Shown here: positions 1 through 64,000 of the stretch, one piece after another
How positions within the stretch are numbered: position 1 is the stretch's first letter
Layout: each line of letters opens with the position of its first letter
Assembly: GCA_963751455.1 (NCBI GenBank)
Contig: CAVVUN010000009.1
Coordinates: forward strand, 64,001 to 128,000
Direction of reading: 5' to 3'
From: Nitrospirota bacterium
Lineage (GTDB): Bacteria; Nitrospirota; UBA9217
DNA length: 64,000 nucleotides
The notes under the pieces: model-generated
Told to the model about the DNA's origin: nothing
The model's database searches: none
Seen by the model: only the letters and a program-made list of their open reading frames with translations
Translations under genes and position numbers: made by a program

Positions 1-443
1 TCCAGGTAGGTCATGCCGATGTGGACCATGTGGATGCTGATGTCAGTTTCAAGCTGCTCACTCTCCAGGGGTTGACCGCTTTTTTTATGATGTTCGGCCT
101 CGTTGGTTTTGCAATGCTGCGGGAAAGCCGAACCGGCAGCGGGGTTGCCCTGGTCAGCGCCCTTGCTGCCGGGCTGGGAACGGTATGGCTCATCGGCAAG
201 ATATTTACCTCGGTCAAGAAGCTCCAGTCCAGCGGGACCATTGACAACGCTGATGCGATCGGCGAACACGGAACAGTGTCTCTTACGATCCATGCAAAAG
301 GGACAGGGAAGGTGCTTGTCACGATGAAAGACCGGCCCCGCGAGTTCGAGGCTGTGGCGAAGAACGGCGAAGAGATCAAGACCGGCGAACGGGTCAAGGT
401 CCTGGAAGTCAACGGGAGCATGGTAATTGTCGGAAAGATATAA
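1..443 (+). CDS. NfeD-like membrane protein with C-terminal OB domain (5' end probably upstream of window)
   Basis: TM helices followed by GxxGxV..I...G.G.V OB-fold ending ERVKVLEVNGSMVIV; directly upstream of a flotillin gene. Confidence 0.8.
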   Translation, partial: QVGHADVDHVDADVSFKLLTLQGLTAFFMMFGLVGFAMLRESRTGSGVALVSALAAGLGTVWLIGKIFTSVKKLQSSGTIDNADAIGEHGTVSLTIHAKGTGKVLVTMKDRPREFEAVAKNGEEIKTGERVKVLEVNGSMVIVGKI

Positions 444-511
444 AAGAGGAAACACCGGAAACAAAATTTAAATCCGAGCGAGCAAAAGAACGGTAACTAA
501 CAGGGTTTTCC

Positions 512-732
512 CTAACCCGGACAAGCCGGAACTAAAACCTTGGAACCGCGAAGGCGCGAAGGTCGCGAAGAAAACCTTGCAAGTCTTGAATTAAAACAAA
601 ATCTTTGTTTTGATGTCCTTCGCGTTCGCTTGTGCCCAGCGCATGTGAGTGCTTGCCGCGAATGCAGGGCATCGCGCCTTCGCGGTAAATATTCTTCCCA
701 TTTTGAGAAGGATTTGATTTGTAACAGACTAA
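512..732 (+). mobile_element. Non-autonomous repeat element (MITE-like), copy 1; CTAA at both ends
   Basis: Left end CCTAACCCGGACAAGCCGGAAC and right end TTCTTCCCATTTTGAGAAG match the reverse complement of 12074-12255; internal CGCGAAG inverted repeats. Confidence 0.7.
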
Positions 733-753
733 ACAGATATTAAAGGAGGTCTT

Positions 754-2307
754 ATGTTCAACATGGGTTTATGGGTCCTGCCGATCGCGGCACTGATCAT
801 ACTTGTAGTATCAACGGTTGTGTTCCTGGCATCGCGGTACAAACGGTGTCCCTCGGACATGATCCTCGTGGTGTACGGAAAGGTTGGGGAAGGGCAGTCG
901 GCCCGGTGCATCCACGGCGGAGGCGCCCTGGTTTGGCCGCTGATCCAGGACTCGGCGTACATGAGCCTCACCCCGATCACCATCAGCATCCCGCTCCAGA
1001 ACGCGCTTTCGCTCCAGAACATCCGCATTAACGTCCCGAGCACCTTCACCGTCGGCATCAGCGTTGATAAGAGCACCATGAACAACGCTGCTGAACGGCT
1101 CCTGAACCTTCCGCCCCAGCGCATTGAGGACATGGCCAAGGAGATCATCTTCGGCCAGTTGCGCCTGACCGTGGCATCGCTTACGATCGAGCAGATCAAC
1201 CAGGACCGGGAAAGCTTTCTCGAGTCCATCAGGAAGAACGTGGAGCCGGAACTGAACAAGATCGGCCTGTACCTCATCAACGTGAACATCACGGACATTA
1301 CCGACGAATCTGACTACATTCAGAGCATCGGGAAGAAGGCGGCCTCGGAAGCCATTAACCGCGCCCGCGTCGATGTCGCGGAGCAGGACAAGATGGGCGC
1401 GATCGGCCAGGCCGTGGCCAACCGGGACAAGGAGATCAAGGTCGCCGAGAATACGGCAGAGTCGGAAAAGGGAAAGAAGCGGGCCGATGCGGACCGCCGC
1501 GTATTCGTACAACAGCAGGAGACTGCGGCATCGATCGGCGAAGCGGACGCCAACCGGGAGAAGGAGATCCGGATCGCCGAGAACGTGGCCATGTCCGAAA
1601 AGGGAAAGAAAAAAGCTGAAGCTGACCGCCGCGTGTATGTGCAGGCGCAGGAAGCGGAAGCAGTCACGGGCGAGAACAAGGCCAAGGCTGATATCGCGGC
1701 AACCAATGCCGAACTCGCCATGCGTCAGGCAGAAGCGCTCCAGAAGGGCGAGGTCGCCCGGCGCGAGGCTGAGGTCGAAATCCAGAAAGCCCAGTACCGC
1801 GCGGAACAGGAACGCCTGAACGCAGAGGAAGTGGTAAAGCAAGAGATAGGCAAAAAGAAGATTGAGATTGCAGCAGAGGCAGAGGCAGAGAAGACGCGCA
1901 GAGAAGCAAAGGGTGTAGCGGACGGCATCCTGCTCAAGTACGAAGCAGAGGCCAAGGGTATCAGGCAGGTGCTCGAGAGCAAGGCCGCAGGGTATCAGAA
2001 CCTGGTCAAGAGCTGCAACGGCGACGCCAGGGCGGTGGCAACGCTGCTCATGACCGAGAAGATCGAGCAGATCGTGGCCATGCAGGTGGAGGCTATCAAG
2101 AACATCAAAATCGACAAGGTCACGGTCTGGGATTCAGCAGGCGGCCATGGCGACGGCAGTTCCTCAACGTCGAGCTTCCTTTCGAGCCTCGTGCGAAGCA
2201 TCCCGCCGCTCCAGGATGTGGCCAGGATGGCGGGAGTCGAACTTCCGAGTTATCTTGGGGCGATGACGGAGAAGACAGAAGGGGAGAAGGAAGGCAAGAC
2301 AAATTGA
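754..2307 (+). CDS. Flotillin/SPFH (band 7) family protein
   Basis: N-terminal TM, SPFH domain, AEA-rich coiled coil with an internal duplicated segment (ANRDKEIKVAEN/ANREKEIRIAEN); GGAGG RBS. Confidence 0.93.
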   Translation: MFNMGLWVLPIAALIILVVSTVVFLASRYKRCPSDMILVVYGKVGEGQSARCIHGGGALVWPLIQDSAYMSLTPITISIPLQNALSLQNIRINVPSTFTVGISVDKSTMNNAAERLLNLPPQRIEDMAKEIIFGQLRLTVASLTIEQINQDRESFLESIRKNVEPELNKIGLYLINVNITDITDESDYIQSIGKKAASEAINRARVDVAEQDKMGAIGQAVANRDKEIKVAENTAESEKGKKRADADRRVFVQQQETAASIGEADANREKEIRIAENVAMSEKGKKKAEADRRVYVQAQEAEAVTGENKAKADIAATNAELAMRQAEALQKGEVARREAEVEIQKAQYRAEQERLNAEEVVKQEIGKKKIEIAAEAEAEKTRREAKGVADGILLKYEAEAKGIRQVLESKAAGYQNLVKSCNGDARAVATLLMTEKIEQIVAMQVEAIKNIKIDKVTVWDSAGGHGDGSSSTSSFLSSLVRSIPPLQDVARMAGVELPSYLGAMTEKTEGEKEGKTN

Positions 2308-2523
2308 TATGACAGGGAGACTGTTTTCGTCGATGTCAGGGAGGACCGTGTAGTTCTATTCGGCAGCGTAGGCCAGGACAGGCGAAGTAACAGCGGAATT
2401 CGGTTATGAGTGATGCCCCAAAATGGCATTTTACCTTGCCTTTTCAGTGTATTTGTAATAATCTTATGAGTGAGAATGTGCTGCGGCCAAATATGGATTT
2501 TCTGATGGTCGCTGAGGGAAACC

Positions 2524-2784
2524 GTGCCGGAACTAAGCAGATTTTTTGGCATCATTATAGCCATGTTTTACGATGATCATAACCCTCCGCACTTTCACGC
2601 CCGCTATGGCGGCTATAAAGCTTCAATCAGCATCAATGACTTTGCCGTACTCGATGGTTTTCTGCCTCCCCGGGCATTGGGGCTTGTAATGGAATGGGCG
2701 GATATTCACAAGGATGAACTCATGGCCGCTTGGAACCTGGCAAGGGAGAATAAACCTCCGGCCCCGATTGAGCCGCTGAAGTAA
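2524..2784 (+). CDS. DUF4160 family protein (putative toxin)
   Basis: MPELSRFFGIIIAMFYDDHNPPHFHARY signature. Confidence 0.88.
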   Translation: MPELSRFFGIIIAMFYDDHNPPHFHARYGGYKASISINDFAVLDGFLPPRALGLVMEWADIHKDELMAAWNLARENKPPAPIEPLK

Positions 2785-2794
2785 GGAGTGTGTT

Positions 2795-3085
2795 ATGTAT
2801 GACCTCATCGAAGCAAAATATATAGACGGATACGTGTTGGAGTTGGTTTTTGAAAACGGCAAGAAGGGCATGTTTGATTTTTCGAGTTATGTGAAAAAGG
2901 GCGGCGTGTTCGGCAGGTTTTCTGATCTTGCCTACTTCAAGAACTTCTTCGTAAACAAAGAATTAGGCGTTTTGTGCTGGCCGGATGGATTGGATATAGC
3001 GCCGGAAACGCTCTATCATAAGGCAACAGGGGAACCGCTTCCCGCATGGATGACAGTAGGAAAGCAGCCGCGGGTGAAGGGATAG
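2795..3085 (+). CDS. DUF2442 family protein (putative antitoxin)
   Basis: LELVFENG...WPDGLDIAPETLY signature; paired with DUF4160. Confidence 0.88.
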   Translation: MYDLIEAKYIDGYVLELVFENGKKGMFDFSSYVKKGGVFGRFSDLAYFKNFFVNKELGVLCWPDGLDIAPETLYHKATGEPLPAWMTVGKQPRVKG

Positions 3086-3138
3086 TGTTTTAGAGAGACG
3101 GACGTAGGGAATGGAGCGATAGCGTAAATATCAGCACG

Positions 3139-3187
3139 AAGCCGGTTGGAAATGAGGAAATTCATCATTAACCGGCTTTTTCTTTTC
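3139..3187 (+). terminator. Long hairpin with U-tract, copy 1
   Basis: AAGCCGGTT...AACCGGCTT TTTCTTTT; near-repeat at 4009-4053. Confidence 0.6.
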
Positions 3188-3271
3188 AATCGACTGGAAT
3201 AAGTTTCGCTTGTCATCACAGTTCGGTTTCTTGTATACTTGCTTCAATCTTAGCCCTACCAGGAGCCTGCT

Positions 3272-3970
3272 ATGGAAGAAAAAGACTTTCAACGGATTGA
3301 GCAATTGATCGGCAGGGCTGTAAGCTCCGAAGTTGGCAAGGCAGTAAAGGCTGAAATCGGAAGTGTTAGAGAAGAGATAAAGGCTGTCAGGGGTGAAGTA
3401 GCGGGCGTCGCAGAGGGTCTTAACACCGTAAAGGCTCAAGTCGGGAGTCTGGCAGAGGAACTTAATACTGTAAAAGCTAAAGTCGGGAGCGTTGCAGAAG
3501 AACTTAATACCGTAAAAGTTCAAGTCGGTAGCGTAGCAGAAGAACTTAATACAGTAAAAATTCAAGTCGGTAGTGTGGCAGAAGAACTTAATACTGTAAA
3601 AGCTCAAGTCGGTAGCGTAGGAGAAGAACTTAATACCGTAAAAATTCAAGTCGGTAGTGTAGCAGAAGAACTAAATACCGTAAAAGCTCATGTCGGGAAC
3701 GTAACAGAAGAAATACATACAGTGAAGTCGCAGCTTGTCAGTTTTAAGGATGAAATAAAAGAAGATTTCCGTGTACAAATCGGCATTCTTTCTGAAGATT
3801 TTCAACAAAAGCTGCAACTGGTCGCGGAAGGGCATCAAATGCTGTCTGAAAAAATGGACAGGATGCACGATGATTTGACCGGGAAGATCGATGCCGTCAC
3901 CGGGGACCTGGCCGCACATCGGGCTGACACTGAAGGCCACAAACGAGGATACATGATAAAGGAACCGTAA
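3272..3970 (+). CDS. Coiled-coil protein with 14-aa tandem repeats
   Basis: 232-aa ORF with AGGAG RBS; 8 units of VAEELNTVKxQVGS. Confidence 0.8.
   Translation: MEEKDFQRIEQLIGRAVSSEVGKAVKAEIGSVREEIKAVRGEVAGVAEGLNTVKAQVGSLAEELNTVKAKVGSVAEELNTVKVQVGSVAEELNTVKIQVGSVAEELNTVKAQVGSVGEELNTVKIQVGSVAEELNTVKAHVGNVTEEIHTVKSQLVSFKDEIKEDFRVQIGILSEDFQQKLQLVAEGHQMLSEKMDRMHDDLTGKIDAVTGDLAAHRADTEGHKRGYMIKEP
3407..3742 (+). repeat. 42-bp coding tandem repeat, about 8 units
   Basis: GCAGAAGAACTTAATACCGTAAAA..CAAGTCGGTAGC repeated. Confidence 0.92.
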
Positions 3971-4008
3971 TTGATCGAAGACGCCTGATTATTGAAAAAA
4001 AGAACACA

Positions 4009-4053
4009 AAGCCGGTTGGAAGTGAAGGAATTCATCTTTGACCGGTTTTTTTT
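4009..4053 (+). terminator. Long hairpin with U-tract, copy 2
   Basis: AAGCCGGTTGGAAGTGAAGGAATTCATCTTTGACCGGTTTTTTTT. Confidence 0.6.
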
Positions 4054-4290
4054 CTGGCTGGGAGGTCTTACTTCGCGCTCTATGTTTATGGCCGCGACTT
4101 GGCAATAGCTTTTTGAATCAAAACCTGAATTAATTTTCGAGGCAAAAGCCACAAAATAAATCTTAATTTTGAATCTGGAATTTCTTCGTGTCTTCGTGGC
4201 TTCGTGTGAGGCAGATTCAAAGGTCTTGATTTTGGTTTATTGTTCTGAGGTGCTGCCTCGTTAAGCATTTAAAGTCTTCGGAGGTTAACG

Positions 4291-4670
4291 ATGGGAACAA
4301 AAGAATGCCGCCACTGTAAACAGCCGATACACCATGATGCGCGCCGCTGCCAGCATTGCCAGGGCATGCAGTCATGGATCGCCGACCAGAAAGATCCTCG
4401 GATGGTGGCGCTGGTCTTCATCCCGCTTGTGCTCATCCTCGGTGGATTTATGATAATGGCCCGCACAATCTCGAAACCTTTGGAATAAAAAGAATTTCAC
4501 CTCCATCCTTGTCCGTTAAAAATGTGGTCTATCGCTTCGGAAACGGCGGCAAAATATTCGTATCCGGCCAGATTTCGAACACATCCGACACTGATGCCGG
4601 GAAAACCTGCTTTCGCGTCAATCTTTATTGTCCAATCTGCCACTACTACCGGCGTCCGATGCGGACTTGA
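4291..4670 (+). pseudogene. Zinc-ribbon membrane protein, probably frameshifted or truncated
   Basis: CxxC-x10-CxxC plus TM (4291-4488), then beta-rich continuation (VSGQISNTSD) in another frame. Confidence 0.5.
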
Positions 4671-4705
4671 CATTGTATATATAAGACGTTAATATTGTAT
4701 ATACA
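4667..4705 (+). promoter_or_regulatory. Sigma70 promoter with palindromic operators of vapBC
   Basis: TTGACA-17nt-TAATAT overlapping TTGTATATATAA and TGTATATACA palindromes. Confidence 0.65.
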
Positions 4706-4730
4706 TTAAAAGAGGGGAGGCAATGGTAGA

Positions 4731-4925
4731 ATGAAGTCTTCTGTTAAAATGACAACCATACGGCTTGATATGAAGCTTGCGAACGAGGCGGTGAAAACGC
4801 TCGGAGCAAAGAACAAGAGCGAAGCGGTTCATATGGCGTTAAGAGAGGTGGTGGAGCTCAAGAAGTTCAAGAACTTGATGGCGGCATACGGTGGGAAACT
4901 GAAATTCGAGGCCCATGGCAGGTAG
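4731..4925 (+). CDS. vapB: VapB-type antitoxin
   Basis: TTIRLD..L..EA......KSEAV..AL RHH pattern; overlaps PIN gene. Confidence 0.85.
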   Translation: MKSSVKMTTIRLDMKLANEAVKTLGAKNKSEAVHMALREVVELKKFKNLMAAYGGKLKFEAHGR

Positions 4926-5325
4926 GATCGTTATTTTCGATACGTCCGTCTTTATTGACCATTTGCGGACGAACAAGTACAGAGAAGAGTTCTCCGTAGT
5001 GAGCGGCCTTATCCGGAACTCGGCGGTCGTGCTCGCGGAACTTCGGCGGGGCGCGACCCGGCAAGATGAGCTCTCTTTTATCAATACCCTGATGCAAAAT
5101 CACCCGATACTGACGCCGACGGAAAAGAACTGGGTTGAATCAGGAGAAATTCTGAGCAAGCTGCATCGCGAGCAAGGTTATAGCCCGGAAAAACTCCGGG
5201 ATTTGCATTTCGATGTTCTTATCGCACTAACCGCACGCAATTTCGGCGCTACTGTCGTTACCTCCAATACCTCGGATTTCGAGTTGATACGGCGCTGTAA
5301 GTCGTTCACGCTGGAGGTCTGGTAA
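4915..5325 (+). CDS. vapC: VapC PIN-domain toxin
   Basis: IFDTSVFID, LAEL..G, DVLIALTA, TSN..DF motifs. Confidence 0.9.
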   Translation: MAGRIVIFDTSVFIDHLRTNKYREEFSVVSGLIRNSAVVLAELRRGATRQDELSFINTLMQNHPILTPTEKNWVESGEILSKLHREQGYSPEKLRDLHFDVLIALTARNFGATVVTSNTSDFELIRRCKSFTLEVW

Positions 5326-5554
5326 TCCGGTACGCTTTTTCTTGAGCCTCGTTTATCCGATTTTATCAAAAAACGCGCTGAAGACCACGGGCGTAAGCCC
5401 GTGGATGAAAGCGTACCAGCCGTAGGCTGGTAATGTTTTAATGTGATACAATGGCGGCATGGAAATTAGACATAGTGCTCATGGTGCCTATCATCACCAG
5501 TATCACATAGTATGGATTCCCAAATATCGGAAACGGATTTTAAAAGGGGAGTTA

Positions 5555-6662
5555 TTAACGGTCCCATAATAGAAACAACATTAAACCGCGTACTTGGTTG
5601 TTTCGTTATTGAAGTAAGCCCGCACACGGTCGGGTGATTTCTGGATAAATCGCAGGTGGCTTATTACCGCCCCATGCATTTGATCGCGCGAGGTAATAAC
5701 CTGTTGGCCGATTGCGTTATTCTTCAGATCGTTCCAGACCCGCTCGTCGGGGTTCAACTCAGGTGAATAGGGCGGTAGAAAAAACAGTCGAAAGCGCTTC
5801 TTAATGGATTCAACAAATTTCGAAACCTTTTTGGCCTTATGGGCAGGATGCCCATCGACAATCAGAAAAATCATTCGATCAGTGCCATGAATCAATCGTT
5901 TGATAAACTCAATAAATTGCTGCGCTCCTACCCGCCCCTTGACGACCATGAAGCGGAATTCTCCTTGTGCGCTTACCGCCGAGATCATATTCAGACTAAA
6001 GCGCGCTCCTGTGCTGCTCACAACGGGAGTCTTGCCTTTTACTGCCCAGGTGGTGCCTGCATGATGATCAGAGCGAACACCAGCTTCATCTCCAAAGAAT
6101 ATTTGCGCCTTTTCTTTGCGTGCAAGGCTGCGAATCTTCGGATATTCTTTCTCCAGCCAGCGCTGAACTTCCTCCGGTTTTTGCTGATAGGCCCGCCAGA
6201 CAGGACGCTGCGGCGTCAGTCCCAGTTGCGCCAACAAGCGGCACACAGAAGACTTGCTCAATCGCACACCGAATCTCTGATAGATTATCTGGCCGATCAT
6301 CTTTGCCGTCCACAAGGCGTAGGTAAACTTCATCTGAAGAGGGTTCTTCATCGTCACGGTGCGATAGATCCATTGCATGGCTTTAGCGTCCAATTTCGTA
6401 GGGCGTCCGCCGCGCTTGCTTGCGTCCAGAGCGCCCCAGCCGCCGTTGCGGTATCGAGACAGCCATCCATAGATGGTTACCCGGTGAATACTCAGTGCTT
6501 TGGCTACAAGCTCAGGGCTTTGACCTTCCTGCACACTGGCTACCGCACGTTTTCTCAGTTCTGTCAGAGTCTTGTGATCAAGTCGTCTCGCATCTGTCTT
6601 TTTCATGCGAAACAGCATAGCATAAGTGCGTAATTATGTAAACACTATTTTGAGACAGTTAA
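5555..6662 (-). mobile_element. IS630-family insertion sequence
   Basis: Imperfect 18-bp TIRs (TTAACGGTCCCATAATAG / TTAACTGTCTCAAAATAG) flanked by TA duplication. Confidence 0.93.
5581..6618 (-). CDS. IS630 transposase
   Basis: HTH plus DDE (FGDEAG, IVDGHPAH, LPPYSPELNPDE). Confidence 0.95.
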   Translation of the reverse strand: MLFRMKKTDARRLDHKTLTELRKRAVASVQEGQSPELVAKALSIHRVTIYGWLSRYRNGGWGALDASKRGGRPTKLDAKAMQWIYRTVTMKNPLQMKFTYALWTAKMIGQIIYQRFGVRLSKSSVCRLLAQLGLTPQRPVWRAYQQKPEEVQRWLEKEYPKIRSLARKEKAQIFFGDEAGVRSDHHAGTTWAVKGKTPVVSSTGARFSLNMISAVSAQGEFRFMVVKGRVGAQQFIEFIKRLIHGTDRMIFLIVDGHPAHKAKKVSKFVESIKKRFRLFFLPPYSPELNPDERVWNDLKNNAIGQQVITSRDQMHGAVISHLRFIQKSPDRVRAYFNNETTKYAV

Positions 6663-7150
6663 TAAAGCAGTTTGTAGAGAAGCGATTGCACGATATTGAT
6701 ACGTATCATCCGGAAGTAGAAATTGAGCGGTACAGCATTCAGGAGGATCATGTACATCTGATAATCATCATTCCGCCAAAATATGCAGTGTCGGCGATCG
6801 TCGGAAAGATCAAGGCAAATACGAGTAGGGAAATAAGAAAACATTTCGATTGGATCAAGAGAGTATATTGGAGAAATGAGTTTTGGTCCCCTGGGTTCTT
6901 TTCTTCAACGGTAGGAATAAACGAAGAGGTAATCAAGAGGTACGTGGAGTTTCAAGAAAAGGTTGATAAAGGGCAGTTGAAGTTTGGGTTTTAAAAATAA
7001 GTGCCACGGGCGTAAGCCCGTGGGTATCTACTTGCGTCCAAGCTCTTTTTAAGATGATTAATGGTTTAAACATCTAAGGCGCATCGGCGGTTTTGTTCTT
7101 GAAAACCTCGTCCTTATAAGATATTATCTTACTATAGCTATATCCCTTGA

Positions 7151-7393
<243 letters not shown>

Positions 7394-8088
7394 AGCTTTG
7401 GATCGTCGAAAGCGGTCGTATTCGTATTCATCAAAGTGAAGAGACTGAAGAATAACAAATCGCCGGCACACCTCGCCCGTATCGTAGTTCCCGTAATCAC
7501 AGTCCTCCTTCTTTTTCGGTTCCTCTCGCCACCTCTCAGGGACACCGTCAGTTTCTCCCAGGCGATCTATGACCGGAGCGGAAAGCTGCTTCGTCTGACG
7601 CTCTCCCGGGATGATAAGTACCGCCTCTGGCTACCGCTTAAATCGATATCTCCTGTCCTGGTCAAAGCGACGCTCTTGCACGAAGACAAATGGTTCCGAT
7701 TTCATCCGGGTGTGAGTCCAATCTCTCTTGCCCGTGCTGTCTGGCATACCTACATCAAGAAGGACCGGAAAATCGGCGGGTCAACGATCACGATGCAGCT
7801 TGCTCGTATCCGCTATGAAATTAACTCGCGAACGATCACAGGCAAGGCGGCGCAGATATTTGCTGCTCTCTGGTTGGAGCTTCTTTATTCCAAGAATGAT
7901 ATCCTCGAAGCTTATCTCAACCTTGTGCCGTATGGCTTGAATATCGAAGGGGCAGGGGCGGCAAGCCTTATTTACTTTTATAAGAACGCAGACAAGCTTA
8001 TTCTGTCTAACGCGATTACCTTGAGCGTGATTCCGCAGAGCCCGGCTCGCAGAATTCCTACTTATCTGGAAGTAAGTAATCGGAAAGA

Positions 8089-8197
8089 AAATCCTCCTCA
8101 ATCCCCCTTTTCGAAAGGGGGAGAAAACAATACCCCCCTTCATTCCCCCCTTGCCAAGAGGGGAAGAGGGGTAACAACGGGGGGAGAGGGGGGATTT
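8089..8197. repeat. C/G-rich palindromic repeat inserted in frame in pbpC
   Basis: AAATCCTCCTCAATCCCCCTTTTCGAAAGGGGGA...GGGGGAGAGGGGGGATTT. Confidence 0.8.
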
Positions 8198-8619
8198 GCA
8201 GGTAAAGACCTTCAGGCTGCCTGCGTCGCACTTTTCGCGAAATGGATCGAGAAAAATCCGAAGGACGGGGACCAAAAGGCTTTCATGGACATGCCCGTTG
8301 TTCTCAAACGTCCTTCTGACCTGCCGTTCCTGGCTCCGCACTTTGTGAACGAGGTGCGTAAGCTCAATCCCTTTGACCCCGTGCTTCATACCACGCTCGA
8401 TCTTAAACTGCAGAAACTTATTGAGCGGCATGTCCGCAGCTACGTTGATGGGAACAGGCAGAAGGGAATCAATAATGCTGCCGTGCTTCTTGCCGACGCT
8501 CGTACAATGGAAGTTAGGTCCCTGATCGGGTCGGCAAATTTCTTTGATCCCAGGATCGACGGACAGGTGAATGGCGCCTAGGCTAAACGTTCGCCCGGCT
8601 CTGCACTCAAGCCTTTTAT

Positions 8620-8783
8620 CCTAAAAACGGCATTTGAACACGGATGAACACGGAAACAGCGGATCAAAACAATGTGATAGAGCAAAAAGCCATCTCGCCT
8701 TTTGGGTGAATCCATTACTGTTCGTAACTTCCTATAAATCCGTGTTGATCAGATTTTATCCGTGTCCAACTGCTTTTTTCAGG
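8620..8783 (+). mobile_element. 164-bp MITE, copy 1, 5-bp TSD TTTAT
   Basis: Ends CCTAAAAA / TTTTTTCAGG; reverse-complement copy at 56833-56996. Confidence 0.92.
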
Positions 8784-9227
8784 TTTATCTACGGTTTAGG
8801 CATAGACCAGGGGATTATCCATCCTCTCACCATGCTGAAGGATGCGCCCATGAGCTTCGGTGCCTATAATCCTGAGAACTTTGATAATGATTTTGCCGGA
8901 CCGATCAAGGCATGGGATGCCCTGGTTAAAAGCAGGAATGTTCCGGCCGTTTATATCGTATCGCGTCTTTCTCCGCCTGGATTGCACGGATTTCTGCTCA
9001 AGGCCGGGATTACGCGCATGAAGGACGAATCCTTTTACGGGATGTCTCTGGCTTTAGGAAGTTCGGAAGTGACCATGGAGGAGCTGGTAAAACTCTATGC
9101 CATGCTTGCGAATGGGGGAGTTCTAAAGCCGCTCAAATTTTTCAGTGCATCTTTCTCTATCAGTAAAGTCTCGCACCGTCATTCCGGGCTTGACCCGGAA
9201 TCCAGTGATAATCTTGACAAGACGCTG

Positions 9228-11132
9228 ATAGGGGTAGGGACGACGCATTGATTTGCGCCGCCCCTCCCTCCGAACCGGACTGGCGGATTTCCCGCATCCG
9301 GCTCTCCAGTTGGTGGTTTTACCTTACCAAGGACTGACGTAGCTGCGACAAGGGCGTCTTCAAGGCTGAACAGCCCATGTGCATGAAAGAATTTGTTTGG
9401 CCAGCGCATATGATCGTATCCAAGGCTTATTCCCTGCCGCTTGCTGCGTTTGCGCAGTATGCTCCGCAAGCGCCTTCTTACCCAGCCGTCGAGCGGCGGA
9501 AAGGTCCATTTGTCGGCTATGTTTGAAATATTCAAACCAGCCCCGCAGGGTGTGGTTGACCTTCTTCGATGATTTCAGCCAGGCTCTTCCCGTTGCTGCG
9601 TTTCGTCTTCTCTCGTATGGCGTCTTTGAGTTTCTTCAGGCTCTTCTGGCGAGGGCAACCGCATTCCCTGCTCGAAGTGGTAGCCGAGAAAGTCAAATCC
9701 GCCTTCCGGCGTCGTCGTATCCACCAGCCGCGTTTTGTCGGGGTGCAGCGTCAGTCCCCGTTCCGTCAGCATCGTGCGCACTTTCTCCATTGCGGAGCTT
9801 GCTTCCTCCCGGCTGCGGCACAGGATCACGAAGTCGTCCGCGTAGCGGATCATCTGATACCCCGCCTGCGCCATGGCGACATCCACCGGATGGAGATAGA
9901 GGTTTGCAAGCAACGGGCTGATCACTGCTCCCTGCGGCGTCCCGGCTTCGGGCGTCCACAGCTTCAGTTCTTCCAGGATTTCCTGCTTCAGGAATGCCTC
10001 GATCAGCTCCAATACGCGCCCGTCGGCGATATACTTGCGTACCTCGGCCATGAGCGGTTCGTGGGGGATGCTGTCGAAGTATGCCTTGATGTCCGCATCC
10101 ACCACATGCGTATAGCCCGCCTCCAAGAGTTGATCCACTTCCCGCAAGGCGTCTTTGCATCCGCGTTTCGGACGGAATCCATAGCTGTGTTCGACGAACT
10201 CCTTCTCAAGATGGGCTCGATCACCATGCGCACCGCCGTCTGTGTTACGCGGTCCCGGACCGTCGGTATGCCCAACGGTCTCTTTTCCTTGCTGCCCGGC
10301 TTGTCGATATACGTCCGCCGGATGGGGCGGGGACAGTGGCTGTCCGTGCGTATTTCCTCTTCCAAGCGCGCAAGATTCGTCGCGTAGTTGCTCTCAAACG
10401 CCTCGATGCTTTGATGGTCCGAGCCGGCCGCCCCTTTGTTCGCCCTGACTTTAAGCCAGGCCGCTTCCAGGGTGGTCGGTCTGTATACCTTATCGATCAG
10501 GCTGAACCAAACGCCTCCTTTCACCCCTCGTTCGAGGGCCTCCAGCATGCGGTCCGTCCACACCGATCGTTCCACCCAGTCCCATCGTCTGGGGCCGGCT
10601 TCTCCCGTTTGTTTAGTCCCGCCGATGCGGGACACTGCCGCGGGTTGTGCTTCGTTCGGCGCGGCCTTCACGCATCCACCTTCCTGCACCCCTTGGCTCC
10701 ACGGGCATTACCCCGCTTCTTCGCTACTATGGGGCTCTGACTCCTGCCCAACTGACTCTTTCAGGGCAATGAACACTCCTTGCGCCGGGCAGGTCTCCCT
10801 GGTTCACCTCGCGCAACCTTCCATGCATTCCGTCACCAACCACCCGGCGCGCCCTGTCCTCGCTTTCTCCTGTCCGCCCAGCGTGACAGGCTTCCTGGGT
10901 CGTGCCGCCCGCCGGGGCTGCCGCACTTGCCAGGTCTGGACTTCGCCATGAATCGCAGGCTCGTCGCTACGCACGGCCGAATCGTGTTCGTCGTTATCCT
11001 ACGGACTGCATGTTCGCCTCCGGTTGCTCTCCACCCCGCCTCGCGGCGACGCAGTTACCTTCGGCTACCGGGAGTGGGCATCTCCCGGGAGAGGACTTTC
11101 ACCTCTCCGATCGCGCCTGCTCCCAGGCGCAC
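9228..11132 (-). mobile_element. Group II intron (class C type), antisense to pbpC
   Basis: 5' GTGCG at 11132, domain V GAGCCGGATGCGGGAAATCCGCCAGTCCGGTTC, 3' CCCTACCCCTAT; inserted right after a stem-loop. Confidence 0.93.
9319..10689 (-). pseudogene. ltrA: Intron-encoded reverse transcriptase/maturase, frameshifted
   Basis: RPLGIPTVRDR, GTPQGAVISPLLANLYL, RYADDF and maturase segments fall in three ORF fragments; 3' boundary approximate. Confidence 0.88.
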
Positions 11133-12073
11133 GATTCCCGCTTTCGCGGGAATGACGAACAAGATAATACGCGACTTCTCAGCAAGGAAGCCTCATACCT
11201 CGTGCTGGACATGCTCGCAACGAACCCGCCTCCCTATCAGGGATTCCGCAATGAATGGTTGCGAGATTCGACTAAGGTTCCATGGAAAACAGGCACTTCC
11301 TTCGGTTTCCGTGACGCGTGGTCAATCGGAATCGTCGGTCCTTATGTGCTTGCGGTCTGGATTGGGAACTTCGACGGGGAAGGCAACCCTGCATTCATAG
11401 GACGGGAGGCTGCTGCTCCATTGTTTTTTGAGATCATTGACTCCCTGAAATCACAGGATTCCGAGATAGGTAATTTCTCGGGTCACGGTCTCGCTGACTT
11501 GAACCTGTCCAAAGTGGAGGTCTGTGCTCTATCCGGCGGTCTTCCGGGACCCGACTGCGCTAACCGGGTCTCCACCTGGTTCATTCCAGGCAAGTCGCCC
11601 ATTGTGAAATGTGATGTTCACAGAAGAATATACATTAATACGCGAACTGGCCTGCGAGCCTGCATTGACGGCGCGCCGGGGACCAGGTCCGCGGTATATG
11701 AGTTCTGGTCCTCAGATCTTCTGGCGATCTTCCTTCAGAGCGGCATTACGCGTCGCGTGCCTCCGCCTTATGAACCGGGATGCAGCATGGAGAAAACATC
11801 GACAAAGGGGGCCGGCCCTCAAATCACCTCTCCCCGGGAAGGGGTGGTCTACAGCCTAAGGGCGGCATCGCTGAAGGACGAGCGGGTACCGCTGACCGCA
11901 GTTACTGATGCGGATACGCGTATTGTGCATTGGTTTGCAAATGAAGAGTATCTGGGCTATTCCGAGAGCGGAAAGACGTTCTTCTGGACGCCCAGGTCAG
12001 GGAAGTTCGCGATGCGCGCTGTTGACGACCAGGGCCGATCAGCTGTGAGGGATGTGGTCACAAGGATCGTAGA

Positions 12074-12255
12074 TTAGTTACTAAAAAGTAAAATTCTTCT
12101 CAAGATGGCAAGAAAATTCAGCCACAGAGGTCACAGAGCACACAGAGAACGGCTTGAAACAATTTCATAAATCCAGGCTTTGCTTTATATTTCTCCTCTG
12201 TGAACTCTGTGTGCTCTGTGGCAAAAAGGTTTTGGTTCCGGCTTGTCCGGGTTAG
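12074..12255 (-). mobile_element. Non-autonomous repeat element, copy 2; TTAG at both ends
   Basis: Ends match 512-732; interior has CACAGAG/CTCTGTG inverted repeats. Confidence 0.7.
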
Positions 12256-12482
12256 GCAGGATGGCAATATTCTTCAAAGTATGAAATGAAAAAACAGAGG
12301 CGGGTTTTTATGCTGCGCCCTAGCATTAAATTAGTGTTTTCGCTGAATAGTATGCCTCCATGGTTTTATTCCTTCTTTTCTCTCTTCTCCCAATCGTGTA
12401 TAATTGGGTGAAGCAGCAAATAACAGCGTTCAGCAATCAGCAGTCAGTGTCAAACTGTCAGAGAGAAATCTTTAAGCATAGC

Positions 12483-13250
12483 ATGAAATCCAAGACCGAA
12501 ACGATCATCATCAGCAGCATGAACCTGGGCGAGGCTGACAAGCTCGTTAGCTTCTTCTCGCTCGACCGGGGCATGTTGAAGGGCGTGGCAAAGAACGCCA
12601 GGAAATCCTTCAAGCGCTTTGGCGCGGGGCTGGAGTCGTTCACCTATTGCCGGCTGCACCTGTTTGAACGCGAGCACCAGGAACTGATCCGGATCGAGTC
12701 CGCGGACATCATTGAGCAGCATTCATCGATCGGGGCAGATCTAAGCAGAAGCGCTGCAGGGGCCGTCATGCTAGAAATGGTGCGGGAAATGTCGCCCCTT
12801 GGAGAGCGCAACGCCTCTGCCTTCCTGCTTCTCTCGCATACACTCGATCTGCTGAACGACGGTGCGGACCCGTTCTTCCTGCTCAGGATATTCGAGATCA
12901 AGTTTCTTTCACTCCTCGGATACCAGCCAAAGCTTGATCACTGCCTTTCATGCGGAGCCCAGCCGAAAGGGGACATGATCTTCGAGGCCATGAAAGGCGG
13001 CATACTATGCTCTGATTGCGTGGTCTCTTCCGGAGATCAGCAGGTAAGGCTCACGCCCGGCTCAGTCGGGTTTTATTACCACGCGCTCAGAATGGACATG
13101 GACAAGGTGTGCCGGCTCAAACCCTCACCTGTCATGATGCAGGAGCTGGACAATGCCTTTTCAGCTCATCTCCTGAATATTATGGGGAAACGGCTCAAGT
13201 CGATCGAGTTCCTGCGGACCGTCAGGTCGGTGGAACCACACAAAGATTGA
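12483..13250 (+). CDS. recO: DNA repair protein RecO
   Basis: GEADKLVSFFS..RG...GVAKNARKS, FEIKFL..LGYQP, C4 zinc motif. Confidence 0.93.
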   Translation: MKSKTETIIISSMNLGEADKLVSFFSLDRGMLKGVAKNARKSFKRFGAGLESFTYCRLHLFEREHQELIRIESADIIEQHSSIGADLSRSAAGAVMLEMVREMSPLGERNASAFLLLSHTLDLLNDGADPFFLLRIFEIKFLSLLGYQPKLDHCLSCGAQPKGDMIFEAMKGGILCSDCVVSSGDQQVRLTPGSVGFYYHALRMDMDKVCRLKPSPVMMQELDNAFSAHLLNIMGKRLKSIEFLRTVRSVEPHKD

Positions 13251-13458
13251 TTTGGCCACGGAGATTCACGGATCGACACGGATCAAAGATAAAGACGTTT
13301 TGCCGCGAATGAACGCAAATAAATGCTCATAGTTTTAAAGACAAGTGTGAAGAGAGCATAGTCGAGTGAATACTATTTAGCAAGACGTTTGTCATCGACG
13401 TGTTCTCTAATTCGGAATAATTCGCATATATTCGCGGCCAATATTGTCTTTTTTCTCT

Positions 13459-13487
13459 TTGACTTTGATTTGCCTCTATGCTATAAA
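13459..13487 (+). promoter_or_regulatory. Sigma70 promoter of cob leader
   Basis: TTGACT-17nt-TATAAA with TG extension. Confidence 0.6.
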
Positions 13488-13508
13488 ACGTTACAAATAC
13501 ATCGATCA

Positions 13509-13662
13509 CATCCAGGCGAAGGGAATCCCGTGTAAATCGGGAGCGGACCCGCCGCTGTAATCCCGGCCCGAAAGGGCCTTATATCTCTGCTGAAGCAAGC
13601 CACTGATCAATCTGATTGGGAAGGCAGGCAGGGATGGGAGAGCCAGAAGACCTGCTTGGATG
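13509..13662 (+). ncRNA. Cobalamin riboswitch 1
   Basis: AAGGGAATCCCGTGTAAATCGGGAGCGGACCCGCCGCTGTAA, GCCACTG, GGGAAGG, B12 box AGCCAGAAGACCTGC. Confidence 0.93.
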
Positions 13663-13716
13663 TTCTCGCACAGTCTTCGGCGTTAAGATCCTGTGTGGGT
13701 TAATACCACGTTATTA

Positions 13717-13751
13717 ATCCCCAGTCTTCAGAAGACTGGGGATTTTTTTTT
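13717..13751 (+). terminator. Intrinsic terminator, expression platform of riboswitch 1
   Basis: ATCCCCAGTCTTC AG AAGACTGGGGAT plus long T tract. Confidence 0.88.
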
Positions 13752-13918
13752 GGTCCATTCGAAACCACGTGATGAAGGTAAACAAGATTTGAACCACGGG
13801 TTCGCTTCGCGAACACACAGTGAAGCGGGATAAAAAATGGGAAGTACCCAAGTTAATCTGTGTTTATCCGTGTGTCGCGATTCATTGCGACCTGTGGTTA
13901 CAAAAGAATACAAACAGG

Positions 13919-14101
13919 AATAAGAAACGGAAAGGGGTGCGATTCCCCTGCTGTCGCGCAACTGTAATGGAAGCGAAAGCCGATCATGCCACTGGAAGCG
14001 CCGTTCAAGCCGATTGAACCGTTTAAGCGGTTTAAACAGTTTGAACCATTGTTCTGGGAAGGCCGGCGAGTAGATTGTCCAGAGCCAGGAGACGTCTTAT
14101 T
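13919..14101 (+). ncRNA. Cobalamin riboswitch 2
   Basis: GGAAGGGGTGCGATTCCCCTGCTGTCGCGCAACTGTAA, GCCACTGG, TGGGAAGG, AGCCAGGAGACG. Confidence 0.88.
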
Positions 14102-14224
14102 CAAATTTTCCCGCACAAGGAGATATGCATGATCAGGACAAAACCGCCTCTGTTGGCATAAAGGGACCTATGCTGTTCGGGAAGTTGGTTCGACAATCAA
14201 AATAAAAACAGAGGAGATTACACA

Positions 14225-15271
14225 ATGGATCATATTCTCAGCAGGATATCAGCGGTAAACGGAGCACTGGCTGAAGAAGCACAAAAGCGTCTTGATAATC
14301 TTACAAAGCCGCTCGGCAGTCTTGGCAGGCTCGAGGAGTTCGCGAAAAGGGTCGTGTGTATGACCGGGAACACAATGCCTGTGCTCGATAAAAAGGTGAT
14401 GTTCACGTTTGCAGGCGACCACGGTATTGCAAACGAAGGCGTTTCTGCTTACCCCAAAGAGGTCACGCCCCAGATGGTGCTCAATTTTGTTCGCGGCGGC
14501 GCTGGAATTAACGTACTTGCGCGGCATGCGGGCGCGGATGTGGTTGTCGTGGACATCGGAGTAAATTATGATTTCGGCGACGTGCCCGGTCTCCTTTCCA
14601 GGAAAGTCATGCGCGGGACTGCAAACATGTACAAGGGGCCTGCTATGACAAGAGAGCAGGCCAAGCAATGCCTCCAGGTAGGCATCGACCTTGCCCGGGA
14701 GTATGCAAAGAAGGGCTATCGCATTTACGGCACCGGAGATATGGGTATCGGAAATACCACACCTTCAAGCGCGATTGCATCCGTACTCACCGGAACTCCT
14801 GTTTCCGACGTGACCGGCAGAGGGACGGGGATAAACGATGAATCGTTCAAAAAGAAGATCGCGATCATTGAGAAATGCATTGCCCAAAACCGGCCGGACC
14901 CGAAGGACCCGATCGATGTTCTCGCAAAAGTAGGCGGCGCCGAAATCGGCGGTATTGCAGGGCTCATCCTGGGTGCGGCCTCCGAACGCATTCCGGTCAT
15001 CGTCGACGGATTCATCTCAACTGCGGGTGCGTTGATCGCATATGAGCTCGAGCCGAAAACCGCGGACTACATGTTCGCCGGACATTCCTCGGTAGAGATA
15101 GGCCAAAAGGCGATGCTAAAGAAAATGGGCCTTTCTCCGATCCTGGATTTCAACCTGAGACTCGGCGAAGGCACCGGAGCCGCTCTCGCAATGATCATGA
15201 TAGAGGCAGGGGTAAAGATTTACCGCGAGATGGCCACGTTCGGCGAAGCCGGGGTGTCGGAAAAAGCGTAG
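14225..15271 (+). CDS. cobT: Nicotinate-nucleotide--benzimidazole phosphoribosyltransferase
   Basis: [30 protein letters not shown]. Confidence 0.97.
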
Positions 15272-15459
15272 CAACCGCGGGGACTCATTCCAAAACTGCT
15301 TTTGGACACTGATGATCACGGAAACAACGGATAACAACAGGAACGGTTGGCTGAATGGATACGGTTCATAAGATCAAAACGCGTGGTTATTTTTAAAATC
15401 CGTGACGATTCGTTTTTCATCCGTGTCCTTATGCTCTTTCAGGACCATACGGAGAATGC

Positions 15460-16770
15460 ATGACCACACAAATAGAAAACGCCCGCAAAGGGCTTGTTAC
15501 TGATCAGATGAAGACGGTTGCCGTTGCTGAAAACGTATCAATCGACTACATCAGAAAAATGGTGGCGGAGGGGAAGATCGTGATCCCGTGGAACACGATC
15601 AGAAGGCCGAAAGCCGTCGGGATCGGCAAAGGGCTTGCGACAAAAGTCAATGCTTCGATCGGCACGTCGTCGGACATCATTGATTACGCGGCGGAGATCG
15701 GTAAAGCAAAAACTGCTGCCGCGGCCGGCGCGGACACGCTCATGGAGCTTTCCGTGGGAGGCGATCTGGACCGCGTTCGGTGCGAAGTGGTTGCAGCCGT
15801 CGATATCCCGGTCGGGAATGTTCCGTTGTATCAGGCTTTTTGCGAGGCAGGAAGGAAGTACGGCAACCCGAACAAATTAGACGAGGAAATGCTGTTCGAT
15901 CTGATCGAGAAGCAGTGTGAGGACGGAATTGCCTTCATGGCGATCCACTGTGGCATCAACCTCTACACCATCGAGCGTCTGAGAAAACAGGGGTACCGGT
16001 ACGGCGGGTTGGTGAGCAAGGGCGGGGTCAGCATGGTTGCCTGGATGATCGCCAACGAACGGGAAAATCCGCTGTATGAGAAATTCGACCGCGTCGTCTC
16101 TATTCTGAAAAAATACGATGTGGTTCTCTCGCTTGGTAATGGTTTACGGGCAGGAGCGATCCATGACTCTTCGGACCGGGCGCAGATACAGGAATTGATC
16201 ATCAACTGTGAGTTGGCTGAAATAGGCAGGGAAATGGGTTGCCAGATGCTGGTCGAGGGGCCGGGACACGTGCCGCTCGACGAGATCGAAGGGAACATCC
16301 AGCTGCAAAAACGGATGAGCGGAGGCGCTCCCTACTATATGCTTGGGCCGATATCCACCGACGTAGCGCCGGGTTTCGATCATATTACCGCGGCCATCGG
16401 CGCAGCGCAGTCGAGCCGCTTTGGCGCGGACTTGATCTGCTATATCACTCCTGCTGAACACCTCGCATTGCCGAATGAGGACGATGTGCGCCAGGGCGTG
16501 CAGGCAGCCAAGATCGCGGCTTACATCGGGGACATGAACAAATATCCTGAAAAGGGAAGAACGCGCGATATGGAAATGAGCAAAGCGCGCCGCGACCTCC
16601 ATTGGGAGAACCAGTTCAAGCTGGCGCTGTATCCGGCAGAAGCAATGGCAATTCGCAAAAGCCGCATGCCGGAGCATGAAGATTCCTGTACCATGTGCGG
16701 GAGTTTTTGTGCCGCGAAGGGGGCTAACAAACTTTTCGCTGATGACTTGAAGCAGAGTGTGAAATTGTAA
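15460..16770 (+). CDS. bzaF: ThiC-paralog radical SAM enzyme, likely 5-hydroxybenzimidazole synthase
   Basis: ThiC fold (KVNASIGTS, EGPGHVP, C-terminal CTMCGSFC) located after cobT under B12 riboswitches. Confidence 0.8.
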   Translation: MTTQIENARKGLVTDQMKTVAVAENVSIDYIRKMVAEGKIVIPWNTIRRPKAVGIGKGLATKVNASIGTSSDIIDYAAEIGKAKTAAAAGADTLMELSVGGDLDRVRCEVVAAVDIPVGNVPLYQAFCEAGRKYGNPNKLDEEMLFDLIEKQCEDGIAFMAIHCGINLYTIERLRKQGYRYGGLVSKGGVSMVAWMIANERENPLYEKFDRVVSILKKYDVVLSLGNGLRAGAIHDSSDRAQIQELIINCELAEIGREMGCQMLVEGPGHVPLDEIEGNIQLQKRMSGGAPYYMLGPISTDVAPGFDHITAAIGAAQSSRFGADLICYITPAEHLALPNEDDVRQGVQAAKIAAYIGDMNKYPEKGRTRDMEMSKARRDLHWENQFKLALYPAEAMAIRKSRMPEHEDSCTMCGSFCAAKGANKLFADDLKQSVKL

Positions 16771-16906
16771 AACCGATACAAAGGCATTTTTCTCGCAAAG
16801 ACGCAAAGGGCGCAAAGAAATTTAAGAACTCTCTGTTTTTAAACCTTTGCGTTCTTTGCGAGCTTTGCGTGAGACGCTTTTGGTTCCGAGTGATAAGGAG
16901 CAGTGA

Positions 16907-18430
16907 TTGGCTAAAGCAGTAATGATACAAGGGACCGGATCGGGCGCAGGCAAGAGCCTGATTACTGCAGCGCTCTGCAGGATCTTCTCGGACAAGGGTA
17001 TGCGGGTCGCTCCGTTCAAGGCCCAGAACATGGCGCTCAACTCCTTCATCACGCTAGAGGGCGGAGAGATCGGCAGTGCCCAGGCTCTGCAGGCTGAAGC
17101 GGCGCGAGTTCAGCCGAGCGTTGATATGAACCCCGTTCTGCTCAAAGCGTCAGGGGATATGGGTTCGCAGGTCATCATCCACGGCAAGGCCTTTCGGCAC
17201 ATGAAGGCAACGGAATATTATGCCTTTCGCAAGGAAGCCTGGAGGGCTGTTACATCATCCTATCGCAGACTTGCAAAAAAGCATGACGTCATAGTTCTGG
17301 AAGGCGCGGGCAGTCCGGCAGAAATCAACCTTATGGACGTCGACATAGTGAACATGGCTGCGGCGAAGCTGGCAAAAGCGCCGGTATTTCTTGTCGGTGA
17401 CATTGACAAGGGAGGCGTGTTTGCTTCACTCTACGGAACGGTGAAGCTTCTCGGCAGGGACGGCTCCCGCATAAAAGGGTTCATCATCAACAAATTTCGC
17501 GGAGACCCGGCAATCCTGCAGCCGGGGCTTGATATGATTTCAGAGAAAACAGGCAAGCGAGTCATCGGCGTTCTGCCCCATGTCGCGGACCTGGGACTTC
17601 CTGAAGAGGATGGGCTGGCGCTTACACAGAAGTCAGAAGCAGGAAGTCAGAAGTCAGAAGGAGAACTGTTAAGAATAGTCGTAGTCCGGTTGAAGTACAT
17701 ATCGAACTTCACTGATTTCGACGCCTTTTCACAAGAACCTGATGTAGAGCTTTTGTATTCGAGTAATCCATCGGACATCGAGAATGCGGACTTGGTCATC
17801 ATTCCCGGTTCCAAGAACACGGTCAAGGACCTCTTGTTTCTGAAGGAGCGGGGCCTCGATGAAACCATTCGGAGAACGTACGCTAAAAGCATCGAGATCA
17901 TGGGAATGTGCGGCGGATACCAGATGCTCGGGAAACGGATACTCGATCCTCACGGCGTCGAGAGCGAACATAGAGAAGTTGACGGCCTGGGGCTTCTCGA
18001 TATTGAAACGTTGTTCGATAAGGAAAAAACCACGTGCCAGGCGCATGCTGAAGTAGTTCAGAGTTCTGGGTTCAGAGTTGGGAGTGTAAAGGACGAGTCG
18101 GTACAATTAAAAGGTTATGAGATCCATATGGGGAGCAGCACAGGTAATATCGGCTTGTTCCGGCTCCGAAGGCTCGGCGATAATCACCCTGCTGATGTTC
18201 TTGATGGTTCCCGGAATAGGAACTGCTGGGGCACGTATCTGCACGGCATCTTTGATAATAATGAATTCAGACGATGTATTCTGAACGGAATCAGAGAGCA
18301 GAAGGGTCTAAAGGCACTGACCACGGGTGTTGATTACCGGGCCATGAAAGAAAAAGCCATCGACAACCTCGCCGACCTGGTCCGTAAGCATCTTGATATC
18401 GATTACATCATGAGGAGCATGGAGCGATGA
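16907..18430 (+). CDS. cbiP: Cobyric acid synthase
   Basis: MIQGTGSGAGKS, PFKAQNMALNS, EGAGSPAEINL, GTYLHGIF. Confidence 0.97.
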   Translation: MAKAVMIQGTGSGAGKSLITAALCRIFSDKGMRVAPFKAQNMALNSFITLEGGEIGSAQALQAEAARVQPSVDMNPVLLKASGDMGSQVIIHGKAFRHMKATEYYAFRKEAWRAVTSSYRRLAKKHDVIVLEGAGSPAEINLMDVDIVNMAAAKLAKAPVFLVGDIDKGGVFASLYGTVKLLGRDGSRIKGFIINKFRGDPAILQPGLDMISEKTGKRVIGVLPHVADLGLPEEDGLALTQKSEAGSQKSEGELLRIVVVRLKYISNFTDFDAFSQEPDVELLYSSNPSDIENADLVIIPGSKNTVKDLLFLKERGLDETIRRTYAKSIEIMGMCGGYQMLGKRILDPHGVESEHREVDGLGLLDIETLFDKEKTTCQAHAEVVQSSGFRVGSVKDESVQLKGYEIHMGSSTGNIGLFRLRRLGDNHPADVLDGSRNRNCWGTYLHGIFDNNEFRRCILNGIREQKGLKALTTGVDYRAMKEKAIDNLADLVRKHLDIDYIMRSMER

Positions 18431-19425
18431 TCGGACCGTTCGAGATCATGTATGCTTTTTTTCTGGATCTCGCGATCGGCGATCCGCTCTGGCTGCCGCA
18501 TCCCGTGAGGCTTATCGGCAAGTCCATAAACGGGCTGGAACGCCTTCTGAGAAAAGTCTTTACAGCTGCGACAGGTGAACGATTGGGAGGCATTCTCCTG
18601 GTCCTGTTCCTGGTACTGCCTGTATATTTCATCACGGATCGTATCGTAACCCTGCTCTACCAGGCTTCGGGCCGCCTTTCCACGATACTCGGGACAGTGA
18701 TCGTGGTCTATCTTACGGCAACAACCATCGCGACTCGGGAACTCATACGTTCCGCGCAGCTCGTGATTGCATCAATCAGGAATGGGGATCTTGTTTCTGC
18801 AAGACAGCAGGTAAGCATGATCGTGGGCCGGGATACTCAGGAGCTTTCGGACAAGGGTGTACTCAAGGCAACGATAGAAACACTCGCGGAAAATCTTTCT
18901 GACGGCGTTATTGCTCCGCTTTTCTATCTTGCAGTCGGCGGGCTTCCGCTTGCCATGACCTATAAAGCCGTCAACACGCTCGACTCCATGGTCGGCTATA
19001 AAAACGAGAAGTATCGCTATTTCGGATGGGCAGCCGCGAGGCTCGACGATCTTGCGAATTATCTGCCTGCTCGGATAACCGGGCTTATTATTGTTCTGTC
19101 GCTCTTCACAGTCCTCCTTGTCCGTAACGCACGGAAGTCAGTGTCCGCGGTACGTCGGTGCCTGTTCATTATGCTTCGTGACGGCAGGAAACATCCGAGC
19201 CCGAATAGCGGCATTCCTGAGGCGGCCATGGCAGGGGCGCTCGGTATCAGGCTCGGGGGACCGTCTACATATGGAGGCGTACTGAGCGACAAGCCTCATA
19301 TCGGAGAAGAAGAAACTGATGATTATTTATCGGCATCGTACTATGCAATGACACTGGTAAAGGTCTCTTCCGGAATGGCCGCTATGCTTGCAGTATCGGC
19401 GTCGGCTGCAAGGGGACTGCTATGA
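18427..19425 (+). CDS. cbiB: Adenosylcobinamide-phosphate synthase
   Basis: GDP...HPV, ENLSDGVIAPLFY, YKAVNTLDSMVGY, SPNSG. Confidence 0.96.
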   Translation: MIGPFEIMYAFFLDLAIGDPLWLPHPVRLIGKSINGLERLLRKVFTAATGERLGGILLVLFLVLPVYFITDRIVTLLYQASGRLSTILGTVIVVYLTATTIATRELIRSAQLVIASIRNGDLVSARQQVSMIVGRDTQELSDKGVLKATIETLAENLSDGVIAPLFYLAVGGLPLAMTYKAVNTLDSMVGYKNEKYRYFGWAAARLDDLANYLPARITGLIIVLSLFTVLLVRNARKSVSAVRRCLFIMLRDGRKHPSPNSGIPEAAMAGALGIRLGGPSTYGGVLSDKPHIGEEETDDYLSASYYAMTLVKVSSGMAAMLAVSASAARGLL

Positions 19426-20480
19426 TGGAACACGGCGGGGATATCTACCTGGCTTCGCGTGAAACCGGCATCCCGGTGAGCGGGATCATAGACTTCAGCG
19501 CCTCGATCAATCCGCTCGGCATACCCGAGACCGTTGCTGAAGCATTGCGGGAAAACATACAATATCTTCCCCATTATCCGGAGCCTTTTGCGGATCACGT
19601 TACGATGCATCTCGGGACAAACCTCGATATAGATCCCGGGACGATCCTGTGCGGCAACGGCAGCACTGAGCTGATTTACCTTGTTGCCAGGGCACTGGCG
19701 CCGCGGAGGGTGTTGATTCCGGCGCCGACTTTTTCCGAATATGAAAGAGCGTGCCGCATGCGGCCTGAAACATCCTGTCAGCGATATTCATTGTCACGAT
19801 CCAATAACTTTGATATCGACGTCGATTCATTTATTAACGCCATGACCGGCTGTAATATGGCCTTCCTTTGCAATCCGAACAATCCGACAGGACGAATTCT
19901 CAAAAGGGATGCCGTTCTTGCGATAGCAGAGGCGGCACAGCGAATGTCCTGCTATCTTGTCGTGGACGAGGCCTTTATCGATTTCACGCCTGGACACTCG
20001 GTCGTAGACCGGGTCCCAGGCAATCCTTATCTCATTGTCCTGAGATCGCTTACGAAATTCTACGCCCTTTCCGGGCTCCGTATCGGTTATGGCGTTTTTC
20101 CGAAAGCTTTGGCAGCGTCGATAAAACACTGTAAAGAGCCCTGGACCGTAAACAGTCTTGCACAGATCGCGGGGATTACGGCAATCAATGACACAGCATA
20201 CCAGGGAAGAACCGTATCCGCGATTCAAGACGGAAAAAAATTTATGGAACAAGGGTTCAAGGACCTCGGGATCGATTACGTTCCATCCATGGCGAATTAT
20301 TACCTGTTCAGGCTTGAGAACGCGCAGGACATGATCGGCTTTCTCCGGAAGAAGGGCATTCTGGTCCGTGATTGCACGAGTTTTTCGGGTCTCGACCCAA
20401 CGTATATCCGTGTTGCGGTCCGGACACGTGAAGAAAACGGGGCATTGCTGAAGGAGCTTGTGAGATCATGCGCGGTATAG
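19422..20480 (+). CDS. cobD: Threonine-phosphate decarboxylase
   Basis: HGG, DFSASINPLG, CNPNNPTG, SLTKFYALSGLRIGY. Confidence 0.93.
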   Translation: MMEHGGDIYLASRETGIPVSGIIDFSASINPLGIPETVAEALRENIQYLPHYPEPFADHVTMHLGTNLDIDPGTILCGNGSTELIYLVARALAPRRVLIPAPTFSEYERACRMRPETSCQRYSLSRSNNFDIDVDSFINAMTGCNMAFLCNPNNPTGRILKRDAVLAIAEAAQRMSCYLVVDEAFIDFTPGHSVVDRVPGNPYLIVLRSLTKFYALSGLRIGYGVFPKALAASIKHCKEPWTVNSLAQIAGITAINDTAYQGRTVSAIQDGKKFMEQGFKDLGIDYVPSMANYYLFRLENAQDMIGFLRKKGILVRDCTSFSGLDPTYIRVAVRTREENGALLKELVRSCAV

Positions 20481-21922
20481 TCATAACAGGCACGCACAGC
20501 GGATGCGGAAAGACCACGGTGACCCTCGGTATTCTTGCCGCCCTTAAAAAGAAGGGTTTTACAGTACAACCCTTTAAGACCGGTCCTGATTTTATCGACG
20601 CGGGTCTCCATCGGCTTGTTGTTGACAGGCCTTCCCGAAACCTGGATCAGTGGATGTGCGGCAGCGACTATGTTATCGATTGCTTCAATAAGCATTCGGC
20701 AAATGCCGACATCGCTGTGATCGAAGGCGTGATGGGAATGTATGACGGAGAATTCAGCACTGCTCATCTCGCGGGCCTGCTCGGCGTTCCCGTAGTTCTT
20801 GTCGTGGATGCGTACGGTATGGCTGAAAGCGCGGGAGCGGTGGTTAAAGGATTTTCCGAGTTTCGAGTTCAGAATTCAAAGTTTGCAGTAAAGCAACCGC
20901 GTTTAGCTGGGATTATATTCAACCGCGTTGCTTCCGAGAACCATTACAAAAGGCTTAAAGACAGTGTGCAGGACATACCTGTTCTCGGCTATGTCCCGAG
21001 AGAACTGAACTTCGAGATTCCTCATCGTCATCTTGGCTTGACCGTGGCGGAGGAGAATCCGCTGAGGCCCGAAAATGTCGAAGGGCTTGCGGATACGGTA
21101 TTAAAACATATTGATATTGATGAGATCGTAAGGAGTGCGGCACTTACAAAAGAGCAAAGCTATCACCGCGAAGGCGCGAAGGTCGCAAAGGAAACCAGAA
21201 CGTTTAAAGTTGCGGTCGCCTATGACAAGGCCTTCTCCTTCTATTATGAAGACAACCTTGACCTGCTTCGGGAAGCTGGCGCTGAAATTATCCGGTTCAG
21301 CCCGATTGAAGACAATGCGGTACCTGATACTGCTGATGCTCTATATATAGGCGGAGGTTATCCTGAATTACATGCGGACGCGCTGTCCCGCAATTCCTCT
21401 ATGCTTGGATCCCTACGGGCATGGAGTGATGCCGGAAAACCGGTCTATGCCGAGTGCGGCGGATTGATGTACCTTTCACAGGGCATCCGTGATTTTGATA
21501 ATGCCTTTTTCGCGATGGCCGGTGTGCTTCCATTCAAAACACGGATGATAAAAAAGCCGATGCTGGCTTACCGGAAAATCGTTCTGAATGAGAACTGCAT
21601 CCTCGGGGTTCAGGGTGACAGGTGCCGGGGGCATGAGTTCCATTATTCGGAGATGATAGAACAAAGTAGTCAGGAGGACTTCGGCGAGACTTCGGCGAGC
21701 TCAGTCGAGTCGTTCAGTCGAGCCGCAGGAGTCAGGAGCAAGGAGCCGGACAACACAGTACAAAGAATATATGCTGTAAAAAATAAAGCAGGAGAACAGT
21801 TCTTGACGGAAGGATTTCGGATCAAAAACACTCTCGCGAGCTACATCCATGTTCACTTCGGCAGCAATCTGCATATCGCGGAACGGTTCGCAGGTTTTGT
21901 AAAAGGAGATCTAAAGGCATGA
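20468..21922 (+). CDS. cbiA: Cobyrinate a,c-diamide synthase
   Basis: SGCGKTT, EGVMG, GGGYPE, YAECGG, GHEFHYS. Confidence 0.96.
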   Translation: MRGIVITGTHSGCGKTTVTLGILAALKKKGFTVQPFKTGPDFIDAGLHRLVVDRPSRNLDQWMCGSDYVIDCFNKHSANADIAVIEGVMGMYDGEFSTAHLAGLLGVPVVLVVDAYGMAESAGAVVKGFSEFRVQNSKFAVKQPRLAGIIFNRVASENHYKRLKDSVQDIPVLGYVPRELNFEIPHRHLGLTVAEENPLRPENVEGLADTVLKHIDIDEIVRSAALTKEQSYHREGAKVAKETRTFKVAVAYDKAFSFYYEDNLDLLREAGAEIIRFSPIEDNAVPDTADALYIGGGYPELHADALSRNSSMLGSLRAWSDAGKPVYAECGGLMYLSQGIRDFDNAFFAMAGVLPFKTRMIKKPMLAYRKIVLNENCILGVQGDRCRGHEFHYSEMIEQSSQEDFGETSASSVESFSRAAGVRSKEPDNTVQRIYAVKNKAGEQFLTEGFRIKNTLASYIHVHFGSNLHIAERFAGFVKGDLKA

Positions 21923-22965
21923 AGGAAAGCATTCTGCTGCTCGGACATGGAAGCCCTAAAAAAGACGCAAACAATCTCGAGCAGCTCGCGAAGATGCTGC
22001 ACGGTATGCTGCATGCCGGATGCGCGGAAGACTGCGTCAAGGTGGCGTACCTGCAGTTTGCGGAGCCCGGTATCCCGGATACGATCAAAGAGTGTGTGCA
22101 GCAGGGCGCGAAGAAGATCATCCTTCACCCGTTCTTTCTCACCGCTGGGATGCACGTGACAAAAGACATCCCGGAGATGATCCGAGATGCGCAGAAGTTG
22201 TATACTGGTGTGGAATTCGTGTATACCGAGCCGCTCGGCATTCACGAAAAGCTGGCTCATATCGTGCTGGAACGCATCAGTGCCGCGGAACAGCTTGCGC
22301 CTGAGGACATCGAAAAGAGGAGTTTCGATATTCTTTCAGCAGAAGCCGGCCTGGGCAGTGTTCCCCCGGATCGTTTGCCGATCGTACAGCGCGTTATTCA
22401 TGCAACCGCTGATTTTGACTTTAAGAACACACTTACGTTCCACCCGGATGCCGTAATAAAGGGGATCGAGGCGATTAGAGCCGGGAAGGATATCCTGACC
22501 GATGTCGAAATGGTGCGGACGGGCATCAATAAAAAGTGGCTTTCAAGGTGGGGCGGAAAAGTTGTCTGCGGGATTCAGGATGCGCGATCCACCCTGCACT
22601 CGCGCGAGCACTCGTCAACGCTGGGCCCAGGCACGATGCAGGATCACGACAAGAGAACGAGATCGGAGATCGGGATCGAGACCGCATTGCGGGAGAACGG
22701 CAACATCGGGATCATAGCCATCGGAAACGCGCCTACAGCGCTTATCAGAACGATTGGCCTTCTCGAAGACTCCGAACTCCCGATTCGGAACTCCGAACTG
22801 CTGATAATCGGTGTTCCCGTGGGCTTTGTTAAAGCTGTTGAATCAAAGGCCCTCCTTGCGGCCCAGCGGTTTCCTTTCATCACGGCTTTGGGCAGAAAAG
22901 GCGGCACGCCGGTAGCAGTAGCAATCGTTAACGCGTTATTGAAAATGGCAGGAGAGGGTAAGTGA
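21919..22965 (+). CDS. cbiX-cbiC: CbiX cobaltochelatase / CbiC precorrin-8X methylmutase fusion
   Basis: LLGHGS..., PFFLTAGMHVTKDIP then IEKRSF, RVIHATAD, GNAPTAL, GRKGGT. Confidence 0.93.
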   Translation: MKESILLLGHGSPKKDANNLEQLAKMLHGMLHAGCAEDCVKVAYLQFAEPGIPDTIKECVQQGAKKIILHPFFLTAGMHVTKDIPEMIRDAQKLYTGVEFVYTEPLGIHEKLAHIVLERISAAEQLAPEDIEKRSFDILSAEAGLGSVPPDRLPIVQRVIHATADFDFKNTLTFHPDAVIKGIEAIRAGKDILTDVEMVRTGINKKWLSRWGGKVVCGIQDARSTLHSREHSSTLGPGTMQDHDKRTRSEIGIETALRENGNIGIIAIGNAPTALIRTIGLLEDSELPIRNSELLIIGVPVGFVKAVESKALLAAQRFPFITALGRKGGTPVAVAIVNALLKMAGEGK

Positions 22966-23798
22966 GGATTCAAAGTTCAAAGTTCAAGGTTCAAATTAAC
23001 GTAGTGTTTTCTCTCACGCTTACTGCATTCTGCCTGTTGCTTGCATCAACAGATGCGCACGCGATGCACATCTCCGAGGGAATCCTGCCTTTTAACTGGG
23101 CGGTGTTATGGTTTGCCGTGTCAGTGCCGTTTGTAGGATACGGACTATACCGTTTGAGGAAGATGTCGGAAATCGATCTCTCTTTCAAGCCGCTCGTGGG
23201 ACTGATGACAGCGGTGATATTTATCATTTCCTGCATGCCCGTACCGGTACCGACTGCGGGCACCTGCTCTCATCCCTGCGGAACGGGGATATCGGGAATA
23301 TTGCTCGGCCCTGCGATCAGCGTACTGATCACCGCAGCTGCTCTCCTGATACAGGCGCTTTTCCTTGCCCATGGCGGATTAAGCACCTGGGGTGCTGACG
23401 TTGTTTCCATGGGTGTTGTAGGTTCTTTCGCGGGATATGGTACCTTTAAGCTATTACGCTCAATGAAGGTAAAGATAGCGGCTGCAGGCTTCGCAGCTGG
23501 TTTGATAGCTGACTGGGCCACTTACCTTGCCACATCCGTAGAGCTTGCATCAGGCATAAGGGGCGACTCGGCCTTTCTGCCGCTGTTCACGAAAATTGTT
23601 ATTGCCTTCATTCCTACTCAGCTCCCGTTGGGGTTCCTGGAAGGAGCCATGACCGCAGGAATGATATCCCTGCTTTCCAGGAAGAGACCGGATCTTCTGG
23701 TAAAGATGGGAGTGGTGAAAAGTCAGGAGTTAGGAGTCAGGAATCAGGGGGGGTATTGTGAAAAGTCAGGAGTCAGGAGTCAGAAGTCAGGAGTATAG
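22962..23798 (+). CDS. cbiM: Cobalt ECF transporter substrate component
   Basis: Signal peptide then MHISEGILP, GTCSHPCG, AHGG. Confidence 0.94.
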   Translation: MRIQSSKFKVQINVVFSLTLTAFCLLLASTDAHAMHISEGILPFNWAVLWFAVSVPFVGYGLYRLRKMSEIDLSFKPLVGLMTAVIFIISCMPVPVPTAGTCSHPCGTGISGILLGPAISVLITAAALLIQALFLAHGGLSTWGADVVSMGVVGSFAGYGTFKLLRSMKVKIAAAGFAAGLIADWATYLATSVELASGIRGDSAFLPLFTKIVIAFIPTQLPLGFLEGAMTAGMISLLSRKRPDLLVKMGVVKSQELGVRNQGGYCEKSGVRSQKSGV

Positions 23799-24084
23799 GG
23801 GAATAATTTTAATATTATTATTTCTCCTTTCTTTTCACTTTTCACTCTTCACTGTTGCTTCTGCTGCTGAGAAATGGACTGGCGTGGATGAAACGGTCAT
23901 TGAAAAAATTGCCAAGGAGCATGGCAGGCAGGCGCGGGAGCCGTTTGTCAACACCGACAAGGGGGACCTTCTTCTCTTCGTCTTTCTCCTTGCGGGCGCA
24001 ATCGGCGGTTTTGCAGCAGGGTATTCGTGGCGAAAGCTCATAGAGCCGAAGCAGAAAGATAATAAAAATGGAAATACTGTCTGA
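23758..24084 (+). CDS. Small cobalt transporter subunit (CbiN-like)
   Basis: KWTGVDETVIEKIA...GDLLLFVFLLAGAIGGF; sits between cbiM and cbiQ. Confidence 0.8.
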   Translation: MKSQESGVRSQEYRGIILILLFLLSFHFSLFTVASAAEKWTGVDETVIEKIAKEHGRQAREPFVNTDKGDLLLFVFLLAGAIGGFAAGYSWRKLIEPKQKDNKNGNTV

Positions 24085-24820
24085 ATATCATAAAAAAGAT
24101 CATGTGATGACAAGGATCGATGCGCGGGTAAAATTGATCAGTGCCCTGGTCCTTTTGGCAATGGTCCTGAGTTACCGTGGATTCGTATTCCCGCTGGCAA
24201 ACACGGTCCTCTGCCTGTCTTTGTGCATAACGATGCGGGTTCCCTTGCGTGTTTTTATTGTGAGATTTTCAGAACCCCTGTTCCTTGCAGCAGTCATCCT
24301 CCTTCTGAAATTCTTTTTCTCGGGAAGGGATGTCATGTTTTCGATTCATGTTCTCGGCATGGACGTAATTGGACACAGGGATGGGCTACTGGAGGGCCTG
24401 ATGGTAGGAAACAGGATCATAGCCGCTGTCTCTATCGTAGCGCTCATGGGATTTTCCACGCCGTTTACCGAATTCATGGCCGGCCTTTCCTGGCTCAGGG
24501 TCCCCAAGGGCTTTGTCGATATATTGATGTTCGCATACCGGTATATCTTTGTCCTTCTCGATGACGCTGAGGTGATTTACAGCGCTCAGAAGAACAGACT
24601 GGGTTATTCTACGATAAAGAGGGGCTTAAACTCATTCGGCGTTCTTGCCGGTTCGTTGACTCTTAAAGCTTTCGATCACAGCCATAATACGACCGTGGCT
24701 ATGGTCCAGAGAGGGTATGATGGCAATATGCCGTTGTTGAAACATAAAACCTTTAAGTTGTCCGAGGTCGCAGCCTCGGTTGTTTTCATGACCGGAATGG
24801 GATTTTTATGGAAAATGTAA
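24068..24820 (+). CDS. cbiQ: Cobalt ECF transporter T component
   Basis: DARVK, YRYIFVL, AQKNRLGY, AMVQRGY. Confidence 0.94.
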   Translation: MEILSEYHKKDHVMTRIDARVKLISALVLLAMVLSYRGFVFPLANTVLCLSLCITMRVPLRVFIVRFSEPLFLAAVILLLKFFFSGRDVMFSIHVLGMDVIGHRDGLLEGLMVGNRIIAAVSIVALMGFSTPFTEFMAGLSWLRVPKGFVDILMFAYRYIFVLLDDAEVIYSAQKNRLGYSTIKRGLNSFGVLAGSLTLKAFDHSHNTTVAMVQRGYDGNMPLLKHKTFKLSEVAASVVFMTGMGFLWKM

Positions 24821-25668
24821 GGAGAACGCAAACGGAGCAGGTCCGCCTTTCTGTTGACATACGATCCTTTATATATCCCGATGGGACGCAGGCGCTGGCC
24901 GACATAACCCTTGAAATCAAAAAGGGCGATTTCGTCGGTCTTCTGGGGTCCAACGGTTCGGGAAAGACAACGCTTCTGAAAGCCATGGACGGGCTGATGA
25001 AGGAGTACCAGGGCAGTGTTCATCTCGATAATGCGGACATCAGGAAACTATCTCCGAAGGAGATTTATAGAAAAGTCGGCCTCGTGTTCCAGAATCCGGA
25101 TGACCAGCTGTTTGCGCCGACCGTGTTTGAGGATGTCGCATTCGGGCCTCTCAATATGGGATTTGCCGGAGAGGAGCTTGCCCGCCGTGTAAACACGGCG
25201 CTCAATGATGTTGAAATGGAAGGGGCTGCGAGGAAGTCTATTCACCATCTGAGTTTCGGTCAGAAGAAAAGAATCTGCATTGCAGGGCTCCTGGCCATGG
25301 GACACGAGATCCTGCTGCTGGATGAGCCGACCGCGGGATTGGACCCGATGGGTGAATATAAAATGATGGGCCTCCTGACGCGGCTTAACAGGGAACGTGG
25401 CGTAACAATCGTCATGGCAACCCACAGCGTTGATCTTGTTCCTCTCTTCCTTGACAGGCTGTATATTCTGAGTAAAGGCCGCATTGCCCGGGGAGGTGCG
25501 CCCGAAGAGGTCTTTACGGCGCCGGAAGAGATGTCCCAGGTAAAGCTTCGTCTTCCCCAGATTGCAGAATTGATTTACCGGCTCAAGCACGATGATGGAA
25601 TGCCGTTCGAGAAAATTCCGCTTACCATCGGAGAGGCGCGGAGAGAGATCCTGAAAATTGCAAAATGA
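24808..25668 (+). CDS. cbiO: Cobalt ECF transporter ATPase
   Basis: GSNGSGKTT, FQNPDDQLF, LSFGQKKR, DEPTAGLDP. Confidence 0.95.
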   Translation: MENVRRTQTEQVRLSVDIRSFIYPDGTQALADITLEIKKGDFVGLLGSNGSGKTTLLKAMDGLMKEYQGSVHLDNADIRKLSPKEIYRKVGLVFQNPDDQLFAPTVFEDVAFGPLNMGFAGEELARRVNTALNDVEMEGAARKSIHHLSFGQKKRICIAGLLAMGHEILLLDEPTAGLDPMGEYKMMGLLTRLNRERGVTIVMATHSVDLVPLFLDRLYILSKGRIARGGAPEEVFTAPEEMSQVKLRLPQIAELIYRLKHDDGMPFEKIPLTIGEARREILKIAK

Positions 25669-25704
25669 TATGCAAGTTTATAATTAACCTTCGAGCGAAA
25701 CGAC

Positions 25705-26223
25705 ATGCGTAAAGGATATGTTCAGGTTTATACGGGCAATGGAAAAGGCAAGACTACGGCTGCACTGGGGTTGGCCCTGCGCGCTGCAGGAGCGGGCCTC
25801 AGAACGTATATCGCCCAATTCATAAAAAAAAGAAAATGCAGCGAACATGTCGTGCTCGAAGAGCTTCAAGACAGGATCGTGATAAAACAATACGGCAACG
25901 GCTTTCTTCTGAAGAAAAAACCGGCTTTGGCAGATATCAAAGCTGCGCAGGCAGGATACGCAGAAGTAAAAGAAATTATTCAGTCCAGGGAATACGATAT
26001 AGTGGTTCTGGATGAAGCGAATGTCGCTGTCCATTACGGGTTGATCCCGGTACAGGACCTGCTCGAGCTTATTCAACAGAAACCGAAAAGCGTCGAGCTC
26101 GTGATAACCGGCAGGTATGCGGATGAGAAAGTGATTCAGGCGGCGGACCTCGTCACCGAGATGCGCGAGATCAAGCATTACCGGGAAAAGGGAGTAGAGG
26201 CGCGGCGTGGCATTGAAAAATAA
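25705..26223 (+). CDS. cobO: Cob(I)yrinic acid a,c-diamide adenosyltransferase
   Basis: VYTGNGKGKTTAALG, LDE, ELVITGR, ADLVTEM..IKH. Confidence 0.95.
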   Translation: MRKGYVQVYTGNGKGKTTAALGLALRAAGAGLRTYIAQFIKKRKCSEHVVLEELQDRIVIKQYGNGFLLKKKPALADIKAAQAGYAEVKEIIQSREYDIVVLDEANVAVHYGLIPVQDLLELIQQKPKSVELVITGRYADEKVIQAADLVTEMREIKHYREKGVEARRGIEK

Positions 26224-27523
26224 AAAGCTGCGGTCCGGCTATACAACCGGCGCGTGTGCTGCTGCTGCGGCAAAGGCGGCGACAGTACTGCTAATGCGGA
26301 GCGCGGAGTGCGGGGACTTGCACCCAGTGCTAACGAGTGCGAATGCGCGAGTGCAGGGTGTGCGTAGTGAAGAGGAAATCCAGGAGGTATCAATTCCTTT
26401 TCCTGATGGGAGCAGAGTACAATTTGCTGTTCGTAACTCCTCACTCCGAACTCATAACTCCGAACTGATTTCATCGGCCTCAGTGATTAAAGACGCTGGA
26501 GATGATCCGGATGTGACGCATGGTGCGGAGATTATAGCTACAGTCCGGTTTGTGGAGTCGGGACTAAAAAATGAAGAATGTCCGCAAATCGTAATAAAAG
26601 GCGGTAAAGGTGTCGGCAGGGTAACCAAGCCCGGCCTGGCAATCCCAGTTGGCGAACCGGCGATCAATCCCGTGCCGAGGAAGATGATCCGGGAAGCAGT
26701 GATGGAAGCAATAACGGAATCCGTAAATCAACCCATCCCCCTCCCAACCTCCCCCTTGAAAGGGGAGGAACTCAATAAATTCCCTCCCCTTCAAGGGGAG
26801 GGTAAGGGTGGGGATGGGTTGGCTGCCACTCCGCACTTGGAAGTCACCATCTCCGTGCCTGCGGGTGAGGAACTAGCAAAAAAGACACTGAACCATCGCC
26901 TCGGCATTGTCGGGGGAATATCGATCCTCGGCACTACCGGTATCGTCCGTCCCGTATCCAGGGAAGCATATACGGCAACCATTACCGCGGGGATGGATGT
27001 CGCAAAGGCCATGGGTCATAGTGTCGTGGTCCTTTCGTCTGGGAGGACTTCCGAGAAAGCGCACATGAAGAAGTTTGCTTTTCCTGACGAATCCTATGTT
27101 ATGATGGGTGACTATCTCGAATTTTCGCTCATTGACGCGAAGAACCACGGCTTTAGCTCTATCCATCTGTGCGCGCAATGGGCAAAGATGATAAAGACGG
27201 CAATGTCCACACCCCAGACTCATGTCCGGCACGGAGCGATTGAGGCGACGAATGCGGCTGCTTTTCTGAGGTTCCTTGGCGTGGATGTGCCGCCGGCAAA
27301 AGAGTTCAATACGGCCCGGGAAATCTTTGATTACATAAACGCCGCATCATCCAAGCCGCTTGCGCCCAGCGTTGACGAGTGCTTGCGCGAGTGCAGGGTG
27401 CATACCGCGCTTGCCGCGGTTTGCGCAGCGGCAAAACAATACGCTGAGCGGATCACATCAGGCATCCCGGTCATCGTTCATCTCGTGTCTTATGAGGGAA
27501 AAATCATTGCAGCCAGCGAATAA
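26207..27523 (+). CDS. cbiD: Cobalt-precorrin-5B C1-methyltransferase
   Basis: LRSGYTTGACAAAA, KDAGDDPDVTHG, GISILGTTG; carries several in-frame repeat inserts. Confidence 0.95.
   Translation: MALKNKKLRSGYTTGACAAAAAKAATVLLMRSAECGDLHPVLTSANARVQGVRSEEEIQEVSIPFPDGSRVQFAVRNSSLRTHNSELISSASVIKDAGDDPDVTHGAEIIATVRFVESGLKNEECPQIVIKGGKGVGRVTKPGLAIPVGEPAINPVPRKMIREAVMEAITESVNQPIPLPTSPLKGEELNKFPPLQGEGKGGDGLAATPHLEVTISVPAGEELAKKTLNHRLGIVGGISILGTTGIVRPVSREAYTATITAGMDVAKAMGHSVVVLSSGRTSEKAHMKKFAFPDESYVMMGDYLEFSLIDAKNHGFSSIHLCAQWAKMIKTAMSTPQTHVRHGAIEATNAAAFLRFLGVDVPPAKEFNTAREIFDYINAASSKPLAPSVDECLRECRVHTALAAVCAAAKQYAERITSGIPVIVHLVSYEGKIIAASE
26729..26821. repeat. 93-bp palindromic repeat inserted in frame in cbiD
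   Basis: CAACCCATCCCCCTCCC...GGGTGGGGATGGGTTG; 31 codons. Confidence 0.88.
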
Positions 27524-28841
27524 ACTTTCTGTGATAGGCATCGGGTACCGGCCGCTCTGTAAGCGCGCGCAAGAGCTTCTTCTCGGCGCCGAGGTCATTC
27601 TTGCTTCAACACGGCTGCTTGATGTGTTTACCCGTTATGCTGAATATGAAGCCGTTAAACACCGGATCAAGGTCATAAACAAGGTGCCTGATACGATCGA
27701 GTTTATTAAAGAACGCTTTTCTCATTCAGGATCGCAACCCGTAGCTCTCCTCGCGTCCGGAGACCCGCTGTTCTTCGGCATTGGAAGGAAGATACGGGAA
27801 GAGTTCGGGAAGGAAGCGGTTGAGATCCTGCCGGATCTCTCGAGCGTTCAGGAGGCGTTTGCCCGGATTTATGAACCCTGGGATGATGCATTTTTCATAA
27901 GCCTGCACGGCGGCCCGGACATCTCGAAGAGACGCAAGCTGCCCTATGAGGCCGCGGACATCCCCGGGCTGCTCCAGCGATACGGCAAGCTTGGAATACT
28001 TACCGATTCGGAAAACAATCCGGTTCTTATAGCAAAGGTTCTCGAATCTGCAATTCACAGTCCGCAATCCGCAATTGTGATGTCCGTCTGCGAAAGGCTC
28101 GGCTATCCGGATGAAAAGATCACCCAAGGGACTCCTGAAGAGATCGCGGCTAAATCTTTTTCAGACCCAAATGTGGTTATAGCGCAGGAGTCAGGAGTCA
28201 CCCTGCACTCGCGCAAGCACTCGTCAACGCTGGGTGCAGGCAGGAGTTACCCTGCGCTCGCGCAGGAGACAGGAATTATATTCGGATTGCGGGAAGATGA
28301 GATCGATCATGATCGCGGGCTGATCACCAAAGACGAGGTGAGGGCAGTCACGCTTCATAAACTTTACCTTCCGGAACATGGAGTTCTCTGGGACATCGGG
28401 GCGGGATCAGGCTCCGTATCGCTCGAGGCGGCGCGTCTTTGTCCTGGAATGCAGATCTTTGCCATAGAAAAAGAACAGCATCGGATCGATACAATAAATG
28501 CAAATTTGCAGAAGTTCGGCATTCGGAATGTATCAATCATCCAGGGAAGTGCGCCTGATGTTCTTCAGAACATTCCTGCTCCGGATCGCGTTTTCATCGG
28601 CGGGAGCGGCGGAAGTCTCGATTCCATCATAGATCTGGTGAAAGAGAAAATGCATGAAGGTATTGTTGTTATAAACGCAGTAACCCTCGATACACTCAAT
28701 AAGGCGGTCCCGGCCCTGGAAAAGGCCGGGTTCTCAGTGGATGTTACGGAGATATCCGTATCGAGATCAAGGACAGTGGCAGGCAAGCGGCATATGAGCG
28801 CGTTAAACCCTGTGTTTATCGTGAAGGGCAAACGGAGTTAA
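27507..28841 (+). CDS. cbiET: Bifunctional CbiE/CbiT methyltransferase/decarboxylase
   Basis: VIGIG, LASGDPLFFGIG, ITKDEVR, WDIGAGSGS; TTG start inferred. Confidence 0.92.
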   Translation: MQPANKLSVIGIGYRPLCKRAQELLLGAEVILASTRLLDVFTRYAEYEAVKHRIKVINKVPDTIEFIKERFSHSGSQPVALLASGDPLFFGIGRKIREEFGKEAVEILPDLSSVQEAFARIYEPWDDAFFISLHGGPDISKRRKLPYEAADIPGLLQRYGKLGILTDSENNPVLIAKVLESAIHSPQSAIVMSVCERLGYPDEKITQGTPEEIAAKSFSDPNVVIAQESGVTLHSRKHSSTLGAGRSYPALAQETGIIFGLREDEIDHDRGLITKDEVRAVTLHKLYLPEHGVLWDIGAGSGSVSLEAARLCPGMQIFAIEKEQHRIDTINANLQKFGIRNVSIIQGSAPDVLQNIPAPDRVFIGGSGGSLDSIIDLVKEKMHEGIVVINAVTLDTLNKAVPALEKAGFSVDVTEISVSRSRTVAGKRHMSALNPVFIVKGKRS

Positions 28842-28846
28842 AATAT

Positions 28847-29650
28847 ATGGATGGAAAACTCTACGTTATTGGAATAGGGCCCGGCGATCCCGAACTCATG
28901 ACGGTAAAGGCAGTAAGACTGCTGAAGCAAGCGCCGTGCATCTTTGTTCCTAAAGGACGCGAAGAAGGGAGCAGTCTCGCGCTCTCGATCGTCCAGAAAG
29001 CTATTGCACTCGACGGCAAAGAGATTGTCGAGGCGTACTTCCCGATGATGAAAACCGCCCCTCACGCCCCGCACTCGCGCTCCGCACTCGTAACGCCGGG
29101 TGCAAGCCCCGGCCCTCTCCCAGGAGGGAGGGAGATGTCGACGCGAAGTGCGGACGCGAACGAACTCAATGCCAGCTGGAACGAAACGGTCGAGGCTGTT
29201 CTCAACAGGCTGGACAGGGGCATCGATGTCGCGTTCATTACGATCGGAGATCCGGGAATATACAGCACGTTTTTCTATCTCTATGACCGACTGCTCGAGC
29301 AAAAGCCCTCACTTGCAGTTGAGATTATCCCAGGGATATCGTCGATCAATGCTGCAGCTGCACGGGCAGGGTTGTACCTGGGGCTCGGCAACGACCGGAT
29401 TGCCATACTTCCGGCGAATTACCTGGACAGCCTCCAGGAGACCCTGGAGAAGTTCGATACCGTGGTTTTGATGAAGGTGAACAAGGTGTTCGATACGGTT
29501 AAGGACATGCTTGTGAAGATGAACCTGGTGGAGAACGCCGTTTATGTTGCCCGTACCGGGATGGATGACGAGCGGGTGTGTAACGATATCCGGAAGGTGA
29601 CGCAGGAAGAATTGAACTATTTCTCTCTGGTTATAGTGAGGAAGCGATGA
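28847..29650 (+). CDS. cbiL: Cobalt-precorrin-2 C20-methyltransferase
   Basis: GIGPGDPELMTVKA, GDPGIYSTF, VVLMKV. Confidence 0.93.
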   Translation: MDGKLYVIGIGPGDPELMTVKAVRLLKQAPCIFVPKGREEGSSLALSIVQKAIALDGKEIVEAYFPMMKTAPHAPHSRSALVTPGASPGPLPGGREMSTRSADANELNASWNETVEAVLNRLDRGIDVAFITIGDPGIYSTFFYLYDRLLEQKPSLAVEIIPGISSINAAAARAGLYLGLGNDRIAILPANYLDSLQETLEKFDTVVLMKVNKVFDTVKDMLVKMNLVENAVYVARTGMDDERVCNDIRKVTQEELNYFSLVIVRKR

Positions 29651-30405
29651 AAGCAAAGGTCATATTCATAGGCGCAGGACCCGGAGACCCGGAATTGATA
29701 ACCGTGAAAGGCAGAAAGCTTCTCGATTCTGCTGACGTTGTGATCTATGCGGGAAGTCTCGTGAATCCCGCGCTGCTGAACGGCATCAAGGCCAGGATCT
29801 TTGATTCAGCTCACATGGACCTGGACGAGATCGTCGCAATAATGAAAAAAACTGCGGAAGACAACAGGATGCTCGTGCGTCTTCACACTGGGGATACCTC
29901 GTTCTACAGTGCAATTTCCGAGCAGATAGAACGGCTCCGCGAACTCGATATTCCGTACGAGGTCGTACCCGGAGTATCATCAGCCATGGCCGGGGCGGCC
30001 ATACTCGGCCAGGAACTGACAATTCCCGAGATCAGCCAGACCGTGATCTTTACCAGGATGGAAGGGCGAACCCCGGTGCCGGCTTCCGAACGACTCGGTT
30101 CACTCGCTTTTCATCGTGCTACCATGGCGATCTTCCTGAGCGTCGGCATGATTGAAAAGGTCCGTGATGAACTGCTCCAGGGCTATCCAGAAAATACGCC
30201 CGTTGTGATCATCGAGAAGGCAACATGGCCCGATCAGAAGGTCATACGGGGAACATTAAAGGAAATTGTGTCCCTGGTTACGAACGCAGGCATCATGAAG
30301 ACGGCGCTTATCTACGTGGGTGAATCCCTTCGAGCATCGGAAAAATCCATGGGAAAAGAATCGAAGCTTTATCATAAGGATTTTAAACATGGATATCGGG
30401 AATGA
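29647..30405 (+). CDS. cbiF: Cobalt-precorrin-4 C11-methyltransferase
   Basis: GAGPGDPELIT, YAGSLV, RLHTGD, SKLY...F.H. Confidence 0.95.
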   Translation: MKAKVIFIGAGPGDPELITVKGRKLLDSADVVIYAGSLVNPALLNGIKARIFDSAHMDLDEIVAIMKKTAEDNRMLVRLHTGDTSFYSAISEQIERLRELDIPYEVVPGVSSAMAGAAILGQELTIPEISQTVIFTRMEGRTPVPASERLGSLAFHRATMAIFLSVGMIEKVRDELLQGYPENTPVVIIEKATWPDQKVIRGTLKEIVSLVTNAGIMKTALIYVGESLRASEKSMGKESKLYHKDFKHGYRE

Positions 30406-30477
30406 CGTGGTATGGAGCGAGCCAAACGCGTTGGCGTGTAAAATCACGGCGACATGGTCGTCTTGATCCAAAAAAGA

Positions 30478-31515
30478 ATGAAAAAATCTGCGATCCTGTA
30501 TATAACTGAGAACGGCCGGACGTTGGCAGAGCGCCTGAAGGATCTGTACTCTGATGCCGACATTATAAAGTTTGTCCCCGGTGTTGTCATGGATTTGTGG
30601 GGCAAGTATGAACGCTTTGTGTTCATTATGGCGGCGGGCATTGTTGTCCGGACCATAGCTCCGCTGCTTAAGGATAAGAGGTCGGATCCCTCGGTAGTAG
30701 TGCTGGACGAACAGGGAAAATTCGCGATTAGCCTCGTGAGCGGGCACCTGGGCGGAGCGAACGAGCTGGCAAAGGAGATTGCCGGTTTCCTTGGAGGTGA
30801 AGCAGTCATTACGACGGCGTCAGATGTAAACGAGTTGCCGCCGGTAGACCTCTGGGCCAGGGACAACAACCTTATCATTGAGAACTGGGAGGCGCTTCCG
30901 CAGGTCGGTACGCGTTATGTGAATAACGGAGGTTTAAGGGTCTATAGCGATGTCCCTCTGAAATTTCCCGACCAATTTCTCAGAGTTGCGGATCCCCGGT
31001 TCGCTGATGTTATCATTACAGCGCGGCTCGACGTATACGCCGGCGCCCCGAGATGCACGATAACAGGAGAAGGATGCTCCACCGGTTCATGCCGGGTGAA
31101 GGGACAAATCTATCTGCGGCCTGTTAATCTTGTCCTCGGAATCGGCTGCAACAGCGGCACGTCCGGGGATGAGATTCGGAATGCCGTGCACCGCGTGCTT
31201 GCAGAACATAATCTCGCCTTTGCCTCCGTTCACTCCGTTTCGACCATTGAGATCAAAGGCAGTGAGCCGGGACTCAAAATGTTTATTCAGGAAAATGACT
31301 TTTCTCTGCGTACTTTCAGCATCCACGAGCTGAACAGTGTGGAAGGGATAGAAAAATCGGAAGCAGTGTTCAAGGCCACCGGAGCCTACGCTGTTGCAGA
31401 ACCGGCGGCAATGCTTGCCGCAGGAACGGACAGTGTGCTCGTGCCGAAACAAAAAAAGGGAAACGTGACAGTGGCAGTTGCGGAAATACATAATGTGGAA
31501 GCGAGTGAAGAATGA
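30478..31515 (+). CDS. cbiG: Cobalt-precorrin-5A hydrolase
   Basis: MAAGIVVRTIAP...DP, SGHLGGAN, GIGC, VAEPAA. Confidence 0.94.
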   Translation: MKKSAILYITENGRTLAERLKDLYSDADIIKFVPGVVMDLWGKYERFVFIMAAGIVVRTIAPLLKDKRSDPSVVVLDEQGKFAISLVSGHLGGANELAKEIAGFLGGEAVITTASDVNELPPVDLWARDNNLIIENWEALPQVGTRYVNNGGLRVYSDVPLKFPDQFLRVADPRFADVIITARLDVYAGAPRCTITGEGCSTGSCRVKGQIYLRPVNLVLGIGCNSGTSGDEIRNAVHRVLAEHNLAFASVHSVSTIEIKGSEPGLKMFIQENDFSLRTFSIHELNSVEGIEKSEAVFKATGAYAVAEPAAMLAAGTDSVLVPKQKKGNVTVAVAEIHNVEASEE

Positions 31516-32417
31516 AAATACAAAATTCATCGGCCAAAGGTACTGTATACATCGTCGGCACCGGGCCGGGAAGTCTTGACCATATTACGCCCGCAGCCCG
31601 AAAGGCGATCAGCAAATCGGATGTTATTGTCGGGTACGGGACCTATCTCGACCTGATTCGTGAGCTTCTGCAGGACAAGGAGGTCCTCTCCACGGGAATG
31701 ACCCAGGAGGTAGACCGGTGTCGCAAAGCAGTCGAGCTTGCACAAGGGGGCAAGACAGTTGCAGTCATCAGCGGCGGTGACCCGGGAGTCTACGCCATGG
31801 CGGGGCTCGTATTTGAGATTCTCAGGAGTCAGGAGTCAGGAGACACCCATCACTCGCGCGAGCACTCGTCAACGCTGGGCGCAGACAGGAGTCAGGAGTC
31901 AGTAGGGAAAAACTTCACACTCCGCCCGCGCCCAGCGACTGCGAGTTCTTGCGCGAGCGCAGGGTGCAATCGGCAATTGCCTCTCGTCGAAGTTATTCCC
32001 GGCATCTCGGCGCTCAATGCGAGCGCTTCCCGCCTGGGTGCTCCGCTGATGCACGACTTCGCCTGCATCAGCCTCTCGGACAGGCTTACGCCATGGGACA
32101 TGATCGAAAAGCGGCTTGAAGCAGCCGCGGCAGCGGACTTTGTCATTGTCCTCTATAATCCGCGGAGCAAAGGCAGGGCTGGTCACGTAAACAAGGCACG
32201 GGAGATTATTCTGAAGCACCGCTCGTCGGCGACTGTTGTCGGCATCGTCAAGGGCGCCATGCGGAATAATGAGACAATCATGGTAACGGATCTGCAAACC
32301 ATGAAAGACGACGATATAGATATGCAGACGACTGTTATTATCGGAAATTCGAAAACCTTCGCGTGGAACAACTTTATGATTACGCCCCGTGGATATGACA
32401 ACAAATTCAAAATTTGA
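31512..32417 (+). CDS. cbiH: Cobalt-precorrin-3B C17-methyltransferase
   Basis: VGTGPG, SGGDPGVYAMAG, GAPLMHDF, LYNPRS, TPRGY. Confidence 0.95.
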   Translation: MKIQNSSAKGTVYIVGTGPGSLDHITPAARKAISKSDVIVGYGTYLDLIRELLQDKEVLSTGMTQEVDRCRKAVELAQGGKTVAVISGGDPGVYAMAGLVFEILRSQESGDTHHSREHSSTLGADRSQESVGKNFTLRPRPATASSCASAGCNRQLPLVEVIPGISALNASASRLGAPLMHDFACISLSDRLTPWDMIEKRLEAAAAADFVIVLYNPRSKGRAGHVNKAREIILKHRSSATVVGIVKGAMRNNETIMVTDLQTMKDDDIDMQTTVIIGNSKTFAWNNFMITPRGYDNKFKI

Positions 32418-33732
32418 AATTCAAAATTCAAAATTGAAACCGGCGGCCCTGCTATGGGATGAGTCGTTTCTCTGGGGATTGATGGCGTATAGGGCTTTAA
32501 CAGCGAACGGCCTTTTGTTCGATCTTATTCGCTCCGAGGACGTAAGGAACGGCGGCCTGAAAAAGTACAGCCTCCTTTTTGTTCCGGGGGGCTGGGCATC
32601 CAACAAGATAAAGGCGCTCGGCGACGCAGGCGTCTCTGAAATAAAGGCATTTGTCCGTGAAGGAGGCGCTTATCTTGGATTTTGCGGAGGGGCAGGCCTT
32701 GCGACCATGGACGGCATGGAACTGCTGCCGGTTAAGAGAAGAGCGACGAAAGACCGAGTGCCGAGCTTCAGCGGCCGGATCAGGCTTGATACATGCGACC
32801 ATGCTCTCTGGCAGGGGATTTCCGATCCGGTCTTCAATGCCTGGTGGCCTTCGCAGTTTGTTATAGACGAAAGCGTATCCGTGCTTGCCGCCTACGGCTC
32901 GGCGCTGCCTGATTCCTTCAGCTCCGATATCAATGTCGGCGATGTTGAAGCGAATGGCAACTGGGCAGAGCTTGAGCGGTTTTACCAGATCAATCTTGAT
33001 CCCAAACGCCTGCTCGGAGAACCCGCGGTCATCGAGGGACGGTTCGGCATGGGCAAAGTTCTTTTATCGCTTGTGCATTTTGACTCGCCGGATGACAAAA
33101 ACGGCGCAATCGCGCTGAAAAACCTGTGGAGATATCTTATCGGGGAGTGCGGGACAGATAATTCAGGATTCAGAATTAATGATAAAAAAAGCGCTGTATC
33201 GTGCATCATGCATGATGTACCAATTTCAGAGCCAATACCGGCAACATCCGGAATTGGGCCTGCTGTTGACGAGTTGATCAATCTGGGAGAACGGAACTTT
33301 CTTTGGTACTGGCGAAATCCGATGCTCCTGCAGTGGAGACGGGGTGTCAGGGGGCTTGAATACTGCACACTTTATATCATGGTAAAAGAGATCTTGCGGC
33401 TATTGTCCCGGGAGGACTTGGAACGCATTGGAAGGGAAAGCGATATAAGCCTCGAACTGGTCATTAAGTTCGTCGATAAGGCGAAAAAGCTGCTGCTCCT
33501 GGAACGCTATGCCATGCAGGGTGCCCATATTACGTATGAACGGTGCGATGTGCCCGAAATCCAGGCACTTCGAGAAGAACTATTTTCCCGTTCAAAGAGC
33601 CACGGAGGAGTCTTTAAAGAGATGATCGGTCACGTTGACCGGCTGCTCTATGCAGCACTATCGGCTACGGGAGGCAAGCGTGTAAATGAAGGGAAAAACA
33701 AAAACCATACGGGTCAATTGCCCGGTATGTAA
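32389..33732 (+). CDS. BPL_N / class I glutamine amidotransferase-like protein
   Basis: LFVPGG...[16 protein letters not shown] nucleophile elbow; true start may be TTG near 32434. Confidence 0.75.
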
Positions 33733-33895
33733 AAAACAGACAACATGGGAAAACAACGCGTTCAGGCCTTTCTGCTCGGAGCGGTGCAGATTGATTGACC
33801 TTGGGAAGTGGGCATCAGAAGACTACCGGATTCCGGGTGAGAAGAAGGATATTCCCGATGGCGGCGATGACGAAAAAAAAGACGAAGAGAGGTAG
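33686..33895 (+). CDS. yacG: DNA gyrase inhibitor YacG
   Basis: CPVC...[23 protein letters not shown]. Confidence 0.95.
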
Positions 33896-33970
33896 AAAAT
33901 TTTTTTAAAATAGACTACAATGTACCTCGATTTGGATATTCATGACGTCTTCGGGTAGGAGGCCTGCTGC

Positions 33971-35239
33971 ATGGAGGTAAGGTGTGGAAGCTGCAATAAG
34001 CTCTTCCGTGTATCGGATGACAAAATAACCGGGACCGGCATCAGGTTCGGCTGCACGAAGTGCGGCCAGCATATCAAGATCACACGCGAGGATTTTGAAC
34101 AGTATAAAACCTCTTCAGCGGCTTCGCGGCCGGTCATGCCGCCTCCAGCAAAACCCGTTCAGCCGTCAGTGAAAACGGCTATGCCGGAAGTATCGGATGC
34201 GGGGACCTCCGCTTCAGCTTTGGAGCACGATCTTGGTGCGGCTCTCCCGTCGTTCATGCACGAGGAACCCACGCAGTCTTCCGCTCTCCACGAACCTGTA
34301 GTTCCGTCCGGGCCTGCAGATGCTGGTTTATCCGGCGGTCACGATCTGGGTAAATCGCTGCCGTCATTCCTCAATGAGGTAGACGTTCCAGCACCGGTGG
34401 CTCATGCCGAAGCGCCCAAAATAAAGCCTGCTGAGACCGTTTCGCATCCCGAACGGAAGACCGAACCCGTTGCAAAAACTGCTGAACCAAAGGCGGCCCC
34501 TGCTCCAAAACCGCCTGATGCAGTAAAGACCGAGGCTGCTCCCAAGCCTCAAATTAAACCGGCAAGCCCCGATGTCCGGACCGTTGTCCGGCCCCCGCAG
34601 CCGGCGTCCATCCCATCTGCACCGTCACCTCGAGCTCCGGAAATGAAAGCTCCTGAGCCCATTGCCGGCCCCCCTAAGGCGGCTTCCTCCTCCGGAACAG
34701 GGAAAAAACTGCTGGTTCTTGTTGTTGTACTTATCCTGGTTGCCGGCGCTGGATTCGGAGCGAAATGGTATCTGGATAACCGGGCGCCCCAGGCGCCTGT
34801 TGAAGCACAGAAGAGCACGTTGCTTCCTGACGGCCTGCGTATTGTCAATCCAACAGGTGCAATGGACGGGGTAAGCGGAGATCTTATAATCGCAGGCGTC
34901 GTTGAAAATACGACCGATAAACCAAAACCCGCCTGGTATGTGGTCATCGACGTGTACAATGCCCAGAACGCAATTATCGCGAAGGTCAAGGTGCTGAACG
35001 GCAAGCAGATCCATACGCGCCGCGATTACGATATCCTGTCAAAGCGTGGTGTCAATGTCAAGGAACTCATTCAAAAAAGCCTTCAGGATCAGGGTACGGT
35101 CGTTCCCGCAAACGGTAATGCCGGTTTTGAAATACGCCTGATGGAACCGCCGGTCGGAGTTGCCAGTTTCAACGCCACACTCCAGCCCTTCAATCCCGTT
35201 CAATTATTTAAAGAAATAGCTGAAGAGCAAAAACAGTAA
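33971..35239 (+). CDS. MJ0042-type zinc-ribbon membrane protein with Pro-rich linker
   Basis: CGSC...CTKC, P/A-rich region, one TM, C-terminal beta domain. Confidence 0.8.
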   Translation: MEVRCGSCNKLFRVSDDKITGTGIRFGCTKCGQHIKITREDFEQYKTSSAASRPVMPPPAKPVQPSVKTAMPEVSDAGTSASALEHDLGAALPSFMHEEPTQSSALHEPVVPSGPADAGLSGGHDLGKSLPSFLNEVDVPAPVAHAEAPKIKPAETVSHPERKTEPVAKTAEPKAAPAPKPPDAVKTEAAPKPQIKPASPDVRTVVRPPQPASIPSAPSPRAPEMKAPEPIAGPPKAASSSGTGKKLLVLVVVLILVAGAGFGAKWYLDNRAPQAPVEAQKSTLLPDGLRIVNPTGAMDGVSGDLIIAGVVENTTDKPKPAWYVVIDVYNAQNAIIAKVKVLNGKQIHTRRDYDILSKRGVNVKELIQKSLQDQGTVVPANGNAGFEIRLMEPPVGVASFNATLQPFNPVQLFKEIAEEQKQ

Positions 35240-35423
35240 TCTACAACGGACAAGCGATCGGTACGCCAGCCTGCTGCGCGGAGAAACGGCCCAGAGCCTC
35301 CGGTCTTATATCCAATTCGGCTACCGTTCGTTCGGACATATAACATGCGTTCGAGCAAAAAATCTGTTGAAAAATACCCATGCTTAATGTATTGTTCTAA
35401 TTCAGTCTTTTAACATTTTCCCC

Positions 35424-35451
35424 TTGACAAATACTGTGGCTGTGCTATAAA
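35424..35451 (+). promoter_or_regulatory. Sigma70 promoter of metK
   Basis: TTGACA-16nt-TATAAA. Confidence 0.6.
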
Positions 35452-35490
35452 TGCAAAATTTTTGAGGTCGAGAGAACGGGAGGAACTCAG

Positions 35491-36654
35491 ATGAGCAGTT
35501 GCAGCAGAAATTATCTTTTTACTTCGGAATCGGTTACCGAGGGGCATCCAGACAAAATAGCCGATCAGATTTCAGATGCGATACTCGACGCCCTGTTAAA
35601 GCAAGACCCGATGAGCCGTGTTGCATGCGAGACGCTTCTGACCACAGGACTTGCCATGGTTGCCGGTGAGATCACCACGAAGGGATATGTTGAGATCCCG
35701 GATATCGTCCGTCAGACCATCAAGGAGATAGGGTATACCCGGGCTAAGTACGGGTTCGATTCCGAAACCTGCGCGGTCATTACCTCGGTGCATTCCCAGT
35801 CGCCCGACATCGCCATGGGCGTGGACACCGGCGGCGCCGGCGACCAGGGCCTCATGTTCGGTTATGCCTGCGACGAGACGCCTGAACTGATGCCTATGAC
35901 CATTATGCTTGCGCACAAACTCACCCGTCGTCTTTCGGAAGTACGCAAGAAGGAGATCCTGCCTTATTTAAGGCCCGACGGCAAGTCCCAAGTGACCATT
36001 GAGTATCGGGACGGCAAACCCTACCGGCTCCATACGATCGTGGTTTCGTCCCAGCACAGCCCCGACGTAACGCTCAAACAACTGCGCAAGGAGATTATCG
36101 AGAAGGTCATTCTTCCGGTGCTTCCGAAGAAACTTCTTGATGAGAAGACCATCATCTACCACATAAATCCCACAGGCAGGTTCGTAACCGGCGGCCCCAT
36201 GGGCGATACGGGCCTTACCGGCCGCAAGATCATCGTCGACACGTACGGCGGCGTGGGGAGCCACGGCGGCGGCTGCTTCTCGGGCAAGGACCCGACGAAG
36301 GTCGACCGTTCAGCCTCCTACATGGCGCGCTATGTCGCGAAGAACATCGTTGCCTCGGGCATCGCCACGGAGTGCGAAGTGCAGCTTGCCTATGCCATCG
36401 GCGTTCCCGATCCGGTCTCGATCCATGTGGATCATTTCGGCACCAGCGAGGTCGATCATGATACACTGGTCAAGATCATCAGAAAGAACTTCGACATGAC
36501 CCCGAAAGGCATTGTGAAGACGCTGAACCTGAGGCGGCCGATTTATAAGAAGACCGCAGCCTACGGCCACTTCGGCAGGACCGAGCCTGAGTTCACCTGG
36601 GAAAAAACGGACAAAGCCGCGAAGCTCAAAAAGGACGCGGGAGTGAAGAAATAG
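35491..36654 (+). CDS. metK: S-adenosylmethionine synthetase
   Basis: [28 protein letters not shown]. Confidence 0.98.
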
Positions 36655-36985
36655 CTGATTGCGCCTTGCACTCGCGCCTGCATAGCCTGTATTCGCGCAA
36701 GCATAAGGCTTAGACCCTTTGTTTACCATCTCGCTAGGTAAGGCTTAGACTCATTGTCGTACCCTCGCACTGGGAAATGCGAGGGGAATCAATGACCGCA
36801 GAGACGGGAATCAAGGACCTCATAAACGTACCCTGCATTCGCGCGGAGCACTCATATGCGCTGGGCACAGGCCGGGCACAGGCGAAATTTGGATTGCCGA
36901 TAGAATCCAGACTATGCGTGATGGTGTGAAAATTATGTAGGGGCAGCCCTGTGTGGCTGCCCTCAACATTGTGTGACTTATACTA

Positions 36986-37063
36986 TTTGGCCGCGAAGAG
37001 CCGGAATTCAAGTGGGAAGCCACTGACAAGGCTGCCGCATTGCGCGCAGACTCAGGAATGTAA
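36986..37063 (+). pseudogene. metK: 3' fragment of a second, divergent metK
   Basis: Reads FGREEPEFKWEATDKAAALRADSGM*, matching resident C-terminus [27 protein letters not shown]. Confidence 0.85.
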
Positions 37064-37080
37064 TTCAAACATCAACCCAA

Positions 37081-37168
37081 CGCCTTCGAGGGGCGCTGCA
37101 GCAGTCACCGCAAGGTGGGTCTGTCAGGCTCGATGGTGTGGTTCAATAGGTAACAACGGCGCCCATTC
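37081..37168 (+). ncRNA. SAH riboswitch
   Basis: TCGAGGGGCGCTGCAG...CAGGCTCGA...AACGGCGCCCA (pseudoknot GGGCGC/GCGCCC) directly before ahcY. Confidence 0.9.
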
Positions 37169-37181
37169 ATTTAACTTGTGA

Positions 37182-38600
37182 ATGGAGAGCGTTATGACTA
37201 AAGACTACGTCGTTGCCGACATCAATCTGGCCTCGTGGGGCCGCAAAGAAATCGCCATCGCCGAAACTGAAATGCCCGGCCTGATGGCAATCCGTGAGGA
37301 GTTCGCCAAGACCCAGCCGCTGAAAGGCGCACGCATCACCGGCTCGCTGCACATGACCATCCAGACCGCCGTGCTGATCGAGACGCTGAAGGCGCTCGGC
37401 GCCGAGGTCCGCTGGGCTTCATGCAACATATTCTCCACCCAGGACCACGCTGCCGCCGCCATTGCCGTGGGCGGCACGCCGGTGTTCGCGGTGAAGGGCG
37501 AATCGCTGACTGAATACTGGGACTACACCCACCGCATCTTCGAATGGGCGGACGGCGGCTATTCCAACATGATCCTGGACGACGGCGGCGACGCAACACT
37601 GCTGTTGCACCTCGGTGCGCGTGCCGAGAAGGACATTCACGTGCTCGACCGCCCGGACAGCGAGGAGGCCACCGTGCTGTTCGCGTCCATCAAGGCCAAG
37701 CTCGCCAAGGACAAGACCTGGTATTCCACCCGTCTGGAGAAGATCAAGGGCGTCACCGAAGAGACCACCACCGGCGTGCACCGCCTCTACCAGATGCACG
37801 AGCGCGGTGAACTAAAGTTCCCCGCGATCAACGTCAACGACTCCGTCACCAAGTCCAAGTTCGACAACCTCTACGGCTGCCGCGAGTCGCTCGTCGACGG
37901 CATCAAGCGCGCCACCGACGTCATGATCGCCGGCAAGATCGCCGTGATCTGCGGCTACGGCGACGTAGGCAAGGGGTCGGCGCAGGCCATGCGCGCCCTC
38001 TCGGCCCAGGTCTGGGTCACCGAGATCGACCCGATCTGCGCGCTGCAGGCCGCGATGGAAGGCTACCGCGTGGTGACGATGGACTACGCCTGCGACAAGG
38101 CCGACATCTTTGTCACCTGCACCGGCAACGTCCATGTCATCGACCACGACCACATGGCGAAGATGAAGGACCAGGCCATCGTCTGCAACATCGGCCACTT
38201 CGACTCCGAGATCAACGTTGCCTCATTGGAGAAATACCAGTGGGAAGAGATCAAGCCGCAGGTCGACCACATCATCTTCCCGGACAAGAAGCGCATCATC
38301 CTGCTGGCCAAGGGGCGCCTGGTGAACCTCGGCTGCGCCACCGGCCACCCGTCCTACGTGATGTCGTCGTCGTTCGCCAACCAGACCATCGCGCAGATCG
38401 AGCTGTGGACTGAAGCGCAGAAGGGCTCCAACAAGTATCCGATTGGTGTGTATACGCTGCCAAAGCACCTCGATGAGAAGGTCGCCCGCTTGCAGCTGAA
38501 GAAGCTGAACGCGCGACTGTCCGAGCTGACCGACCAGCAGGCCGCTTACATCAACGTGCCGAAGCAAGGCCCGTACAAGTCGGAGCACTACCGCTACTAA
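37182..38600 (+). CDS. ahcY: Adenosylhomocysteinase (SAH hydrolase)
   Basis: [40 protein letters not shown]; start may be ATG 37194. Confidence 0.98.
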
Positions 38601-38725
38601 GCGGGCTGTTACCAGCGTAACCTTGCGGCGAAGTCAGTAATCAGGAGCCAGGAGAGCCGGAGAGTAGCAAGTTCAGAAGTTTTCTTCTGAATTCTGTATT
38701 CTGGCTGCTGGCTCCTTTTTTTTAT

Positions 38726-39592
38726 ATGAAAAGCTACCTCAAAATCGTCCTCGCCATGTTCATCTGGAGCACCTGGGGACTGCTGATTCGCTGGATGGCG
38801 CTTCCACCCGTCGTCGTTCTTTTTTACACGTCATTGATCGCCTGCTTTACCGTTCCCATAGCGCTGAAGCTGAAGGGAGATTTCCCGCATGCGATCTTCA
38901 GCATGAATGCATGGTATCTTTTTGCAGGGCTTGCTCTCGCTTCCATCCTGAACAATATTACTTATTTTTATTCCCTCGGGCACACTACGGTGTCGAACGC
39001 GGTCTTTACACACTACACCGCTCCGGTCATCGTAGCCTTCCTCGCACCGCTTCTGATTGCCGAACGCCTTCAACGGGTGACTCTTTTGTCGCTGCCCCTC
39101 GCTGCAGCCGGGATGGTCATGATCGTGCTTGCCGGGGGAGGACTGAACCTGAACAGCACGCATCTGCCCGGCATACTGGCAGGCACCGCATCAGGCCTGG
39201 CTTACGCACTGGTCATCGTATTTTCCCGCAAACTGAGCCAGATGCTCCTTCATCAGAAGGCGATTATCGTGCTTCTCTGGGTAACGACGATCGCGACCGC
39301 CCCTTTTGCGCTGTCCACCGACTACAGCATGAAGCCGGAATCGGCAATGCTGTTGCTGTTGACGGGGATTTTTCATTCCACAACCGCTCCGCTCATGTAC
39401 TTCAGCGCTCTGCGAAAAGTGATGGCGCAGCATGCGGCCATCCTCGGATACATTGAGCCGCTCGCCGCGATTCCGCTTGCGTTCCTGTTCCTCTCCGAGA
39501 AACCGCCTCTTATCGCCGCCTTCGGCGGCGCACTGATCCTGCTCTCCGGCTACCTCGTTGTGCATTTCAGACCTGCCCCCCCGCGCTCCTGA
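38726..39592 (+). CDS. EamA/DMT family transporter
   Basis: About 10 TM helices, HYTAP and YIEPL motifs. Confidence 0.9.
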   Translation: MKSYLKIVLAMFIWSTWGLLIRWMALPPVVVLFYTSLIACFTVPIALKLKGDFPHAIFSMNAWYLFAGLALASILNNITYFYSLGHTTVSNAVFTHYTAPVIVAFLAPLLIAERLQRVTLLSLPLAAAGMVMIVLAGGGLNLNSTHLPGILAGTASGLAYALVIVFSRKLSQMLLHQKAIIVLLWVTTIATAPFALSTDYSMKPESAMLLLLTGIFHSTTAPLMYFSALRKVMAQHAAILGYIEPLAAIPLAFLFLSEKPPLIAAFGGALILLSGYLVVHFRPAPPRS

Positions 39593-39699
39593 TGCCCGCC
39601 TTGTACCAGAGAGTTCGTCACAGTAATTGATCACAATAAAATGTGCTATACTGGAAAAAATAAAACGATAGGCACTATAACAGATCGAAAGGAGAGACT

Positions 39700-40023
39700 A
39701 TGATAACAATACGTCTTGCATTTGCAGTCATTATTCCGGTGTCAGCAGTCTTTATATTCAGTGCCGCAGCACCAGCCGCGGAGCAGCCCGGGGAAGCGCT
39801 TTTCAAGAAAAATTGCGCTATGTGTCATATGAACGGCGGAAATATCATCAACCCGAAGAAGACGCTTCACAAAAAAGAGCTGGAAGCCAGGAATATAAAA
39901 GCGGCCAATGATATCGTCAAGGCCATGAGAAATCCGGGACCCGGGATGTCGAAGTTCGATGAGAAGACCATACCGGATAAGCAGGCCCGAGAGATTGCCG
40001 ACTATATTTTGAAAACATTTTAG
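39700..40023 (+). CDS. Monoheme cytochrome c (c6-like)
   Basis: Signal peptide, CAMCH, GGNIINP.KTL, PGPGM. Confidence 0.9.
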   Translation: MITIRLAFAVIIPVSAVFIFSAAAPAAEQPGEALFKKNCAMCHMNGGNIINPKKTLHKKELEARNIKAANDIVKAMRNPGPGMSKFDEKTIPDKQAREIADYILKTF

Positions 40024-40155
40024 CCACCCACGGTATCTCGCCGGTTATCCCTTTCATAATTATGACCGGGCAATGACCGGCCGTCTCGTCCACCTTGATG
40101 GGCTCCAGTAACAAAAGTGCCCGTTCTCTTAATGAAACCTGTATGGAAATACCCC

Positions 40156-40566
40156 ATGGATGATGCGATGGAAGGCTCAAAAAAGGCGACATCAGGCAAC
40201 CGAAGGGTCTATCTGGCAAATGAAAGGACTTTTCTCGCCTGGATACGAACCAGCATCGGGATCATGGCTTTCGGTTTTGTTGTAGAGCGTTTTGCCCTTT
40301 TCATGAAGCAGTTTTCCTATCTTATCGGGACAGCGGCTGAAACTTCCCACCTGCAAGAAGGCCATTCGTATTCCTGGATATTCGGGATTGTTCTTATCGG
40401 CTTCGGCGTACTTATCGCCGTCCTTTCTTTCATCCGCTATAAAAAAAGAGAGCAGCAAATAGAAGAAAATACGTTCGATACCTCATCGTCTCTTGCCTTG
40501 GTTCTTGTCCTGTCCGTTACGCTTGCCGGAATAGTTTTGATCATTTTTATACTCCGCAGTATTTAG
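40156..40566 (+). CDS. DUF202/YidH family membrane protein
   Basis: LANERTFLAWIRTS signature. Confidence 0.9.
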   Translation: MDDAMEGSKKATSGNRRVYLANERTFLAWIRTSIGIMAFGFVVERFALFMKQFSYLIGTAAETSHLQEGHSYSWIFGIVLIGFGVLIAVLSFIRYKKREQQIEENTFDTSSSLALVLVLSVTLAGIVLIIFILRSI

Positions 40567-40620
40567 CCAGCAGATGATACGGCTCCTTGTCTCCAACCGT
40601 GCTTAAATAATTGCCGACGA

Positions 40621-40649
40621 TTGACAAGCGATATAGTGCGTCATAGACT
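40621..40649 (+). promoter_or_regulatory. Sigma70 promoter of hydrogenase operon 1
   Basis: TTGACA-17nt-TAGACT. Confidence 0.6.
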
Positions 40650-40698
40650 AAATATCAAGAACTAAATATGCTCAAATGGACCTTTGAGGAGGTGCTCC

Positions 40699-41778
40699 AT
40701 GGAGGATGACACTCTTTACAAAAGTCTTAAGAAAAGGGGTGTATCGAGAAGGGAATTTATACAATTCTGTGCATCGATGGCCGCTACTCTGGCGCTGCCT
40801 CCTACTTTTGTAGCGACAATAGCAGAGGCCCTTGAGAAAGCCAAGAAGCCTACGGTAGTATGGCTCGAATTTCAAGACTGCTGCGGCGATACTGAATCCA
40901 TGCTGAGAGCATGGAAGCCGAGCATCGGGCAGCTGGTGCTCGATATCATATCCCTCGATTATCATGAGACCATCATGGCGCCGGCCGGCAAACAGGCCGA
41001 GAAATCGCTCTATGACGTGGTTAAAAATCAGAAAGGAAAATATCTCGTCGTTGTGGAGGGTGCGATACCGCGAAAAGACGGGGGGGTATATTGCACGATC
41101 GGAGGCAGAACCGCAGTACAGATTGCAAAAGAAGTGTGCGGCAATGCAGCCGCTTCCCTGGCTGTCGGGTCGTGCGCAGTATGGGGAGGCATCGCATCAC
41201 CGCGTCCCAACCCGACCGGAGCAGTAGGCCTTGAGGATGTTGTGGGCGGCGCGATCGTAAATCTCCCCGGCTGCCCGATGAATGTCGATAATGTTACTGC
41301 CACGATAGTCCACTACCTTACCTTCGGATCGTGGCCGCAGCTCGACAGCCGAAAGCGACCGCTCTTCGCGCACGGTGTCAGGGTCCATGATAAATGCGAA
41401 CGCAGGGCCAATTTCGACGCAGGCCAGTTTGTGAGGCAATGGGGTGATGAAGGCCACCGGAAGGGCTGGTGTCTTTATGAAATGGGCTGCAAAGGTCCTG
41501 AGGCATATTTCAACTGCCCAAGCGTCCGGTGGAACGAACATACCAGCTGGCCTGTTAAAGGCGGTCATGGCTGCATAGCATGCGCAGCGGATCATAACTG
41601 GGATAAAATGTCGCCAATGTATGCGAGGCTGCCCGGTGTTCCGGGATTCGGAATCAATAGTACTGCGGACAAAGTCGGGGCCGGCATAGCAGTAGCTACA
41701 GCTGCCGGGTTAATAGCCCATGGCATCGGAAGGGCTGCAGCGAAAAAGAAAGAACGGGATGAAGGAACGCCGGAGTAG
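40699..41778 (+). CDS. [NiFe]-hydrogenase small subunit 1
   Basis: Tat motif SRREF, FeS Cys motifs, C-terminal TM anchor; proximal motif QDCCGD. Confidence 0.95.
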   Translation: MEDDTLYKSLKKRGVSRREFIQFCASMAATLALPPTFVATIAEALEKAKKPTVVWLEFQDCCGDTESMLRAWKPSIGQLVLDIISLDYHETIMAPAGKQAEKSLYDVVKNQKGKYLVVVEGAIPRKDGGVYCTIGGRTAVQIAKEVCGNAAASLAVGSCAVWGGIASPRPNPTGAVGLEDVVGGAIVNLPGCPMNVDNVTATIVHYLTFGSWPQLDSRKRPLFAHGVRVHDKCERRANFDAGQFVRQWGDEGHRKGWCLYEMGCKGPEAYFNCPSVRWNEHTSWPVKGGHGCIACAADHNWDKMSPMYARLPGVPGFGINSTADKVGAGIAVATAAGLIAHGIGRAAAKKKERDEGTPE

Positions 41779-41866
41779 AGGAATAAAATAGAATTTCAAA
41801 TACTGTATTTGAATATTATATCCGGATTTAGATATTCGAGCTTAGTATTTTCTAAAGGAGGATCTC

Positions 41867-43574
41867 ATGGCAAAGATCGCGATAGATCCGATCACCAGGA
41901 TAGAAGGACACTTGAGGATCGAGGCGCAGGTCGAGGGCGGCAAAGTCGTGGATGCATGGTCGTCGAGCACCATGTTCCGGGGGCTCGAGATCATTGTGAA
42001 GGGGCGCGATCCCCGGGAGGCTTGGCTCTTCGTCCAACGCATCTGAGGGGTCTGAACCACGGTTCACGCCACCGCCTCGGTGAGAGCGGTTGAAAACGCA
42101 TTAAAGATCCAGATACCGGATAACGCGAGAATCATTCGAAACCTGATCACGGGCATTCAGTACGTGCAGGACCATGTTGTGCATTTCTACCATCTGCATG
42201 CGCTCGACTGGGTGGACATCGTAAACTCGCTTAAAGCAGACCCAACGAAAACATCTTCTCTGGCCCAGTCGCTCTCCGATTGGCCGAATTCCTCGGCGAC
42301 CTATTTCAAGGGCGTGCAGCAGAAGGTCAAGGGGCTTGCCGAAAGCGGGCAGCTGGGACTCTTTGCTAACGCCTACTGGGGCCACCCGGCCTACAAACTG
42401 CCGGCGGAAGCAAATCTTATGGCGGTTGCGCATTATCTCGAAGCTCTCGAATGGCAGCGCGATGTCATCAGAATGCAGGCGCTGCTTGGGGCGAAGAATC
42501 CCCATGCCCAGACGTATCTGGTGGGCGGGGTATCCATTCCTGTTGACCCAAGCAGCCAGGAGGCCCTGAACGCGGGAAGCATCGCGTTCATGAACGATAT
42601 ATCGCAGAAGGCTCTCGATTTCGTTCAGAGGGTTTACATCCCTGACCTACTCGCGGTAGCGTCCTTCTATAAGGACTGGGCCTCCTACGGCGGCGGCGTT
42701 GGAAATTATCTCTCGTTCGGCGAGTTCCCTAACGACGGGGAAAGCAACACCGCGAATCTGTGGCTGCCGAGGGGCATTATCAAAGGGAAAAACCTGGCGA
42801 AAGTCGAGCCTGTGGACCAGGCGAAGATCATGGAATACATCACTCATTCCTGGTATGAGTATAAGGAAGGCGACGCCAAATCGAAGCACCCCTGGGACGG
42901 GGAGACTGATTTCAAATATTCCGGACCGAAACCGCCGTATGAATTTTTAAATACGGACAAGAAATACAGCTGGGTGAAGGCACCGCGTTATGAAGAGGCA
43001 CCAATGGAAGTCGGTCCTCTTTCGAGAATGCTGGTAGCGTACGCATCCGGTCATAAGCAGGTTAAGGATGCAGTTGATATGGTCCTGAAGAAACTCGGTG
43101 TCGGTGCCGGAGCGCTCTTCTCCACGCTCGGCAGAGTAGCGGCACGTGGCGTGGAGACGCTGCTTACCGCTCAGATGCTCCCTGTCTGGATAGCACAGCT
43201 TGGCGAGAATATGAAAAAGGGAGAACTGCGGATCCACAACGGAGATAAATGGGACCCCTCGTCTTGGCCGAATGAGGCCAGAGGGTTCGGGTTCCATGAA
43301 GCACCCCGCGGCGCGCTCGGTCACTGGATCGTCATCAAGGACAAGGCGATCGCAAATTACCAGGCGGTCGTACCGAGCACGTGGAACGGATCTCCGCGCG
43401 ACGCAAAAGGCCAGGGGCCCCTGGGAGCAGGCGCTCATCGGCACCCCGGTAGCCGACCCGAACAAACCGGTCGAAATCCTGCGCACGATACATTCGTTCG
43501 ACCCGTGCATGGCGTGCGCGGTCCACGTCGTGGATATGGAAGGAAAGGAAGTGACGAGGGTAAAAGTGGCATGA
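41867..43574 (+). CDS. [NiFe]-hydrogenase large subunit 1; two in-frame TGA (codons 60, 63) in the L1 motif; frameshift near 43414
   Basis: MAKIAIDPITRIEGHL...QRI*GV*TTVH, continuous with ORF 42080+; C-terminal DPCMACAVH in shifted frame; AAGGAGG RBS. Confidence 0.88.
42063..42094 (+). promoter_or_regulatory. Putative bacterial SECIS hairpin
   Basis: TTCA-CGC-CACC[GCCTC]GGTG-AGA-GCG-GT-TGAA; loop begins with G, 18 nt after the second TGA. Confidence 0.5.
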
Positions 43575-43642
43575 CGGGAAAAAATGCCGACACGAAGCTC
43601 TCTCTTGTCGTGACTTAGAGTCTATTTTAACATGTTCTTTTT

Positions 43643-43714
43643 CGTCATGCCGGACTTGATCCGGCATCCAGAAAGTTATGAAAAGACCGGATTCCAGCTT
43701 TCGCTGGAATGACG
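43643..43714. repeat. REP-like double hairpin, same family as the intron target in pbpC
   Basis: CGTCATGCCGGACTTGATCCGGCATCCAG...GGATTCCAGCTTTCGCTGGAATGACG. Confidence 0.85.
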
Positions 43715-43779
43715 TTTTGTTTGCGTGATATAAATATAATTATAATTATACAGTCAGGATAAAGATAAGGAGGTGCCGC

Positions 43780-44445
43780 ATGCCTCAAAATACGAGAATA
43801 CGGGTGTACGCATGGGAATTTCCGGTCCGGTTCACGCACTGGATGAATGCGCTCTGCCTCGTGGCCCTCAGTATCACCGGGTATTACATCGCGTATCCGT
43901 TCATCCATGCTGTGTCGACCAGTCAGAACATCATGGGGTGGATGCGGTTTATTCACTTCGTGTCAGCGTACGTTCTCCTGATGATGATCATCATCAGGAT
44001 CTACTGGATGTTTGCGGGCAACCGCTATGCGAGCTGGAGGGTTTTTATCCCGCTTACAGGGCGTCAGTGGGAGGACATGTGGGCGGGGCTGAAGTTTTAT
44101 CTGTTCATGACGAGAAAGCCTCCCTACGCAGTCGGGCATTCTGCAATGGCGTCGATTACGTATCTGGCAGTCTTCCTCCTGTTCCTCTTCGAAATCGCGT
44201 CCGGCTTTGCGCTTTACTCACAGGGCAACAGGGGGTTCTTTAACGCTGTCCTGGGCGGCTGGCTTCTGGCGTTCATGAACGTGCAGACGATACGGTTGTG
44301 GCACCATCTCGTTATGTATTTTCTTCTGGTCTTCACAATCATCCACGTGTATATCGGCTGGTATCTCGACAGCGCCGAGAAGAACGGGGTCATGGGATCC
44401 ATATTCGGAGGCTATAAGTTCGTCACCGGAAAAGAGTGGGAATAG
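43780..44445 (+). CDS. Ni/Fe-hydrogenase b-type cytochrome subunit 1
   Basis: WEFPVRFTHW, RFIHF, RLWHH, IHVY. Confidence 0.94.
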   Translation: MPQNTRIRVYAWEFPVRFTHWMNALCLVALSITGYYIAYPFIHAVSTSQNIMGWMRFIHFVSAYVLLMMIIIRIYWMFAGNRYASWRVFIPLTGRQWEDMWAGLKFYLFMTRKPPYAVGHSAMASITYLAVFLLFLFEIASGFALYSQGNRGFFNAVLGGWLLAFMNVQTIRLWHHLVMYFLLVFTIIHVYIGWYLDSAEKNGVMGSIFGGYKFVTGKEWE

Positions 44446-44516
44446 GGGGGATAATGAATTGCAAATTGCAAAGTTAAAAGTGAAAAGATAATAATCAAAG
44501 AGCTGTACCGCGAGAA

Positions 44517-45068
44517 ATGAAAAAGAATCAAACAAAAAAATCTCAATATGTGACCGTCCTCGGACTCGGCAATATTCTCCTTTCCGATGAAGGCGTGGGT
44601 GTGCATGCCGCATGCATGCTGAGGAAAAAATATTCTTTTACTCCCAAGGTCGAGATCATTGACGGCGGCACAATGGGTCTCGACCTTCTACCGCTTTTTC
44701 AGGACCGAGATCGCATACTGATCATGGATGCAGTAGACTTCGGAAAGCCGCCGGGCCACATCGCAATGGTCGAGGGAGATGCTATCCCATCAGTACTCAA
44801 ATCAAAACTATCCGTCCATCATATCGGCCTCTCCGATCTGCTTCTAGCAGCAAAACTGACGCGTCATACCTCTCTTGAAATTTGTCTCGTGGGCATCCAG
44901 CCGCAATCCTTGGATATCGGTCTCGAATTAACGGAAGGGATCCGCACCGGGATGGACGTTTTAATCAAGAAGGCAGTTCAGAAGTTGACAGAATGGAATA
45001 TCAGCTGTAACGCTCGATCGGCACCTCACGAAGAAAATATCTCCAACCTTCTTCAATTGTCTTTATAA
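44517..45068 (+). CDS. Hydrogenase maturation protease 1
   Basis: LGLGNILLSDEGVGV, DGGTMG, DAV, SVHHIG. Confidence 0.94.
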   Translation: MKKNQTKKSQYVTVLGLGNILLSDEGVGVHAACMLRKKYSFTPKVEIIDGGTMGLDLLPLFQDRDRILIMDAVDFGKPPGHIAMVEGDAIPSVLKSKLSVHHIGLSDLLLAAKLTRHTSLEICLVGIQPQSLDIGLELTEGIRTGMDVLIKKAVQKLTEWNISCNARSAPHEENISNLLQLSL

Positions 45069-45378
45069 TAACCCCTTGATTTATAAACCCGCCTTTATCT
45101 GCCTCATTCTGATCAGTTCTGTCATATCAGGTCTAGAATCCTGGCTCCTCATGATCCATGCATATGCGAATTCTTATCGAATTATGGCCATATTCCAAAT
45201 TAAGATACAGTTTAACAATAACAAAAACTGATAAAAATATAAGTTTGACAAATAGGCTGCTGTATGCTATTGATAATCCGGCTGTAACCTTCTGCACCAG
45301 TTAGCAGTGTTCCTGGAAAAATAATAATCTGAACAATAATCGTTTCAGTGTTTTTTCGTCAATTAACCGACAAGGAGG

Positions 45379-46494
45379 ATGCTTATGGGTAAGAAAGACG
45401 AAGTAAGCAGCCAGTTTCTCGATGCGCTCGAGTTCCGGGGCATCAAACGAAGAGATTTTTTAAAGTTTTGTACTGCAACCGCCGCCCTTCTCGGACTTTC
45501 TGAATTCCAGGCCCCTCAAATAGCCGCAGCCCTGGAAAAGGCTGCCAAGAGACAACCTGTTGTCTGGCTTAATTTCGCATCCGATTCAGGATGCACCGAA
45601 GCATTCATCAAGGCAACCTACCCGAATCCAGCCCAAGTCATCCTCGATATCCTGAGCGTTGATTACAACGAAACCATTATGGCCGCGGCCGGCAAACAGG
45701 CGGAAGAAATACTTGCCTCATCAGCGAAGGCCGGCGGCTATATCCTGATCGTAGAAGGTGGCATCCCGACCAAAAAAGGGCACGGCATGATCGGGAACAA
45801 GGAAATGCTCGATGTGCTGAAGGAAATGGCAGCGCCCGCTGTTGCCGTGATCGCAATCGGCAGCTGCGCAACCGATGGAGGCGTGCCGGCCGCGAAGCCG
45901 AATCCCTCGCAGATCATTGGCACCGGCGAGGCGCTCAAGAAGGTCAATATCAGCAAGCCGCTCATCAATCTTGATCTCTGCCCCGTGAATCCGGAATACC
46001 TTGTCGGTGTGGTGGTCAATTATTTGCTTCTCGGGAAGATCCCGGATCTCGATGGCTTCGGAAGGCCGAAGATGTTCTATGGACAGACGATACACGACAA
46101 CTGTGAACGGCGGGCGCACTTCGACGGAGGCAGATTTGTCGATAAATTCGGCACTCAGGAAGAGGCTTTGGGTTATTGCCTGTACAAAATGGGCTGCAAG
46201 GGGCCGATGACCTATTCCGCATGTCCAAAGATCCAATACAATGACCGGACGAGCTGGTGCATCAAGGCCGGCGGGCCGTGCATCGGCTGCGCTGAGCGGG
46301 GATGGACGGACAAGTTTGCAGGGTTCTATGAACCCCTGCCCGGAGTGAAAATACCGGGTCTGGGCGGCGTGGAGGCAGGTGCCGATAAGATAGGGGCAGT
46401 TGCCGCAGCGGCCACGGCCGTCGGCATCGCGATTCATGCAGCAGCAACGGGAACTTCCGGAAGGACCAAAGAAAAAGACGGAGGTAAAAAATAA
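45379..46494 (+). CDS. [NiFe]-hydrogenase small subunit 2
   Basis: Tat KRRDF, proximal motif SDSGCTE, HDNCERR, CLYKMGCKG, CIGC. Confidence 0.95.
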   Translation: MLMGKKDEVSSQFLDALEFRGIKRRDFLKFCTATAALLGLSEFQAPQIAAALEKAAKRQPVVWLNFASDSGCTEAFIKATYPNPAQVILDILSVDYNETIMAAAGKQAEEILASSAKAGGYILIVEGGIPTKKGHGMIGNKEMLDVLKEMAAPAVAVIAIGSCATDGGVPAAKPNPSQIIGTGEALKKVNISKPLINLDLCPVNPEYLVGVVVNYLLLGKIPDLDGFGRPKMFYGQTIHDNCERRAHFDGGRFVDKFGTQEEALGYCLYKMGCKGPMTYSACPKIQYNDRTSWCIKAGGPCIGCAERGWTDKFAGFYEPLPGVKIPGLGGVEAGADKIGAVAAAATAVGIAIHAAATGTSGRTKEKDGGKK

Positions 46495-48086
46495 TGGCCA
46501 GGATAACCATAGACCCGATGACAAGGATCGAAGGACATCTGAGGATCGATGTCGAGATCGAAGGCGGCAAGGTAAAGGACGCATGGACAACCGGTACGCT
46601 GTTCCGGGGCTTCGAGATCATCCTGCAGGGAAGAGACCCGAGGGATGCCTGGCATATAACGCAGCGGATCTGCGGAGTCTGCCCGACGTCGCACGGCCAT
46701 ACCTCCTCCATGAGCATGGATGATGCCTTCAAGGTTAAACCGCCGGACAACGGCCGCATCATAAGAAATATCGTAGAAGGCGCACAGTTCGTACATTCCC
46801 ATATCCTCTGGTTCTATCACCTGAACGCTCTGGACTATGTCGATGTTGTCTCGGCCTTGAAGGCCCAGCCCAAAGAGGCCTCCCTCAAGAAAGTGCAGAA
46901 CAAACTCAAGTCCTTTGTCGAGTCCGGGCAGCTCGGCCCGTTCGCAAACGCATACTGGGGGCACCCTGCATACAAACTGCCGCCTGAGCTCAATCTCCTT
47001 GCTGTCGCCCATTATCTTGAAGCGCTGGAAATGCAGGCAAAGGCCGCCCAGGTGAGCGCGCTCTTCGGCGGAAGGATGCCGATGACGATGACGAGCCCAC
47101 CCGGAGGCGTAACCCATGTGCCTACAGTGGACGATCTCAAAAACTATCTCTTCAGGGTCAAGGAACTGCAGGACTGGATCGACAATGTTTACATCCCGGA
47201 TGTGCTCGCGATTGCGCCCTTCTACCTGAGCTACGCAGGCGTGGGAAAGGGCCACGGCAACTTCCTGTCCTGGGGTGTTTTTGAAGACGCTTCGTTCGAT
47301 CCCAAGAAACGGCTCCTGCCGAGGGGAGCCATATTCGCCGCTGATTTCCCCAAGGTGCATGATGCGAAGCCTGAGGACGTGACAGAGCATACATCCCACA
47401 GCTGGTACAAGGGTGGGAAACCGCTGAATCCGGCCGTGGGCGAGACGGACCCGGATTACACCGGGTACGATTCGAACAAGAAGTATACCTGGGCCAAGGC
47501 GCCCCGGTTCCAGAACAAGCCCATGGAAGTGGGCGCCCTTGCCAGGATGCTCGTGGCATATGCCACAGGACAGCCCACTGCCAAGAAGATGATCGACGAC
47601 ACGCTCGCGAAGATAGGGCATGCCGGGCAGCCGCAGGTGCTTCTGGGTGTGGTCGGCAGAATCGCAGCGCGCGCGCTGGAATGCAAAATGATCGCGGATG
47701 CGATGTACCAATGGGGCATCGACCTTGTAACGAACATAAAGAACGGGAATACAGCGGTCTATAACGATTACAAGATACCCGACAAGGCGCAGGGAATCGG
47801 TCTCTGGGAGGCGCCTCGCGGAGCGCTTGGCCATTGGATCGACGTCGAAGGCAAGAAGATCAAGAACTACCAGTGCGTAGTTCCGACCACGTGGAATGTC
47901 TGCCCCCGAGACGATAACGGGGTGCGCGGACCGATCGAGCAGGCGTTGGTTGGAACTGCCGTTGCCGACGCCAACAAGCCTCTTGAAGTGATGCGGGTAG
48001 TCCATTCCTTCGACCCGTGCCTTGCCTGTACGGTACATGTGATCCATCCCGAGTCGAACCGGATTATGGACTTCAAGGTCTCATGA
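46494..48086 (+). CDS. [NiFe]-hydrogenase large subunit 2
   Basis: RICGVC and DPCLAC (all Cys) plus cleavable C-terminal tail. Confidence 0.97.
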   Translation: MARITIDPMTRIEGHLRIDVEIEGGKVKDAWTTGTLFRGFEIILQGRDPRDAWHITQRICGVCPTSHGHTSSMSMDDAFKVKPPDNGRIIRNIVEGAQFVHSHILWFYHLNALDYVDVVSALKAQPKEASLKKVQNKLKSFVESGQLGPFANAYWGHPAYKLPPELNLLAVAHYLEALEMQAKAAQVSALFGGRMPMTMTSPPGGVTHVPTVDDLKNYLFRVKELQDWIDNVYIPDVLAIAPFYLSYAGVGKGHGNFLSWGVFEDASFDPKKRLLPRGAIFAADFPKVHDAKPEDVTEHTSHSWYKGGKPLNPAVGETDPDYTGYDSNKKYTWAKAPRFQNKPMEVGALARMLVAYATGQPTAKKMIDDTLAKIGHAGQPQVLLGVVGRIAARALECKMIADAMYQWGIDLVTNIKNGNTAVYNDYKIPDKAQGIGLWEAPRGALGHWIDVEGKKIKNYQCVVPTTWNVCPRDDNGVRGPIEQALVGTAVADANKPLEVMRVVHSFDPCLACTVHVIHPESNRIMDFKVS

Positions 48087-48099
48087 GAAGGAGGATGCC

Positions 48100-48738
48100 A
48101 TGACAAACCAAATGACAAAAGAGTGGAGCCTTGGCTACATCCTCGATCACTGGCTCAGGGTGGCAGCCATAGCTGTGCTTATTTTTACCGGCCTTTATAT
48201 TCACTGGCCGTTCATTCCGGGCGGGCCAGAAAGCTTCATCATGGCCTCGATGCGGTTCTTCCACTTTGTGGCGGCGTATGCGCTGATCCTGGGGCTCGTT
48301 CTGCGGGTATATATGGCGTTCCGGTCCACGTTCGATCCCGACTGGAAGGACTTTTGCGTAAGCGAAAACCTGAAAAACCTTCCGGACATCATGGGCTACT
48401 ATCTTTTTATAAAGAAGTCGCATAAAGACTACCGGAAGTACAACCCGCTCCAGGCACTATCGTATCTGTTTGTAGCCCTGGTTATCATATTCACGGCCTT
48501 TACCGGGGCGGCTATCTACCACGGAAGGCTGTTTATGGTATTTCCCCAAGACAGTTTCCGGTGGGTGAACTCGATGTTTGGCGGGGAGCCTTATACCAGG
48601 ATATGGCACATTCTGTCCATGTGGTTTTTTATCATCTTCATGCTGATCCATGTCTACATGGCGTTGATGATATCCTGGGTGAATAAAGACAGGACCTTTT
48701 CATCGATTTTCACCGGTTACAAACTGAAAAAAGATTAA
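48100..48738 (+). CDS. Ni/Fe-hydrogenase b-type cytochrome subunit 2
   Basis: DHW, RFFHF, KYNPLQ, RIWH, IHVY. Confidence 0.93.
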   Translation: MTNQMTKEWSLGYILDHWLRVAAIAVLIFTGLYIHWPFIPGGPESFIMASMRFFHFVAAYALILGLVLRVYMAFRSTFDPDWKDFCVSENLKNLPDIMGYYLFIKKSHKDYRKYNPLQALSYLFVALVIIFTAFTGAAIYHGRLFMVFPQDSFRWVNSMFGGEPYTRIWHILSMWFFIIFMLIHVYMALMISWVNKDRTFSSIFTGYKLKKD

Positions 48739-48740
48739 TT

Positions 48741-49247
48741 ATGATATTGAATGAAGAGTTGCGGGGAGGCGTCTCAGCGCTTCCCCGCAAAGTTTTGATA
48801 CTCGGTGTAGGCAACCTGCTCCTCACGGACGACGGCTTCGGCGTCCATCTGATCAATTCCCTCAAAGAAACGATTTTCCCGGAAAATGTATCCCTGCTCG
48901 AAGCAGGGACGGTCAGCCATCAGTTGGTCCCGCTGCTGCACGAGATGGACCACCTGATCGTTATAGATGCGGTTCAGGCCGGCGATGCGCCTGGTGCGCT
49001 GTTCCGTTTTTCGCCGGAGGATATCCGTTATCAGTCCGAGCAAATGGTCTCCTTGCACCAGATAAGCCTGATTGACGTTTTGCGGATGGCTGAACTTACG
49101 GGTCGAAAGCCGAAGACCGTCATTATCGGTGTCCAGCCGAAAGACGTTTCCTCGTGGTCGCTCGAGTTGACAGACGAACTCAGGGCGGTAATGCCCCGGG
49201 TCAGGGAACTGGTATTTGAAGAACTGAGGAAAATTGAGATCCTGTGA
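48741..49247 (+). CDS. Hydrogenase maturation protease 2
   Basis: LGVGNLLLTDDGFGV, DAV, SLHQ. Confidence 0.93.
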   Translation: MILNEELRGGVSALPRKVLILGVGNLLLTDDGFGVHLINSLKETIFPENVSLLEAGTVSHQLVPLLHEMDHLIVIDAVQAGDAPGALFRFSPEDIRYQSEQMVSLHQISLIDVLRMAELTGRKPKTVIIGVQPKDVSSWSLELTDELRAVMPRVRELVFEELRKIEIL

Positions 49248-49364
49248 CAGTGGAACACAAGGCAAGGGCGGGAATAGTATCCAAAGTCTTGACAGTTCCT
49301 CTCATATGTGCGATATATAAATTCAGGGCCTTACTTCGTTTAACGGTTAGATCGGACTGTTTCA

Positions 49365-49904
49365 ATGTGTCTTGCAATTCCCTCTAGAATTATCAGCATA
49401 AACAATTTATTTGCCACCGTTGACGTTTTCGGCGCCAGGAAAGAAGTGAGCCTCATGCTCATGCCCGAGGAGATCACGATCGGGGACTACGTCCTGGTCC
49501 ATGCCGGTTTTGCAATCCAAAAAGTCGATAAAGAGATCGTCGAAACGGGAAAATCCATGCACGAAACCGCTCTTGCACTCAGTATTCTGGATATCATAGT
49601 GGAAAAATGCAGTGAAGCAGGCGGCCGAACAGTCGATTCCGTAAGGGTCAGGATCGGGAAGGCCGCCGGCGTGCTGCCTGAGGCGCTTCAATTCGCGTTC
49701 GAGGCGGCAAAGACTACCACCGTTGCGGAAAAGGCCGAGTTGATCATAGAGAGTGTACCCGTGGGAGGGTCGTGCAATGATTGTAAAAAAGATTTTTCCG
49801 TTGACGACGTTCCTTATGTATTCGCCTGCCCGCTCTGCGGCTCCAAAGCGTTCGAGATCAAGACAGGACGCGAGATGGAAATCGTTGACATGGAGGTAAA
49901 TTAG
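49365..49904 (+). CDS. hypC-hypA: HypC-HypA fusion
   Basis: MCLAIP...GDYVLVHAGFAI then in frame MHE...CxxC...CPxC...GREM. Confidence 0.9.
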   Translation: MCLAIPSRIISINNLFATVDVFGARKEVSLMLMPEEITIGDYVLVHAGFAIQKVDKEIVETGKSMHETALALSILDIIVEKCSEAGGRTVDSVRVRIGKAAGVLPEALQFAFEAAKTTTVAEKAELIIESVPVGGSCNDCKKDFSVDDVPYVFACPLCGSKAFEIKTGREMEIVDMEVN

Positions 49905-50052
49905 CCCCGAAAATTTCACCGCGAAGACGCTAAGGACGCGAGGAAGTCTCTAAGGGCGGAAAGTATTATCTGCCGTAAAGATAGGTGTCCATGGTTTCCT
50001 CGCGCTCTTCGCGCCCTCGCGGTTAGTCCCGTTTTGCTCTTTGGAGGTTTTT

Positions 50053-50697
50053 TTGAAAGTTAAAGTTGTAACCCGCATACTCGAAGCGAATGACCGTATC
50101 GCAGATGAGAACCGGAAGCGGTTCAAGGAAGCCGGGGTCTACGTCGTGAATCTTATGGGCGCACCGGGAGCGGGCAAGACCACGCTGCTCGAACGGACGA
50201 TCCGGGAGCTGAAGCCACACACGAGGATCGGCGTAATAGAAGGGGACATTGTCGGGACCGACGACGCTGAACGGATCGGCGCTCTCGATGTTCCCGTGGT
50301 CCAGATCAATACCGGCGGCGCCTGTCATCTCGACGCGAATATGATCAGCGAAGTCCTCAAAGAACTGCCGCTCAAGGAACTCGATATGCTGATCATCGAG
50401 AACGTGGGGAACCTGGTTTGTCCCGCGGAGTTCAAGGTGGGAGAGGATATGAAGATGATGGTCCTTTCCCTGGCTGAAGGACATGACAAGCCGCTAAAAT
50501 ATCCTCTCATGTTTCGCGAGTCATCAGCCCTGGTCCTCAATAAGATAGACCTTCTCCCGTACATGAACACGGACATCGGGAAGGTCAGAAAAGACTCGCT
50601 CGCTCTCAATCCGCAATTAAAAATATTCGAAGTATCCTGTGCCAACGGAGCGGGGATCGATGCGTGGGCCACATGGTTGAGCGGGCTCAAGTCATAG
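50053..50697 (+). CDS. hypB: Hydrogenase nickel incorporation GTPase
   Basis: GAPGAGKTT, GGACHLDA, ENVGNLVCPA, KPLKYP; TTG start after GGAGG. Confidence 0.96.
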   Translation: MKVKVVTRILEANDRIADENRKRFKEAGVYVVNLMGAPGAGKTTLLERTIRELKPHTRIGVIEGDIVGTDDAERIGALDVPVVQINTGGACHLDANMISEVLKELPLKELDMLIIENVGNLVCPAEFKVGEDMKMMVLSLAEGHDKPLKYPLMFRESSALVLNKIDLLPYMNTDIGKVRKDSLALNPQLKIFEVSCANGAGIDAWATWLSGLKS

Positions 50698-53060
50698 TAA
50701 AAGGCATCGTCCAGGGAGTAGGCTTCCGGCCCTTTGTCTTCAATCTGGCGGAATCCCTCGGGCTCAAAGGCTACGTGACGAATACGGGCGCCGGGGTGCT
50801 TATCGAGGTCGAGGGCGAATATCTTCGCTTATTTTTGGAACGCTTGAGCCGTGAGGCGCCTCCGCTTTCCCGGGTTACGGATATTTCAGTTACCCGTCTT
50901 CCCTGTTACGGTTATTCCGATTTTTCGATTCAGGCCAGTATTGATTGCGCTGAAGGCCATCCGTTTACACTCGTCTCTCCCGATGTTTCCGTATGTGATG
51001 ATTGCGTGCGGGAATTCACAGATCCGGCAGACCGGAGATATCTCTATCCCTTCATCAACTGCACGAACTGCGGACCCCGGTTTTCGATTACAAACGCGGT
51101 GCCGTACGATAGGCCGAATACGACAATGGCTTCTTTCGGCATGTGTCCGGATTGCCTTCGTGAATACCATGATCCTCGGGACCGCAGGTTTCACGCCCAG
51201 CCGAATGCCTGCCCGAAATGCGGACCAACAGTCGAATTCAGAGTCCGGGGTGCTGAGCGCCGAGTGAAGGGGACAGATGCAATCAGAGAGACAATAACAC
51301 TGCTGAAACAAGGCGGCATTGTGGCCGTCAAAGGCATTGGTGGTTTTCATATCGCATGCGATGCAGTGAACAACGATGCTGTAAGGATGCTTCGCGAAAG
51401 AAAAAGAAAAAGCAATAAGCCGTTTGCGGTTATGGCGCCTACGGCAGCGGCAGCACAATCTTTCTGCTCGATATCGAAGGAGGAGGAGATGCTTCTTCAA
51501 TCGAACAGGCGGCCGATCGTCCTTCTCAAAAAGCAGGGTGGCGGGTTGTCTGATGACGTAGCACCAAACAATCAGTACGTCGGCGTTATGCTTCCTTATA
51601 CGCCTCTGCATTATCTTCTTTTTCATCATTCTCTCGTTAGGGGGCAACGCGTCGTGGACTCGCATTTCACGGCACTGGTAATGACCAGCGGAAACCTTTC
51701 CGAAGAGCCGATCATCCGGGACAATGACGATGCTCTGAAGAAGCTGGCACATATTGCTGATGGTTTTCTTCTGCATAATCGTGATATCTTTATGCGGGTC
51801 GACGACACGGTCATCCGATTGCGGAGTGAAAATACAGCAGTTTTGTCATCTCAATCCAAAATTTGTTTCATCCGCCGCTCTCGCGGCTATGCCCCCGATC
51901 CGATCGCTCTTCATGACGACGGACCCGAGGTCCTGGGGTGCGGGGCCGACCTTAAGAATACATTCACATTGACCAAAGGAAAATTTGCCATTCCGAGTCA
52001 GCATATCGGCGACATGGAAAATTATGAGACCGTCAGGTTCTACGAAGAGAGCCTTGAGAACCTGAAGGCAGTTTACCGGGCTGATCCGAAGGTGATTATC
52101 CACGATCTGCATCCGGAATACCTGTCCACTAAATGGGCGATAGAATGCGGAGTCAGGAGTGCCGAGTTCGGAGTGAAAACGTATGGTATCCAGCATCACT
52201 ATGCGCACATCGGTTCGGTCATGGCGGAACATGGCCTTAAAGACAAGGTTATCGGGGTCGCTTTGGATGGGACAGGCTATGGTACGGATGGCAATCTCTG
52301 GGGTGGAGAATTTCTTATCGCTGGTATAGACGGGTTTGAGAGGGCAGGACAATTCCAGTATGTGCCTCTTCCTGGCGGTGAAGCAGCAATCAGAGATCCC
52401 TGGAGGACTGCGGTAAGCTATATAGCGGAATCTGAAGGAGCGGGATTATGGGAAAGTTTGGAAATTGCAGGCTTTAAAAGAAAATACGGGAAAGACCTTC
52501 TGGAGAAGGTCATAAAGATTGCCGCATCGAGGGAACTGTCTCCTCTTGCCTCAGGAGCCGGCAGGCTGTTCGATGCTGTTTCAGCGCTCCTCGGTATCTG
52601 CGATAGAAATACATTTGAAGGCGAGGCTGCAATGGCATTGGAATCCTTTACTTGCGACGGCATTGAGGACGAGTATCCGTTTGAGTTGCGAGAAAAAAAA
52701 GAATATACTGTCGTACAATTCAGCACAACATTCAAGGCGATCCTGTCCGATATGGCGGAAACAGTAAGTACTGAAAAGATGTCGACCCGCTTTCATAATA
52801 CTGTGATATCGGCCATACGCAGGACTGTAGGAAAGATAACAGAACAGTCCGGGATTACTGACGTCGCGCTGAGCGGCGGAACGTTCCAGAACAGGTATAT
52901 TTTGAATAAAACGCTGACGGCGCTTTCGTCAGACGGTATGCAGGTTTACACCAACCTGAATGTTCCCTGCAATGACGGAGGCATTTCACTCGGTCAGGCA
53001 TACCTGGTCAGGGAGAGGCTTAAGGAGTGCGGAATTCGAAGTGCGGAGAGCGGAGTTTAG
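50673..53060 (+). CDS. hypF: Carbamoyltransferase HypF
   Basis: GIVQGVGFRPFV, zinc fingers, HDLHP, QHHYAH, NDGGISLGQ. Confidence 0.97.
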   Translation: MVERAQVIVKGIVQGVGFRPFVFNLAESLGLKGYVTNTGAGVLIEVEGEYLRLFLERLSREAPPLSRVTDISVTRLPCYGYSDFSIQASIDCAEGHPFTLVSPDVSVCDDCVREFTDPADRRYLYPFINCTNCGPRFSITNAVPYDRPNTTMASFGMCPDCLREYHDPRDRRFHAQPNACPKCGPTVEFRVRGAERRVKGTDAIRETITLLKQGGIVAVKGIGGFHIACDAVNNDAVRMLRERKRKSNKPFAVMAPTAAAAQSFCSISKEEEMLLQSNRRPIVLLKKQGGGLSDDVAPNNQYVGVMLPYTPLHYLLFHHSLVRGQRVVDSHFTALVMTSGNLSEEPIIRDNDDALKKLAHIADGFLLHNRDIFMRVDDTVIRLRSENTAVLSSQSKICFIRRSRGYAPDPIALHDDGPEVLGCGADLKNTFTLTKGKFAIPSQHIGDMENYETVRFYEESLENLKAVYRADPKVIIHDLHPEYLSTKWAIECGVRSAEFGVKTYGIQHHYAHIGSVMAEHGLKDKVIGVALDGTGYGTDGNLWGGEFLIAGIDGFERAGQFQYVPLPGGEAAIRDPWRTAVSYIAESEGAGLWESLEIAGFKRKYGKDLLEKVIKIAASRELSPLASGAGRLFDAVSALLGICDRNTFEGEAAMALESFTCDGIEDEYPFELREKKEYTVVQFSTTFKAILSDMAETVSTEKMSTRFHNTVISAIRRTVGKITEQSGITDVALSGGTFQNRYILNKTLTALSSDGMQVYTNLNVPCNDGGISLGQAYLVRERLKECGIRSAESGV

Positions 53061-53061
53061 C

Positions 53062-54120
53062 ATGAAACAAATGCTTCAGGAAATGCATACACTGGCCGAG
53101 GGCATCGGCAGGCCGATTAAACTGATGGAGGTCTGCGGAACCCATACGGTCGAAATATTCAGGCATGGGGTGAGGGACGTTATTCCTAAAAGCATCACGC
53201 TTCTCAGCGGTCCTGGATGCCCGGTTTGCGTTACTTCGGTTCGCGATGTTGATGCCGCAATTGCTATTGCAAGCGTCCCGGGCGTCATTTTAACGACGTT
53301 CGGGGACATGATGCGCGTGCCCGGTGGAAAGCAGTCAATGCTCGAAGCCCGTTCGGAAGGCGCGGACATCCGTGTCCTCTATTCGCCGATCGACGCCCTT
53401 TCGCTTGCGCAAAAAGAAAAAAGCCGCGAAGTGGTTTTTTTCGCGACCGGCTTCGAGACAACATCTCCGCTCATCGCGGGGACAATCGCCCATGCCGAAC
53501 AGGCAATGGTTCGAAACTTCTCAATATATACTGCGCACAAACTGGTACCTCCTGCGTTAAAGGCATTGCTGGATTCGCCCGATGTGAAGGTCGACGGTTT
53601 TATCCTTCCCGGCCATGTAAGCACGATTATCGGGAAAAAACCGTACGAATTCGCGGCATCTCAGTATCATATACCTTCAGTGATTACCGGTTTCGAGGCA
53701 GGGGAGATCATAGAAGGAATCCTGATGATTCTCAGGCAGATCGCGCAAAGGCGCGCCGCTGTCGAGATCCAGTATGTAAAAGCGGTAAAGGCAGAGGGGA
53801 ACCCGCGGGCTGTAGAATTGCTGGAAAAATATTTCGAACCGGATGATGCATACTGGCGAGGCATTGGGGTAATTCCGAACAGCGGATTAAAACTGAGGGA
53901 GGCGTATTCCTCATTCGATGCGAACAGGAAATTCAAGCCTCCTGCATCTGACGCTGTCGAACCGGAGCTTTGCTCCTGCGGTGATATCCTGCGGGGCGTG
54001 AAGATACCGACCGAATGTGCCTTATTCGGGACAGGCTGTACCCCCGAGTCTCCGATCGGTCCCTGCATGGTAAGCACAGAAGGAAGCTGCGCCGCATACT
54101 ATAAATACGGACAAAGATAA
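53062..54120 (+). CDS. hypD: Hydrogenase maturation factor HypD
   Basis: MEVCGTHT, GPGCPVC, GFETT, PGHVS, CMVSTEGSC. Confidence 0.97.
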   Translation: MKQMLQEMHTLAEGIGRPIKLMEVCGTHTVEIFRHGVRDVIPKSITLLSGPGCPVCVTSVRDVDAAIAIASVPGVILTTFGDMMRVPGGKQSMLEARSEGADIRVLYSPIDALSLAQKEKSREVVFFATGFETTSPLIAGTIAHAEQAMVRNFSIYTAHKLVPPALKALLDSPDVKVDGFILPGHVSTIIGKKPYEFAASQYHIPSVITGFEAGEIIEGILMILRQIAQRRAAVEIQYVKAVKAEGNPRAVELLEKYFEPDDAYWRGIGVIPNSGLKLREAYSSFDANRKFKPPASDAVEPELCSCGDILRGVKIPTECALFGTGCTPESPIGPCMVSTEGSCAAYYKYGQR

Positions 54121-54262
54121 AATTCCAATCACAAATCCCAAATAACAACCAAACTTCAAGATCCAACGTTTGAAACGTTTGAAATTTCATAATTGAAATT
54201 TGGAGCTTATTTGTGATTTATTGCTTGTAATTTGGATCTTTATATTTCACTTCGAGGTGTTC

Positions 54263-55252
54263 ATGGACAGAATACTCCTGGGTCACGGCAGCGGTGGAAA
54301 GCTCATGCACGAGCTCATTACCCGTCATTTCAGTCCTGCCTTCGGCATCAAGGGGTCCGGTGACTCGGCTGTCTTAGACGTCCCCCCGGGACGGCTTGCT
54401 TATACAACGGATTCCTACGTGGTTACCCCGCTTTTTTTCCCGGGAGGTAATATCGGCGACCTTGCGGTGAACGGCACCGTGAACGACCTCGCAGTTTCCG
54501 GAGCTGAACCGCTCTACCTGACAGCGGGCTTCGTCATCGAAGAAGGTTTTCTCCTGTCAGACCTCAAGACCATTGTTGCCTCCATGGCGTCTGCTGCTTC
54601 AAAGGCCGGTGTCAAGATCGTTGCCGGCGATACCAAGGTTGTGAATAAGGGCAAGGCTGACGGCATATTCATCAATACATCAGGCATTGGCGTTCTTCCC
54701 GACGGCAGGGAGAGTTCCGCCGCGCGGATCAGGAAAGGGGACAAGATCATCATCAGCGGGGAAATAGGCTGCCATGGCGTTGCGGTCATAGCAGAGAGAA
54801 ACGGACTCACCTTCGATCCGGCGATTATGACCGACACCCGCGCCCTCAATGAAGTGGTCCGGAGCATGTATTCAGTGTCGCAGGAAATCCACTTCATGCG
54901 GGACCCTACGCGCGGAGGCCTTGCCACGACCCTGAAGGAAGCAGCTCTCGAATCCGGACTGTGCATGCGAATCCGGGAGAACGCTTTGCCGGTGCCTCCA
55001 GGCGTCAAGGGCGCCTGCAGCCTTCTCGGACTCGATCCGCTGTTTGTTGCGAATGAAGGCATCCTGATCGCCCTTGTTGGTCCAGACGTCGCAGAATCCG
55101 TCCTTTCTGCGATGAAAAGGCATGACCGTCAAGCTGCAATTATCGGAGAGGCAGCTGAAACGCCTTCGGGAATGGTCCTGCTCGAAACGGCGATCGGAGG
55201 CAGCCGTATGATTGACATGCTCCAAGGGGAACAGTTGCCGCGAATATGTTAA
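54263..55252 (+). CDS. hypE: Carbamoyl dehydratase HypE
   Basis: HGSGG, GTVNDL, RDPTRGG, C-terminal PRIC. Confidence 0.97.
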   Translation: MDRILLGHGSGGKLMHELITRHFSPAFGIKGSGDSAVLDVPPGRLAYTTDSYVVTPLFFPGGNIGDLAVNGTVNDLAVSGAEPLYLTAGFVIEEGFLLSDLKTIVASMASAASKAGVKIVAGDTKVVNKGKADGIFINTSGIGVLPDGRESSAARIRKGDKIIISGEIGCHGVAVIAERNGLTFDPAIMTDTRALNEVVRSMYSVSQEIHFMRDPTRGGLATTLKEAALESGLCMRIRENALPVPPGVKGACSLLGLDPLFVANEGILIALVGPDVAESVLSAMKRHDRQAAIIGEAAETPSGMVLLETAIGGSRMIDMLQGEQLPRIC

Positions 55253-55471
55253 CTGCTCAGTGTTTTCCGCATTGCTATCCCGAACAGTTCTGCAAGAGAT
55301 CAGTTTCAAACAACCGGATTACCGCTAAAGCGGCGCGGGATCGACACGAGGCGCATATCGCCTTGCCCGCCGCACTATCTCCTTTACATGGTCAACAAAA
55401 TATAGTATCAATACCCGAAGCGCCGTCTCGCGCCCTTCGGGGCTTTCCAATTTCATTTCATTGTTTTGATA

Positions 55472-56788
55472 ATGCAAAAAAACATCCGTCAACAGGTCTT
55501 TTCCCTGGCCCTTCCCGTTGTCCTTTCGAGTCTGCTCCAGCGCTCGGTCGGCATTGTCGATATATTTCTCGTCGGAGGCCTCGGCGCATCGGCCATTGCA
55601 GCCGTCGGCATTGCCCAGGTTCTGGTCTTCGTTGTCATGAGCGTCTCCTGGGGTGTCAATATCGGGGCCACGGTCCTGGTCGCCCAGTTGTGGGGCGCGG
55701 ACCGAAAGGCAGACGCGGCTAAGGCCGCGTACCAGGCCATTCTCCTGGCGCTGATTGCGGCTGCATGTATTACCGCTTTGGGTCTTACATTCGGGAGTAT
55801 GGTGGGGTCTCTTCTCGGCGCATCCGGTGAAGTTCGGCTGATCCTCGGGGACTATACGGAAATACTTTTCACCTTCATAGTTTTTACTATGGGGATCAAC
55901 ATCCTTTCCGGCATAATGCATGGGACTGGCGATACGAGGACCCCACTGTACGCCACCCTGATCGTGAACATCCTTCATGTGGCAGTTGCTTATCCCTTAA
56001 TCTATGGTCATTTAGGCCTTCCCGCTCTCGGTGTAAAGGGCGCCGCAATCGCCATCGCTGTTTCGGAATCCATGGGCGCCGCGTTCCTGTTCATCCGCTC
56101 GGTGCATAAACGCTACATAAGAATAAGCACCTCGATAGAAATGAAATATACTGCCATGACGATCAGGCTGGGATATCCGATCTTTATCGACCGGCTGCTC
56201 CAGAACACGGGTTCTCTGATGTTCGCGAAGGTCATACTGCTGTACGGGACAACAGTATACGCTGCGCACCAGGTCGGCCTTGCAATCGAGGCGTTCTCAT
56301 TCATGCCCGGGTACGGGATTGCCGTTGCCGCCGCTACCATGGTCGGCCAGAACCTGGGAGCGGGGAAACCCGAGGATGCCCGCATCTCGTCATTCGAAGC
56401 AAATCGCCTTGCGGTCATCCTGATGGCGGCCATGGGACTTGTCTTCTTTTTCTTTCCGTATGCGCTTCTCAAGGCGTTTACCGGCGATCAGGAAGTGATT
56501 CAATACGGGATCATGTACATGAAAATAGTGGCCTTTGCGCAGATACCGCTTGCAATTACGATGGTGCTGGGAGGATCGCTTCGGGGCGCAGGAGATACCG
56601 GGTTCATCATGTTTGCGACTATTGCGGGCATGTGGTTCGTGCGGCTGCCTGTCGCTGCAGTGCTTGCATCTGTTTTCAATATGGGTGTCCGCGTCGTCTG
56701 GTCGGTCATGATCCTGGACTGGCTGATCCGCATGTCGATCTTGCTCTGGCGGTATCGCAGGGAGAGGTGGGGCAGGTTGAACATCTAA
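55472..56788 (+). CDS. MATE family efflux transporter
   Basis: About 12 TM, GTGDTRTP, GQNLGA, RGAGDT. Confidence 0.94.
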   Translation: MQKNIRQQVFSLALPVVLSSLLQRSVGIVDIFLVGGLGASAIAAVGIAQVLVFVVMSVSWGVNIGATVLVAQLWGADRKADAAKAAYQAILLALIAAACITALGLTFGSMVGSLLGASGEVRLILGDYTEILFTFIVFTMGINILSGIMHGTGDTRTPLYATLIVNILHVAVAYPLIYGHLGLPALGVKGAAIAIAVSESMGAAFLFIRSVHKRYIRISTSIEMKYTAMTIRLGYPIFIDRLLQNTGSLMFAKVILLYGTTVYAAHQVGLAIEAFSFMPGYGIAVAAATMVGQNLGAGKPEDARISSFEANRLAVILMAAMGLVFFFFPYALLKAFTGDQEVIQYGIMYMKIVAFAQIPLAITMVLGGSLRGAGDTGFIMFATIAGMWFVRLPVAAVLASVFNMGVRVVWSVMILDWLIRMSILLWRYRRERWGRLNI

Positions 56789-56832
56789 TCACGAAATACG
56801 AAGCATTAAAATTTAACCAAACAACCAATGAA

Positions 56833-56996
56833 CCTGAAAAAAGCAGTTGGACACGGATAAAATCTGATCAACACGGATTTATAGGAAGTTACGAACAGTA
56901 ATGGATTCACCCAAAAGGCGAGATGGCTTTTTGCTCTATCACATTGTTTTGATCCGCTGTTTCCGTGTTCATCCGTGTTCAAATGCCGTTTTTAGG
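56833..56996 (-). mobile_element. 164-bp MITE, copy 2, 5-bp TSD ATGAA
   Basis: Reverse complement of 8620-8783, flanked by ATGAA on both sides. Confidence 0.92.
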
Positions 56997-57076
56997 ATGA
57001 ACAGTTCGGATCTTTAAAATATTTGAAATAAATTTGGATATGAGTTACAATCGAACCACCGCGAAAGGAGGGTCCT

Positions 57077-57253
57077 GTGACTGACATTCCAGGTATGATC
57101 GGCAAGCACGTTGAAGTGATTGCGAATGGGATCCTATACATCGGGGTTTTGATCGAAGTGTCGGATACTGATGTGAACCTGAAGGCGGCCTTCCAATGGA
57201 TAACACTTCCCGTTTCCTCGGTCAGCGTCATCAGGCTCAAAAAAAACGGTTAA
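57077..57253 (+). CDS. 58-aa hypothetical protein, beta-rich (possibly Sm-like); below ORF-track cutoff
   Basis: AAGGAGG RBS, GTG start, MTDIPGMIGKHVEVIANGILYIGVLIEVSDTDVNLK...VIRLKKNG*. Confidence 0.7.
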   Translation: MTDIPGMIGKHVEVIANGILYIGVLIEVSDTDVNLKAAFQWITLPVSSVSVIRLKKNG

Positions 57254-57262
57254 TGCCGGAAG

Positions 57263-58621
57263 CTATGTCGCCTCGATCCTCAATTTTTTCAGTTTTCGAT
57301 AGAGCGTTGCGAGGTCGATACCGAGTTTATTCGCCGTTGCTTCCTTGTTTCCCTTGTTCTCAGTCAGGCTCCGCTTGATGTAATCGCGCTCGAAGTTATC
57401 GAGAGCCTGGCGCAGGGACGAAGTGGGGACGCCCTCTATGTCCAGCGTCCTGAATTTGTCGGTCAGGTCGTGGATAGTGATTACTTCACCGTCGGCAAGC
57501 ACGACCGCCCGCTCGATCGTGTTCCTGAGTTCCCGGATGTTTCCCGGCCATTCGTAAGCAAGAAGAGCCTGCATCGCTTCATAATCGATATCCTTGATGT
57601 TTTTCCCCGACTCCCTCGCAAACATGTCAAGGTAGTGCCTTATCAACACCGGGATATCATCGCTCCGCTCCCTGAGAGCGGGCATACTGATCTCAATCAC
57701 GTTCAAACGATAATAGAGGTCTTCCCGAAAACGATTTTCTTTTACGCGCTGCATCAGGTTGGCGTTCGTGGCCGCTATGATCCTGACGTCGACAGTGATG
57801 ACCCTCGTGTCTCCGACCGGTGTCAGCTCCTTCATTTGAATCACATTCAGAAGCTTTACCTGGAGAGAGGGCGGCAGTTCGCCTATCTCGTCAAGGAAAA
57901 GCGTGCCGCCGTTTGCCATCGTGATCAGCCCCTTTTTGTCTTCAACCGCCGACGTAAAAGAGCCTTTTTTGTGACCGAACAGTTCGCTTTCGAGCAGGTT
58001 TTCGGGGATTGCGCCGCAATTGATGGAAATAAAGGGCTTGTCCTTGCGCAGGCCGCCTTCATGAATGGCCTGGGCCACCAGGCCCTTGCCTGTTCCGCTG
58101 TCGCCGGTAATCAGGATATTGGTCTTGCTCGGGATCACCTTTTCCATGATCGAAAAAACCTTCTGCATCGGCTCCGAGCTGCCGATTATGTTCTTGAAGG
58201 CCGCCGGACGCTGGCTCAACTCCTGCCGCAGAATCTGGTTTTCCATCTGCAGCTGCCTGCCCTCCAGGATCCTGCGGATTGTCAGCCGGATTTCGTCGTT
58301 AATGAAGGGTTTCGTAATGTAGTCAGAAGCGCCCGCCCTCATGGCTTCGACTGCGGACCCGACTGAGGCGAAGGCGGTCATCATGATTAAGGTGGTTTCG
58401 GGGCTTATCTTTTGCGCTTCTTTCAGGACCTGGAACCCGTCTACTTTTTCCATTTTGATGTCTGTCATGACGATGTCGAAGTTTTCCTGCTTGATGCGCT
58501 CAAGCGCCTGCTCTCCGTTGTAGGCTTCCTTCACAGCATAGCCTTCTTTGGTCAGCAGTATATTGAGCGCCATGCAGATGTCTTTTTCATCGTCGACGAC
58601 CAGAATGTTGGCTTTTTGCAT
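57263..58621 (-). CDS. Sigma54-dependent response regulator (NtrC family)
   Basis: REC domain, GDSGTGKG, ESELFGH, GSFTSA, Fis HTH. Confidence 0.96.
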   Translation of the reverse strand: MQKANILVVDDEKDICMALNILLTKEGYAVKEAYNGEQALERIKQENFDIVMTDIKMEKVDGFQVLKEAQKISPETTLIMMTAFASVGSAVEAMRAGASDYITKPFINDEIRLTIRRILEGRQLQMENQILRQELSQRPAAFKNIIGSSEPMQKVFSIMEKVIPSKTNILITGDSGTGKGLVAQAIHEGGLRKDKPFISINCGAIPENLLESELFGHKKGSFTSAVEDKKGLITMANGGTLFLDEIGELPPSLQVKLLNVIQMKELTPVGDTRVITVDVRIIAATNANLMQRVKENRFREDLYYRLNVIEISMPALRERSDDIPVLIRHYLDMFARESGKNIKDIDYEAMQALLAYEWPGNIRELRNTIERAVVLADGEVITIHDLTDKFRTLDIEGVPTSSLRQALDNFERDYIKRSLTENKGNKEATANKLGIDLATLYRKLKKLRIEAT

Positions 58622-58630
58622 GATGAGGCT

Positions 58631-60868
58631 TTACTCCTTCTCTATCGGCAGTAGTATTGTAAAGATGGTTCCCTTGCCCGGTTCGCTTTCCACCGTGATG
58701 TCGCCTTTGAAGCCCCTGACGATATTGTAGCTGAGCGAAAGGCCGAGCCCGGTGCCTTTGCCTACTTCCTTCGTCGTGTAGAAGGGATCGAAGATCTTTT
58801 CAAGGTCCTGTTCCGGTATGCCGATCCCCGTGTCCGCAAACTCTATCAGGATCGAGTCGCGTCCCTGGTCATCCATGTGCCGCCGGGTGGAAACGTTGAG
58901 TTTGCCTCCCTCAGGCATCGCATCGAATGCATTCAGAATAATATTCATGAAGACCTGGGACATCTGTCCCTCGTCCACCATGGTCGTGGGAAGGTCCCGA
59001 TCCAGAGCAACGGAGATAGTGATCGTACTCTTCATGCGTTTATCCAGGCGCATGAGGTCGAGTGTTGAATCCAACACTTCATTCAGTTGCACCGCTTTTA
59101 TGTTCAGGGCGTCAGCGCGTGAAAACGTGGACATCCTTCGCACGATATCGGTGATCCGCTGGATGTGGTTGTTGATGACGTCCAGGCTGCTCTGAGTGAA
59201 TTCATCCTGGGCCATCTCGCGCAGCATCTGCGCGAAAGTAGAGATAGATGTCAGCGGGTTGCCGATCTCGTGGGCCACACCTGCTGCAAGTCTTCCGAGC
59301 GAAGCGAGCTTCTCGGAGTGCATCACTTGCTGTTCGAGCTTCTTTGCCGTGGCCGTACCTTTATCAACCTTGTCTTCGAGCTCGACTGTGTAGAGCTTGA
59401 GCGCTTCCTCGAGCTGAACGCGCTTCGTTACGTCATTGCTGGTTATGAGCACCCCCGGGGTCCGGCCGTTGATCAGCAGGGGGCTGATGTTCATGGCAAG
59501 GTAAAGAGGAGAATCATTGAGGCCGGTTATCCTGTAATCGTTTATCTCGAAGCTGTGGCCCATAAGCGTTTTTTGCAATATTGTTTCAAACGGTATACCC
59601 CGATATGAAGGGAGGCTTTCGGGGAACAGCGAAGCAAGGCGCTTCCCGACGAGATCCTCCTTGGGTTTGCCGAACGTCTGGGCCTGCGAAGAATTTGCGC
59701 TTCTGACGACGAGATCGTGGTCGAGCACCATGAGATTGGTCCTCGTATTTTCGACGATGTTCTCAAGATAATTTTTGGAGATCTCGATCTCTCGCTCGAG
59801 CCGCTCATGATTTTCGAGGTGCCTGGTCCGTTCCTCCGCTTTGATCTTTTTCTTGTTCGTGATGATCATCGCAGCCGAAGCCGCTATCGTTGTGATGAAG
59901 ATGGACATGATCAGCAGCGAGTAGAAGCGCCTGCTTTTCTGCATCAGCGCGATCACCTCCGAGTACGGGGCAGAAACTATGACCAGCCAGGATTTTCTCG
60001 CAATCGGGAGTTTGTAGAACGCCGCAAGTTTGTTTTCTCCGCCGGGTGCTTCATACGAGCCGAAGGTCTCGGCAGCTCCTTCGATCATCCTTTTTTCGGT
60101 ATCAAAGGATTTATGGCACTCGAAACAGGAGCGGTCGGTATGGTAAAGGTTCTTGCCGACCATCTGCGGCTGGTTTGGATGGAAGAGCAAGGTGCCCTCG
60201 CTGTCCATCATCCAGGCATAGCCCCGCGAGCCTGATTTGACCGGCGCGATGAACTTCTGGGTAATGCCGTCAAGCGAAAGCACGGCCAGAACGACTCCGT
60301 TGAATTCCGAAATGTCCGAACCGGGCAGCCGGTCATAGATAGAAGTGGCAATAATGAACTGTTTGGATTCAGGGTGGATGTCCTGCACCGGAAGCAGGTC
60401 GGTCACCATTTTTTCATTCCTCGGCAGCAGCCTGGCTTGCTTGAAAAAATCGGTATCGGACAGATTAACGCCCTCCCGGCCGGGAAAGGCGCTATCGTAA
60501 ACCACTATCCCGTTTTTATTGACCACCCGTATCGTGACGAGGGCCTCGTTCTGGATATTGAAATTGATCATTTCGGCGACCGGACGGCACTGGCTGCCGT
60601 CGTCGACTGATTGAATTTGAGGCATGCGGGAGATGACGGTGATGTCCTTGTATGCATGCTCGATGAAGGATTCGATATTGATTGCGACTTCACGCGCGAG
60701 CAGGAGTTGCTGCTGGTTGAACTGACCCGCCATTTCCTCCTGCAGGGATTGATGGAAGAACTGCCCGAGAATGATGATGAGCGACAGCACAAAGAGCAGC
60801 GACAGGATGTAAAGAGAGGGAATGAAGAGTTCTTTTTTCTTGAGGGCTCCGATAAGGCCTTGAAACAT
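58631..60868 (-). CDS. Sensor histidine kinase (Cache with CxxCH, PAS, HisKA, HATPase)
   Basis: Two TMs, SCFECH, AHEIGNPL, PFYTTK, GTGLGL. Confidence 0.94.
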   Translation of the reverse strand: MFQGLIGALKKKELFIPSLYILSLLFVLSLIIILGQFFHQSLQEEMAGQFNQQQLLLAREVAINIESFIEHAYKDITVISRMPQIQSVDDGSQCRPVAEMINFNIQNEALVTIRVVNKNGIVVYDSAFPGREGVNLSDTDFFKQARLLPRNEKMVTDLLPVQDIHPESKQFIIATSIYDRLPGSDISEFNGVVLAVLSLDGITQKFIAPVKSGSRGYAWMMDSEGTLLFHPNQPQMVGKNLYHTDRSCFECHKSFDTEKRMIEGAAETFGSYEAPGGENKLAAFYKLPIARKSWLVIVSAPYSEVIALMQKSRRFYSLLIMSIFITTIAASAAMIITNKKKIKAEERTRHLENHERLEREIEISKNYLENIVENTRTNLMVLDHDLVVRSANSSQAQTFGKPKEDLVGKRLASLFPESLPSYRGIPFETILQKTLMGHSFEINDYRITGLNDSPLYLAMNISPLLINGRTPGVLITSNDVTKRVQLEEALKLYTVELEDKVDKGTATAKKLEQQVMHSEKLASLGRLAAGVAHEIGNPLTSISTFAQMLREMAQDEFTQSSLDVINNHIQRITDIVRRMSTFSRADALNIKAVQLNEVLDSTLDLMRLDKRMKSTITISVALDRDLPTTMVDEGQMSQVFMNIILNAFDAMPEGGKLNVSTRRHMDDQGRDSILIEFADTGIGIPEQDLEKIFDPFYTTKEVGKGTGLGLSLSYNIVRGFKGDITVESEPGKGTIFTILLPIEKE

Positions 60869-60910
60869 GCGTAATTTTCTTCTAAACCGGCGGAAAAGTC
60901 AAGGAGGAAG

Positions 60911-62752
60911 TCATGAAGCATCATGATTTGCGCGAACGGGACTGGAGGATTGAATCAGGGAAGCGGCCTCGATGTTCCATTTTTTGGTCAGTGGAAGAGT
61001 GAATGTAAAGGTGCTTCCCTGTCCAACAGTGCTTTCCGCCCAGATAGATCCCCCGTGATATTCCACGATCTGGCGGGTAATAGCAAGGCCGAGGCCGGTA
61101 CCCTGGCCGTTATTGGTCAGTACATCGCCTGAACGCCGGAATTTTTCGAAAACCAGCTCCAGGTCGGAGGCGGGTATGCCCACCCCGGTGTCCGATATCG
61201 CGACAACAATTTGAGGCTTCAACGACGGCTCATAGCGTGTTGAGATGTTGATTCTCCCGCCCTGCGGTGTAAACTTTATGGAGTTCGAGAGAATGTTCGT
61301 AATGACCTGGATCAGGCGGTCGCGATCGCCGAAAAAAAGAGGCAAAGACCCGGGCATGGCAATTTTAATGATAATGCTTTTATTGTCCGCCAGAGATTGA
61401 ATGCTCGAAACCGATGTCTGGATGACATCCTCGAAGGAAACCTTCGCGATATGCCACGTAAGCTTGCCTGCTTCAATTTTGGTCAGATCGAGAATATCAT
61501 TGATAAGCCGGGCGAGACGGTCCGTTTCATTGTTGATGATGCCCAGCAGCTTGTCCCGTTTTTCTGACGGCATTTTGGGTTTCATCAAGATAAGTTCCGC
61601 AAAGGCCTTGATGGAGGTGAGGGGTGTTCTGAGTTCGTGCGATACGATGGATATGAAATCCGATTTCACCTGGTCTATCTCTTTCAGCTTTTTATTGACC
61701 GATTCAAGTTCACGGTTCGCTACGGCAAGGTTCTGGTTCGAGGATTGAAGCCGTTCGTATGCCCTTGTCAGGTTGGCGGTTTTTTCGGCGACGCGGAATT
61801 CGAGGTTGCGGTTCAAATCCTCGAGTTCGCTCCGGTTTTTCTTGAGTTGGATGGCCATGCTGTCGAAGCTTCCGGAAAGGACCCCGATCTCGTTGTTCGA
61901 TATGAGGTTGGCCCGCTCCTTCAGGTTGCCTTTTTCAAGCTCCCGGATCACTTTTACAATCCAGCTGAGGGGATTGGATATGCTGTTTGCCAGGAGGATG
62001 CCGATGCCCGCCGCGAGAAGCAGCGTAATTATACTGACGATCGATATGACATTGAAGAGCTGCCTCATGACCGGCTCGGCATTGATGGTACCGCCCAGGC
62101 GCACGGTCAGGTCGCTGCCCACGCGCTGATAAACAAGGGCGCCGAGCGCCAGCAGCGGTGCAATAACGGTAGTAAGGAGAATCGAGAGCACCCTCGTCCT
62201 CGTGTTGATCTGGATCACTTTTGACTCGTCGATCAGCACGTTCCTGGTTTTTTCGGCAAGGACCTGTTTGACGGGGTAGAGAAGCCGTTCGGTCAGGAAA
62301 AAGGAAAATATGGGGAAAATGGAAAGTCCGATCGCCGCATAGATGCCCAGCCGTAAGGTCTCCTTGAGCGGAAGTCCTCCGATGGTTCCCATATAGAGGC
62401 AGTCGAGCAGGGTTACCAACTGGTAACGGACCAGGACGGTCGCTGCATGGACCAGCGGGAGATTCAGTGTCCGGATGCGGGCGGCCGCCATTACATCATC
62501 AGGGGGATCCAGGCGACGTTCCAGATAGAAGGATAGCATTTCAATGGGGCGGCACTCCCATCGGTCGATAAAGTAGAAAGCGGACGCTATGCCGAGCGGG
62601 CTCAGGATGATCATCGTCACATTGATGTAATGAACGAGCTGTAAAGGCTTGAAGTCCATGATTGACAGGACATACGGGACCAAAGTCATGTAGATTACGG
62701 CGATGATCACCAATTCACTGTATACAATTTTTGTCGAAACGTTTAGTCTCAT
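60911..62752 (-). CDS. Membrane sensor histidine kinase with HAMP
   Basis: Multiple TMs, HAMP, SHELRTPL, GTGLGL. Confidence 0.94.
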   Translation of the reverse strand: MRLNVSTKIVYSELVIIAVIYMTLVPYVLSIMDFKPLQLVHYINVTMIILSPLGIASAFYFIDRWECRPIEMLSFYLERRLDPPDDVMAAARIRTLNLPLVHAATVLVRYQLVTLLDCLYMGTIGGLPLKETLRLGIYAAIGLSIFPIFSFFLTERLLYPVKQVLAEKTRNVLIDESKVIQINTRTRVLSILLTTVIAPLLALGALVYQRVGSDLTVRLGGTINAEPVMRQLFNVISIVSIITLLLAAGIGILLANSISNPLSWIVKVIRELEKGNLKERANLISNNEIGVLSGSFDSMAIQLKKNRSELEDLNRNLEFRVAEKTANLTRAYERLQSSNQNLAVANRELESVNKKLKEIDQVKSDFISIVSHELRTPLTSIKAFAELILMKPKMPSEKRDKLLGIINNETDRLARLINDILDLTKIEAGKLTWHIAKVSFEDVIQTSVSSIQSLADNKSIIIKIAMPGSLPLFFGDRDRLIQVITNILSNSIKFTPQGGRINISTRYEPSLKPQIVVAISDTGVGIPASDLELVFEKFRRSGDVLTNNGQGTGLGLAITRQIVEYHGGSIWAESTVGQGSTFTFTLPLTKKWNIEAASLIQSSSPVRANHDAS

Positions 62753-62787
62753 AGTAAAATTGTTGCCGCGAATGCAGGACCCGGGAA

Positions 62788-63957
62788 TCAGGGGAACAGA
62801 AGCTTCACTGCGGCAGCCCGGAGTCCGTTGGCGTCAAGCCCGCTTTTCAGAAGGAGAGAAGGATCAGCGCAAAGAATTTCCTTGGCTGTGTTCAGGTTTT
62901 CATTGTCGAGTTTCTTTTTGTCAGCATCGGCGAGTCCGGGAATACGAGAGACGGGTGCATCATTTTTCGATGTATACATGACCGCCAGCCGCGATTCTCC
63001 CTGGATTATCGGTAAAAAATAGTAGTATTTGATGCCTGTTTTCCTGATGATCTCGTCCGCCTCGTTTTCTGTAAAAAACCCCGTGTAATCGGTAAAGAGG
63101 GTGGAGAGCAGAACATCCGTAGATATTGTCTGTATCGAGTTGAGGGTAATCTGGTTGAAGAAAATGCCGTATCGTGAAATTCGTATCATGTCCTGAATGA
63201 ATTTATCCCGACGATTCATCGGAAGGAAATGAAAAACATTTATCGCGTTTACCCAGTCAAAAGCGCCGTCCTTGAAACGCGCCAGGTCGGTTACATCGCT
63301 TACCTGAAGCTCTATCTGGTCCTGGAGTCCGGCATCGTTGTTTTTCCGTTTGGCCAGTTCCAGAGTATGCATATTGATGTCGGTCCCGGTTGCGCTGATC
63401 CCCGGACAGGTTTTGGCGGTTTCCCTCAGCACGGAACCGTCGCCGCAGCCCAGGTCCAGAATTGTATGGCCTGTGGATAGCCCGGACCATTTGAAAAATT
63501 CGGCTGCGGACTTTGAAAGATGCGATGCCACCCGCGGGACGTAATCGCGGCTTATCTTGCCCTGGGTAATACTGTCAAGGCCCACCCCTTTCTGGTACGC
63601 TTCCTTTGAATTCTGAACGGCTCTGGTAAAATAACTGAAGAGGTGATGCAGGCCAAGCAGATCAGGTGCAGGTGTGCCCCGGCGTAGAAGGGCTCCTTTC
63701 GGCGTAAGCGTATATCCTTCCTCGGTTTTTGTGAGATACTGATTTGCATGTCCAAATCTCAGCCATCGCTCCACCTTGCTGATATCGTAACCCATCTGGA
63801 CGGAAAGGTGCTGAGCGCTAACGGCCTTTGTTTCCGGTATCCAGTCGAAAAAACCGAGTTCAATACCCTGTACCGTATTAAGCGCGAGCGAACCTTGAAC
63901 GAGCATGTTTAACAGCTCCGAAGCGTATTTTTTTACGTCGCTGGGATCCATCCCCAA
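62788..63957 (-). CDS. SAM-dependent methyltransferase with N-terminal wHTH-like and C-terminal HhH-like extensions
   Basis: ILDLGCGDG motif; C-terminal SRIPGL. Confidence 0.8.
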   Translation of the reverse strand: MGMDPSDVKKYASELLNMLVQGSLALNTVQGIELGFFDWIPETKAVSAQHLSVQMGYDISKVERWLRFGHANQYLTKTEEGYTLTPKGALLRRGTPAPDLLGLHHLFSYFTRAVQNSKEAYQKGVGLDSITQGKISRDYVPRVASHLSKSAAEFFKWSGLSTGHTILDLGCGDGSVLRETAKTCPGISATGTDINMHTLELAKRKNNDAGLQDQIELQVSDVTDLARFKDGAFDWVNAINVFHFLPMNRRDKFIQDMIRISRYGIFFNQITLNSIQTISTDVLLSTLFTDYTGFFTENEADEIIRKTGIKYYYFLPIIQGESRLAVMYTSKNDAPVSRIPGLADADKKKLDNENLNTAKEILCADPSLLLKSGLDANGLRAAAVKLLFP

Positions 63958-64000
63958 CCTCCCACTTATTCAATGATACCGAGTGCATCGATAACGATCA

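Follow-up and report, generated by a model that had tools for sequence, protein, structure and literature searches.

How does a hairpin of 42–45 bp come to lie, copy after copy, inside other repeats? The question is raised by the window, a 64,000-nucleotide stretch of a Nitrospirota-type genome. An earlier note had claimed that most 42-bp copies here interrupt another repeat, within a hierarchy in which each repeat offers a neutral or structured landing pad to the next and protein loops grow by accretion. The five examples that it cited are all present, and by eye seven of the eight copies of the element (called E1 here) within positions 620..31980 sit in another repeat, the exception being the one at 27359.

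Across the whole genome, the E1 hairpin sequence was found at 193 loci, with 147 full-length copies of 39–46 bp (mode 43), and the search gave 230 matches at E<1 compared with none in a reversed-genome decoy. The ends are fixed across copies. No target duplication was seen at E1, and the ambiguity at the junctions is one base, no more. The base just after the element (R1) is C in 94% of 146 copies, giving an N|C target; among 107 copies picked from other genomes by a strict pattern the share is 98%. One side of the target shows a weak C-N-R-R bias; this motif accounts for little of the enrichment described below. The hairpin stem is offset by a 4–5-base tail, which reads CAGG or CAAG(T/A) in the plus consensus. 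The hairpin is backed by covariation: for 112 regular copies among 140 distinct ones, helix pairs make up seven of the eight top mutual-information column pairs, a count that leaves out 28 irregular copies and in which the copies, being related, are not independent events. By a crude ORF model, 122 of the 146 copies are intergenic.

The eight copies within 620..31980 (six of 42 bp, one of 43 and one of 45) occupy quite different surroundings. The 43-bp copy (629..671, minus strand) lies inside the pyrimidine arm of an 8–9-mer inverted-arm repeat (arms at ~545–576 and 618–686) that has 53 empty siblings. A 42-bp copy at 22590..22631 (plus strand) is in frame in cbiX-cbiC, hosted by a degenerate CAGGATG heptamer tract with seven siblings. 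Two minus-strand copies are in frame in cbiD: one with a 5-base tail (45 bp, 26316..26360) in a 4-unit GCGGAGT tract, and one (42 bp, 27359..27400) with no recognisable host repeat here and no siblings, at whose site the orthologues L018 and L003 carry heptamers. The in-frame 42-bp copy in cbiET (28199..28240, plus strand) shares its CAGGAGT tract with a short E1-like mini-hairpin (28248..28266, plus strand). In cbiL, the in-frame 42-bp copy at 29065..29106 (plus strand) is hosted by a CCCCTC palindrome (29058–29133; 10 siblings), which we take to be BoxC-like. The cbiH loop holds two 42-bp copies, one in frame in a CAGGAGT tract (31844..31885, plus strand; tract 31822–31903) and a second in a worn GCGGA(T/G)T tract (31925..31966, minus strand). 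Past 31980, a ninth E1 (36829..36871) lies within the outer E1 of a multi-level nest (36662..36882, plus strand), which by eye runs from a heptamer tract through an E1 5′ part, E1 and E2 to E2′.

We carried out the genome-wide enrichment test for which the earlier note had called. Each E1 was cut out, and a junction was scored as positive when the join matched at least five other dispersed empty copies of a repeat; 83 partial hits (the window copies at 31844 and 31925 among them) and one contig-end copy were left aside. Repeat flanks were found at 115 of the 146 empty junctions, compared with 16% of context-matched intergenic sites (n=1460), 220 of 838 local sites near E1 (26%) and 25–29% of sites matched for 6–8-mers (584 each). 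The flanks are therefore richer in repeats than the background. After collapsing similar flanks, 52 of 78 clusters were still repeat-hosted, and in other genomes 60 of 107 copies were, as against 24 of 840 null sites. None of 147 E1 copies lies within 312 kb of long multi-copy DNA. Control elements of the same genome behave differently, with 1 of 47 IS-like elements (whose ends are approximate) and 2 of 31 CTAG MITEs repeat-hosted. These in-genome controls show that survival in harmless places does not by itself account for the nesting; a purely neutral landing pad is unlikely, since IS-like elements and CTAG MITEs survive in unique DNA. The idea of a locally structured pad finds no support either, as the empty E1 sites fold no better than the nulls (local folding energy, p=0.10).

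Roughly ten unrelated repeat families serve as hosts, and the ends of E1 are identical in all of them; the host classes are regular expressions written for this analysis, in slightly different versions between counts. The RAYT, GxxExxY, four-helix-bundle and DUF559 genes of this genome are flanked by host-type repeats, a link that for several host types comes from a few loci assessed by eye. NTS-type loops host E1 once here and in 10 of 107 copies elsewhere. E1 also lies within E1 in about 20 cases, at three fixed positions and never inverted; E1 and E2 nest reciprocally; and in a few cases a host-type repeat or MITE has split an E1/E2 copy or cut into it. For these reasons the proposed hierarchy holds as a strong enrichment of nesting but not as a strict order: it is lopsided.

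The cob genes allow the order of insertion to be read from relatives. At the cbiD site (26316..26360), L015, L013 and L018 have an exact 15-aa (45-bp) empty site, and the loop measures 15 aa without the tract, 21–22 aa with the tract and 37 aa with the tract and E1. The tract came first and E1 later. At the cbiET site (28199..28240), L016 has a pure tract and no E1. The cbiX-cbiC loop is 28 aa long compared with 14–19 aa in five orthologues. The CbiH loop has 58 aa and its shortest orthologue 12, with 28 aa of the gain coming from the two E1 copies; the large gain reported earlier is real, and its size is now +46 aa where ~50 had been given. The length of E1 is divisible by three in 7 of 8 deep in-gene copies compared with 46 of 122 intergenic ones (p=0.008). 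Together with the stepwise cbiD lengths, this bears out growth of protein loops by accretion, and neutrality accounts for which in-gene copies survive. Equivalent loops carry different repeats in different genomes, and the tract type at one locus varies. Tolerant cob loops would thus take up a 21-bp tract first and E1 second.

We found no mobiliser of E1, whose distribution follows neither that of Y1 transposases nor that of reverse transcriptases. E1 is present in 28 of 53 genomes of one family and in 0 of 247 outside it, and identical copies occur in several genera whose cob DNA is ~70% identical to that of this genome. None of the 33 Y1 matches in this genome is flanked by E1 (the nearest is 491 bp away), and among the 53 genomes 7 of the 28 E1-positive ones have no Y1 while 24 of the 25 E1-negative ones have it. 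A reverse transcriptase match was present in one of five E1-positive genomes and absent from four. No GxxExxY or four-helix-bundle gene tracks E1 in five genomes, and G075 (one contig, 98% complete) has three E1 copies and no Y1, RT, GxxExxY or four-helix-bundle match. The flanks of GIY-YIG and DUF559 genes yielded no E1 mobiliser, and no SsnA-type gene was tied to E1. The genome has three IS110 matches. The ORFs common to the surroundings (≤300 bp) of 105 outside E1 loci were just repeat-derived clusters and pairs. No gene enclosed by E1 halves was seen among the matches listed, in which there were two chance pairs, and the clustered E1 of G169, G119, G018, G186 and G177 are repeated composites with no cognate gene.

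On balance, we favour E1 being a non-autonomous insertion element, whose folded single strand is moved by a putative enzyme with a preference for small repeats. The form recognised would be the minus strand relative to the consensus, in which conserved mismatches give G-T, tandem G-A and A-A pairs. What would make the hosts attractive is their position as ends of units that pair a repeat with a small protein (REP-RAYT, NTS-Ssn, GxxExxY arms, four-helix-bundle heptamers and DUF559 palindromes), where opening or nicking in single-stranded form is likely. After entry, E1 may also spread with its host through copying or conversion of the composite. Speaking against this reading are the negative mobiliser search, the lack of a clear strand choice in the energy models and the ordinary folding of the empty sites. 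Among the top element-flank column pairs, moreover, we saw no complementary covariation of a guide-target kind; the signals mirror the association of subtype with host. It is tempting, though we think it rather improbable, to go further and regard E1, E2 and E4 as a hitherto undescribed class of hyperparasitic "hairpin plus foot" mini-elements: excised, closed ssDNA dumbbells, with the 4–7-base foot as second loop, which a single structure-specific enzyme splices into repeat-nuclease units at their ends. If true, SDR-like nesting in different phyla would gain the mechanism it lacks, and there would be a 43-base insertion system that leaves no scar.

The extent of such joint spread is what a first alternative turns on. 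If E1 inserted rarely and with little bias, and host-plus-E1 composites then multiplied by copying or short-homology conversion, nesting would be common despite little preference. E1 similarity indeed reaches 90% or more in 37 of 244 distant pairs with similar flanks, compared with 94 of 10121 pairs with different flanks, and subtypes track hosts (4 of 4 in one family, 5 of 6 at one E1 site). Loop type is associated with host in other genomes (p=1.5e-5), yet not in this one (p=0.75), and the differing tract type at one locus would also fit. We nevertheless judge this account to be on the unlikely side: most flank clusters remain repeat-hosted after collapsing and some ten host families are in use, 30 of the 146 copies resemble, to 93% or more, another copy whose flanks are unrelated, and the presence of E1 makes no difference to the length of the cbiD tract.

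A route through RNA, with a structured E1 RNA entering transcribed repeats by reverse splicing or template switching (RT or ligase), appears improbable. RNA would accommodate the G-U and tandem G-A pairs well, an RT-bearing intron lies in the window, and near-identical copies are grouped in one operon (all four TCAAC-type copies). RNA energy parameters lean slightly to the minus strand, which is favoured in 87 of 146 copies, against 62 of 146 with DNA parameters, with no clear strand choice overall. Set against this are the single RT match in five E1-positive genomes and the weak orientation of E1 with transcription (59/97, p=0.04), no stronger than that with GC skew (77/124, p=0.009). Loops of three bases are frequent, moreover, at 59 of 97 classified. 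In the window, E1 had no Rfam match at the gathering threshold; six loci with E1, E2 and E3 had none at E≤1.

Still less probable is a neutral pad, in which E1 enters any N|C site and selection purges the copies outside pre-existing repeats. Selection is seen within genes, as the lengths divisible by three attest, the same loops take different repeats in different genomes, and E1 neighbourhoods are richer in repeats than average sites (26% versus 16%). However, loss outside repeats would need to be ~19-fold stronger (an odds ratio from the junction counts), elements of 0.2–1.9 kb persist in unique DNA, and just 37 of 147 E1 copies lie in gaps of >500 bp, a category that accounts for 441 of the 1028 kb of non-coding DNA. 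Finally, although several window copies are flanked by heptamers to left and right, it is almost certain that neither these nor other flanks form integral parts of one larger element: heptamer tracts host just 28–30 of the 146 copies, 462 tracts are uninterrupted (a loose pattern and an uncontrolled count), and at orthologous sites of genomes without an E1 match (G005, G030), as at the exact 45-bp empty site in cbiD, the tract is present and E1 absent.

Other split repeats in the window are of a different kind. Short hairpins do lie in both arms of the repeat at 13792–13899, as described earlier. These are a 15-base perfect hairpin (13800..13814, plus strand), at the position of the 4-base spacer of a 9–10-mer repeat arm, and an 18-base hairpin of different sequence (13874..13891, plus strand) in the equivalent place of the opposite arm. 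They are swaps and not clean insertions, since they are unlike each other and replace the 4-base spacer of empty arms. The group II intron (9228..11132, minus strand) was identified from RF00029, RVT_1 and its ends; Domain V/VI, a GTGCG start and the reverse transcriptase ORF, in pieces, are all present. It sits 3′ of an NTS-type repeat hairpin, and from this hairpin-adjacent site we assume subclass IIC. The 5′ part of the NTS/SRM-type repeat that it splits lies at 11133..11157 (minus strand), with its closing bases picking up again at 9227 and the partner arm at ~9177–9205. The split repeat matches the NTS consensus (PMC11893778) letter for letter. The interrupted repeat is REP-like, as the earlier note had it, but the intron is a single event of a different element and looks like an ordinary separate case.

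The closest known counterparts are probably the small dispersed repeats of Nostoc, and the nesting phenomenon itself would then not be new. SDR1–8 of Nostocaceae were reportedly described by Elhai et al. in 2008 as dispersed elements of very small size whose hairpins show compensatory changes, and are said there to measure 21–27 nt and to lie inside heptamer tracts, minitransposons and their own copies. We know of no mechanism by which they move. By description, E1 resembles SDRs in being short and dispersed, with fixed ends, a covarying hairpin, empty sites and nesting in heptamers, elements and itself; it differs in its 42–45 bp, its restriction to a single family of a different phylum, its ~10 host families and its N|C site. 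Passages on SDRs place SDR5 at HIP1 and do not find it outside Nostocaceae (PMC5861425), and name SDRs among the classes of short palindromes whose origin is open (PMC3116915). REPINs, according to passages in PMC3116915 and PMC8266576, insert into or beside other REPINs. Like REP/REPIN-RAYT and IS200/IS605 ends, the E1 minus strand forms a mismatched hairpin with a tetranucleotide foot 5′ of the stem. Unlike REP/REPIN-RAYT, E1 has no GTAG foot, C|T site, doublet or flanked Y1 gene, and its ends fall exactly at the foot and at the base of the stem. It may or may not be of the IS200/IS605 type: no duplication was seen, and one flank carries a weak C-N-R-R bias that accounts for little of the enrichment. 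It also differs from a DDE-type MITE in its tail-offset stem, the lack of target duplication and the exact 45-bp gap at cbiD.

Rickettsia palindromic elements, of ~105–146 bp, insert in frame into tolerant protein loops. E1 is shorter, mostly intergenic, and reaches genes via earlier tracts. The Rickettsia elements are tabulated in part of PMC3184786. Accounts of Geobacter multicopy sequences (Aklujkar et al. 2009, 2010; PMC2700814, PMC2996986) describe, in their main-text passages, hepta- and octanucleotide paired repeats, in-frame gene insertions and families that cluster non-randomly and are treated as regulatory or unexplained; those passages mention no nested hairpin element and no target rule, and E1 has both. 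The NTS/SRM repeat with its SsnA ssDNA nuclease (PMC11893778) is a host of E1 and not E1 itself. A concept-based, not sequence-based, literature search covering few subscription papers returned no description of an E1-type element.

This genome is an unusually clean test case for the apparently open question of how repeats of <50 bases move, with ~200 copies, exact ends, a fold backed by covariation, exact empty alleles and in-genome controls. It also makes visible the stepwise lengthening of protein loops, first by a tract and then by a hairpin. Such peptides in the B12 enzymes of Nitrospirota are repeat-derived, and annotation should treat them with care.

E1, a hairpin insertion of 42-45 bases with about 200 copies in the genome under study (G000), nests preferentially inside other repeats, and this preference is real and well supported. 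In the junction test, 18 bases from each flank were joined and other places in the genome aligning across the joint (empty siblings) were counted. At least five empty siblings were present for 115 of 146 E1 copies genome-wide, against 16% of intergenic sites matched for four context bases (n=1460; ten replicates, 13-20%), 26% of sites 40-200 bases away from E1 copies (220/838) and 26, 25 and 29% of sites matched for six, seven and eight bases, respectively. The earlier note's claim that these hairpins interrupt other repeats is thus confirmed at genome scale. Exact 14-mers (25% vs 9% in the null) and tandem periodicity (21% vs 3%) point in the same direction. When similar flanks were collapsed into 78 clusters, 52 remained positive; E1 copies from outside genomes, tested on the G000 repeats, were positive in 60/107 cases vs 24/840.

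Our own sequence patterns place 34 copies in 8-10-mer arms, 28 in heptamer tracts, 21 in E1 itself, 19 in the element E3, 8 in the REP that flanks RAYT (REP-associated Y1 transposase) genes, 7 in CCCCTC palindromes and 14 in smaller classes, and leave 15 without an assignment. As read by eye, several host types flank small genes: RAYT (two loci), GxxExxY, four-helix-bundle and DUF559. E3 is a dispersed structured element of approximately 250 bp (C15:450620-450900, L132, and C15:245230-245620, L133, among others in G000) for which there was no Rfam match. Its 19 E1 copies occupy several fixed positions in both orientations, together with some copies of E2, a second hairpin element.

The genome measures 5.72 Mb in 15 contigs, the window being C9:64001-128000. 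An iterated profile search seeded with four E1 copies from the window gave 230 matches at E<1, 172 of them at E<0.01, and none in the reversed-genome decoy. They form 193 loci, including 147 complete copies of 39-46 bp (mode 43). In the hairpin, positions 1-5 are paired with 35-39, 7-10 with 33, 32, 27 and 26, and 15-16 with 21-20; 7 of the 8 top column pairs by mutual information are helix pairs. The tail after the hairpin has 4 bases, or 5 in 23 copies. Four near-invariant mismatches, pyrimidine-rich on the plus consensus, turn into G-T, G-A, A-G and A-A on the minus strand, suggesting that the minus strand is the recognised form. Energy models of both strands gave no clear strand preference. 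No target duplication was seen at E1 junctions. A C follows the element directly in 94% of the 146 copies, a figure inflated by calling a 5-base tail wherever the next-but-one base is C (uncorrected, 78%); the two preceding bases are mostly C and A. This correction is supported by the cbiD copy, whose gap to the orthologues is exactly 45 bp. In outside genomes, the base after E1 is C in 104 of 107 copies. As forms of approximately 31-33 bp without the inner module exist (G000 C5:38050, C3:101184, C8:198710 and C2:414980), E1 may itself have arisen by nesting. Among 301 sampled genomes of its own phylum, 28 of the 53 from its own family carry the pattern and 0 of 247 others do; public records with a match are, among the matches listed, mostly titled Nitrospirota.

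The order of nesting is lopsided, not strict, and the proposed repeat hierarchy holds in that looser sense. E1 nests within itself at three fixed positions, always in the same orientation. E2 (about 58 bp; 110 matches at E<0.001, against 2 in the decoy at E<1) has its 5' end (n=108) in E1 in 32 cases, after another E2 in 31 and in an E2 loop in 12; the remaining 33 lack an assigned host, several being worn E1 or E3. Five cases of E1 within E2 make the relation mutual. In further reverse cases, E2 is split by a MITE, a CCCCTC palindrome or a REP-bearing element, and a GTAG REP follows an E1 5' part. E4 (31 bp, 8 matches) sits in E1 and elsewhere, and a deep multi-level nest lies at window 36662-36882. 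E2 has a 5' foot, forms tandem runs (G000 C14:11380-11720, L134; L136-L143 in genome G011) and is present in 1 of 57 other genomes. When E2 sits in E1, its 3' flank is nearly always CTCAT, which could pair with the E2 foot.

We lean slightly towards E1 being a targeted element, with host sites that would be opened in vivo and so attract it. According to PMC11893778, SsnA, an ssDNA nuclease, cuts NTS repeats as single strands. Composite copying of host plus E1 contributes too: distant pairs with similar flanks carry similar E1 in 37/244 cases vs 94/10121 for different flanks, and E1 subtypes favour particular hosts. The cassette-like array at L127 (G169:C99:19000-28000) has short genes and, among them at intervals of 1.6-1.8 kb, three identical long composites of repeat plus E1. 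A neutral landing pad, as suggested earlier, fares worse. In the same junction test, 1 of 47 IS-like elements (ends approximate) and 2 of 31 CTAG MITEs in G000 lay in such repeats; much larger insertions therefore persist in unique DNA, and survival alone explains the nesting poorly. None of 147 E1 copies lies inside the 312 kb of long multi-copy DNA, which may be younger or include paralogues. The MITE family used as control is approximately 194-216 bp long, has CTAG at its ends and numbers 31 copies in G000 (e.g. C9:19290 and C7:13491). A locally structured landing pad is not supported either, since empty sites folded no better than nulls over 80 bases, a model that leaves distant partner arms outside (p=0.10; within repeats p=0.70), and a short motif as sole cause is insufficient given the 6-8-base-matched sites.

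No mobiliser of E1 was found in Y1, GIY-YIG or DUF559 flanks, in Y1 co-occurrence across 53 genomes, among RT, GxxExxY and four-helix-bundle genes in five genomes, or among ORFs shared within 300 bp of 105 outside loci, which gave only repeat-derived clusters and pairs. Y1 genes are missing in 7 of the 28 E1-positive genomes (86-98% complete), and 24 of the 25 without E1 have them; E1 may outlast its enzyme. E1 resembles HUH substrates, as described in PMC8266576, in that one strand has a foot on the 5' side of an imperfect hairpin and in the lack of duplication. Despite this geometry, E1 was rejected as a REP on the REP criteria. Its orientation bias is weak. Among 33 Y1 matches in G000, about 15 related genes of approximately 300 aa with short inverted ends look like a recently active family. 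Window 4915-6994 holds a PIN-domain gene, an IS630-type transposase (5581-6618, minus) and, beside the latter, a fragment of a Y1 transposase (6626-6994) that the IS seems to have interrupted. The tandem repeat in an ORF at 3272-3970, coiled-coil-like with units of 14 aa (42-bp period, 7.3 copies), has no relation to E1.

Short hairpins are indeed present in both arms of the repeat at 13792-13899 (13800-13814 and 13874-13891). Both are examples of a loosely defined group of G-T...A-C hairpins found in 9-10-mer arms where other arms have a 4-base spacer (24 with the spacer vs about ten with a hairpin), and are swaps rather than clean insertions. The group II intron at 9228-11132, described earlier as interrupting a REP, does split a repeat, of NTS consensus, just 3' of its hairpin, as a single event. 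IIC introns typically insert after hairpins. A gene resembling that of penicillin-binding protein 1C is split up at window 7436-12077, with its pieces (transglycosylase, transpeptidase fragment, C-terminal domain) lying around a 9-10-mer arm repeat, the NTS doublet and the intron.

The cobalamin operon lies within the span of the finding, behind two cobalamin riboswitches. The stretch between anchors at residue 36 of cbiD measures 15 aa in one orthologue, which has no tract, 21-22 aa in four with a heptamer tract, and 37 aa in G000, with tract plus E1, as expected for loop accretion. The heptamers are not integral to E1: genome G005, with no E1 match, has nearly the same cbiD tract, empty, and in G030, which is of a different family, the cbiET site carries a pure CAGGAGT tract. 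The CbiH loop measures 58 aa vs 12, 27, 31, 32 and 32 in five orthologues; the roughly 50 extra residues claimed are 46, with 28 supplied by two E1. A further in-frame CCCCTC-type palindrome (window 26760-26830) lengthens CbiD by approximately 22 aa at a place that heptamer tracts occupy in the orthologues. These loops are tolerant, because the same loops carry different repeat types in different genomes. Length is divisible by three in 7 of 8 deep in-gene E1 vs 46 of 122 intergenic copies (p=0.008), though a few of the ORFs holding these eight may have been called in error. The four copies that have a TCAAC bulge are all in this operon; the variant abolishes a stop in one frame, but an antisense copy has it too, which hints at local hopping.

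The small dispersed repeats (SDRs) of Nostoc reportedly behave in the same way as E1. Two Geobacter papers (PMC2700814, PMC2996986) describe multicopy families that cluster non-randomly and note in-frame insertions, and E1 resembles them in both respects. The nesting of E1 would thus be an addition to known behaviour rather than a new phenomenon.

Follow-up and report, generated by a model that had tools for sequence, protein, structure and literature searches.

Heptamer tracts in cob and hyp genes of a Nitrospirota bacterium belong as single arms to a dispersed class of repeats, plausibly left by a mobile system linked to four-helix-bundle proteins

The window, a 64,000-nt stretch of contig CAVVUN010000009.1 (assembly GCA_963751455.1), carries cob and hyp genes, among them a cbiN-like ORF labelled by position only. 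Short tandem tracts of 7-bp units lie between genes and, translated in frame, within unrelated genes (Table 1); all listed ORFs of the window remain open. The 17 stretches described in an earlier note were all recovered, 16 of them individually significant with per-site scores of 8-25, a score of at least 8 being reached by 0.2% of random coding 45-mers. The remaining tract, at 51235 in hypF, is below significance by itself; orthologs carry clean arrays over the same codons. Tracts beyond that list lie at 21726, 23821, 28185, 31822 and 31883. As the earlier note had also found for several of these genes, no tract occurs in metK, ahcY, four hydrogenase subunit genes, a response regulator, two kinases and a methyltransferase, where the best scores were only 4-7. 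Its name BPL_N for ORF 32389-33732 found no confirmation in NCBIfam (E≤1e-8) or Pfam (E≤1e-10).

Table 1. Heptamer tracts and related repeat elements in the window; aa counts under remarks compare the window with orthologs.
Feature	Position	Strand	Remarks
Intergenic heptamer tract upstream of recO	12424..12447	+	score 11; recO by NCBIfam
Purine arm (unit CAGAAGT) in a predicted disordered linker of CbiP/CobQ (aa 241-252)	17627..17660	+	score 15
Purine arm in a variable loop of CbiP (aa 383-393)	18055..18085	+	
Arm in CbiA aa 130-139	20854..20884	+	net +7 aa
Additional CAGGAGT arm in CbiA	21726..21746	+	score 10
Pyrimidine arm (unit ACTCCGA) in CbiX-CbiC fusion aa 284-294	22769..22799	+	
Purine arm (TTCAAAG) just 3' of cbiM start codon; basic leader n-region	22966..22994	+	
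Decayed pyrimidine arm in hydrophobic part of CbiM leader	23018..23043	+	score 7
Two AGTCAGG purine arms, CbiM C-terminal tail / cbiN-like ORF overlap	23721..23794	+	
Pyrimidine arm (CTTTTCA) in hydrophobic N-terminal segment of cbiN-like ORF	23821..23856	+	score 17
Pyrimidine arm in CbiD aa 75-87, over predicted strand-turn-strand	26431..26466	+	
Pyrimidine arm (AATCCGC) in CbiET aa 229-239	28040..28076	+	
CAGGAGT arm split by ~42-bp nested element	28185..28240	+	33 vs 14.5 aa
Composite repeat insertion in CbiL	29050..29130	+	39 vs 10.5 aa
AGTCAGG arms and nested element in CbiH	31818..31905	+	56 vs 14 aa
AAATTCA arm spanning cbiH stop and N-terminus of ORF 32389-33732	32403..32439	+	score 20
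Decayed arm pair in ORF 32389-33732	33160..33217	+	45 vs 37 aa
Intergenic arm-spacer-arm hairpin 3' of ahcY	38631..38716	.	
Intergenic AATTGCA arm	44453..44491	+	
Decayed purine arm in HypF aa ~191-201	51235..51266	+	score 6
Purine arm in HypF aa ~494-504	52144..52175	+	
Purine arm forming HypF C-terminal tail	53024..53057	+	
Intergenic arm-spacer-arm hairpin at hypD/hypE junction	54119..54240	.	

A scan of the window for tandem periods of 2 to 15 (21-nt window, at least 17 matches) returned seven runs at period 7 and zero or one at every other period except 14, which gave three. At 16 or more matches of 21, the whole genome scores 348 period-7 runs, whereas two codon-block shuffles yield 3 and 4. 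Periods 8, 9 and 10 are likewise enriched in the genome (61, 206 and 89 runs), a correction to the earlier note, which described a constant period of 7. A segment scan of the genome found 468 segments with 137 distinct consensus units; the window's 64-kb bin, with 16 segments, tops all bins on large contigs. Tracts are enriched in cob/hyp genes (9 versus 0.43 expected, in a region picked after the fact), and tract-bearing genes elsewhere include guaA, hisF, mutL, recJ and queC. Any avoidance of strongly codon-adapted genes is borderline: tracts occur in 8 of 706 genes of the top quartile, against 18, 24 and 12 in the remaining quartiles (p=0.053). A 7-mer library scan proved unspecific (35 matches versus 18-45 in shuffles) and was discarded.

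The complete form of the repeat has a purine arm, a spacer and a pyrimidine arm, and the tracts are single arms of it. An inverted partner accompanies 214 of 378 intergenic tracts (control, 16/300) and 10 of 85 tracts within genes; neighbouring pairs are purine-first by 61 to 1, with the arms always directed inward. Mirroring of the two arms was not detected in their interiors, where identity is 0.737 in register, 0.724 when shifted by 7 and 0.740 within an arm; over whole arms there is a slight excess (0.786 versus 0.775, 3/500), which may reflect an end bias. Selection on RNA structure left no sign: over 156 stranded elements G-U pairs number 138 and A-C pairs 144, and the sense strand is the more stable in 86.

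The window itself holds no four-helix-bundle gene. In relatives, arrays lie upstream of 42 of 44 such genes (PF05635/TIGR02436) and on both sides of 30, against 4 of 82 control windows with an array, which supports the link to this family suggested in the earlier note. The upstream arms are purine-rich in 39 of 42 cases, and the window's arms match the flanking arms in units and in purine-then-pyrimidine polarity. Four-helix-bundle clades each have their own unit, at varied genomic sites: of 54 pairs with more than 60% protein identity, 19 have units at most one base apart, versus 12 of 398 below 40%. Simple co-inheritance would also be expected to give such agreement, and the genomes are related. 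The window units GAGTCAG, GAGTTCG, GATTGCG, AATTGCA and AGAAGTA each flank a clade, and AATTGCA, the commonest family in the genome, flanks the four-helix-bundle genes L182 and L183. Because units form families that follow four-helix-bundle clades, the system is not sequence-free, contrary to its original definition by period and structure alone.

Across 64 genomes, array density goes with the presence of a four-helix-bundle gene. The median is 2.7 per Mb in the 19 genomes without a gene match and 45.9 per Mb in the 45 with one, a roughly 17-fold difference that persists as a trend inside genera g19 and g11; the exceptions are three array-rich genomes without a match (83-90% complete) and six array-poor genomes with one. 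One relative carries a complete cassette inside this very cob operon, between cbiN and cbiQ, and the four-helix-bundle genes inspected adjoin protein genes on both sides. Genome G000 has hundreds of arrays, yet minor units flank the four four-helix-bundle genes that score over the cut-off in it, and its GATTGCG-flanked copy is broken. A long-range search for arm pairs yielded seven purine-first pairs, with one broken four-helix-bundle copy and no new cargo family. We know of no catalytic role for the four-helix-bundle fold.

Compared with orthologs, the tracts bear out in part the idea that they are insertions of length 3n. It holds for the element at 28185..28240 (25 genomic loci match at least 22 nt of it), for CbiL and for the CbiH site at 31818, where relatives carry arm pairs with unmatched units. 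Intergenic junction hairpins are also insertions into empty sites; at the hypD-hypE junction, 8 of 13 relatives have no element and the other 5 carry different hairpin families. At 32403, most relatives have overlapping genes and the arm is absent. In CbiA, the 20854 site measures 23 aa versus a median of 16 aa in orthologs, and relatives have full hairpins, composite ones or a C/G-run hairpin there. At the HypF 52144 site, relatives either carry full hairpins, with a median of 33 aa, or lack them, with 16 aa; the window has 19 aa. The two CbiP sites overlap regions predicted with pLDDT<50 (aa 236-248 and 391-397): the first is 18 aa long against a median of 14.5 in 68 array-free orthologs, its 13 array-bearing alleles using 8 distinct units, and the second is a complete arm-spacer-arm hairpin in some relatives.

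Several other tracts are near length-neutral. The CbiC array supplants a conserved, repeat-free 14-aa loop allele at a cost of +1 aa, and a perfect array is found nested among repeat-free alleles. At the CbiET 28040 site, seven of seven array alleles are 17 aa long and use five different units; the HypF 51235 site spans 28 aa between anchors, as in orthologs (28 aa). The CbiD site is 20 versus 17 aa long, and relatives have purine arms of different units over the same codons. Its array codons overlap predicted strands E77-83 and E86-94 (pLDDT 92-96), in a model built from an alignment with repeat-free homologs, from which the strand may be borrowed; a fold search returned 1SR8 only, and the sequence alignment to 1SR8 leaves the tract uncovered. 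The CbiM family model begins at aa 35. The hydrophobic region of the CbiM leader, at 23018, carries clean arrays in relatives. The array-coded leaders are likely signal peptides, as judged by pattern and hydropathy rather than by a signal-peptide predictor; genome-wide, no enrichment of N-terminal tracts in leaders was detected (4/11 versus a background of 1330/4986). The first AGTCAGG arm at 23721 lies in the CbiM tail, and the second is read both in that tail and in the n-region of the cbiN-like ORF, which overlaps cbiM and starts at 23758. Some tracts match conserved structural positions (the CbiD strand, a HypF strand, leaders), a result that counts against insertion as the general mode and not against a repeat origin. 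At several sites, i.e., the predicted CbiD beta-hairpin, the HypF strand and the CbiM/CbiN leaders, arrays take the place of native coding sequence with almost no change in length, and such replacement of structured and leader sequence by repeat DNA looks new.

The units themselves vary between relatives. Each of nine sites has 4-13 array alleles, which between them use 4-9 distinct units; units at one site are often 1-3 bases apart and often shared by sister taxa, relatives use opposite strands at CbiD aa 75, and unmatched arm units can co-occur within a single site. Unit similarity across sites of one genome exceeds permutation (0/2000, and 4/2000 within the window's clade) and was not seen in a second clade (622/2000, 24 pairs). 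In-gene array score tracks genome-wide density (rho 0.69, 20 genomes); HypF array score does not differ significantly with the presence of the four-helix-bundle gene (p=0.13). Homing-like co-conversion of flanks would fit one clear patch of ~70 nt, in L038 cbiC, but 11 sites taken together give no general signal (Stouffer z 0.95).

Taken together, we lean towards the view that the tracts are single arms left by a REPIN/RAYT-like mobile DNA system, which would insert and then likely replace arms in place. Four-helix-bundle clades lie between arms of their own unit at varied sites, and gene-less arm pairs fill empty junctions; the four-helix-bundle protein would recognise its own unit as DNA and be required for spread. 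Elements within genes would survive only with frame and fold intact, and the survivors may lose their spacer, one of the arms and neighbouring native codons, returning the loop to near its former length. The swapping of units suggests that sites are then refreshed arm by arm from the genome's current unit repertoire. Selection on the protein would set phase and length, and the two arms would therefore serve different protein parts: purine arms would encode basic or polar stretches in leader n-regions, tails and loops, and pyrimidine arms hydrophobic or Ser/Leu-rich stretches in leader h-regions and strands. More tentatively, and with more doubt than confidence, the four-helix-bundle proteins could be specificity subunits of a transposase-free overwriting system, each clade writing its own 7-bp unit onto resident DNA, one arm at a time and nearly length-neutrally, rebuilding signal peptides, beta-strands and loops of functional enzymes, and perhaps causing the bacterial heptamer excess.

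REPIN/RAYT systems, as described in the accessible text of Bertels and Rainey (2011, PMC3116915), comprise spaced inverted pairs in hundreds of dispersed copies, as singlets and doublets; partner-gene types are each flanked by their own repeat group, as four-helix-bundle clades are here, and elements insert into resident elements. The intergenic arms resemble them in being mainly inverted doublets with a spacer, unlike those within genes. The partner here is a four-helix-bundle protein and not a Y1 transposase (0 of 29 PF01797 matches has an array within 900 nt), and the arms are tandem heptamers common within genes rather than palindromic REPs; singles are no less pure than pairs (0.81 versus 0.80), a comparison that the detection threshold may bias. 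Unlike MITEs, the elements have target-site duplications at chance level: 42, 10, 4 and 1 for 4-, 5-, 6- and 8-mers over 174 elements with approximate ends, against permuted values of 42.2, 12.3, 3.5 and 0.2. The arms are common to four-helix-bundle cassettes, Y1 being the one transposase type checked.

Heptamer tracts within genes are already published, for Geobacter: the multicopy heptanucleotide elements of Aklujkar (2009, PMC2700814; 2010, PMC2996986) have 4-5 tandem heptamers in and between genes, some as opposite-strand pairs, include an MTYCTGA class similar to the window's units and enter genes without frameshift. The available portions of those papers interpret them as regulator sites and mention neither a four-helix-bundle link nor unit swapping or coding replacement. 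The heptamer SSRs of Xanthomonas, Nostoc and Beggiatoaceae share the period and about four units, with frequent inverted pairs in Xanthomonas, but have a single dominant unit per genome and are mostly intergenic, with no partner gene named in the accessible text (PMC4692102, PMC4679880). Rickettsia palindromic elements, as far as the accessible text of PMC10969869 describes them, are also read in frame in unrelated housekeeping genes; they form ~150-bp families that add length and a conserved peptide, in contrast to 25-40-nt single arms of 137 units, often near length-neutral. A literature search with few subscription papers found nothing relevant on a four-helix-bundle/repeat link, STRR in-frame insertion or heptamer-coded signal peptides.

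Local turnover of simple sequence repeats, in which a single entry or slippage is followed by in-place drift through transient misalignment copying, no trans-acting system is still at work and the four-helix-bundle genes are passengers, seems unlikely. It would suit the close, sister-shared units at single sites, the unexplained bacterial heptamer excess remarked in the accessible text of PMC4692102 and a frameshift within one relative's cbiC array that fits exactly 7 nt lost, possibly an assembly collapse. It leaves unaccounted for the purine-first inverted pairing, the filled and empty junctions, the 17-fold density link, the sharing of units across sites of one genome, the strand flips at one site and the perfect array amid repeat-free alleles. 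That same frameshift is what phase variation would predict, with one 7-bp unit gained or lost toggling cob and hyp genes, which are conditionally dispensable. Such switching is very improbable, given arrays that are short and degenerate, open reading frames throughout the window and hosts such as guaA and recJ elsewhere; frameshift-like breaks lie at arrays in 4 of 29 cases (31 rows minus two N-run rows), two of these in an error-rich assembly.

Less likely again than local turnover is the writing of repeats by an Avd-like protein with a polymerase or reverse transcriptase, making units at breaks or nicks or overwriting targets with cDNA of transcribed arrays as in the retrohoming of diversity-generating retroelements. 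PF05635, the family of the array-bracketed genes and of the 23S rRNA IVS protein, is similar to Avd according to the accessible text of PMC10053308; near length-neutral replacement, and inward-directed arms that are independent arrays with sometimes unmatched units, would also fit. Variation is not adenine-biased (A 0.14, C 0.23, G 0.17, T 0.23), however, G-U pairs show no strand bias (138 versus 144), and density is unrelated to an RVT_1 match (p=0.25), 15 of 33 genomes without a match being array-rich, among many draft assemblies that may miss copies. Regulatory or architectural binding sites, maintained by the host for a nucleoid protein or four-helix-bundle regulator through selection and not mobility, are improbable: units and orientation vary at orthologous sites, unrelated hairpin families occupy the same positions and many relatives lack arrays, even though global regulator sites were suggested for the paired Geobacter repeats (PMC2700814) and a translational role in PMC4679880, both in the accessible text, and the post hoc cob/hyp enrichment would agree.

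The favoured reading, arms of a mobile system partnered with four-helix-bundle proteins, would join two puzzles, why bacteria have an excess of 7-bp repeats and what the large PF05635/TIGR02436 family does, and it can be tested directly because every protein clade predicts its own unit to bind. In practice, the arms displace start-codon calls and imitate lineage-specific protein motifs. At the in-gene sites, repeat DNA takes over leader n- and h-regions and a predicted beta-hairpin, with interchangeable units in a fixed phase, and offers a clear natural example of non-coding repeats becoming new coding sequence.

The heptamer tracts of the window are real and exceed chance. The genome to which it belongs (G000, 5.72 Mb) has 348 runs of period 7 where codon-block shuffles give 3 and 4, so that the genome-wide scan proposed in the earlier note places the signal above shuffled coding controls; periods 8-10 are likewise enriched. 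A segment scan of this genome finds 468 tracts, whose consensus units number 137; the window is its densest bin. The tracts listed in the earlier note, in cbi and hyp genes and at junctions, all lie where it placed them: 16 of the 17 named sites score at least 8, a level met by 0.2% of random coding 45-mers, and the hypF tract at 51235 scores 6. Scores of 4-7 in metK, ahcY, the hydrogenase subunits and the kinases agree with its report that tracts are absent there. Gene names in the window were taken from NCBIfam; the name BPL_N, also from that note, is not borne out by NCBIfam or Pfam profiles, and cbiN likewise finds no profile confirmation. Among named relatives of CbiP, those closest to it are for the most part MAGs of Nitrospirota.

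Relative to genes called with a simple custom caller, 378 of the 555 tracts in G000 are intergenic, 92 lie at gene ends and 85 inside genes, the in-gene counts being low because the caller misplaces some starts. Of these, 214/378 intergenic, 45/92 gene-end and 10/85 internal tracts have an inverted partner no more than 150 nt away (control, 16/300); among neighbouring tracts the purine arm comes first 61 times and the reverse order occurs once, with a median spacer of 26 nt. From this pairing and order it follows that the full form is a purine arm, a spacer and a pyrimidine arm, and that most in-gene tracts consist of one arm. The two arms behave like independent arrays of one unit. Paired arms show little mirroring, the transcribed strand is not biased to G-U pairs (138 vs 144), and neither target duplication at the elements nor adenine bias in array variation is detectable.

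The view that in-gene tracts are insertions stands for some sites only. Compared with the median of array-free orthologs, the window is longer in CbiH (56 vs 14 aa), CbiL (39 vs 10.5), CbiET-276 (33 vs 14.5) and CbiA (23 vs 16), which are true insertions, whereas HypF-195 (28 vs 28), CbiC (15 vs 14), CbiD (20 vs 17), CbiET-229 (17 vs 14) and CbiP (18 vs 14.5 and 21 vs 18) are near length-neutral. The CbiP tracts fall in or beside low-confidence loops of the predicted structure; the CbiD tract spans a predicted strand-turn-strand (pLDDT >90) to which distant homologs without repeats align with just a 2-4-residue gap, and the model may have borrowed this structure from the alignment. Some relatives carry full hairpins where the window has a single arm (HypF aa ~500, CbiA, CbiH, CbiP-383). 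The hypD-hypE junction is empty in 8/13 relatives, and in the other 5 it is occupied by hairpins of different families; junction hairpins are therefore insertions. At 26735-26812 (cbiD aa ~172-208, a predicted disordered loop) the window has a translated C-run/G-run hairpin insertion, and relatives have heptamer arms there instead. Small in-frame elements of 27-42 bp, reminiscent of cyanobacterial SDRs, are nested within heptamer arms at window 28196-28240 and 31846-31882 and at loci L056, L069, L042 and L004; the 28196 element as query matches 25 genomic loci.

Units turn over while the period persists: each of 9 sites has 4-9 units among 4-13 array alleles, CbiD aa 75 has arrays on both strands across relatives, and CbiET-229 arrays are 17 aa long in 7/7 cases, with 5 units among them. 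As 7 is not divisible by 3, selection on the protein cannot maintain period-7 purity, and a DNA process must do so. Within a genome, units at separate sites resemble each other more than permuted units do (0/2000; 4/2000 in the window's clade), with no signal in the other clade (622/2000). The HypF array score rises with genome-wide array density (rho 0.69, n=20); its relation to four-helix-bundle gene presence alone is not significant (p=0.13). One perfect cbiC array allele (locus L038) is nested in a clade (support 99) whose other alleles are repeat-free, and around its array (aa 274-297) a ~70-nt mosaic patch matches more distant relatives that are only ~80% identical elsewhere; across sites, flank co-conversion leaves no general signal. 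A frameshift in one relative is consistent with loss of one 7-bp unit. Phase variation is disfavoured by the other G000 hosts, which include guaA, hisF, mutL, recJ, nifEN and queC (20/66 host genes examined). Two very large ORFs, mostly without Pfam matches (L187 and L188; G000:C4:30289-33996 and 42701-49192), contain 5-6 arrays of different units each.

In leaders of CbiM and of the CbiN-like ORF, the basic region is often encoded by a purine arm that begins at the start codon, and the hydrophobic region by a pyrimidine arm whose unit usually differs. Of the CbiM leaders 14/24 carry arrays, and of the CbiN leaders 14/19, the remainder being repeat-free and of similar build. Pattern and hydropathy suggest that these leaders are signal peptides; the CbiN segment may instead be a membrane helix.

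The window contains no four-helix-bundle gene (PF05635/TIGR02436), the type of gene that the earlier note associates with such tracts. G000 has four PF05635 matches over cut-off, whose flanking arrays have periods of 5, 7 and 9, and one more copy, broken, that lies between GATTGCG arms; 45/64 genomes of the family have a match. The suspected link is upheld by co-location: of the 44 such genes with sufficient flanking sequence, 42 carry an array upstream and 30 carry one on each side, against 4/82 control windows. Flanking units track the protein clades, the window's units among them. Median four-unit pattern density is 2.7/Mb in the 19 genomes without a match and 45.9/Mb in the 45 with one, these being related and thus non-independent, with exceptions in 3 genomes one way and 6 the other. 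At 1/129 loci scanned, the cob operon itself contains a full cassette, located between cbiN and cbiQ. A 9-bp-unit hairpin interrupts the four-helix-bundle gene that lies between CAGGGGT-type arms at G000:C2:320592-321052. GxxExxY genes in G000 are flanked by inverted arrays like the 8-10-bp-unit ones of the window, and together these form a parallel repeat/partner-gene class.

The group II intron listed below interrupts a gene for penicillin-binding protein 1C, and this gene is in at least 3 pieces; a second hydrogenase large subunit copy, at 46494, is intact; and the DDE_3 transposase is IS630-like.

Other features of the window
Feature	Position	Strand	Basis
Group II intron	9228-10760	-	Rfam RF00029 at 9228-9306
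Intron RVT_1 ORF	9575-10147, apparently split from 10003-10689	-	
Two tandem cobalamin riboswitches before cobT; SAH riboswitch before ahcY	13497-14114 and 37082-37171		
Intergenic hairpins/tracts of 8-10-bp tandem units	12121-12222, 16790-16873, 15318-15343		
HypC (aa 1-57)-HypA (aa 65-178) fusion, single ORF	49365-49904		
First hydrogenase large subunit, broken near N-terminus (stop and frame change)	41867-43618		
CbiX-CbiC fusion	21919-22965		NCBIfam
CbiE-CbiT fusion	27360-28841		NCBIfam
DDE_3 transposase ORF adjoining IS200/IS605 transposase ORF	5581-6994	- (DDE_3)	

Heptamer elements within genes and in pairs are already described in Geobacter (PMC2700814, PMC2996986), paired heptamers in Xanthomonas and heptamer repeats in Nostoc (PMC4692102), and heptamer repeats in Beggiatoaceae (PMC4679880); RPEs are reviewed in PMC10969869, REPINs are treated in PMC3116915, and the Avd likeness of the four-helix-bundle family in PMC10053308. 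A literature search found no paper linking heptamer arms to this family or to leaders.

Y1 transposases occur near arrays in 0/29 cases, and no link between reverse transcriptases and arrays was found. Co-occurrence, polarity, unit-clade match and the replacement pattern are observed; unit binding by the four-helix-bundle protein, element mobility and an enzyme we infer. The most likely mechanism would resemble that of REPINs, with non-autonomous repeat elements paired to a partner gene, here one for a four-helix-bundle protein: the protein would recognise its own unit, elements would insert, selection would trim them, and arms would later be refreshed one by one. The mechanism is possibly new, and the tracts belong to a widespread, apparently unpublished repeat/partner-gene class of the dispersed non-autonomous repeat kind.

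Follow-up and report, generated by a model that had tools for sequence, protein, structure and literature searches.

The window analysed here, a stretch of 64,000 nucleotides from a Nitrospirota bacterium, contained a cobalamin (cob) operon whose enzymes carried a hairpin repeat of 43 bases that we call E44. It had been predicted from this DNA that a palindromic element was repeatedly inserted in frame in intact cobalamin enzymes. Accordingly, the host reading frames were open and matched the NCBIfam families CbiX-CbiC, CbiD, CbiET, CbiL and CbiH, and the full copies of the repeat were recovered as nine covariance-model matches in the window, with E values from 8e-15 to 1e-10 (all nine were members of the training set). 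The copies were as follows, where E57 denotes a second element of about 57 nt:

22590..22631, + strand: E44 of the local variant free of stops, 42 nt net, in the cbiX-cbiC fusion, directly before the conserved TR[SA] motif
26316..26360, - strand: E44, 45 nt net, CAAGT tail, in cbiD, within a GCGGAGT-type heptamer array
27359..27400, - strand: E44 of the local variant free of stops, 42 nt net, in reverse orientation, in the C-terminal loop of cbiD
28199..28240, + strand: E44, 42 nt net, in the CbiE-CbiT linker, in a GGAGTCA array; position also filled in a 61%-identical ortholog
28248..28267, + strand: E44 remnant, internally deleted (left arm and CAGG tail), beside the CbiE-CbiT linker copy
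29065..29106, + strand: E44, 42 nt net, in a variable CbiL loop, within a CCCCTCACCC-type hairpin repeat
31844..31885, + strand: E44, 42 nt net, in cbiH, in a GGAGTCA array; stop-free local variant
31925..31966, - strand: E44, 42 nt net, in the same cbiH loop as the 31844..31885 copy, in a GCGGATT/ACTCCGC-type repeat
629..671, - strand: E44, intergenic, T-start variant, within a CCGCGAAG-type repeat
36661..36885, + strand: nest E44 > E44 > E57 > E57, intergenic between metK and ahcY; a complete E44 (36829-36871) lies inside the right arm of an E44

The partial copies proposed at 36661-36705 were present, but they were not independent partials: they were the left halves of E44 split by nested insertions.

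About 150 copies of E44 were found in the source genome, mostly intergenic. The covariance model gave 150 matches at E<=1e-4, a number that rose to 202 with the threshold relaxed to E<=0.1, while the reversed genome gave none at E<=1; thus, the family was not a product of chance. All but one of 123 copies had a net length of 39-46 nt. Called genes contained 16 of 159 copies (17 with a cbiD copy missed by the rough gene caller), placing about 90% outside genes and about 10% in ORFs. The cob operon was a hot spot with seven copies, all in frame in vitamin-B12 enzymes. Within one Nitrospirota family, 40 of 63 genomes contained E44, while none of 337 other genomes of the phylum did; the distribution of E44 within genera was patchy, from 0 to 99 matches per genome. 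Among contigs labelled non-Nitrospirota, two genomes had a single copy each, possibly through mis-binning, and a third had six copies with a match list that coincided with that of a genome of the window's own family. No match was found in the plasmids searched. Viral contigs gave three matches on two contigs, where no mobiliser-like neighbour was seen by eye. The family was not described in the literature searched, which mostly did not extend to subscription journals.

The fold of E44 was defined by covariation. Among 137 distinct copies, the six top MI-APC pairs all fell in one register. In an alignment of 58 sequences (43 from other genomes and 15 from the source genome), 95.5% of cells were paired and 7 of the 13 pairs had double changes, which none of 500 shuffles matched. 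The compensatory changes pointed to a bulged, strand-specific hairpin with G·T as well as tandem G·A on its reverse strand, preceded by a 5' tail that read CCTG in 102 of 143 copies and CTTG in 29 of 143. By folding energy the palindrome was only a weak one (z -2.3 forward and -1.4 reverse); the structure became visible by covariation. The forward strand had also been described as free of stops. This was true of the local GTCAACG variant (4 of 143 full-length copies, all in the cob operon of the window), but not of the family, in which 104 of 143 copies had a forward-strand stop. A DNA-type GNA triloop signature was considered and dropped, as it occurred in 8 of 31 own and 6 of 60 foreign triloops.

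The insertion junctions followed an exact rule. On the forward strand, E44 joined directly before a C, which corresponds on the structured strand to a position 3' of a G; the preferred context was CA^C. The base after the tail was C in 211 of 215 foreign copies, and C was at both junctions in 206. Of 143 empty sites rebuilt by this rule, 23 had an exact 21-mer match elsewhere, compared with 0-4 under five other junction rules. Moreover, the same genome contained empty and filled versions of host repeats (13/6, 10/3, 7/2 and 3/1). Target duplication of 2 nt or more was not seen as a rule, and a one-base duplication was rejected because the first base belonged to E44: it covaried with base 39 (C-G in 110 of 112, T-A in 9 of 11). 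The insertions were precise in both orientations, and 30 of 143 sites had a period-7 context, as compared with 1.6% of control positions. E44 nested in heptamer arrays, in hairpins flanking RAYT genes, in other repeats and in itself (12 self-insertions); E57 nested inside E44, and the nesting of the two was reciprocal. The empty sites in orthologs and in paralogous host repeats supported the prediction of a tolerated, selfish-type dispersed repeat, and the inserted peptides were not ancestral in the orthologs. Thus, E44 is very probably a non-autonomous mobile mini-element. Its proposed activity at present found no support in the sequences: identical copies mostly shared their flanks as well, which suggested that many of them had spread as passengers of larger mobile host repeats.

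Older heptamer or hairpin repeats enclosed at least five of the seven copies in the cob enzymes. Orthologs without E44 had the same loops, already variable in length and carrying other repeats, and the CbiL and CbiET loops of other organisms held E44 at the same place. Together with the low share of copies in called genes, this spoke against an element that chiefly enters proteins and adds new loops. In-gene copies may instead be floppy extensions of loops already opened by earlier repeats. Their net length was a multiple of three in 11 of 13 cases versus 44 of 111 intergenic copies (p=0.003), and several reading frames and both strands were used. Since the frame was kept and stops were avoided, the sequences indicate that in-gene copies are likely translated. 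The hot spot itself could result from loops that tolerate inserts combined with local hopping of one variant. AlphaFold modelled CbiL poorly from the single sequence (pLDDT 47), and no reading rests on the model.

By analogy, E44 appeared closest to the cyanobacterial SDR repeats and to the Rickettsia RPEs. The small dispersed repeats SDR1-8 of Nostoc, reportedly described by Elhai et al. in Genome Res in 2008, are 21-27 nt long, have Nostocales hosts and are structured according to compensatory change, embedded in heptamer arrays and mini-elements, self-nested and lineage-confined. E44 resembled these repeats in having a structure backed by compensatory mutation and in being very short, dispersed, present in heptamer arrays and mini-elements, self-nested and confined to a lineage. 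Compared by description rather than by sequence, it differed in its Nitrospirota host, a length of 43 nt (about twice that of SDRs), the defined 5' CCTG tail, the no-duplication rule and the reciprocal nesting with E57. The analogy to RPEs drawn in the original prediction applied to in-frame insertion in intact genes, but the SDR family would be a closer analogue than elements of about 150 bp. SDR5 inserts precisely into HIP1 (PMC4390886). RPE-1 is about 150 bp long and encodes a conserved peptide, and close to half of its copies lie in ORFs (PMC10969869, PMC3733652). Like RPEs, E44 formed in-frame inserts in intact metabolic genes in several frames and orientations. However, RPEs measure about 100-150 bp, whereas the 43-nt E44 had only about a tenth of its copies in ORFs, used both strands and rode in older repeats. 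Multicopy sequences of Geobacter metallireducens and G. bemidjiensis (PMC2700814, PMC2996986) differed in sequence, and the G. bemidjiensis supplements searched (excluding files 13-15) contained none of four E44 motifs; they were similar in that heptamer and palindromic repeats occupied genes as well as intergenic DNA, in non-random clusters and in every frame, without frameshift. No paper was found for a G. uraniireducens repeat name, 'GUPE'. MITEs differ from E44, which had neither terminal inverted repeats nor target-site duplication.

In the mechanism that we propose, a protein would recognise the hairpin and tail on single-stranded DNA, and a trans-acting single-strand cut-and-join enzyme, most likely of the HUH/Y1 type, would insert E44 without target duplication. 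We put forward the HUH-type mechanism tentatively, as a plausible reading with a putative enzyme. It draws on a parallel with the REP/TnpA-REP system. REPs are 20-50 nt long, mostly intergenic with some intragenic copies, and have a conserved tetranucleotide 5' of a stem that is bulged and strand-specific (PMC8266576, PMC3733652), much as the mostly intergenic E44 has CCTG or CTTG. On the other hand, the REP tag is GTAG or CGTC, TnpA-REP cuts at a distant CT while the E44 junction was flush with the hairpin and tail, REP-iREP doublets were not the norm, and no REPtron was found for E44. The copies were weakly biased by replichore (80 of 129, p=0.008), and this bias, as we read it, places the unstructured strand on the lagging-strand template, opposite to IS200/605.

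The gene search also weighed against the HUH reading. None of the 33 own-genome Y1 matches was flanked by E44, the nearest copy being 494 bp away, and no cognate RAYT gene flanked by E44 was found among these or at 225 foreign loci, where five Y1 profile matches (one confirmed as Pfam Y1) were not recurrent. Over 63 genomes, the numbers of Y1 matches and of E44 did not go together (rho -0.19), and of the 33 genomes with at least five E44 matches, 8 lacked any Y1 match, one of them a single-contig genome that was 98% complete. A nuclease or transposase gene flanked by the repeat was likewise missing among the three IS110 genes, four of nine four-helix-bundle matches, seven of ten GxxExxY genes and the GIY-YIG loci looked at. 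Pairing of left and right ends over up to 4 kb revealed no gene-carrying version of E44, and the neighbours of E44 and E57 (324 own genes; 102 and 225 foreign loci) belonged only to large generic families.

Movement through an RNA intermediate, by reverse transcription or RNA-templated recombination, seems unlikely to us. Such an intermediate has reportedly been proposed for the Nostoc SDRs, for which no mobiliser is known. Wobble pairs of the G·U type and the tandem G·A would fit RNA equally well, the source genome encoded six reverse transcriptases, and insertion was precise and without duplication. However, RVT_1 had no match in 19 of the 33 E44-rich genomes and correlated negatively (rho -0.26), the loops had no RNA signature (UUCG in 0 of 70; GNRA 8 versus GNYA 23), and the replichore predicted orientation slightly better than gene sense did (13 of 21 copies between lagging-strand gene pairs, a small number).

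It is about equally improbable that E44 belongs to a wider superfamily of tandem-G·A hairpins moved, along with the host repeats, by small nucleases of the GIY-YIG type or of host repair. By inspection, the CCTG tail and a T-GA-G...C-GA-A core also appeared in a repeat of 21-22 nt from the same genome, and hairpins with this apparent core flanked two GIY-YIG genes. GIY-YIG matches in all 33 E44-rich genomes were uninformative, as 63 of 64 genomes had them (UvrC included; rho 0.14), and 27 GIY-YIG loci had no E44 or E57 match. It is very unlikely that E44 is a selected regulatory site in RNA or DNA (a terminator, or a site for RNase or protein) that gene conversion has spread, or that it is an insert taken out of the mRNA: structure was conserved across genera and 61 of 101 copies between co-directional genes shared one orientation (p=0.046), but the precise insertion both ways, nesting in itself and in junk repeats, patchiness within genera, lack of an Rfam match and, for mRNA removal, the frame and stop pattern expected under translation all opposed it, and the empty/filled pairs largely refuted it.

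To return to E44 as a mobile mini-element, its covariation-defined fold, exact junction rule and natural empty and filled alleles make the movement of repeats shorter than 50 nt testable; its uneven numbers within genera also permit genome profiling in search of the mobiliser. More speculatively, and with considerable doubt, the cyanobacterial SDRs might belong, with E44 and the 21-nt hairpin, to one unrecognised class of minimal mobile DNA, whose hallmarks would be a tandem sheared G·A hairpin and a CCTG tail at the 5' side. One enzyme, neither Y1 nor a reverse transcriptase, would then join them 3' of G without duplication, and repeated insertions in permissive loops would build protein segments layer by layer. 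E44 provided a layered record of growth in enzyme loops, from the empty loop to the host repeat and then to E44.

The original prediction had placed a palindromic repeat inside intact cobalamin (cob) genes and in the intergenic regions of the window; every copy was confirmed, and the hosts were indeed intact cob genes. In a profile search of the whole genome (5.7 Mb, 15 contigs), this 43-nt hairpin repeat, E44, gave 150 matches at E<=1e-4, rising to 202 when the cutoff was relaxed to E<=0.1; 143 copies were full-length. The reversed genome, used as a control, gave no match at E<=1. Almost all records matching the E44 pattern came from Nitrospirota. The exact pattern was present in 31 of the 63 genomes of the same family and in 0/337 other genomes of the phylum, and a covariance model, whose counts are subject to MAG incompleteness, had matches in 40 of the 63, ranging within one genus from 0 to at least 99 per genome. 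No match to E44 was found in Rfam. E44 is a real and apparently undescribed family, of a known kind that is still unexplained. Copies were also found on two viral contigs (loci L147-L149), a possible route between hosts.

The junctions defined how E44 enters its targets. Of 143 copies in this genome, 123 had a C at each junction, as did 206 of 215 copies with distinct flanks from other genomes. Among 127 parsable copies, the left base covaried with base 39 (C-G in 110/112, T-A in 9/11); therefore, the left base is part of E44 and there is no target duplication. Accordingly, the entry point is immediately 5' of the target C, most commonly in the context CA^C (31 of 65 independent flanks). When empty sites were rebuilt by this rule, exact 21-mers were found elsewhere for 23 of the 143 copies, versus 0-4 under other rules, and four host repeats occurred both empty and filled (empty/filled 13/6, 10/3, 7/2 and 3/1).

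Many targets were themselves repeats. Period-7 sequence surrounded 30 of 143 rebuilt sites versus 1.6% of control intergenic positions, and 65 of 143 lay in 11-mers occurring at least 5 times, versus 13% in the control. The hosts included two hairpins flanking RAYT (TnpA-REP) genes and E44 itself, at two positions with 6 insertions each. A second element, E57 (~57 nt; 129 matches in the genome, e.g., at contig C15, 1354311-1354488; 0 in the control), had its own covarying hairpin, inserted into E44, carried E44 in its loop and formed 59-nt tandem arrays. One nest lay in the window:

36661-36885: nest of E44 and E57, with the E57 part at 36705-36828

Shared flanks in 88% of 25 near-identical E44 pairs mean that many copies travelled as passengers.

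The six strongest covarying pairs (3-37, 16-20, 10-26, 8-32, 9-27 and 7-33), drawn from a set that includes kin and hence non-independent copies, all fitted a single hairpin register, which begins at base 1 and has four bases left over as a tail. In an alignment of 58 sequences (43 from other genomes, and 15 rows shared with the own-genome set from which the structure was derived), 95.5% of cells paired and seven pairs showed double changes, support equalled by 0/500 shuffles and by no slid register. The near-invariant T·C, C·T and C·A mismatches of the forward strand correspond to G·A/A·G in tandem and to G·T on the reverse strand, which we therefore regarded as the strand that folds. This strand would comprise a CCTG or CTTG tail, a lower stem with one purine-purine mismatch, a 3-4 nt bulge, two pairs, the tandem G·A, a short stem and a hypervariable loop.

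Only 16 of 159 copies fell within called genes, as judged by a rough caller (4299 genes) that missed the first cbiD copy. Seven in-gene copies were in the cob operon of the window; others were in nitrogenase-component-type, TPP, deacetylase and radical-SAM proteins. A net length divisible by three was seen in 11 of 13 full in-gene copies versus 44 of 111 copies between genes (p=0.003), and we infer that the in-gene copies are translated. Four of the 143 copies were a stop-free variant (GTCAACG). They lay in a 9.3-kb stretch of the cob operon, each with a different flank and with both orientations represented, a pattern pointing to selection combined with local hopping or conversion. The operon was also the top spot of the genome for in-gene heptamer arrays (4 arrays, ~20x the mean).

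E44 was absent from all seven cob ortholog loci compared, and most of the E44-bearing loops held heptamer-derived peptides there. A CbiET ortholog (61% identical) carried E44 at the same base but as a different stop-free variant, either an independent hit or an old shared insert. In CbiL the insert mapped between residues 70 and 72 of PDB 2qbu; the loop was 11-40 aa long in 112 of 120 parsable homologs, and homolog P0003 showed the window's loop with an empty host repeat. The CbiL of the window deviated at 3 of 135 conserved columns, each conservatively (homolog mean 2.6). On protein evidence, E44-like peptides occurred in P0002, P0005, P0026 and P0041, in different frames and hosts, two of them weak. 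Other short inserts in this loop (P0012, P0013, P0014, P0043, P0055 and P0116) ended in, e.g., GQAG or RGQA, suggesting further tailed mini-elements.

E44 behaves like the Nostoc SDR repeats but differs from them in size and in the range of hosts. Like RPEs it is tolerated in frame, but it lacks their defining size; it has the architecture of REPs but not the defining tag and cognate gene. Classification as a MITE was rejected. Comparable in-gene repeats, likewise unexplained, are described for Geobacter in PMC2700814 and PMC2996986.

It is quite possible, if somewhat short of probable, that an HUH-type enzyme acting in trans moves E44. With its bulged, strand-specific hairpin, its 5' tetranucleotide and its lack of duplication, E44 resembles a substrate of HUH/Y1 enzymes (PMC8266576). 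Against this reading, Y1 genes flanked by E44 were not found, Y1 counts did not track E44 (rho -0.19), and 8 of 33 E44-rich genomes were without a Y1 match. In 80 of 129 copies, or 46 of 72 when limited to independent ones, the forward strand of E44 coincided with the G-rich strand; the bias is weak and does not run in the IS200/605 direction. The tail and core of E44 recurred, by inspection, in a 21-22-nt hairpin repeat (5' CCTG tail, tandem G·A core) with about ten copies on contigs C1, C2 and C15, most of which lay within called ORFs; there was also a longer palindromic version, located between genes. This would fit a wider tandem-G·A family served by a GIY-YIG or host nuclease, a reading that we consider unlikely and on which GIY-YIG counts were uninformative. 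An RNA route appeared similarly doubtful, with RT fitting worse than Y1 and 19 of the 33 E44-rich genomes lacking an RT match.

An IS200-type tnpA at 6617-6955 (+) was broken and accompanied by its terminal hairpin; two intact copies were present elsewhere in the genome. The window also contained:

9228-about 10900 (-): group II intron (Rfam domain V/VI match 9228-9306; RT match 9674-10213)
13497-13673 and 13899-14114: two tandem cobalamin riboswitches upstream of the cob operon
32389-33732 (+): conserved 447-aa gene, the last of the cob operon in relatives, matching only BPL_N and that weakly
37082-37171: SAH riboswitch upstream of ahcY

Pieces of a split pbpC (PBP1c) gene (7436-8581, 8634-9251 and 10902-12077) lay on either side of the intron.

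Follow-up and report, generated by a model that had tools for sequence, protein, structure and literature searches.

Two in-frame TGA codons at the N-terminal nickel-ligand positions of a group 1 hydrogenase family in Nitrospirota: candidate sites of double selenocysteine insertion

Hydrogenases with selenocysteine (Sec) in the N-terminal motif have been described in silico by Takano et al. (2026, PMC13582414), who reported group 4 [NiFeSe] hydrogenases with CXXU, UXXC and UXXU; their 16 UXXU sequences belong to H2-evolving complexes of groups 4b, 4e and 4g, groups 1-3 being excluded there. The same paper discusses the terminal and bridging ligand roles of the two L1 positions, reports that tRNA-ReC is enriched in group 4 UXXU genomes (56% vs 2.3%), and raises the caveat of cysteine insertion. 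It also cites Baltazar et al. (2011) for an N-terminal CXXU in two group 1 sequences and one group 3 sequence. As far as that citation goes, Sec is predicted at the bridging position of the group 1 cases, the same type as the 57 CxxU genes described below, and the locus presented here adds a second, terminal UGA and an RNA signature specific for UxxU. The classical group 1a [NiFeSe] hydrogenases (Desulfomicrobium baculatum, 1CC1, and Desulfovibrio vulgaris HysAB) likewise belong to group 1 and have Sec as a nickel ligand, as is proposed here; according to the available part of PMC8020662 they use soluble cytochrome c3, whereas our operon encodes a cytochrome b.

The engineered E. coli Hyd-1 variants C76U and C79U are active, at 3% and 13% of the native enzyme respectively, with a lower KM for H2, slower turnover and less O2 tolerance, and no double C76U/C79U variant was seen in the part of the source available to us (PMC8020662). 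The order of these activities parallels the common CxxU and rare UxxC among natural sequences without explaining a benefit, and since the engineered variants are slower and less O2-tolerant, the advantage of Sec at these sites is unexplained. On the decoding side, the accessible portions of two studies describe SelC* tRNAs as cysteine isoacceptors with U73 and a GCA or UCA anticodon, Nitrospirae included (Mukai et al. 2017, PMC5389517), one of which inserts Cys at a Sec UGA through SelB (PMC11415595).

Since UXXU is in print for group 4 and CXXU for two group 1 sequences, the motif analysed here is less unprecedented than the initial annotation of this DNA implied when it proposed a different type of selenium hydrogenase. 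What stands of that proposal is that no report of UxxU in group 1 was found in literature outside subscription journals, where supplements (PMC8020662 Fig. S1, bioRxiv) may list such sequences. The gene likely encodes a group 1 uptake hydrogenase with two selenium ligands, an arrangement published only for another group.

The hydrogenase locus and its operon

The window, a stretch of 64,000 nucleotides from a Nitrospirota genome (GCA_963751455.1, contig CAVVUN010000009.1, positions 64,001 to 128,000), carries on its forward strand, as it does all the genes and hairpins given below, the group 1 large-subunit gene at 41867..43574, with an N-terminal RI-UGA-GV-UGA, a C-terminal DPCMACAVH and a tail of the cleavable type, in two frames in the assembly. 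Re-reading of the sequence agreed with the initial annotation that the frame from the ATG at 41867 runs FVQRI-TGA-GV-TGA-TTVHA with both TGAs on the cysteines of RxCGxC, that the paralogue at 46494 reads RICGVC, and that the C-terminal motif keeps its Cys. In the alignment with 3MYR, TGA 1 (42044..42046) occupies the terminal nickel-ligand position, equivalent to Cys76 of E. coli Hyd-1, and TGA 2 (42053..42055) the Ni-Fe bridging position, equivalent to Cys79; in-frame UGA thus aligns with Cys of the homologues. The best solved relatives are 3MYR, which we take to be the Allochromatium vinosum hydrogenase (657 bits), and E. coli Hyd-1 (527 bits), as compared with 268-278 bits for the [NiFeSe] enzymes. 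They share RIEGH, the Asp of ALDW and APRG with the window enzyme, and the operon order is Hya-like, whereas their ligands are all Cys. The nearest named relatives of the large subunit are Nitrospirota MAGs with 77-83% identity.

The small-subunit gene (40699..41778; TIGR00391, 429.6 bits, cut-off 179.5) encodes a twin-arginine-type leader with SRREF and a C-terminal hydrophobic tail. Downstream of the large subunit are the genes for a HyaC-type cytochrome b subunit (43780..44445; TIGR02125, 159.3 bits, cut-off 121.5) and a HyaD/HybD-type maturation protease (44517..45068; TIGR00072, 136 bits, above its cut-off; TIGR00140, 151 bits). A second, all-Cys hydrogenase operon of the same layout (small subunit, large subunit with RICGVC, cytochrome b, protease) follows at 45379..49247, and then the maturation genes fused hypC-hypA, hypB, hypF, hypD and hypE at 49365..55252. 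The hypC-hypA fusion is one 179-aa ORF (49365-49904), and a similar 180-aa ORF is present in locus L292. Between the large-subunit and cytochrome b genes, a palindromic, repeat-like element at 43635-43710 (gtcatgccggacttgatccggcatcc...attccagctttcgctggaatgac) resembles a small insertion of mobile or REP-like type.

With this operon, an L1 motif RxCGxC carrying TGA, an L2 motif DPCxxCxxH behind the frameshift, and group 1 enzymes as nearest relatives, the window enzyme is, as judged from its sequence, a group 1 membrane-bound [NiFe]-hydrogenase; 3MYR, the structure closest to it, points to no single subgroup among 1b-1f. The operon content suggests that it couples H2 oxidation to quinone reduction. 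It differs from the group 4 complexes of Takano et al. in its small/large/cytochrome b organization; an antiporter or Ech-type cluster is absent and NuoD-like models reach only 20-33 bits. It also differs from the classical group 1a [NiFeSe] enzymes, as the C-terminal DPC has Cys in the window and in 61 of the 61 UxxU sequences having a C-terminus, and the model NF045518 scores 350.6 on the 511-aa part against a cut-off of 780.

The proximal-cluster motif of the small subunit is QDCCGDT, with an extra Cys and with Asp at the site where the fourth cluster ligand is usually Cys. As a rule, members of this hydrogenase family have Asn or Asp there, and we rejected it as a partner of Sec: 47/50 CxxC loci share it, which makes it a family trait. 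A search for residues co-varying with Sec in the homologues found only clade markers.

Conservation and evolution of the two TGA codons

Our survey of the phylum covered 401 genomes, 181 of which had a match; counts were taken from the 150 matches listed, 49 weaker ones being left out. Among the matches listed, at least 52 genomes of the 401 carry two TGAs and at least 41 carry one. All TGA-bearing genes among these matches, some TGA-free ones and 80 further loci made up a set of 197, which after subtraction of 2 duplicates and 3 unparsed loci gave 192 distinct sequences: 62 UxxU, 57 CxxU, 73 CxxC and no UxxC, class counts that are not frequencies because TGA-bearing genes were fetched preferentially. 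The proposed check for conserved TGAs therefore came out positive, with the pair of TGAs conserved codon for codon in 62 distinct sequences, and the earlier judgement that two chance nonsense mutations are unlikely holds. Because of this conservation in homologues, both TGAs are genuine and not errors, as far as comparison can tell.

The UxxU motif occurs also in records titled Deltaproteobacteria and Anaerolineae, and a pattern scan of Chloroflexota gave one match in 401 genomes (a pattern match only). Scanning metagenomes for the UxxC pattern turned up three matches, one of them a hydrogenase (L295, Ga0315312_1000312), and this one real case rules out that UxxC never occurs. It is the only group 1 UxxC large subunit found, and it keeps the ATA codon, the ACG-GTT pair and the SECIS-type hairpin, which are described below. 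Databases store the UxxU family as 59-residue stubs plus headless C-terminal pieces.

In a tree built with FastTree from 191 rows, without 4 that were short or broken and with 3 added paralogues, UxxU dominates a clade of 87 sequences (support 99) with CxxU and CxxC groups nested inside, and about 8 changes are needed. In this clade the third position of codon 1 switches between purine and pyrimidine 4 times, as against 14-21 times at five neighbouring fourfold sites and 3-10 times at six more within predicted RNA elements. For a subclade of 41 sequences, all UxxU, chosen after the tree had been seen, the figures are 0 at codon 1 and 10 at the next Gly. Changing this rarely (4 vs 14-21), the first TGA is maintained by selection, which is hard to reconcile with a neutral Cys at that codon. 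The bridging Sec (CxxU) is likely the older of the two, the terminal Sec having been added later, and both have probably reverted several times. Five genomes (G322, G238, G184, G356 and G410) encode the large subunit twice, once with TGA and once as a close all-Cys relative, which suggests selenium-dependent isoenzyme pairs.

RNA signals and decoding machinery

A SECIS-type stem-loop is predicted at 42071..42090 (loop GGT or GGTGA, -10.0 kcal/mol); its apical loop starts with G at 42079, which puts it 32 nt downstream of TGA 1 and 23 nt downstream of TGA 2. [quoted passage not shown] In one group 4b example, as far as the accessible text goes, the loop is 25 and 16 nt from the UGAs (PMC13582414), in comparison with 32 and 23 here. 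The initial annotation had drawn the hairpin at 42063-42094 and placed it 18 and 27 nt after the TGAs. Its G-led loop stands and the stable part is only 42071-42090; pairing of 42063 with 42094 was discarded, as the required base is found in 2/62 UxxU genes, and position 42063 follows the TGAs by 7 and 16 nt, in contradiction to the annotation's own coordinates. That the spacing falls in the bacterial SECIS range was correctly seen and applies, measured to the loop, to both UGAs.

Taken by itself, the stem-loop at 42071-42090 folds no better than chance (z -1.6, with an equally good fold in 13 of 200 shuffles), hence its support is comparative. The SECIS-type fold is present in 62/62 UxxU, 45/57 CxxU and 19/73 CxxC genes, where synonymously recoded controls pass at 0.43, 0.32 and 0.22, respectively, and one stem position has compensatory pairs (AU 22, UA 5, GC 2), so that the suggested examination for covarying hairpins gave a positive answer. 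The loop G doubles as position 1 of a Val codon. Of the 12 CxxU genes that fail, most form a hairpin in a shifted register whose loop is GCTT or GTTT; in one CxxU clade (L250, L252, L254, L258, L261-L268) the shifted loop is mostly a GCTT tetraloop, about 18 nt past the UGA. The selD gene of the genome (G000 C2:129950-130880) has an in-frame TGA followed by two successive hairpins, as well as a frameshift near 130520, and its SECIS loop G is at +33/+34 from the selD UGA, the same as from UGA 1 of the hydrogenase. This agreement and the retention of the hairpin in L295, where UGA 1 is its sole target, fit one SECIS reaching UGA 1; the idea of one SECIS for two UGAs, put forward at the outset, is thus in accord with both the spacing and the genome's own selD.

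A second hairpin is predicted upstream at 42049..42070, with the core TGAAC-CACG-GTTCA (42053-42066), in which TGA 2 itself is base-paired. The Thr-Val following UGA 2 is encoded by ACG-GTT in 53/62 UxxU genes, as compared with 4/57 CxxU and 2/73 CxxC genes and with 2/13 of the CxxU genes nested within the UxxU clade, the background use in the same genes being 20% and 27%. With these codons a hairpin TGAAC-NACG-GTTCA is completed, which includes UGA 2 and starts 7 nt past UGA 1; its mean pairing probability is 0.78 in UxxU, 0.16 in CxxU and 0.28 in CxxC. An extended lower SECIS stem was rejected as the cause of the ACG/GTT conservation (pairing probability 0.01-0.05), the upstream hairpin being preferred. 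The codon ATA precedes UGA 1 in 52/62 UxxU genes (background 36%), and the window gene has ATC instead. The upstream hairpin offers no covariation, since the protein dictates the bases that pair in it; we infer its structure and role from UxxU relatives that are not independent of each other.

The check for Sec machinery found selA, selB, selC (tRNA-Sec) and selD in the genome, with selD split by an assembly frameshift. Recoding of UGA, as proposed in the initial annotation, is supported by this full set, by the conservation across many genomes and by the class-linked SECIS-type hairpin. The presence of selA does not discriminate, being equally common in UxxU (55/57) and CxxC (21/23) genomes. 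By eye, nine genes of selenoprotein type were recognized in the genome: FdhA, HesB-like, Grx, three DsbA-like, MvhD and two rhodanese-like (G000 C15:13539, C15:1354748, C12:481280, C2:302555, C1:272019, C3:313799, C3:9907, C15:452431 and C6:106516). ARAGORN also returned an odd tRNA-Ser(ACT) at C2:525275-525348 and a weak tRNA-Arg(CCT) at C12:361367-361443, which are probably degenerate or error-bearing copies.

The genome further encodes a tRNA of the SelC*/tRNA-ReC type on the reverse strand of contig C13 (3947-4041; L002:1497-1591), downstream of a YedF-like gene. It is 95 nt long with the anticodon UCA, U73, G1:C72 and an 8-bp acceptor stem (RF01852, 54.2 bits), and is conserved with covarying stems in 9 genomes of its family. 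Length (>=80 nt), anticodon (UCA or GCA), U73 and the tRNA-Sec-like fold place it in this class. As far as the available part of PMC5389517 shows, it resembles SelC* in its tRNA-Sec-like body, U73, UCA and 8/4-type acceptor branch, and differs by G1:C72 from the A1:U72 of the CysRS*-linked type; a search of the genome for selB* and cysS* found none, with one selB and one cysS present, and the tRNA might be charged by SerRS. Across the genomes, SelC* was searched with a pattern and two covariance models (hits >=70 bits, some read base by base; the UCA-type model on 40 genomes). An earlier result of the pattern and RF01852, that G036 and G156 are without SelC*, was overturned by our own covariance models. 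We saw the UCA form in no family but that of the genome itself and the GCA form in most other families, and some variable arms give tRNAs of 115-130 nt that RF01852 misses (G036). SelC* is often within a cluster of a selenium-associated LysR gene (NF040786), selC* and yedF (TIGR03527) (L169:1659-4629; L172; L177; L182-L185), and in L168 and L171 it is immediately downstream of an all-Cys hydrogenase operon.

Competing readings and their significance

We consider it probable that SelB, guided by the single downstream SECIS hairpin, delivers Sec at UGA 1 and then at UGA 2, aided by the upstream hairpin and codon context, and that the resulting enzyme with terminal and bridging selenium oxidizes H2 for the quinone pool. 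One SECIS loop would serve UGA 1, 32 nt off, and then UGA 2, 23 nt off, while the second hairpin beginning 7 nt past UGA 1, together with the usual ATA codon, could help the ribosome past UGA 1. The nickel centre would have two selenium and two sulfur ligands. The Hyp proteins and the protease would mature the large subunit, the enzyme would be exported by Tat, and electrons from H2 would pass via cytochrome b to quinone. The adjacent all-Cys operon may cover selenium shortage, and some Cys at either UGA may come from the SelC*-type tRNA.

That the TGAs are nonsense mutations, base-calling errors or a sign of genome-wide TGA reassignment is barely credible. The assembly does have indel errors, and TC precedes both TGAs in the window, but the same TGAs recur in the 62 sequences from separate assemblies with other base contexts, the 59-residue product that stops at TGA 1 makes up a cluster of 33 members drawn from four sources, and TGA is an ordinary stop in this genome, which ends 459 of 1231 long ORFs with it and has tRNA-Trp(CCA) as well as the two release-factor genes with GGQ. 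A second possibility is that the family is real and the window copy is a pseudogene, the organism depending on the adjacent all-Cys hydrogenase. Contrary to the first description of the large subunit as uninterrupted after the TGAs, its frame is lost at about 43412-43415, ahead of DPCMACAVH, so that the final 54 or so codons, DPCMAC included, are shifted to another frame ending at 43574, and an intact all-Cys operon comes next. The displaced tail reads RGPWEQ...DPCMACAVH...VA*. Yet the site (43410..43418) is two bases short of the homologous GQRGP/GQKGP reading and adjoins a G run; P0002, a relative of 96% identity, continues uninterrupted to DPCMACAVH and agrees with the displaced tail at 52/52 positions; selD and several genes of contig C13 are likewise split in this assembly; and all the other 61 UxxU genes reach the DPC motif. 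In a tblastn screen for frameshifts, 8 of the 89 places tested were flagged, several of them falling in a single gene or being shadows from the opposite strand. As P0002 is intact, the G run adjacent and selD split likewise, the frameshift near 43413 is probably an assembly error, and the pseudogene reading is quite improbable.

The initial annotation's alternative, Cys from a UCA-reading tRNA, is the least improbable of the rivals. Both UGAs would be recoded through SelB and SECIS, and one of them, most likely the first, would receive mainly Cys from a SelC*/tRNA-ReC tRNA, leaving one selenium and making UGA 1 a translational checkpoint. Such a tRNA is indeed present, with UCA, U73 and covarying stems beside the YedF-like gene; the two most contiguous UxxU relatives (G036 and G156) also carry one, and no closed UxxU genome without it was found; and the cited descriptions of SelC* as Cys isoacceptors, of one acting through SelB at a Sec UGA and of tRNA-ReC in group 4 UXXU genomes make Cys at UGA possible. 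On the other hand, SelC*-type tRNAs occur in 23/52 UxxU and 21/41 CxxU genomes, hence they are not enriched with group 1 UxxU, unlike with group 4, and they are found in CxxC genomes too (G081, G093, G308 and G216). A UGA read as Cys alone should drift to TGC or TGT, against the 4 changes observed, the genome has no second selB or cysS of the starred type, and no mechanism is known that would sort two tRNAs between codons 9 nt apart. We regard this reading as unlikely.

Returning to Sec at both UGAs, we tentatively extend it, with rather less confidence, to a widespread Nitrospirota uptake-hydrogenase clade with an Ni(Se)2(S)2 site and a selenium bridge to iron, its UGAs being decoded by a shared SECIS and a hairpin that hides UGA 2 and promotes read-through of UGA 1. 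Such a two-part RNA signal could be likened, as a bacterial counterpart, to the eukaryotic stop-codon redefinition elements. The UxxU-specific signature of the second hairpin, the retention of the first TGA and the tRNA on contig C13 are what our comparison adds to the initial annotation.

If this is true, nature would have, in the H2-oxidizing group, a hydrogenase whose nickel carries two selenium ligands, of which one is bridging; this would test why Sec usually takes only one of the four positions, in view of the lower activity of engineered single swaps at these sites. It is common in Nitrospirota (at least 52 of 401 sampled genomes), and because its genes are stored as stubs and headless pieces, surveys undercount H2 oxidation in this phylum. 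The UxxU/CxxU/CxxC series and the signature tracking UGA 1 would offer a handle on how one SECIS serves two UGAs, and the same series on whether tRNA-ReC supplies cysteine at these codons.
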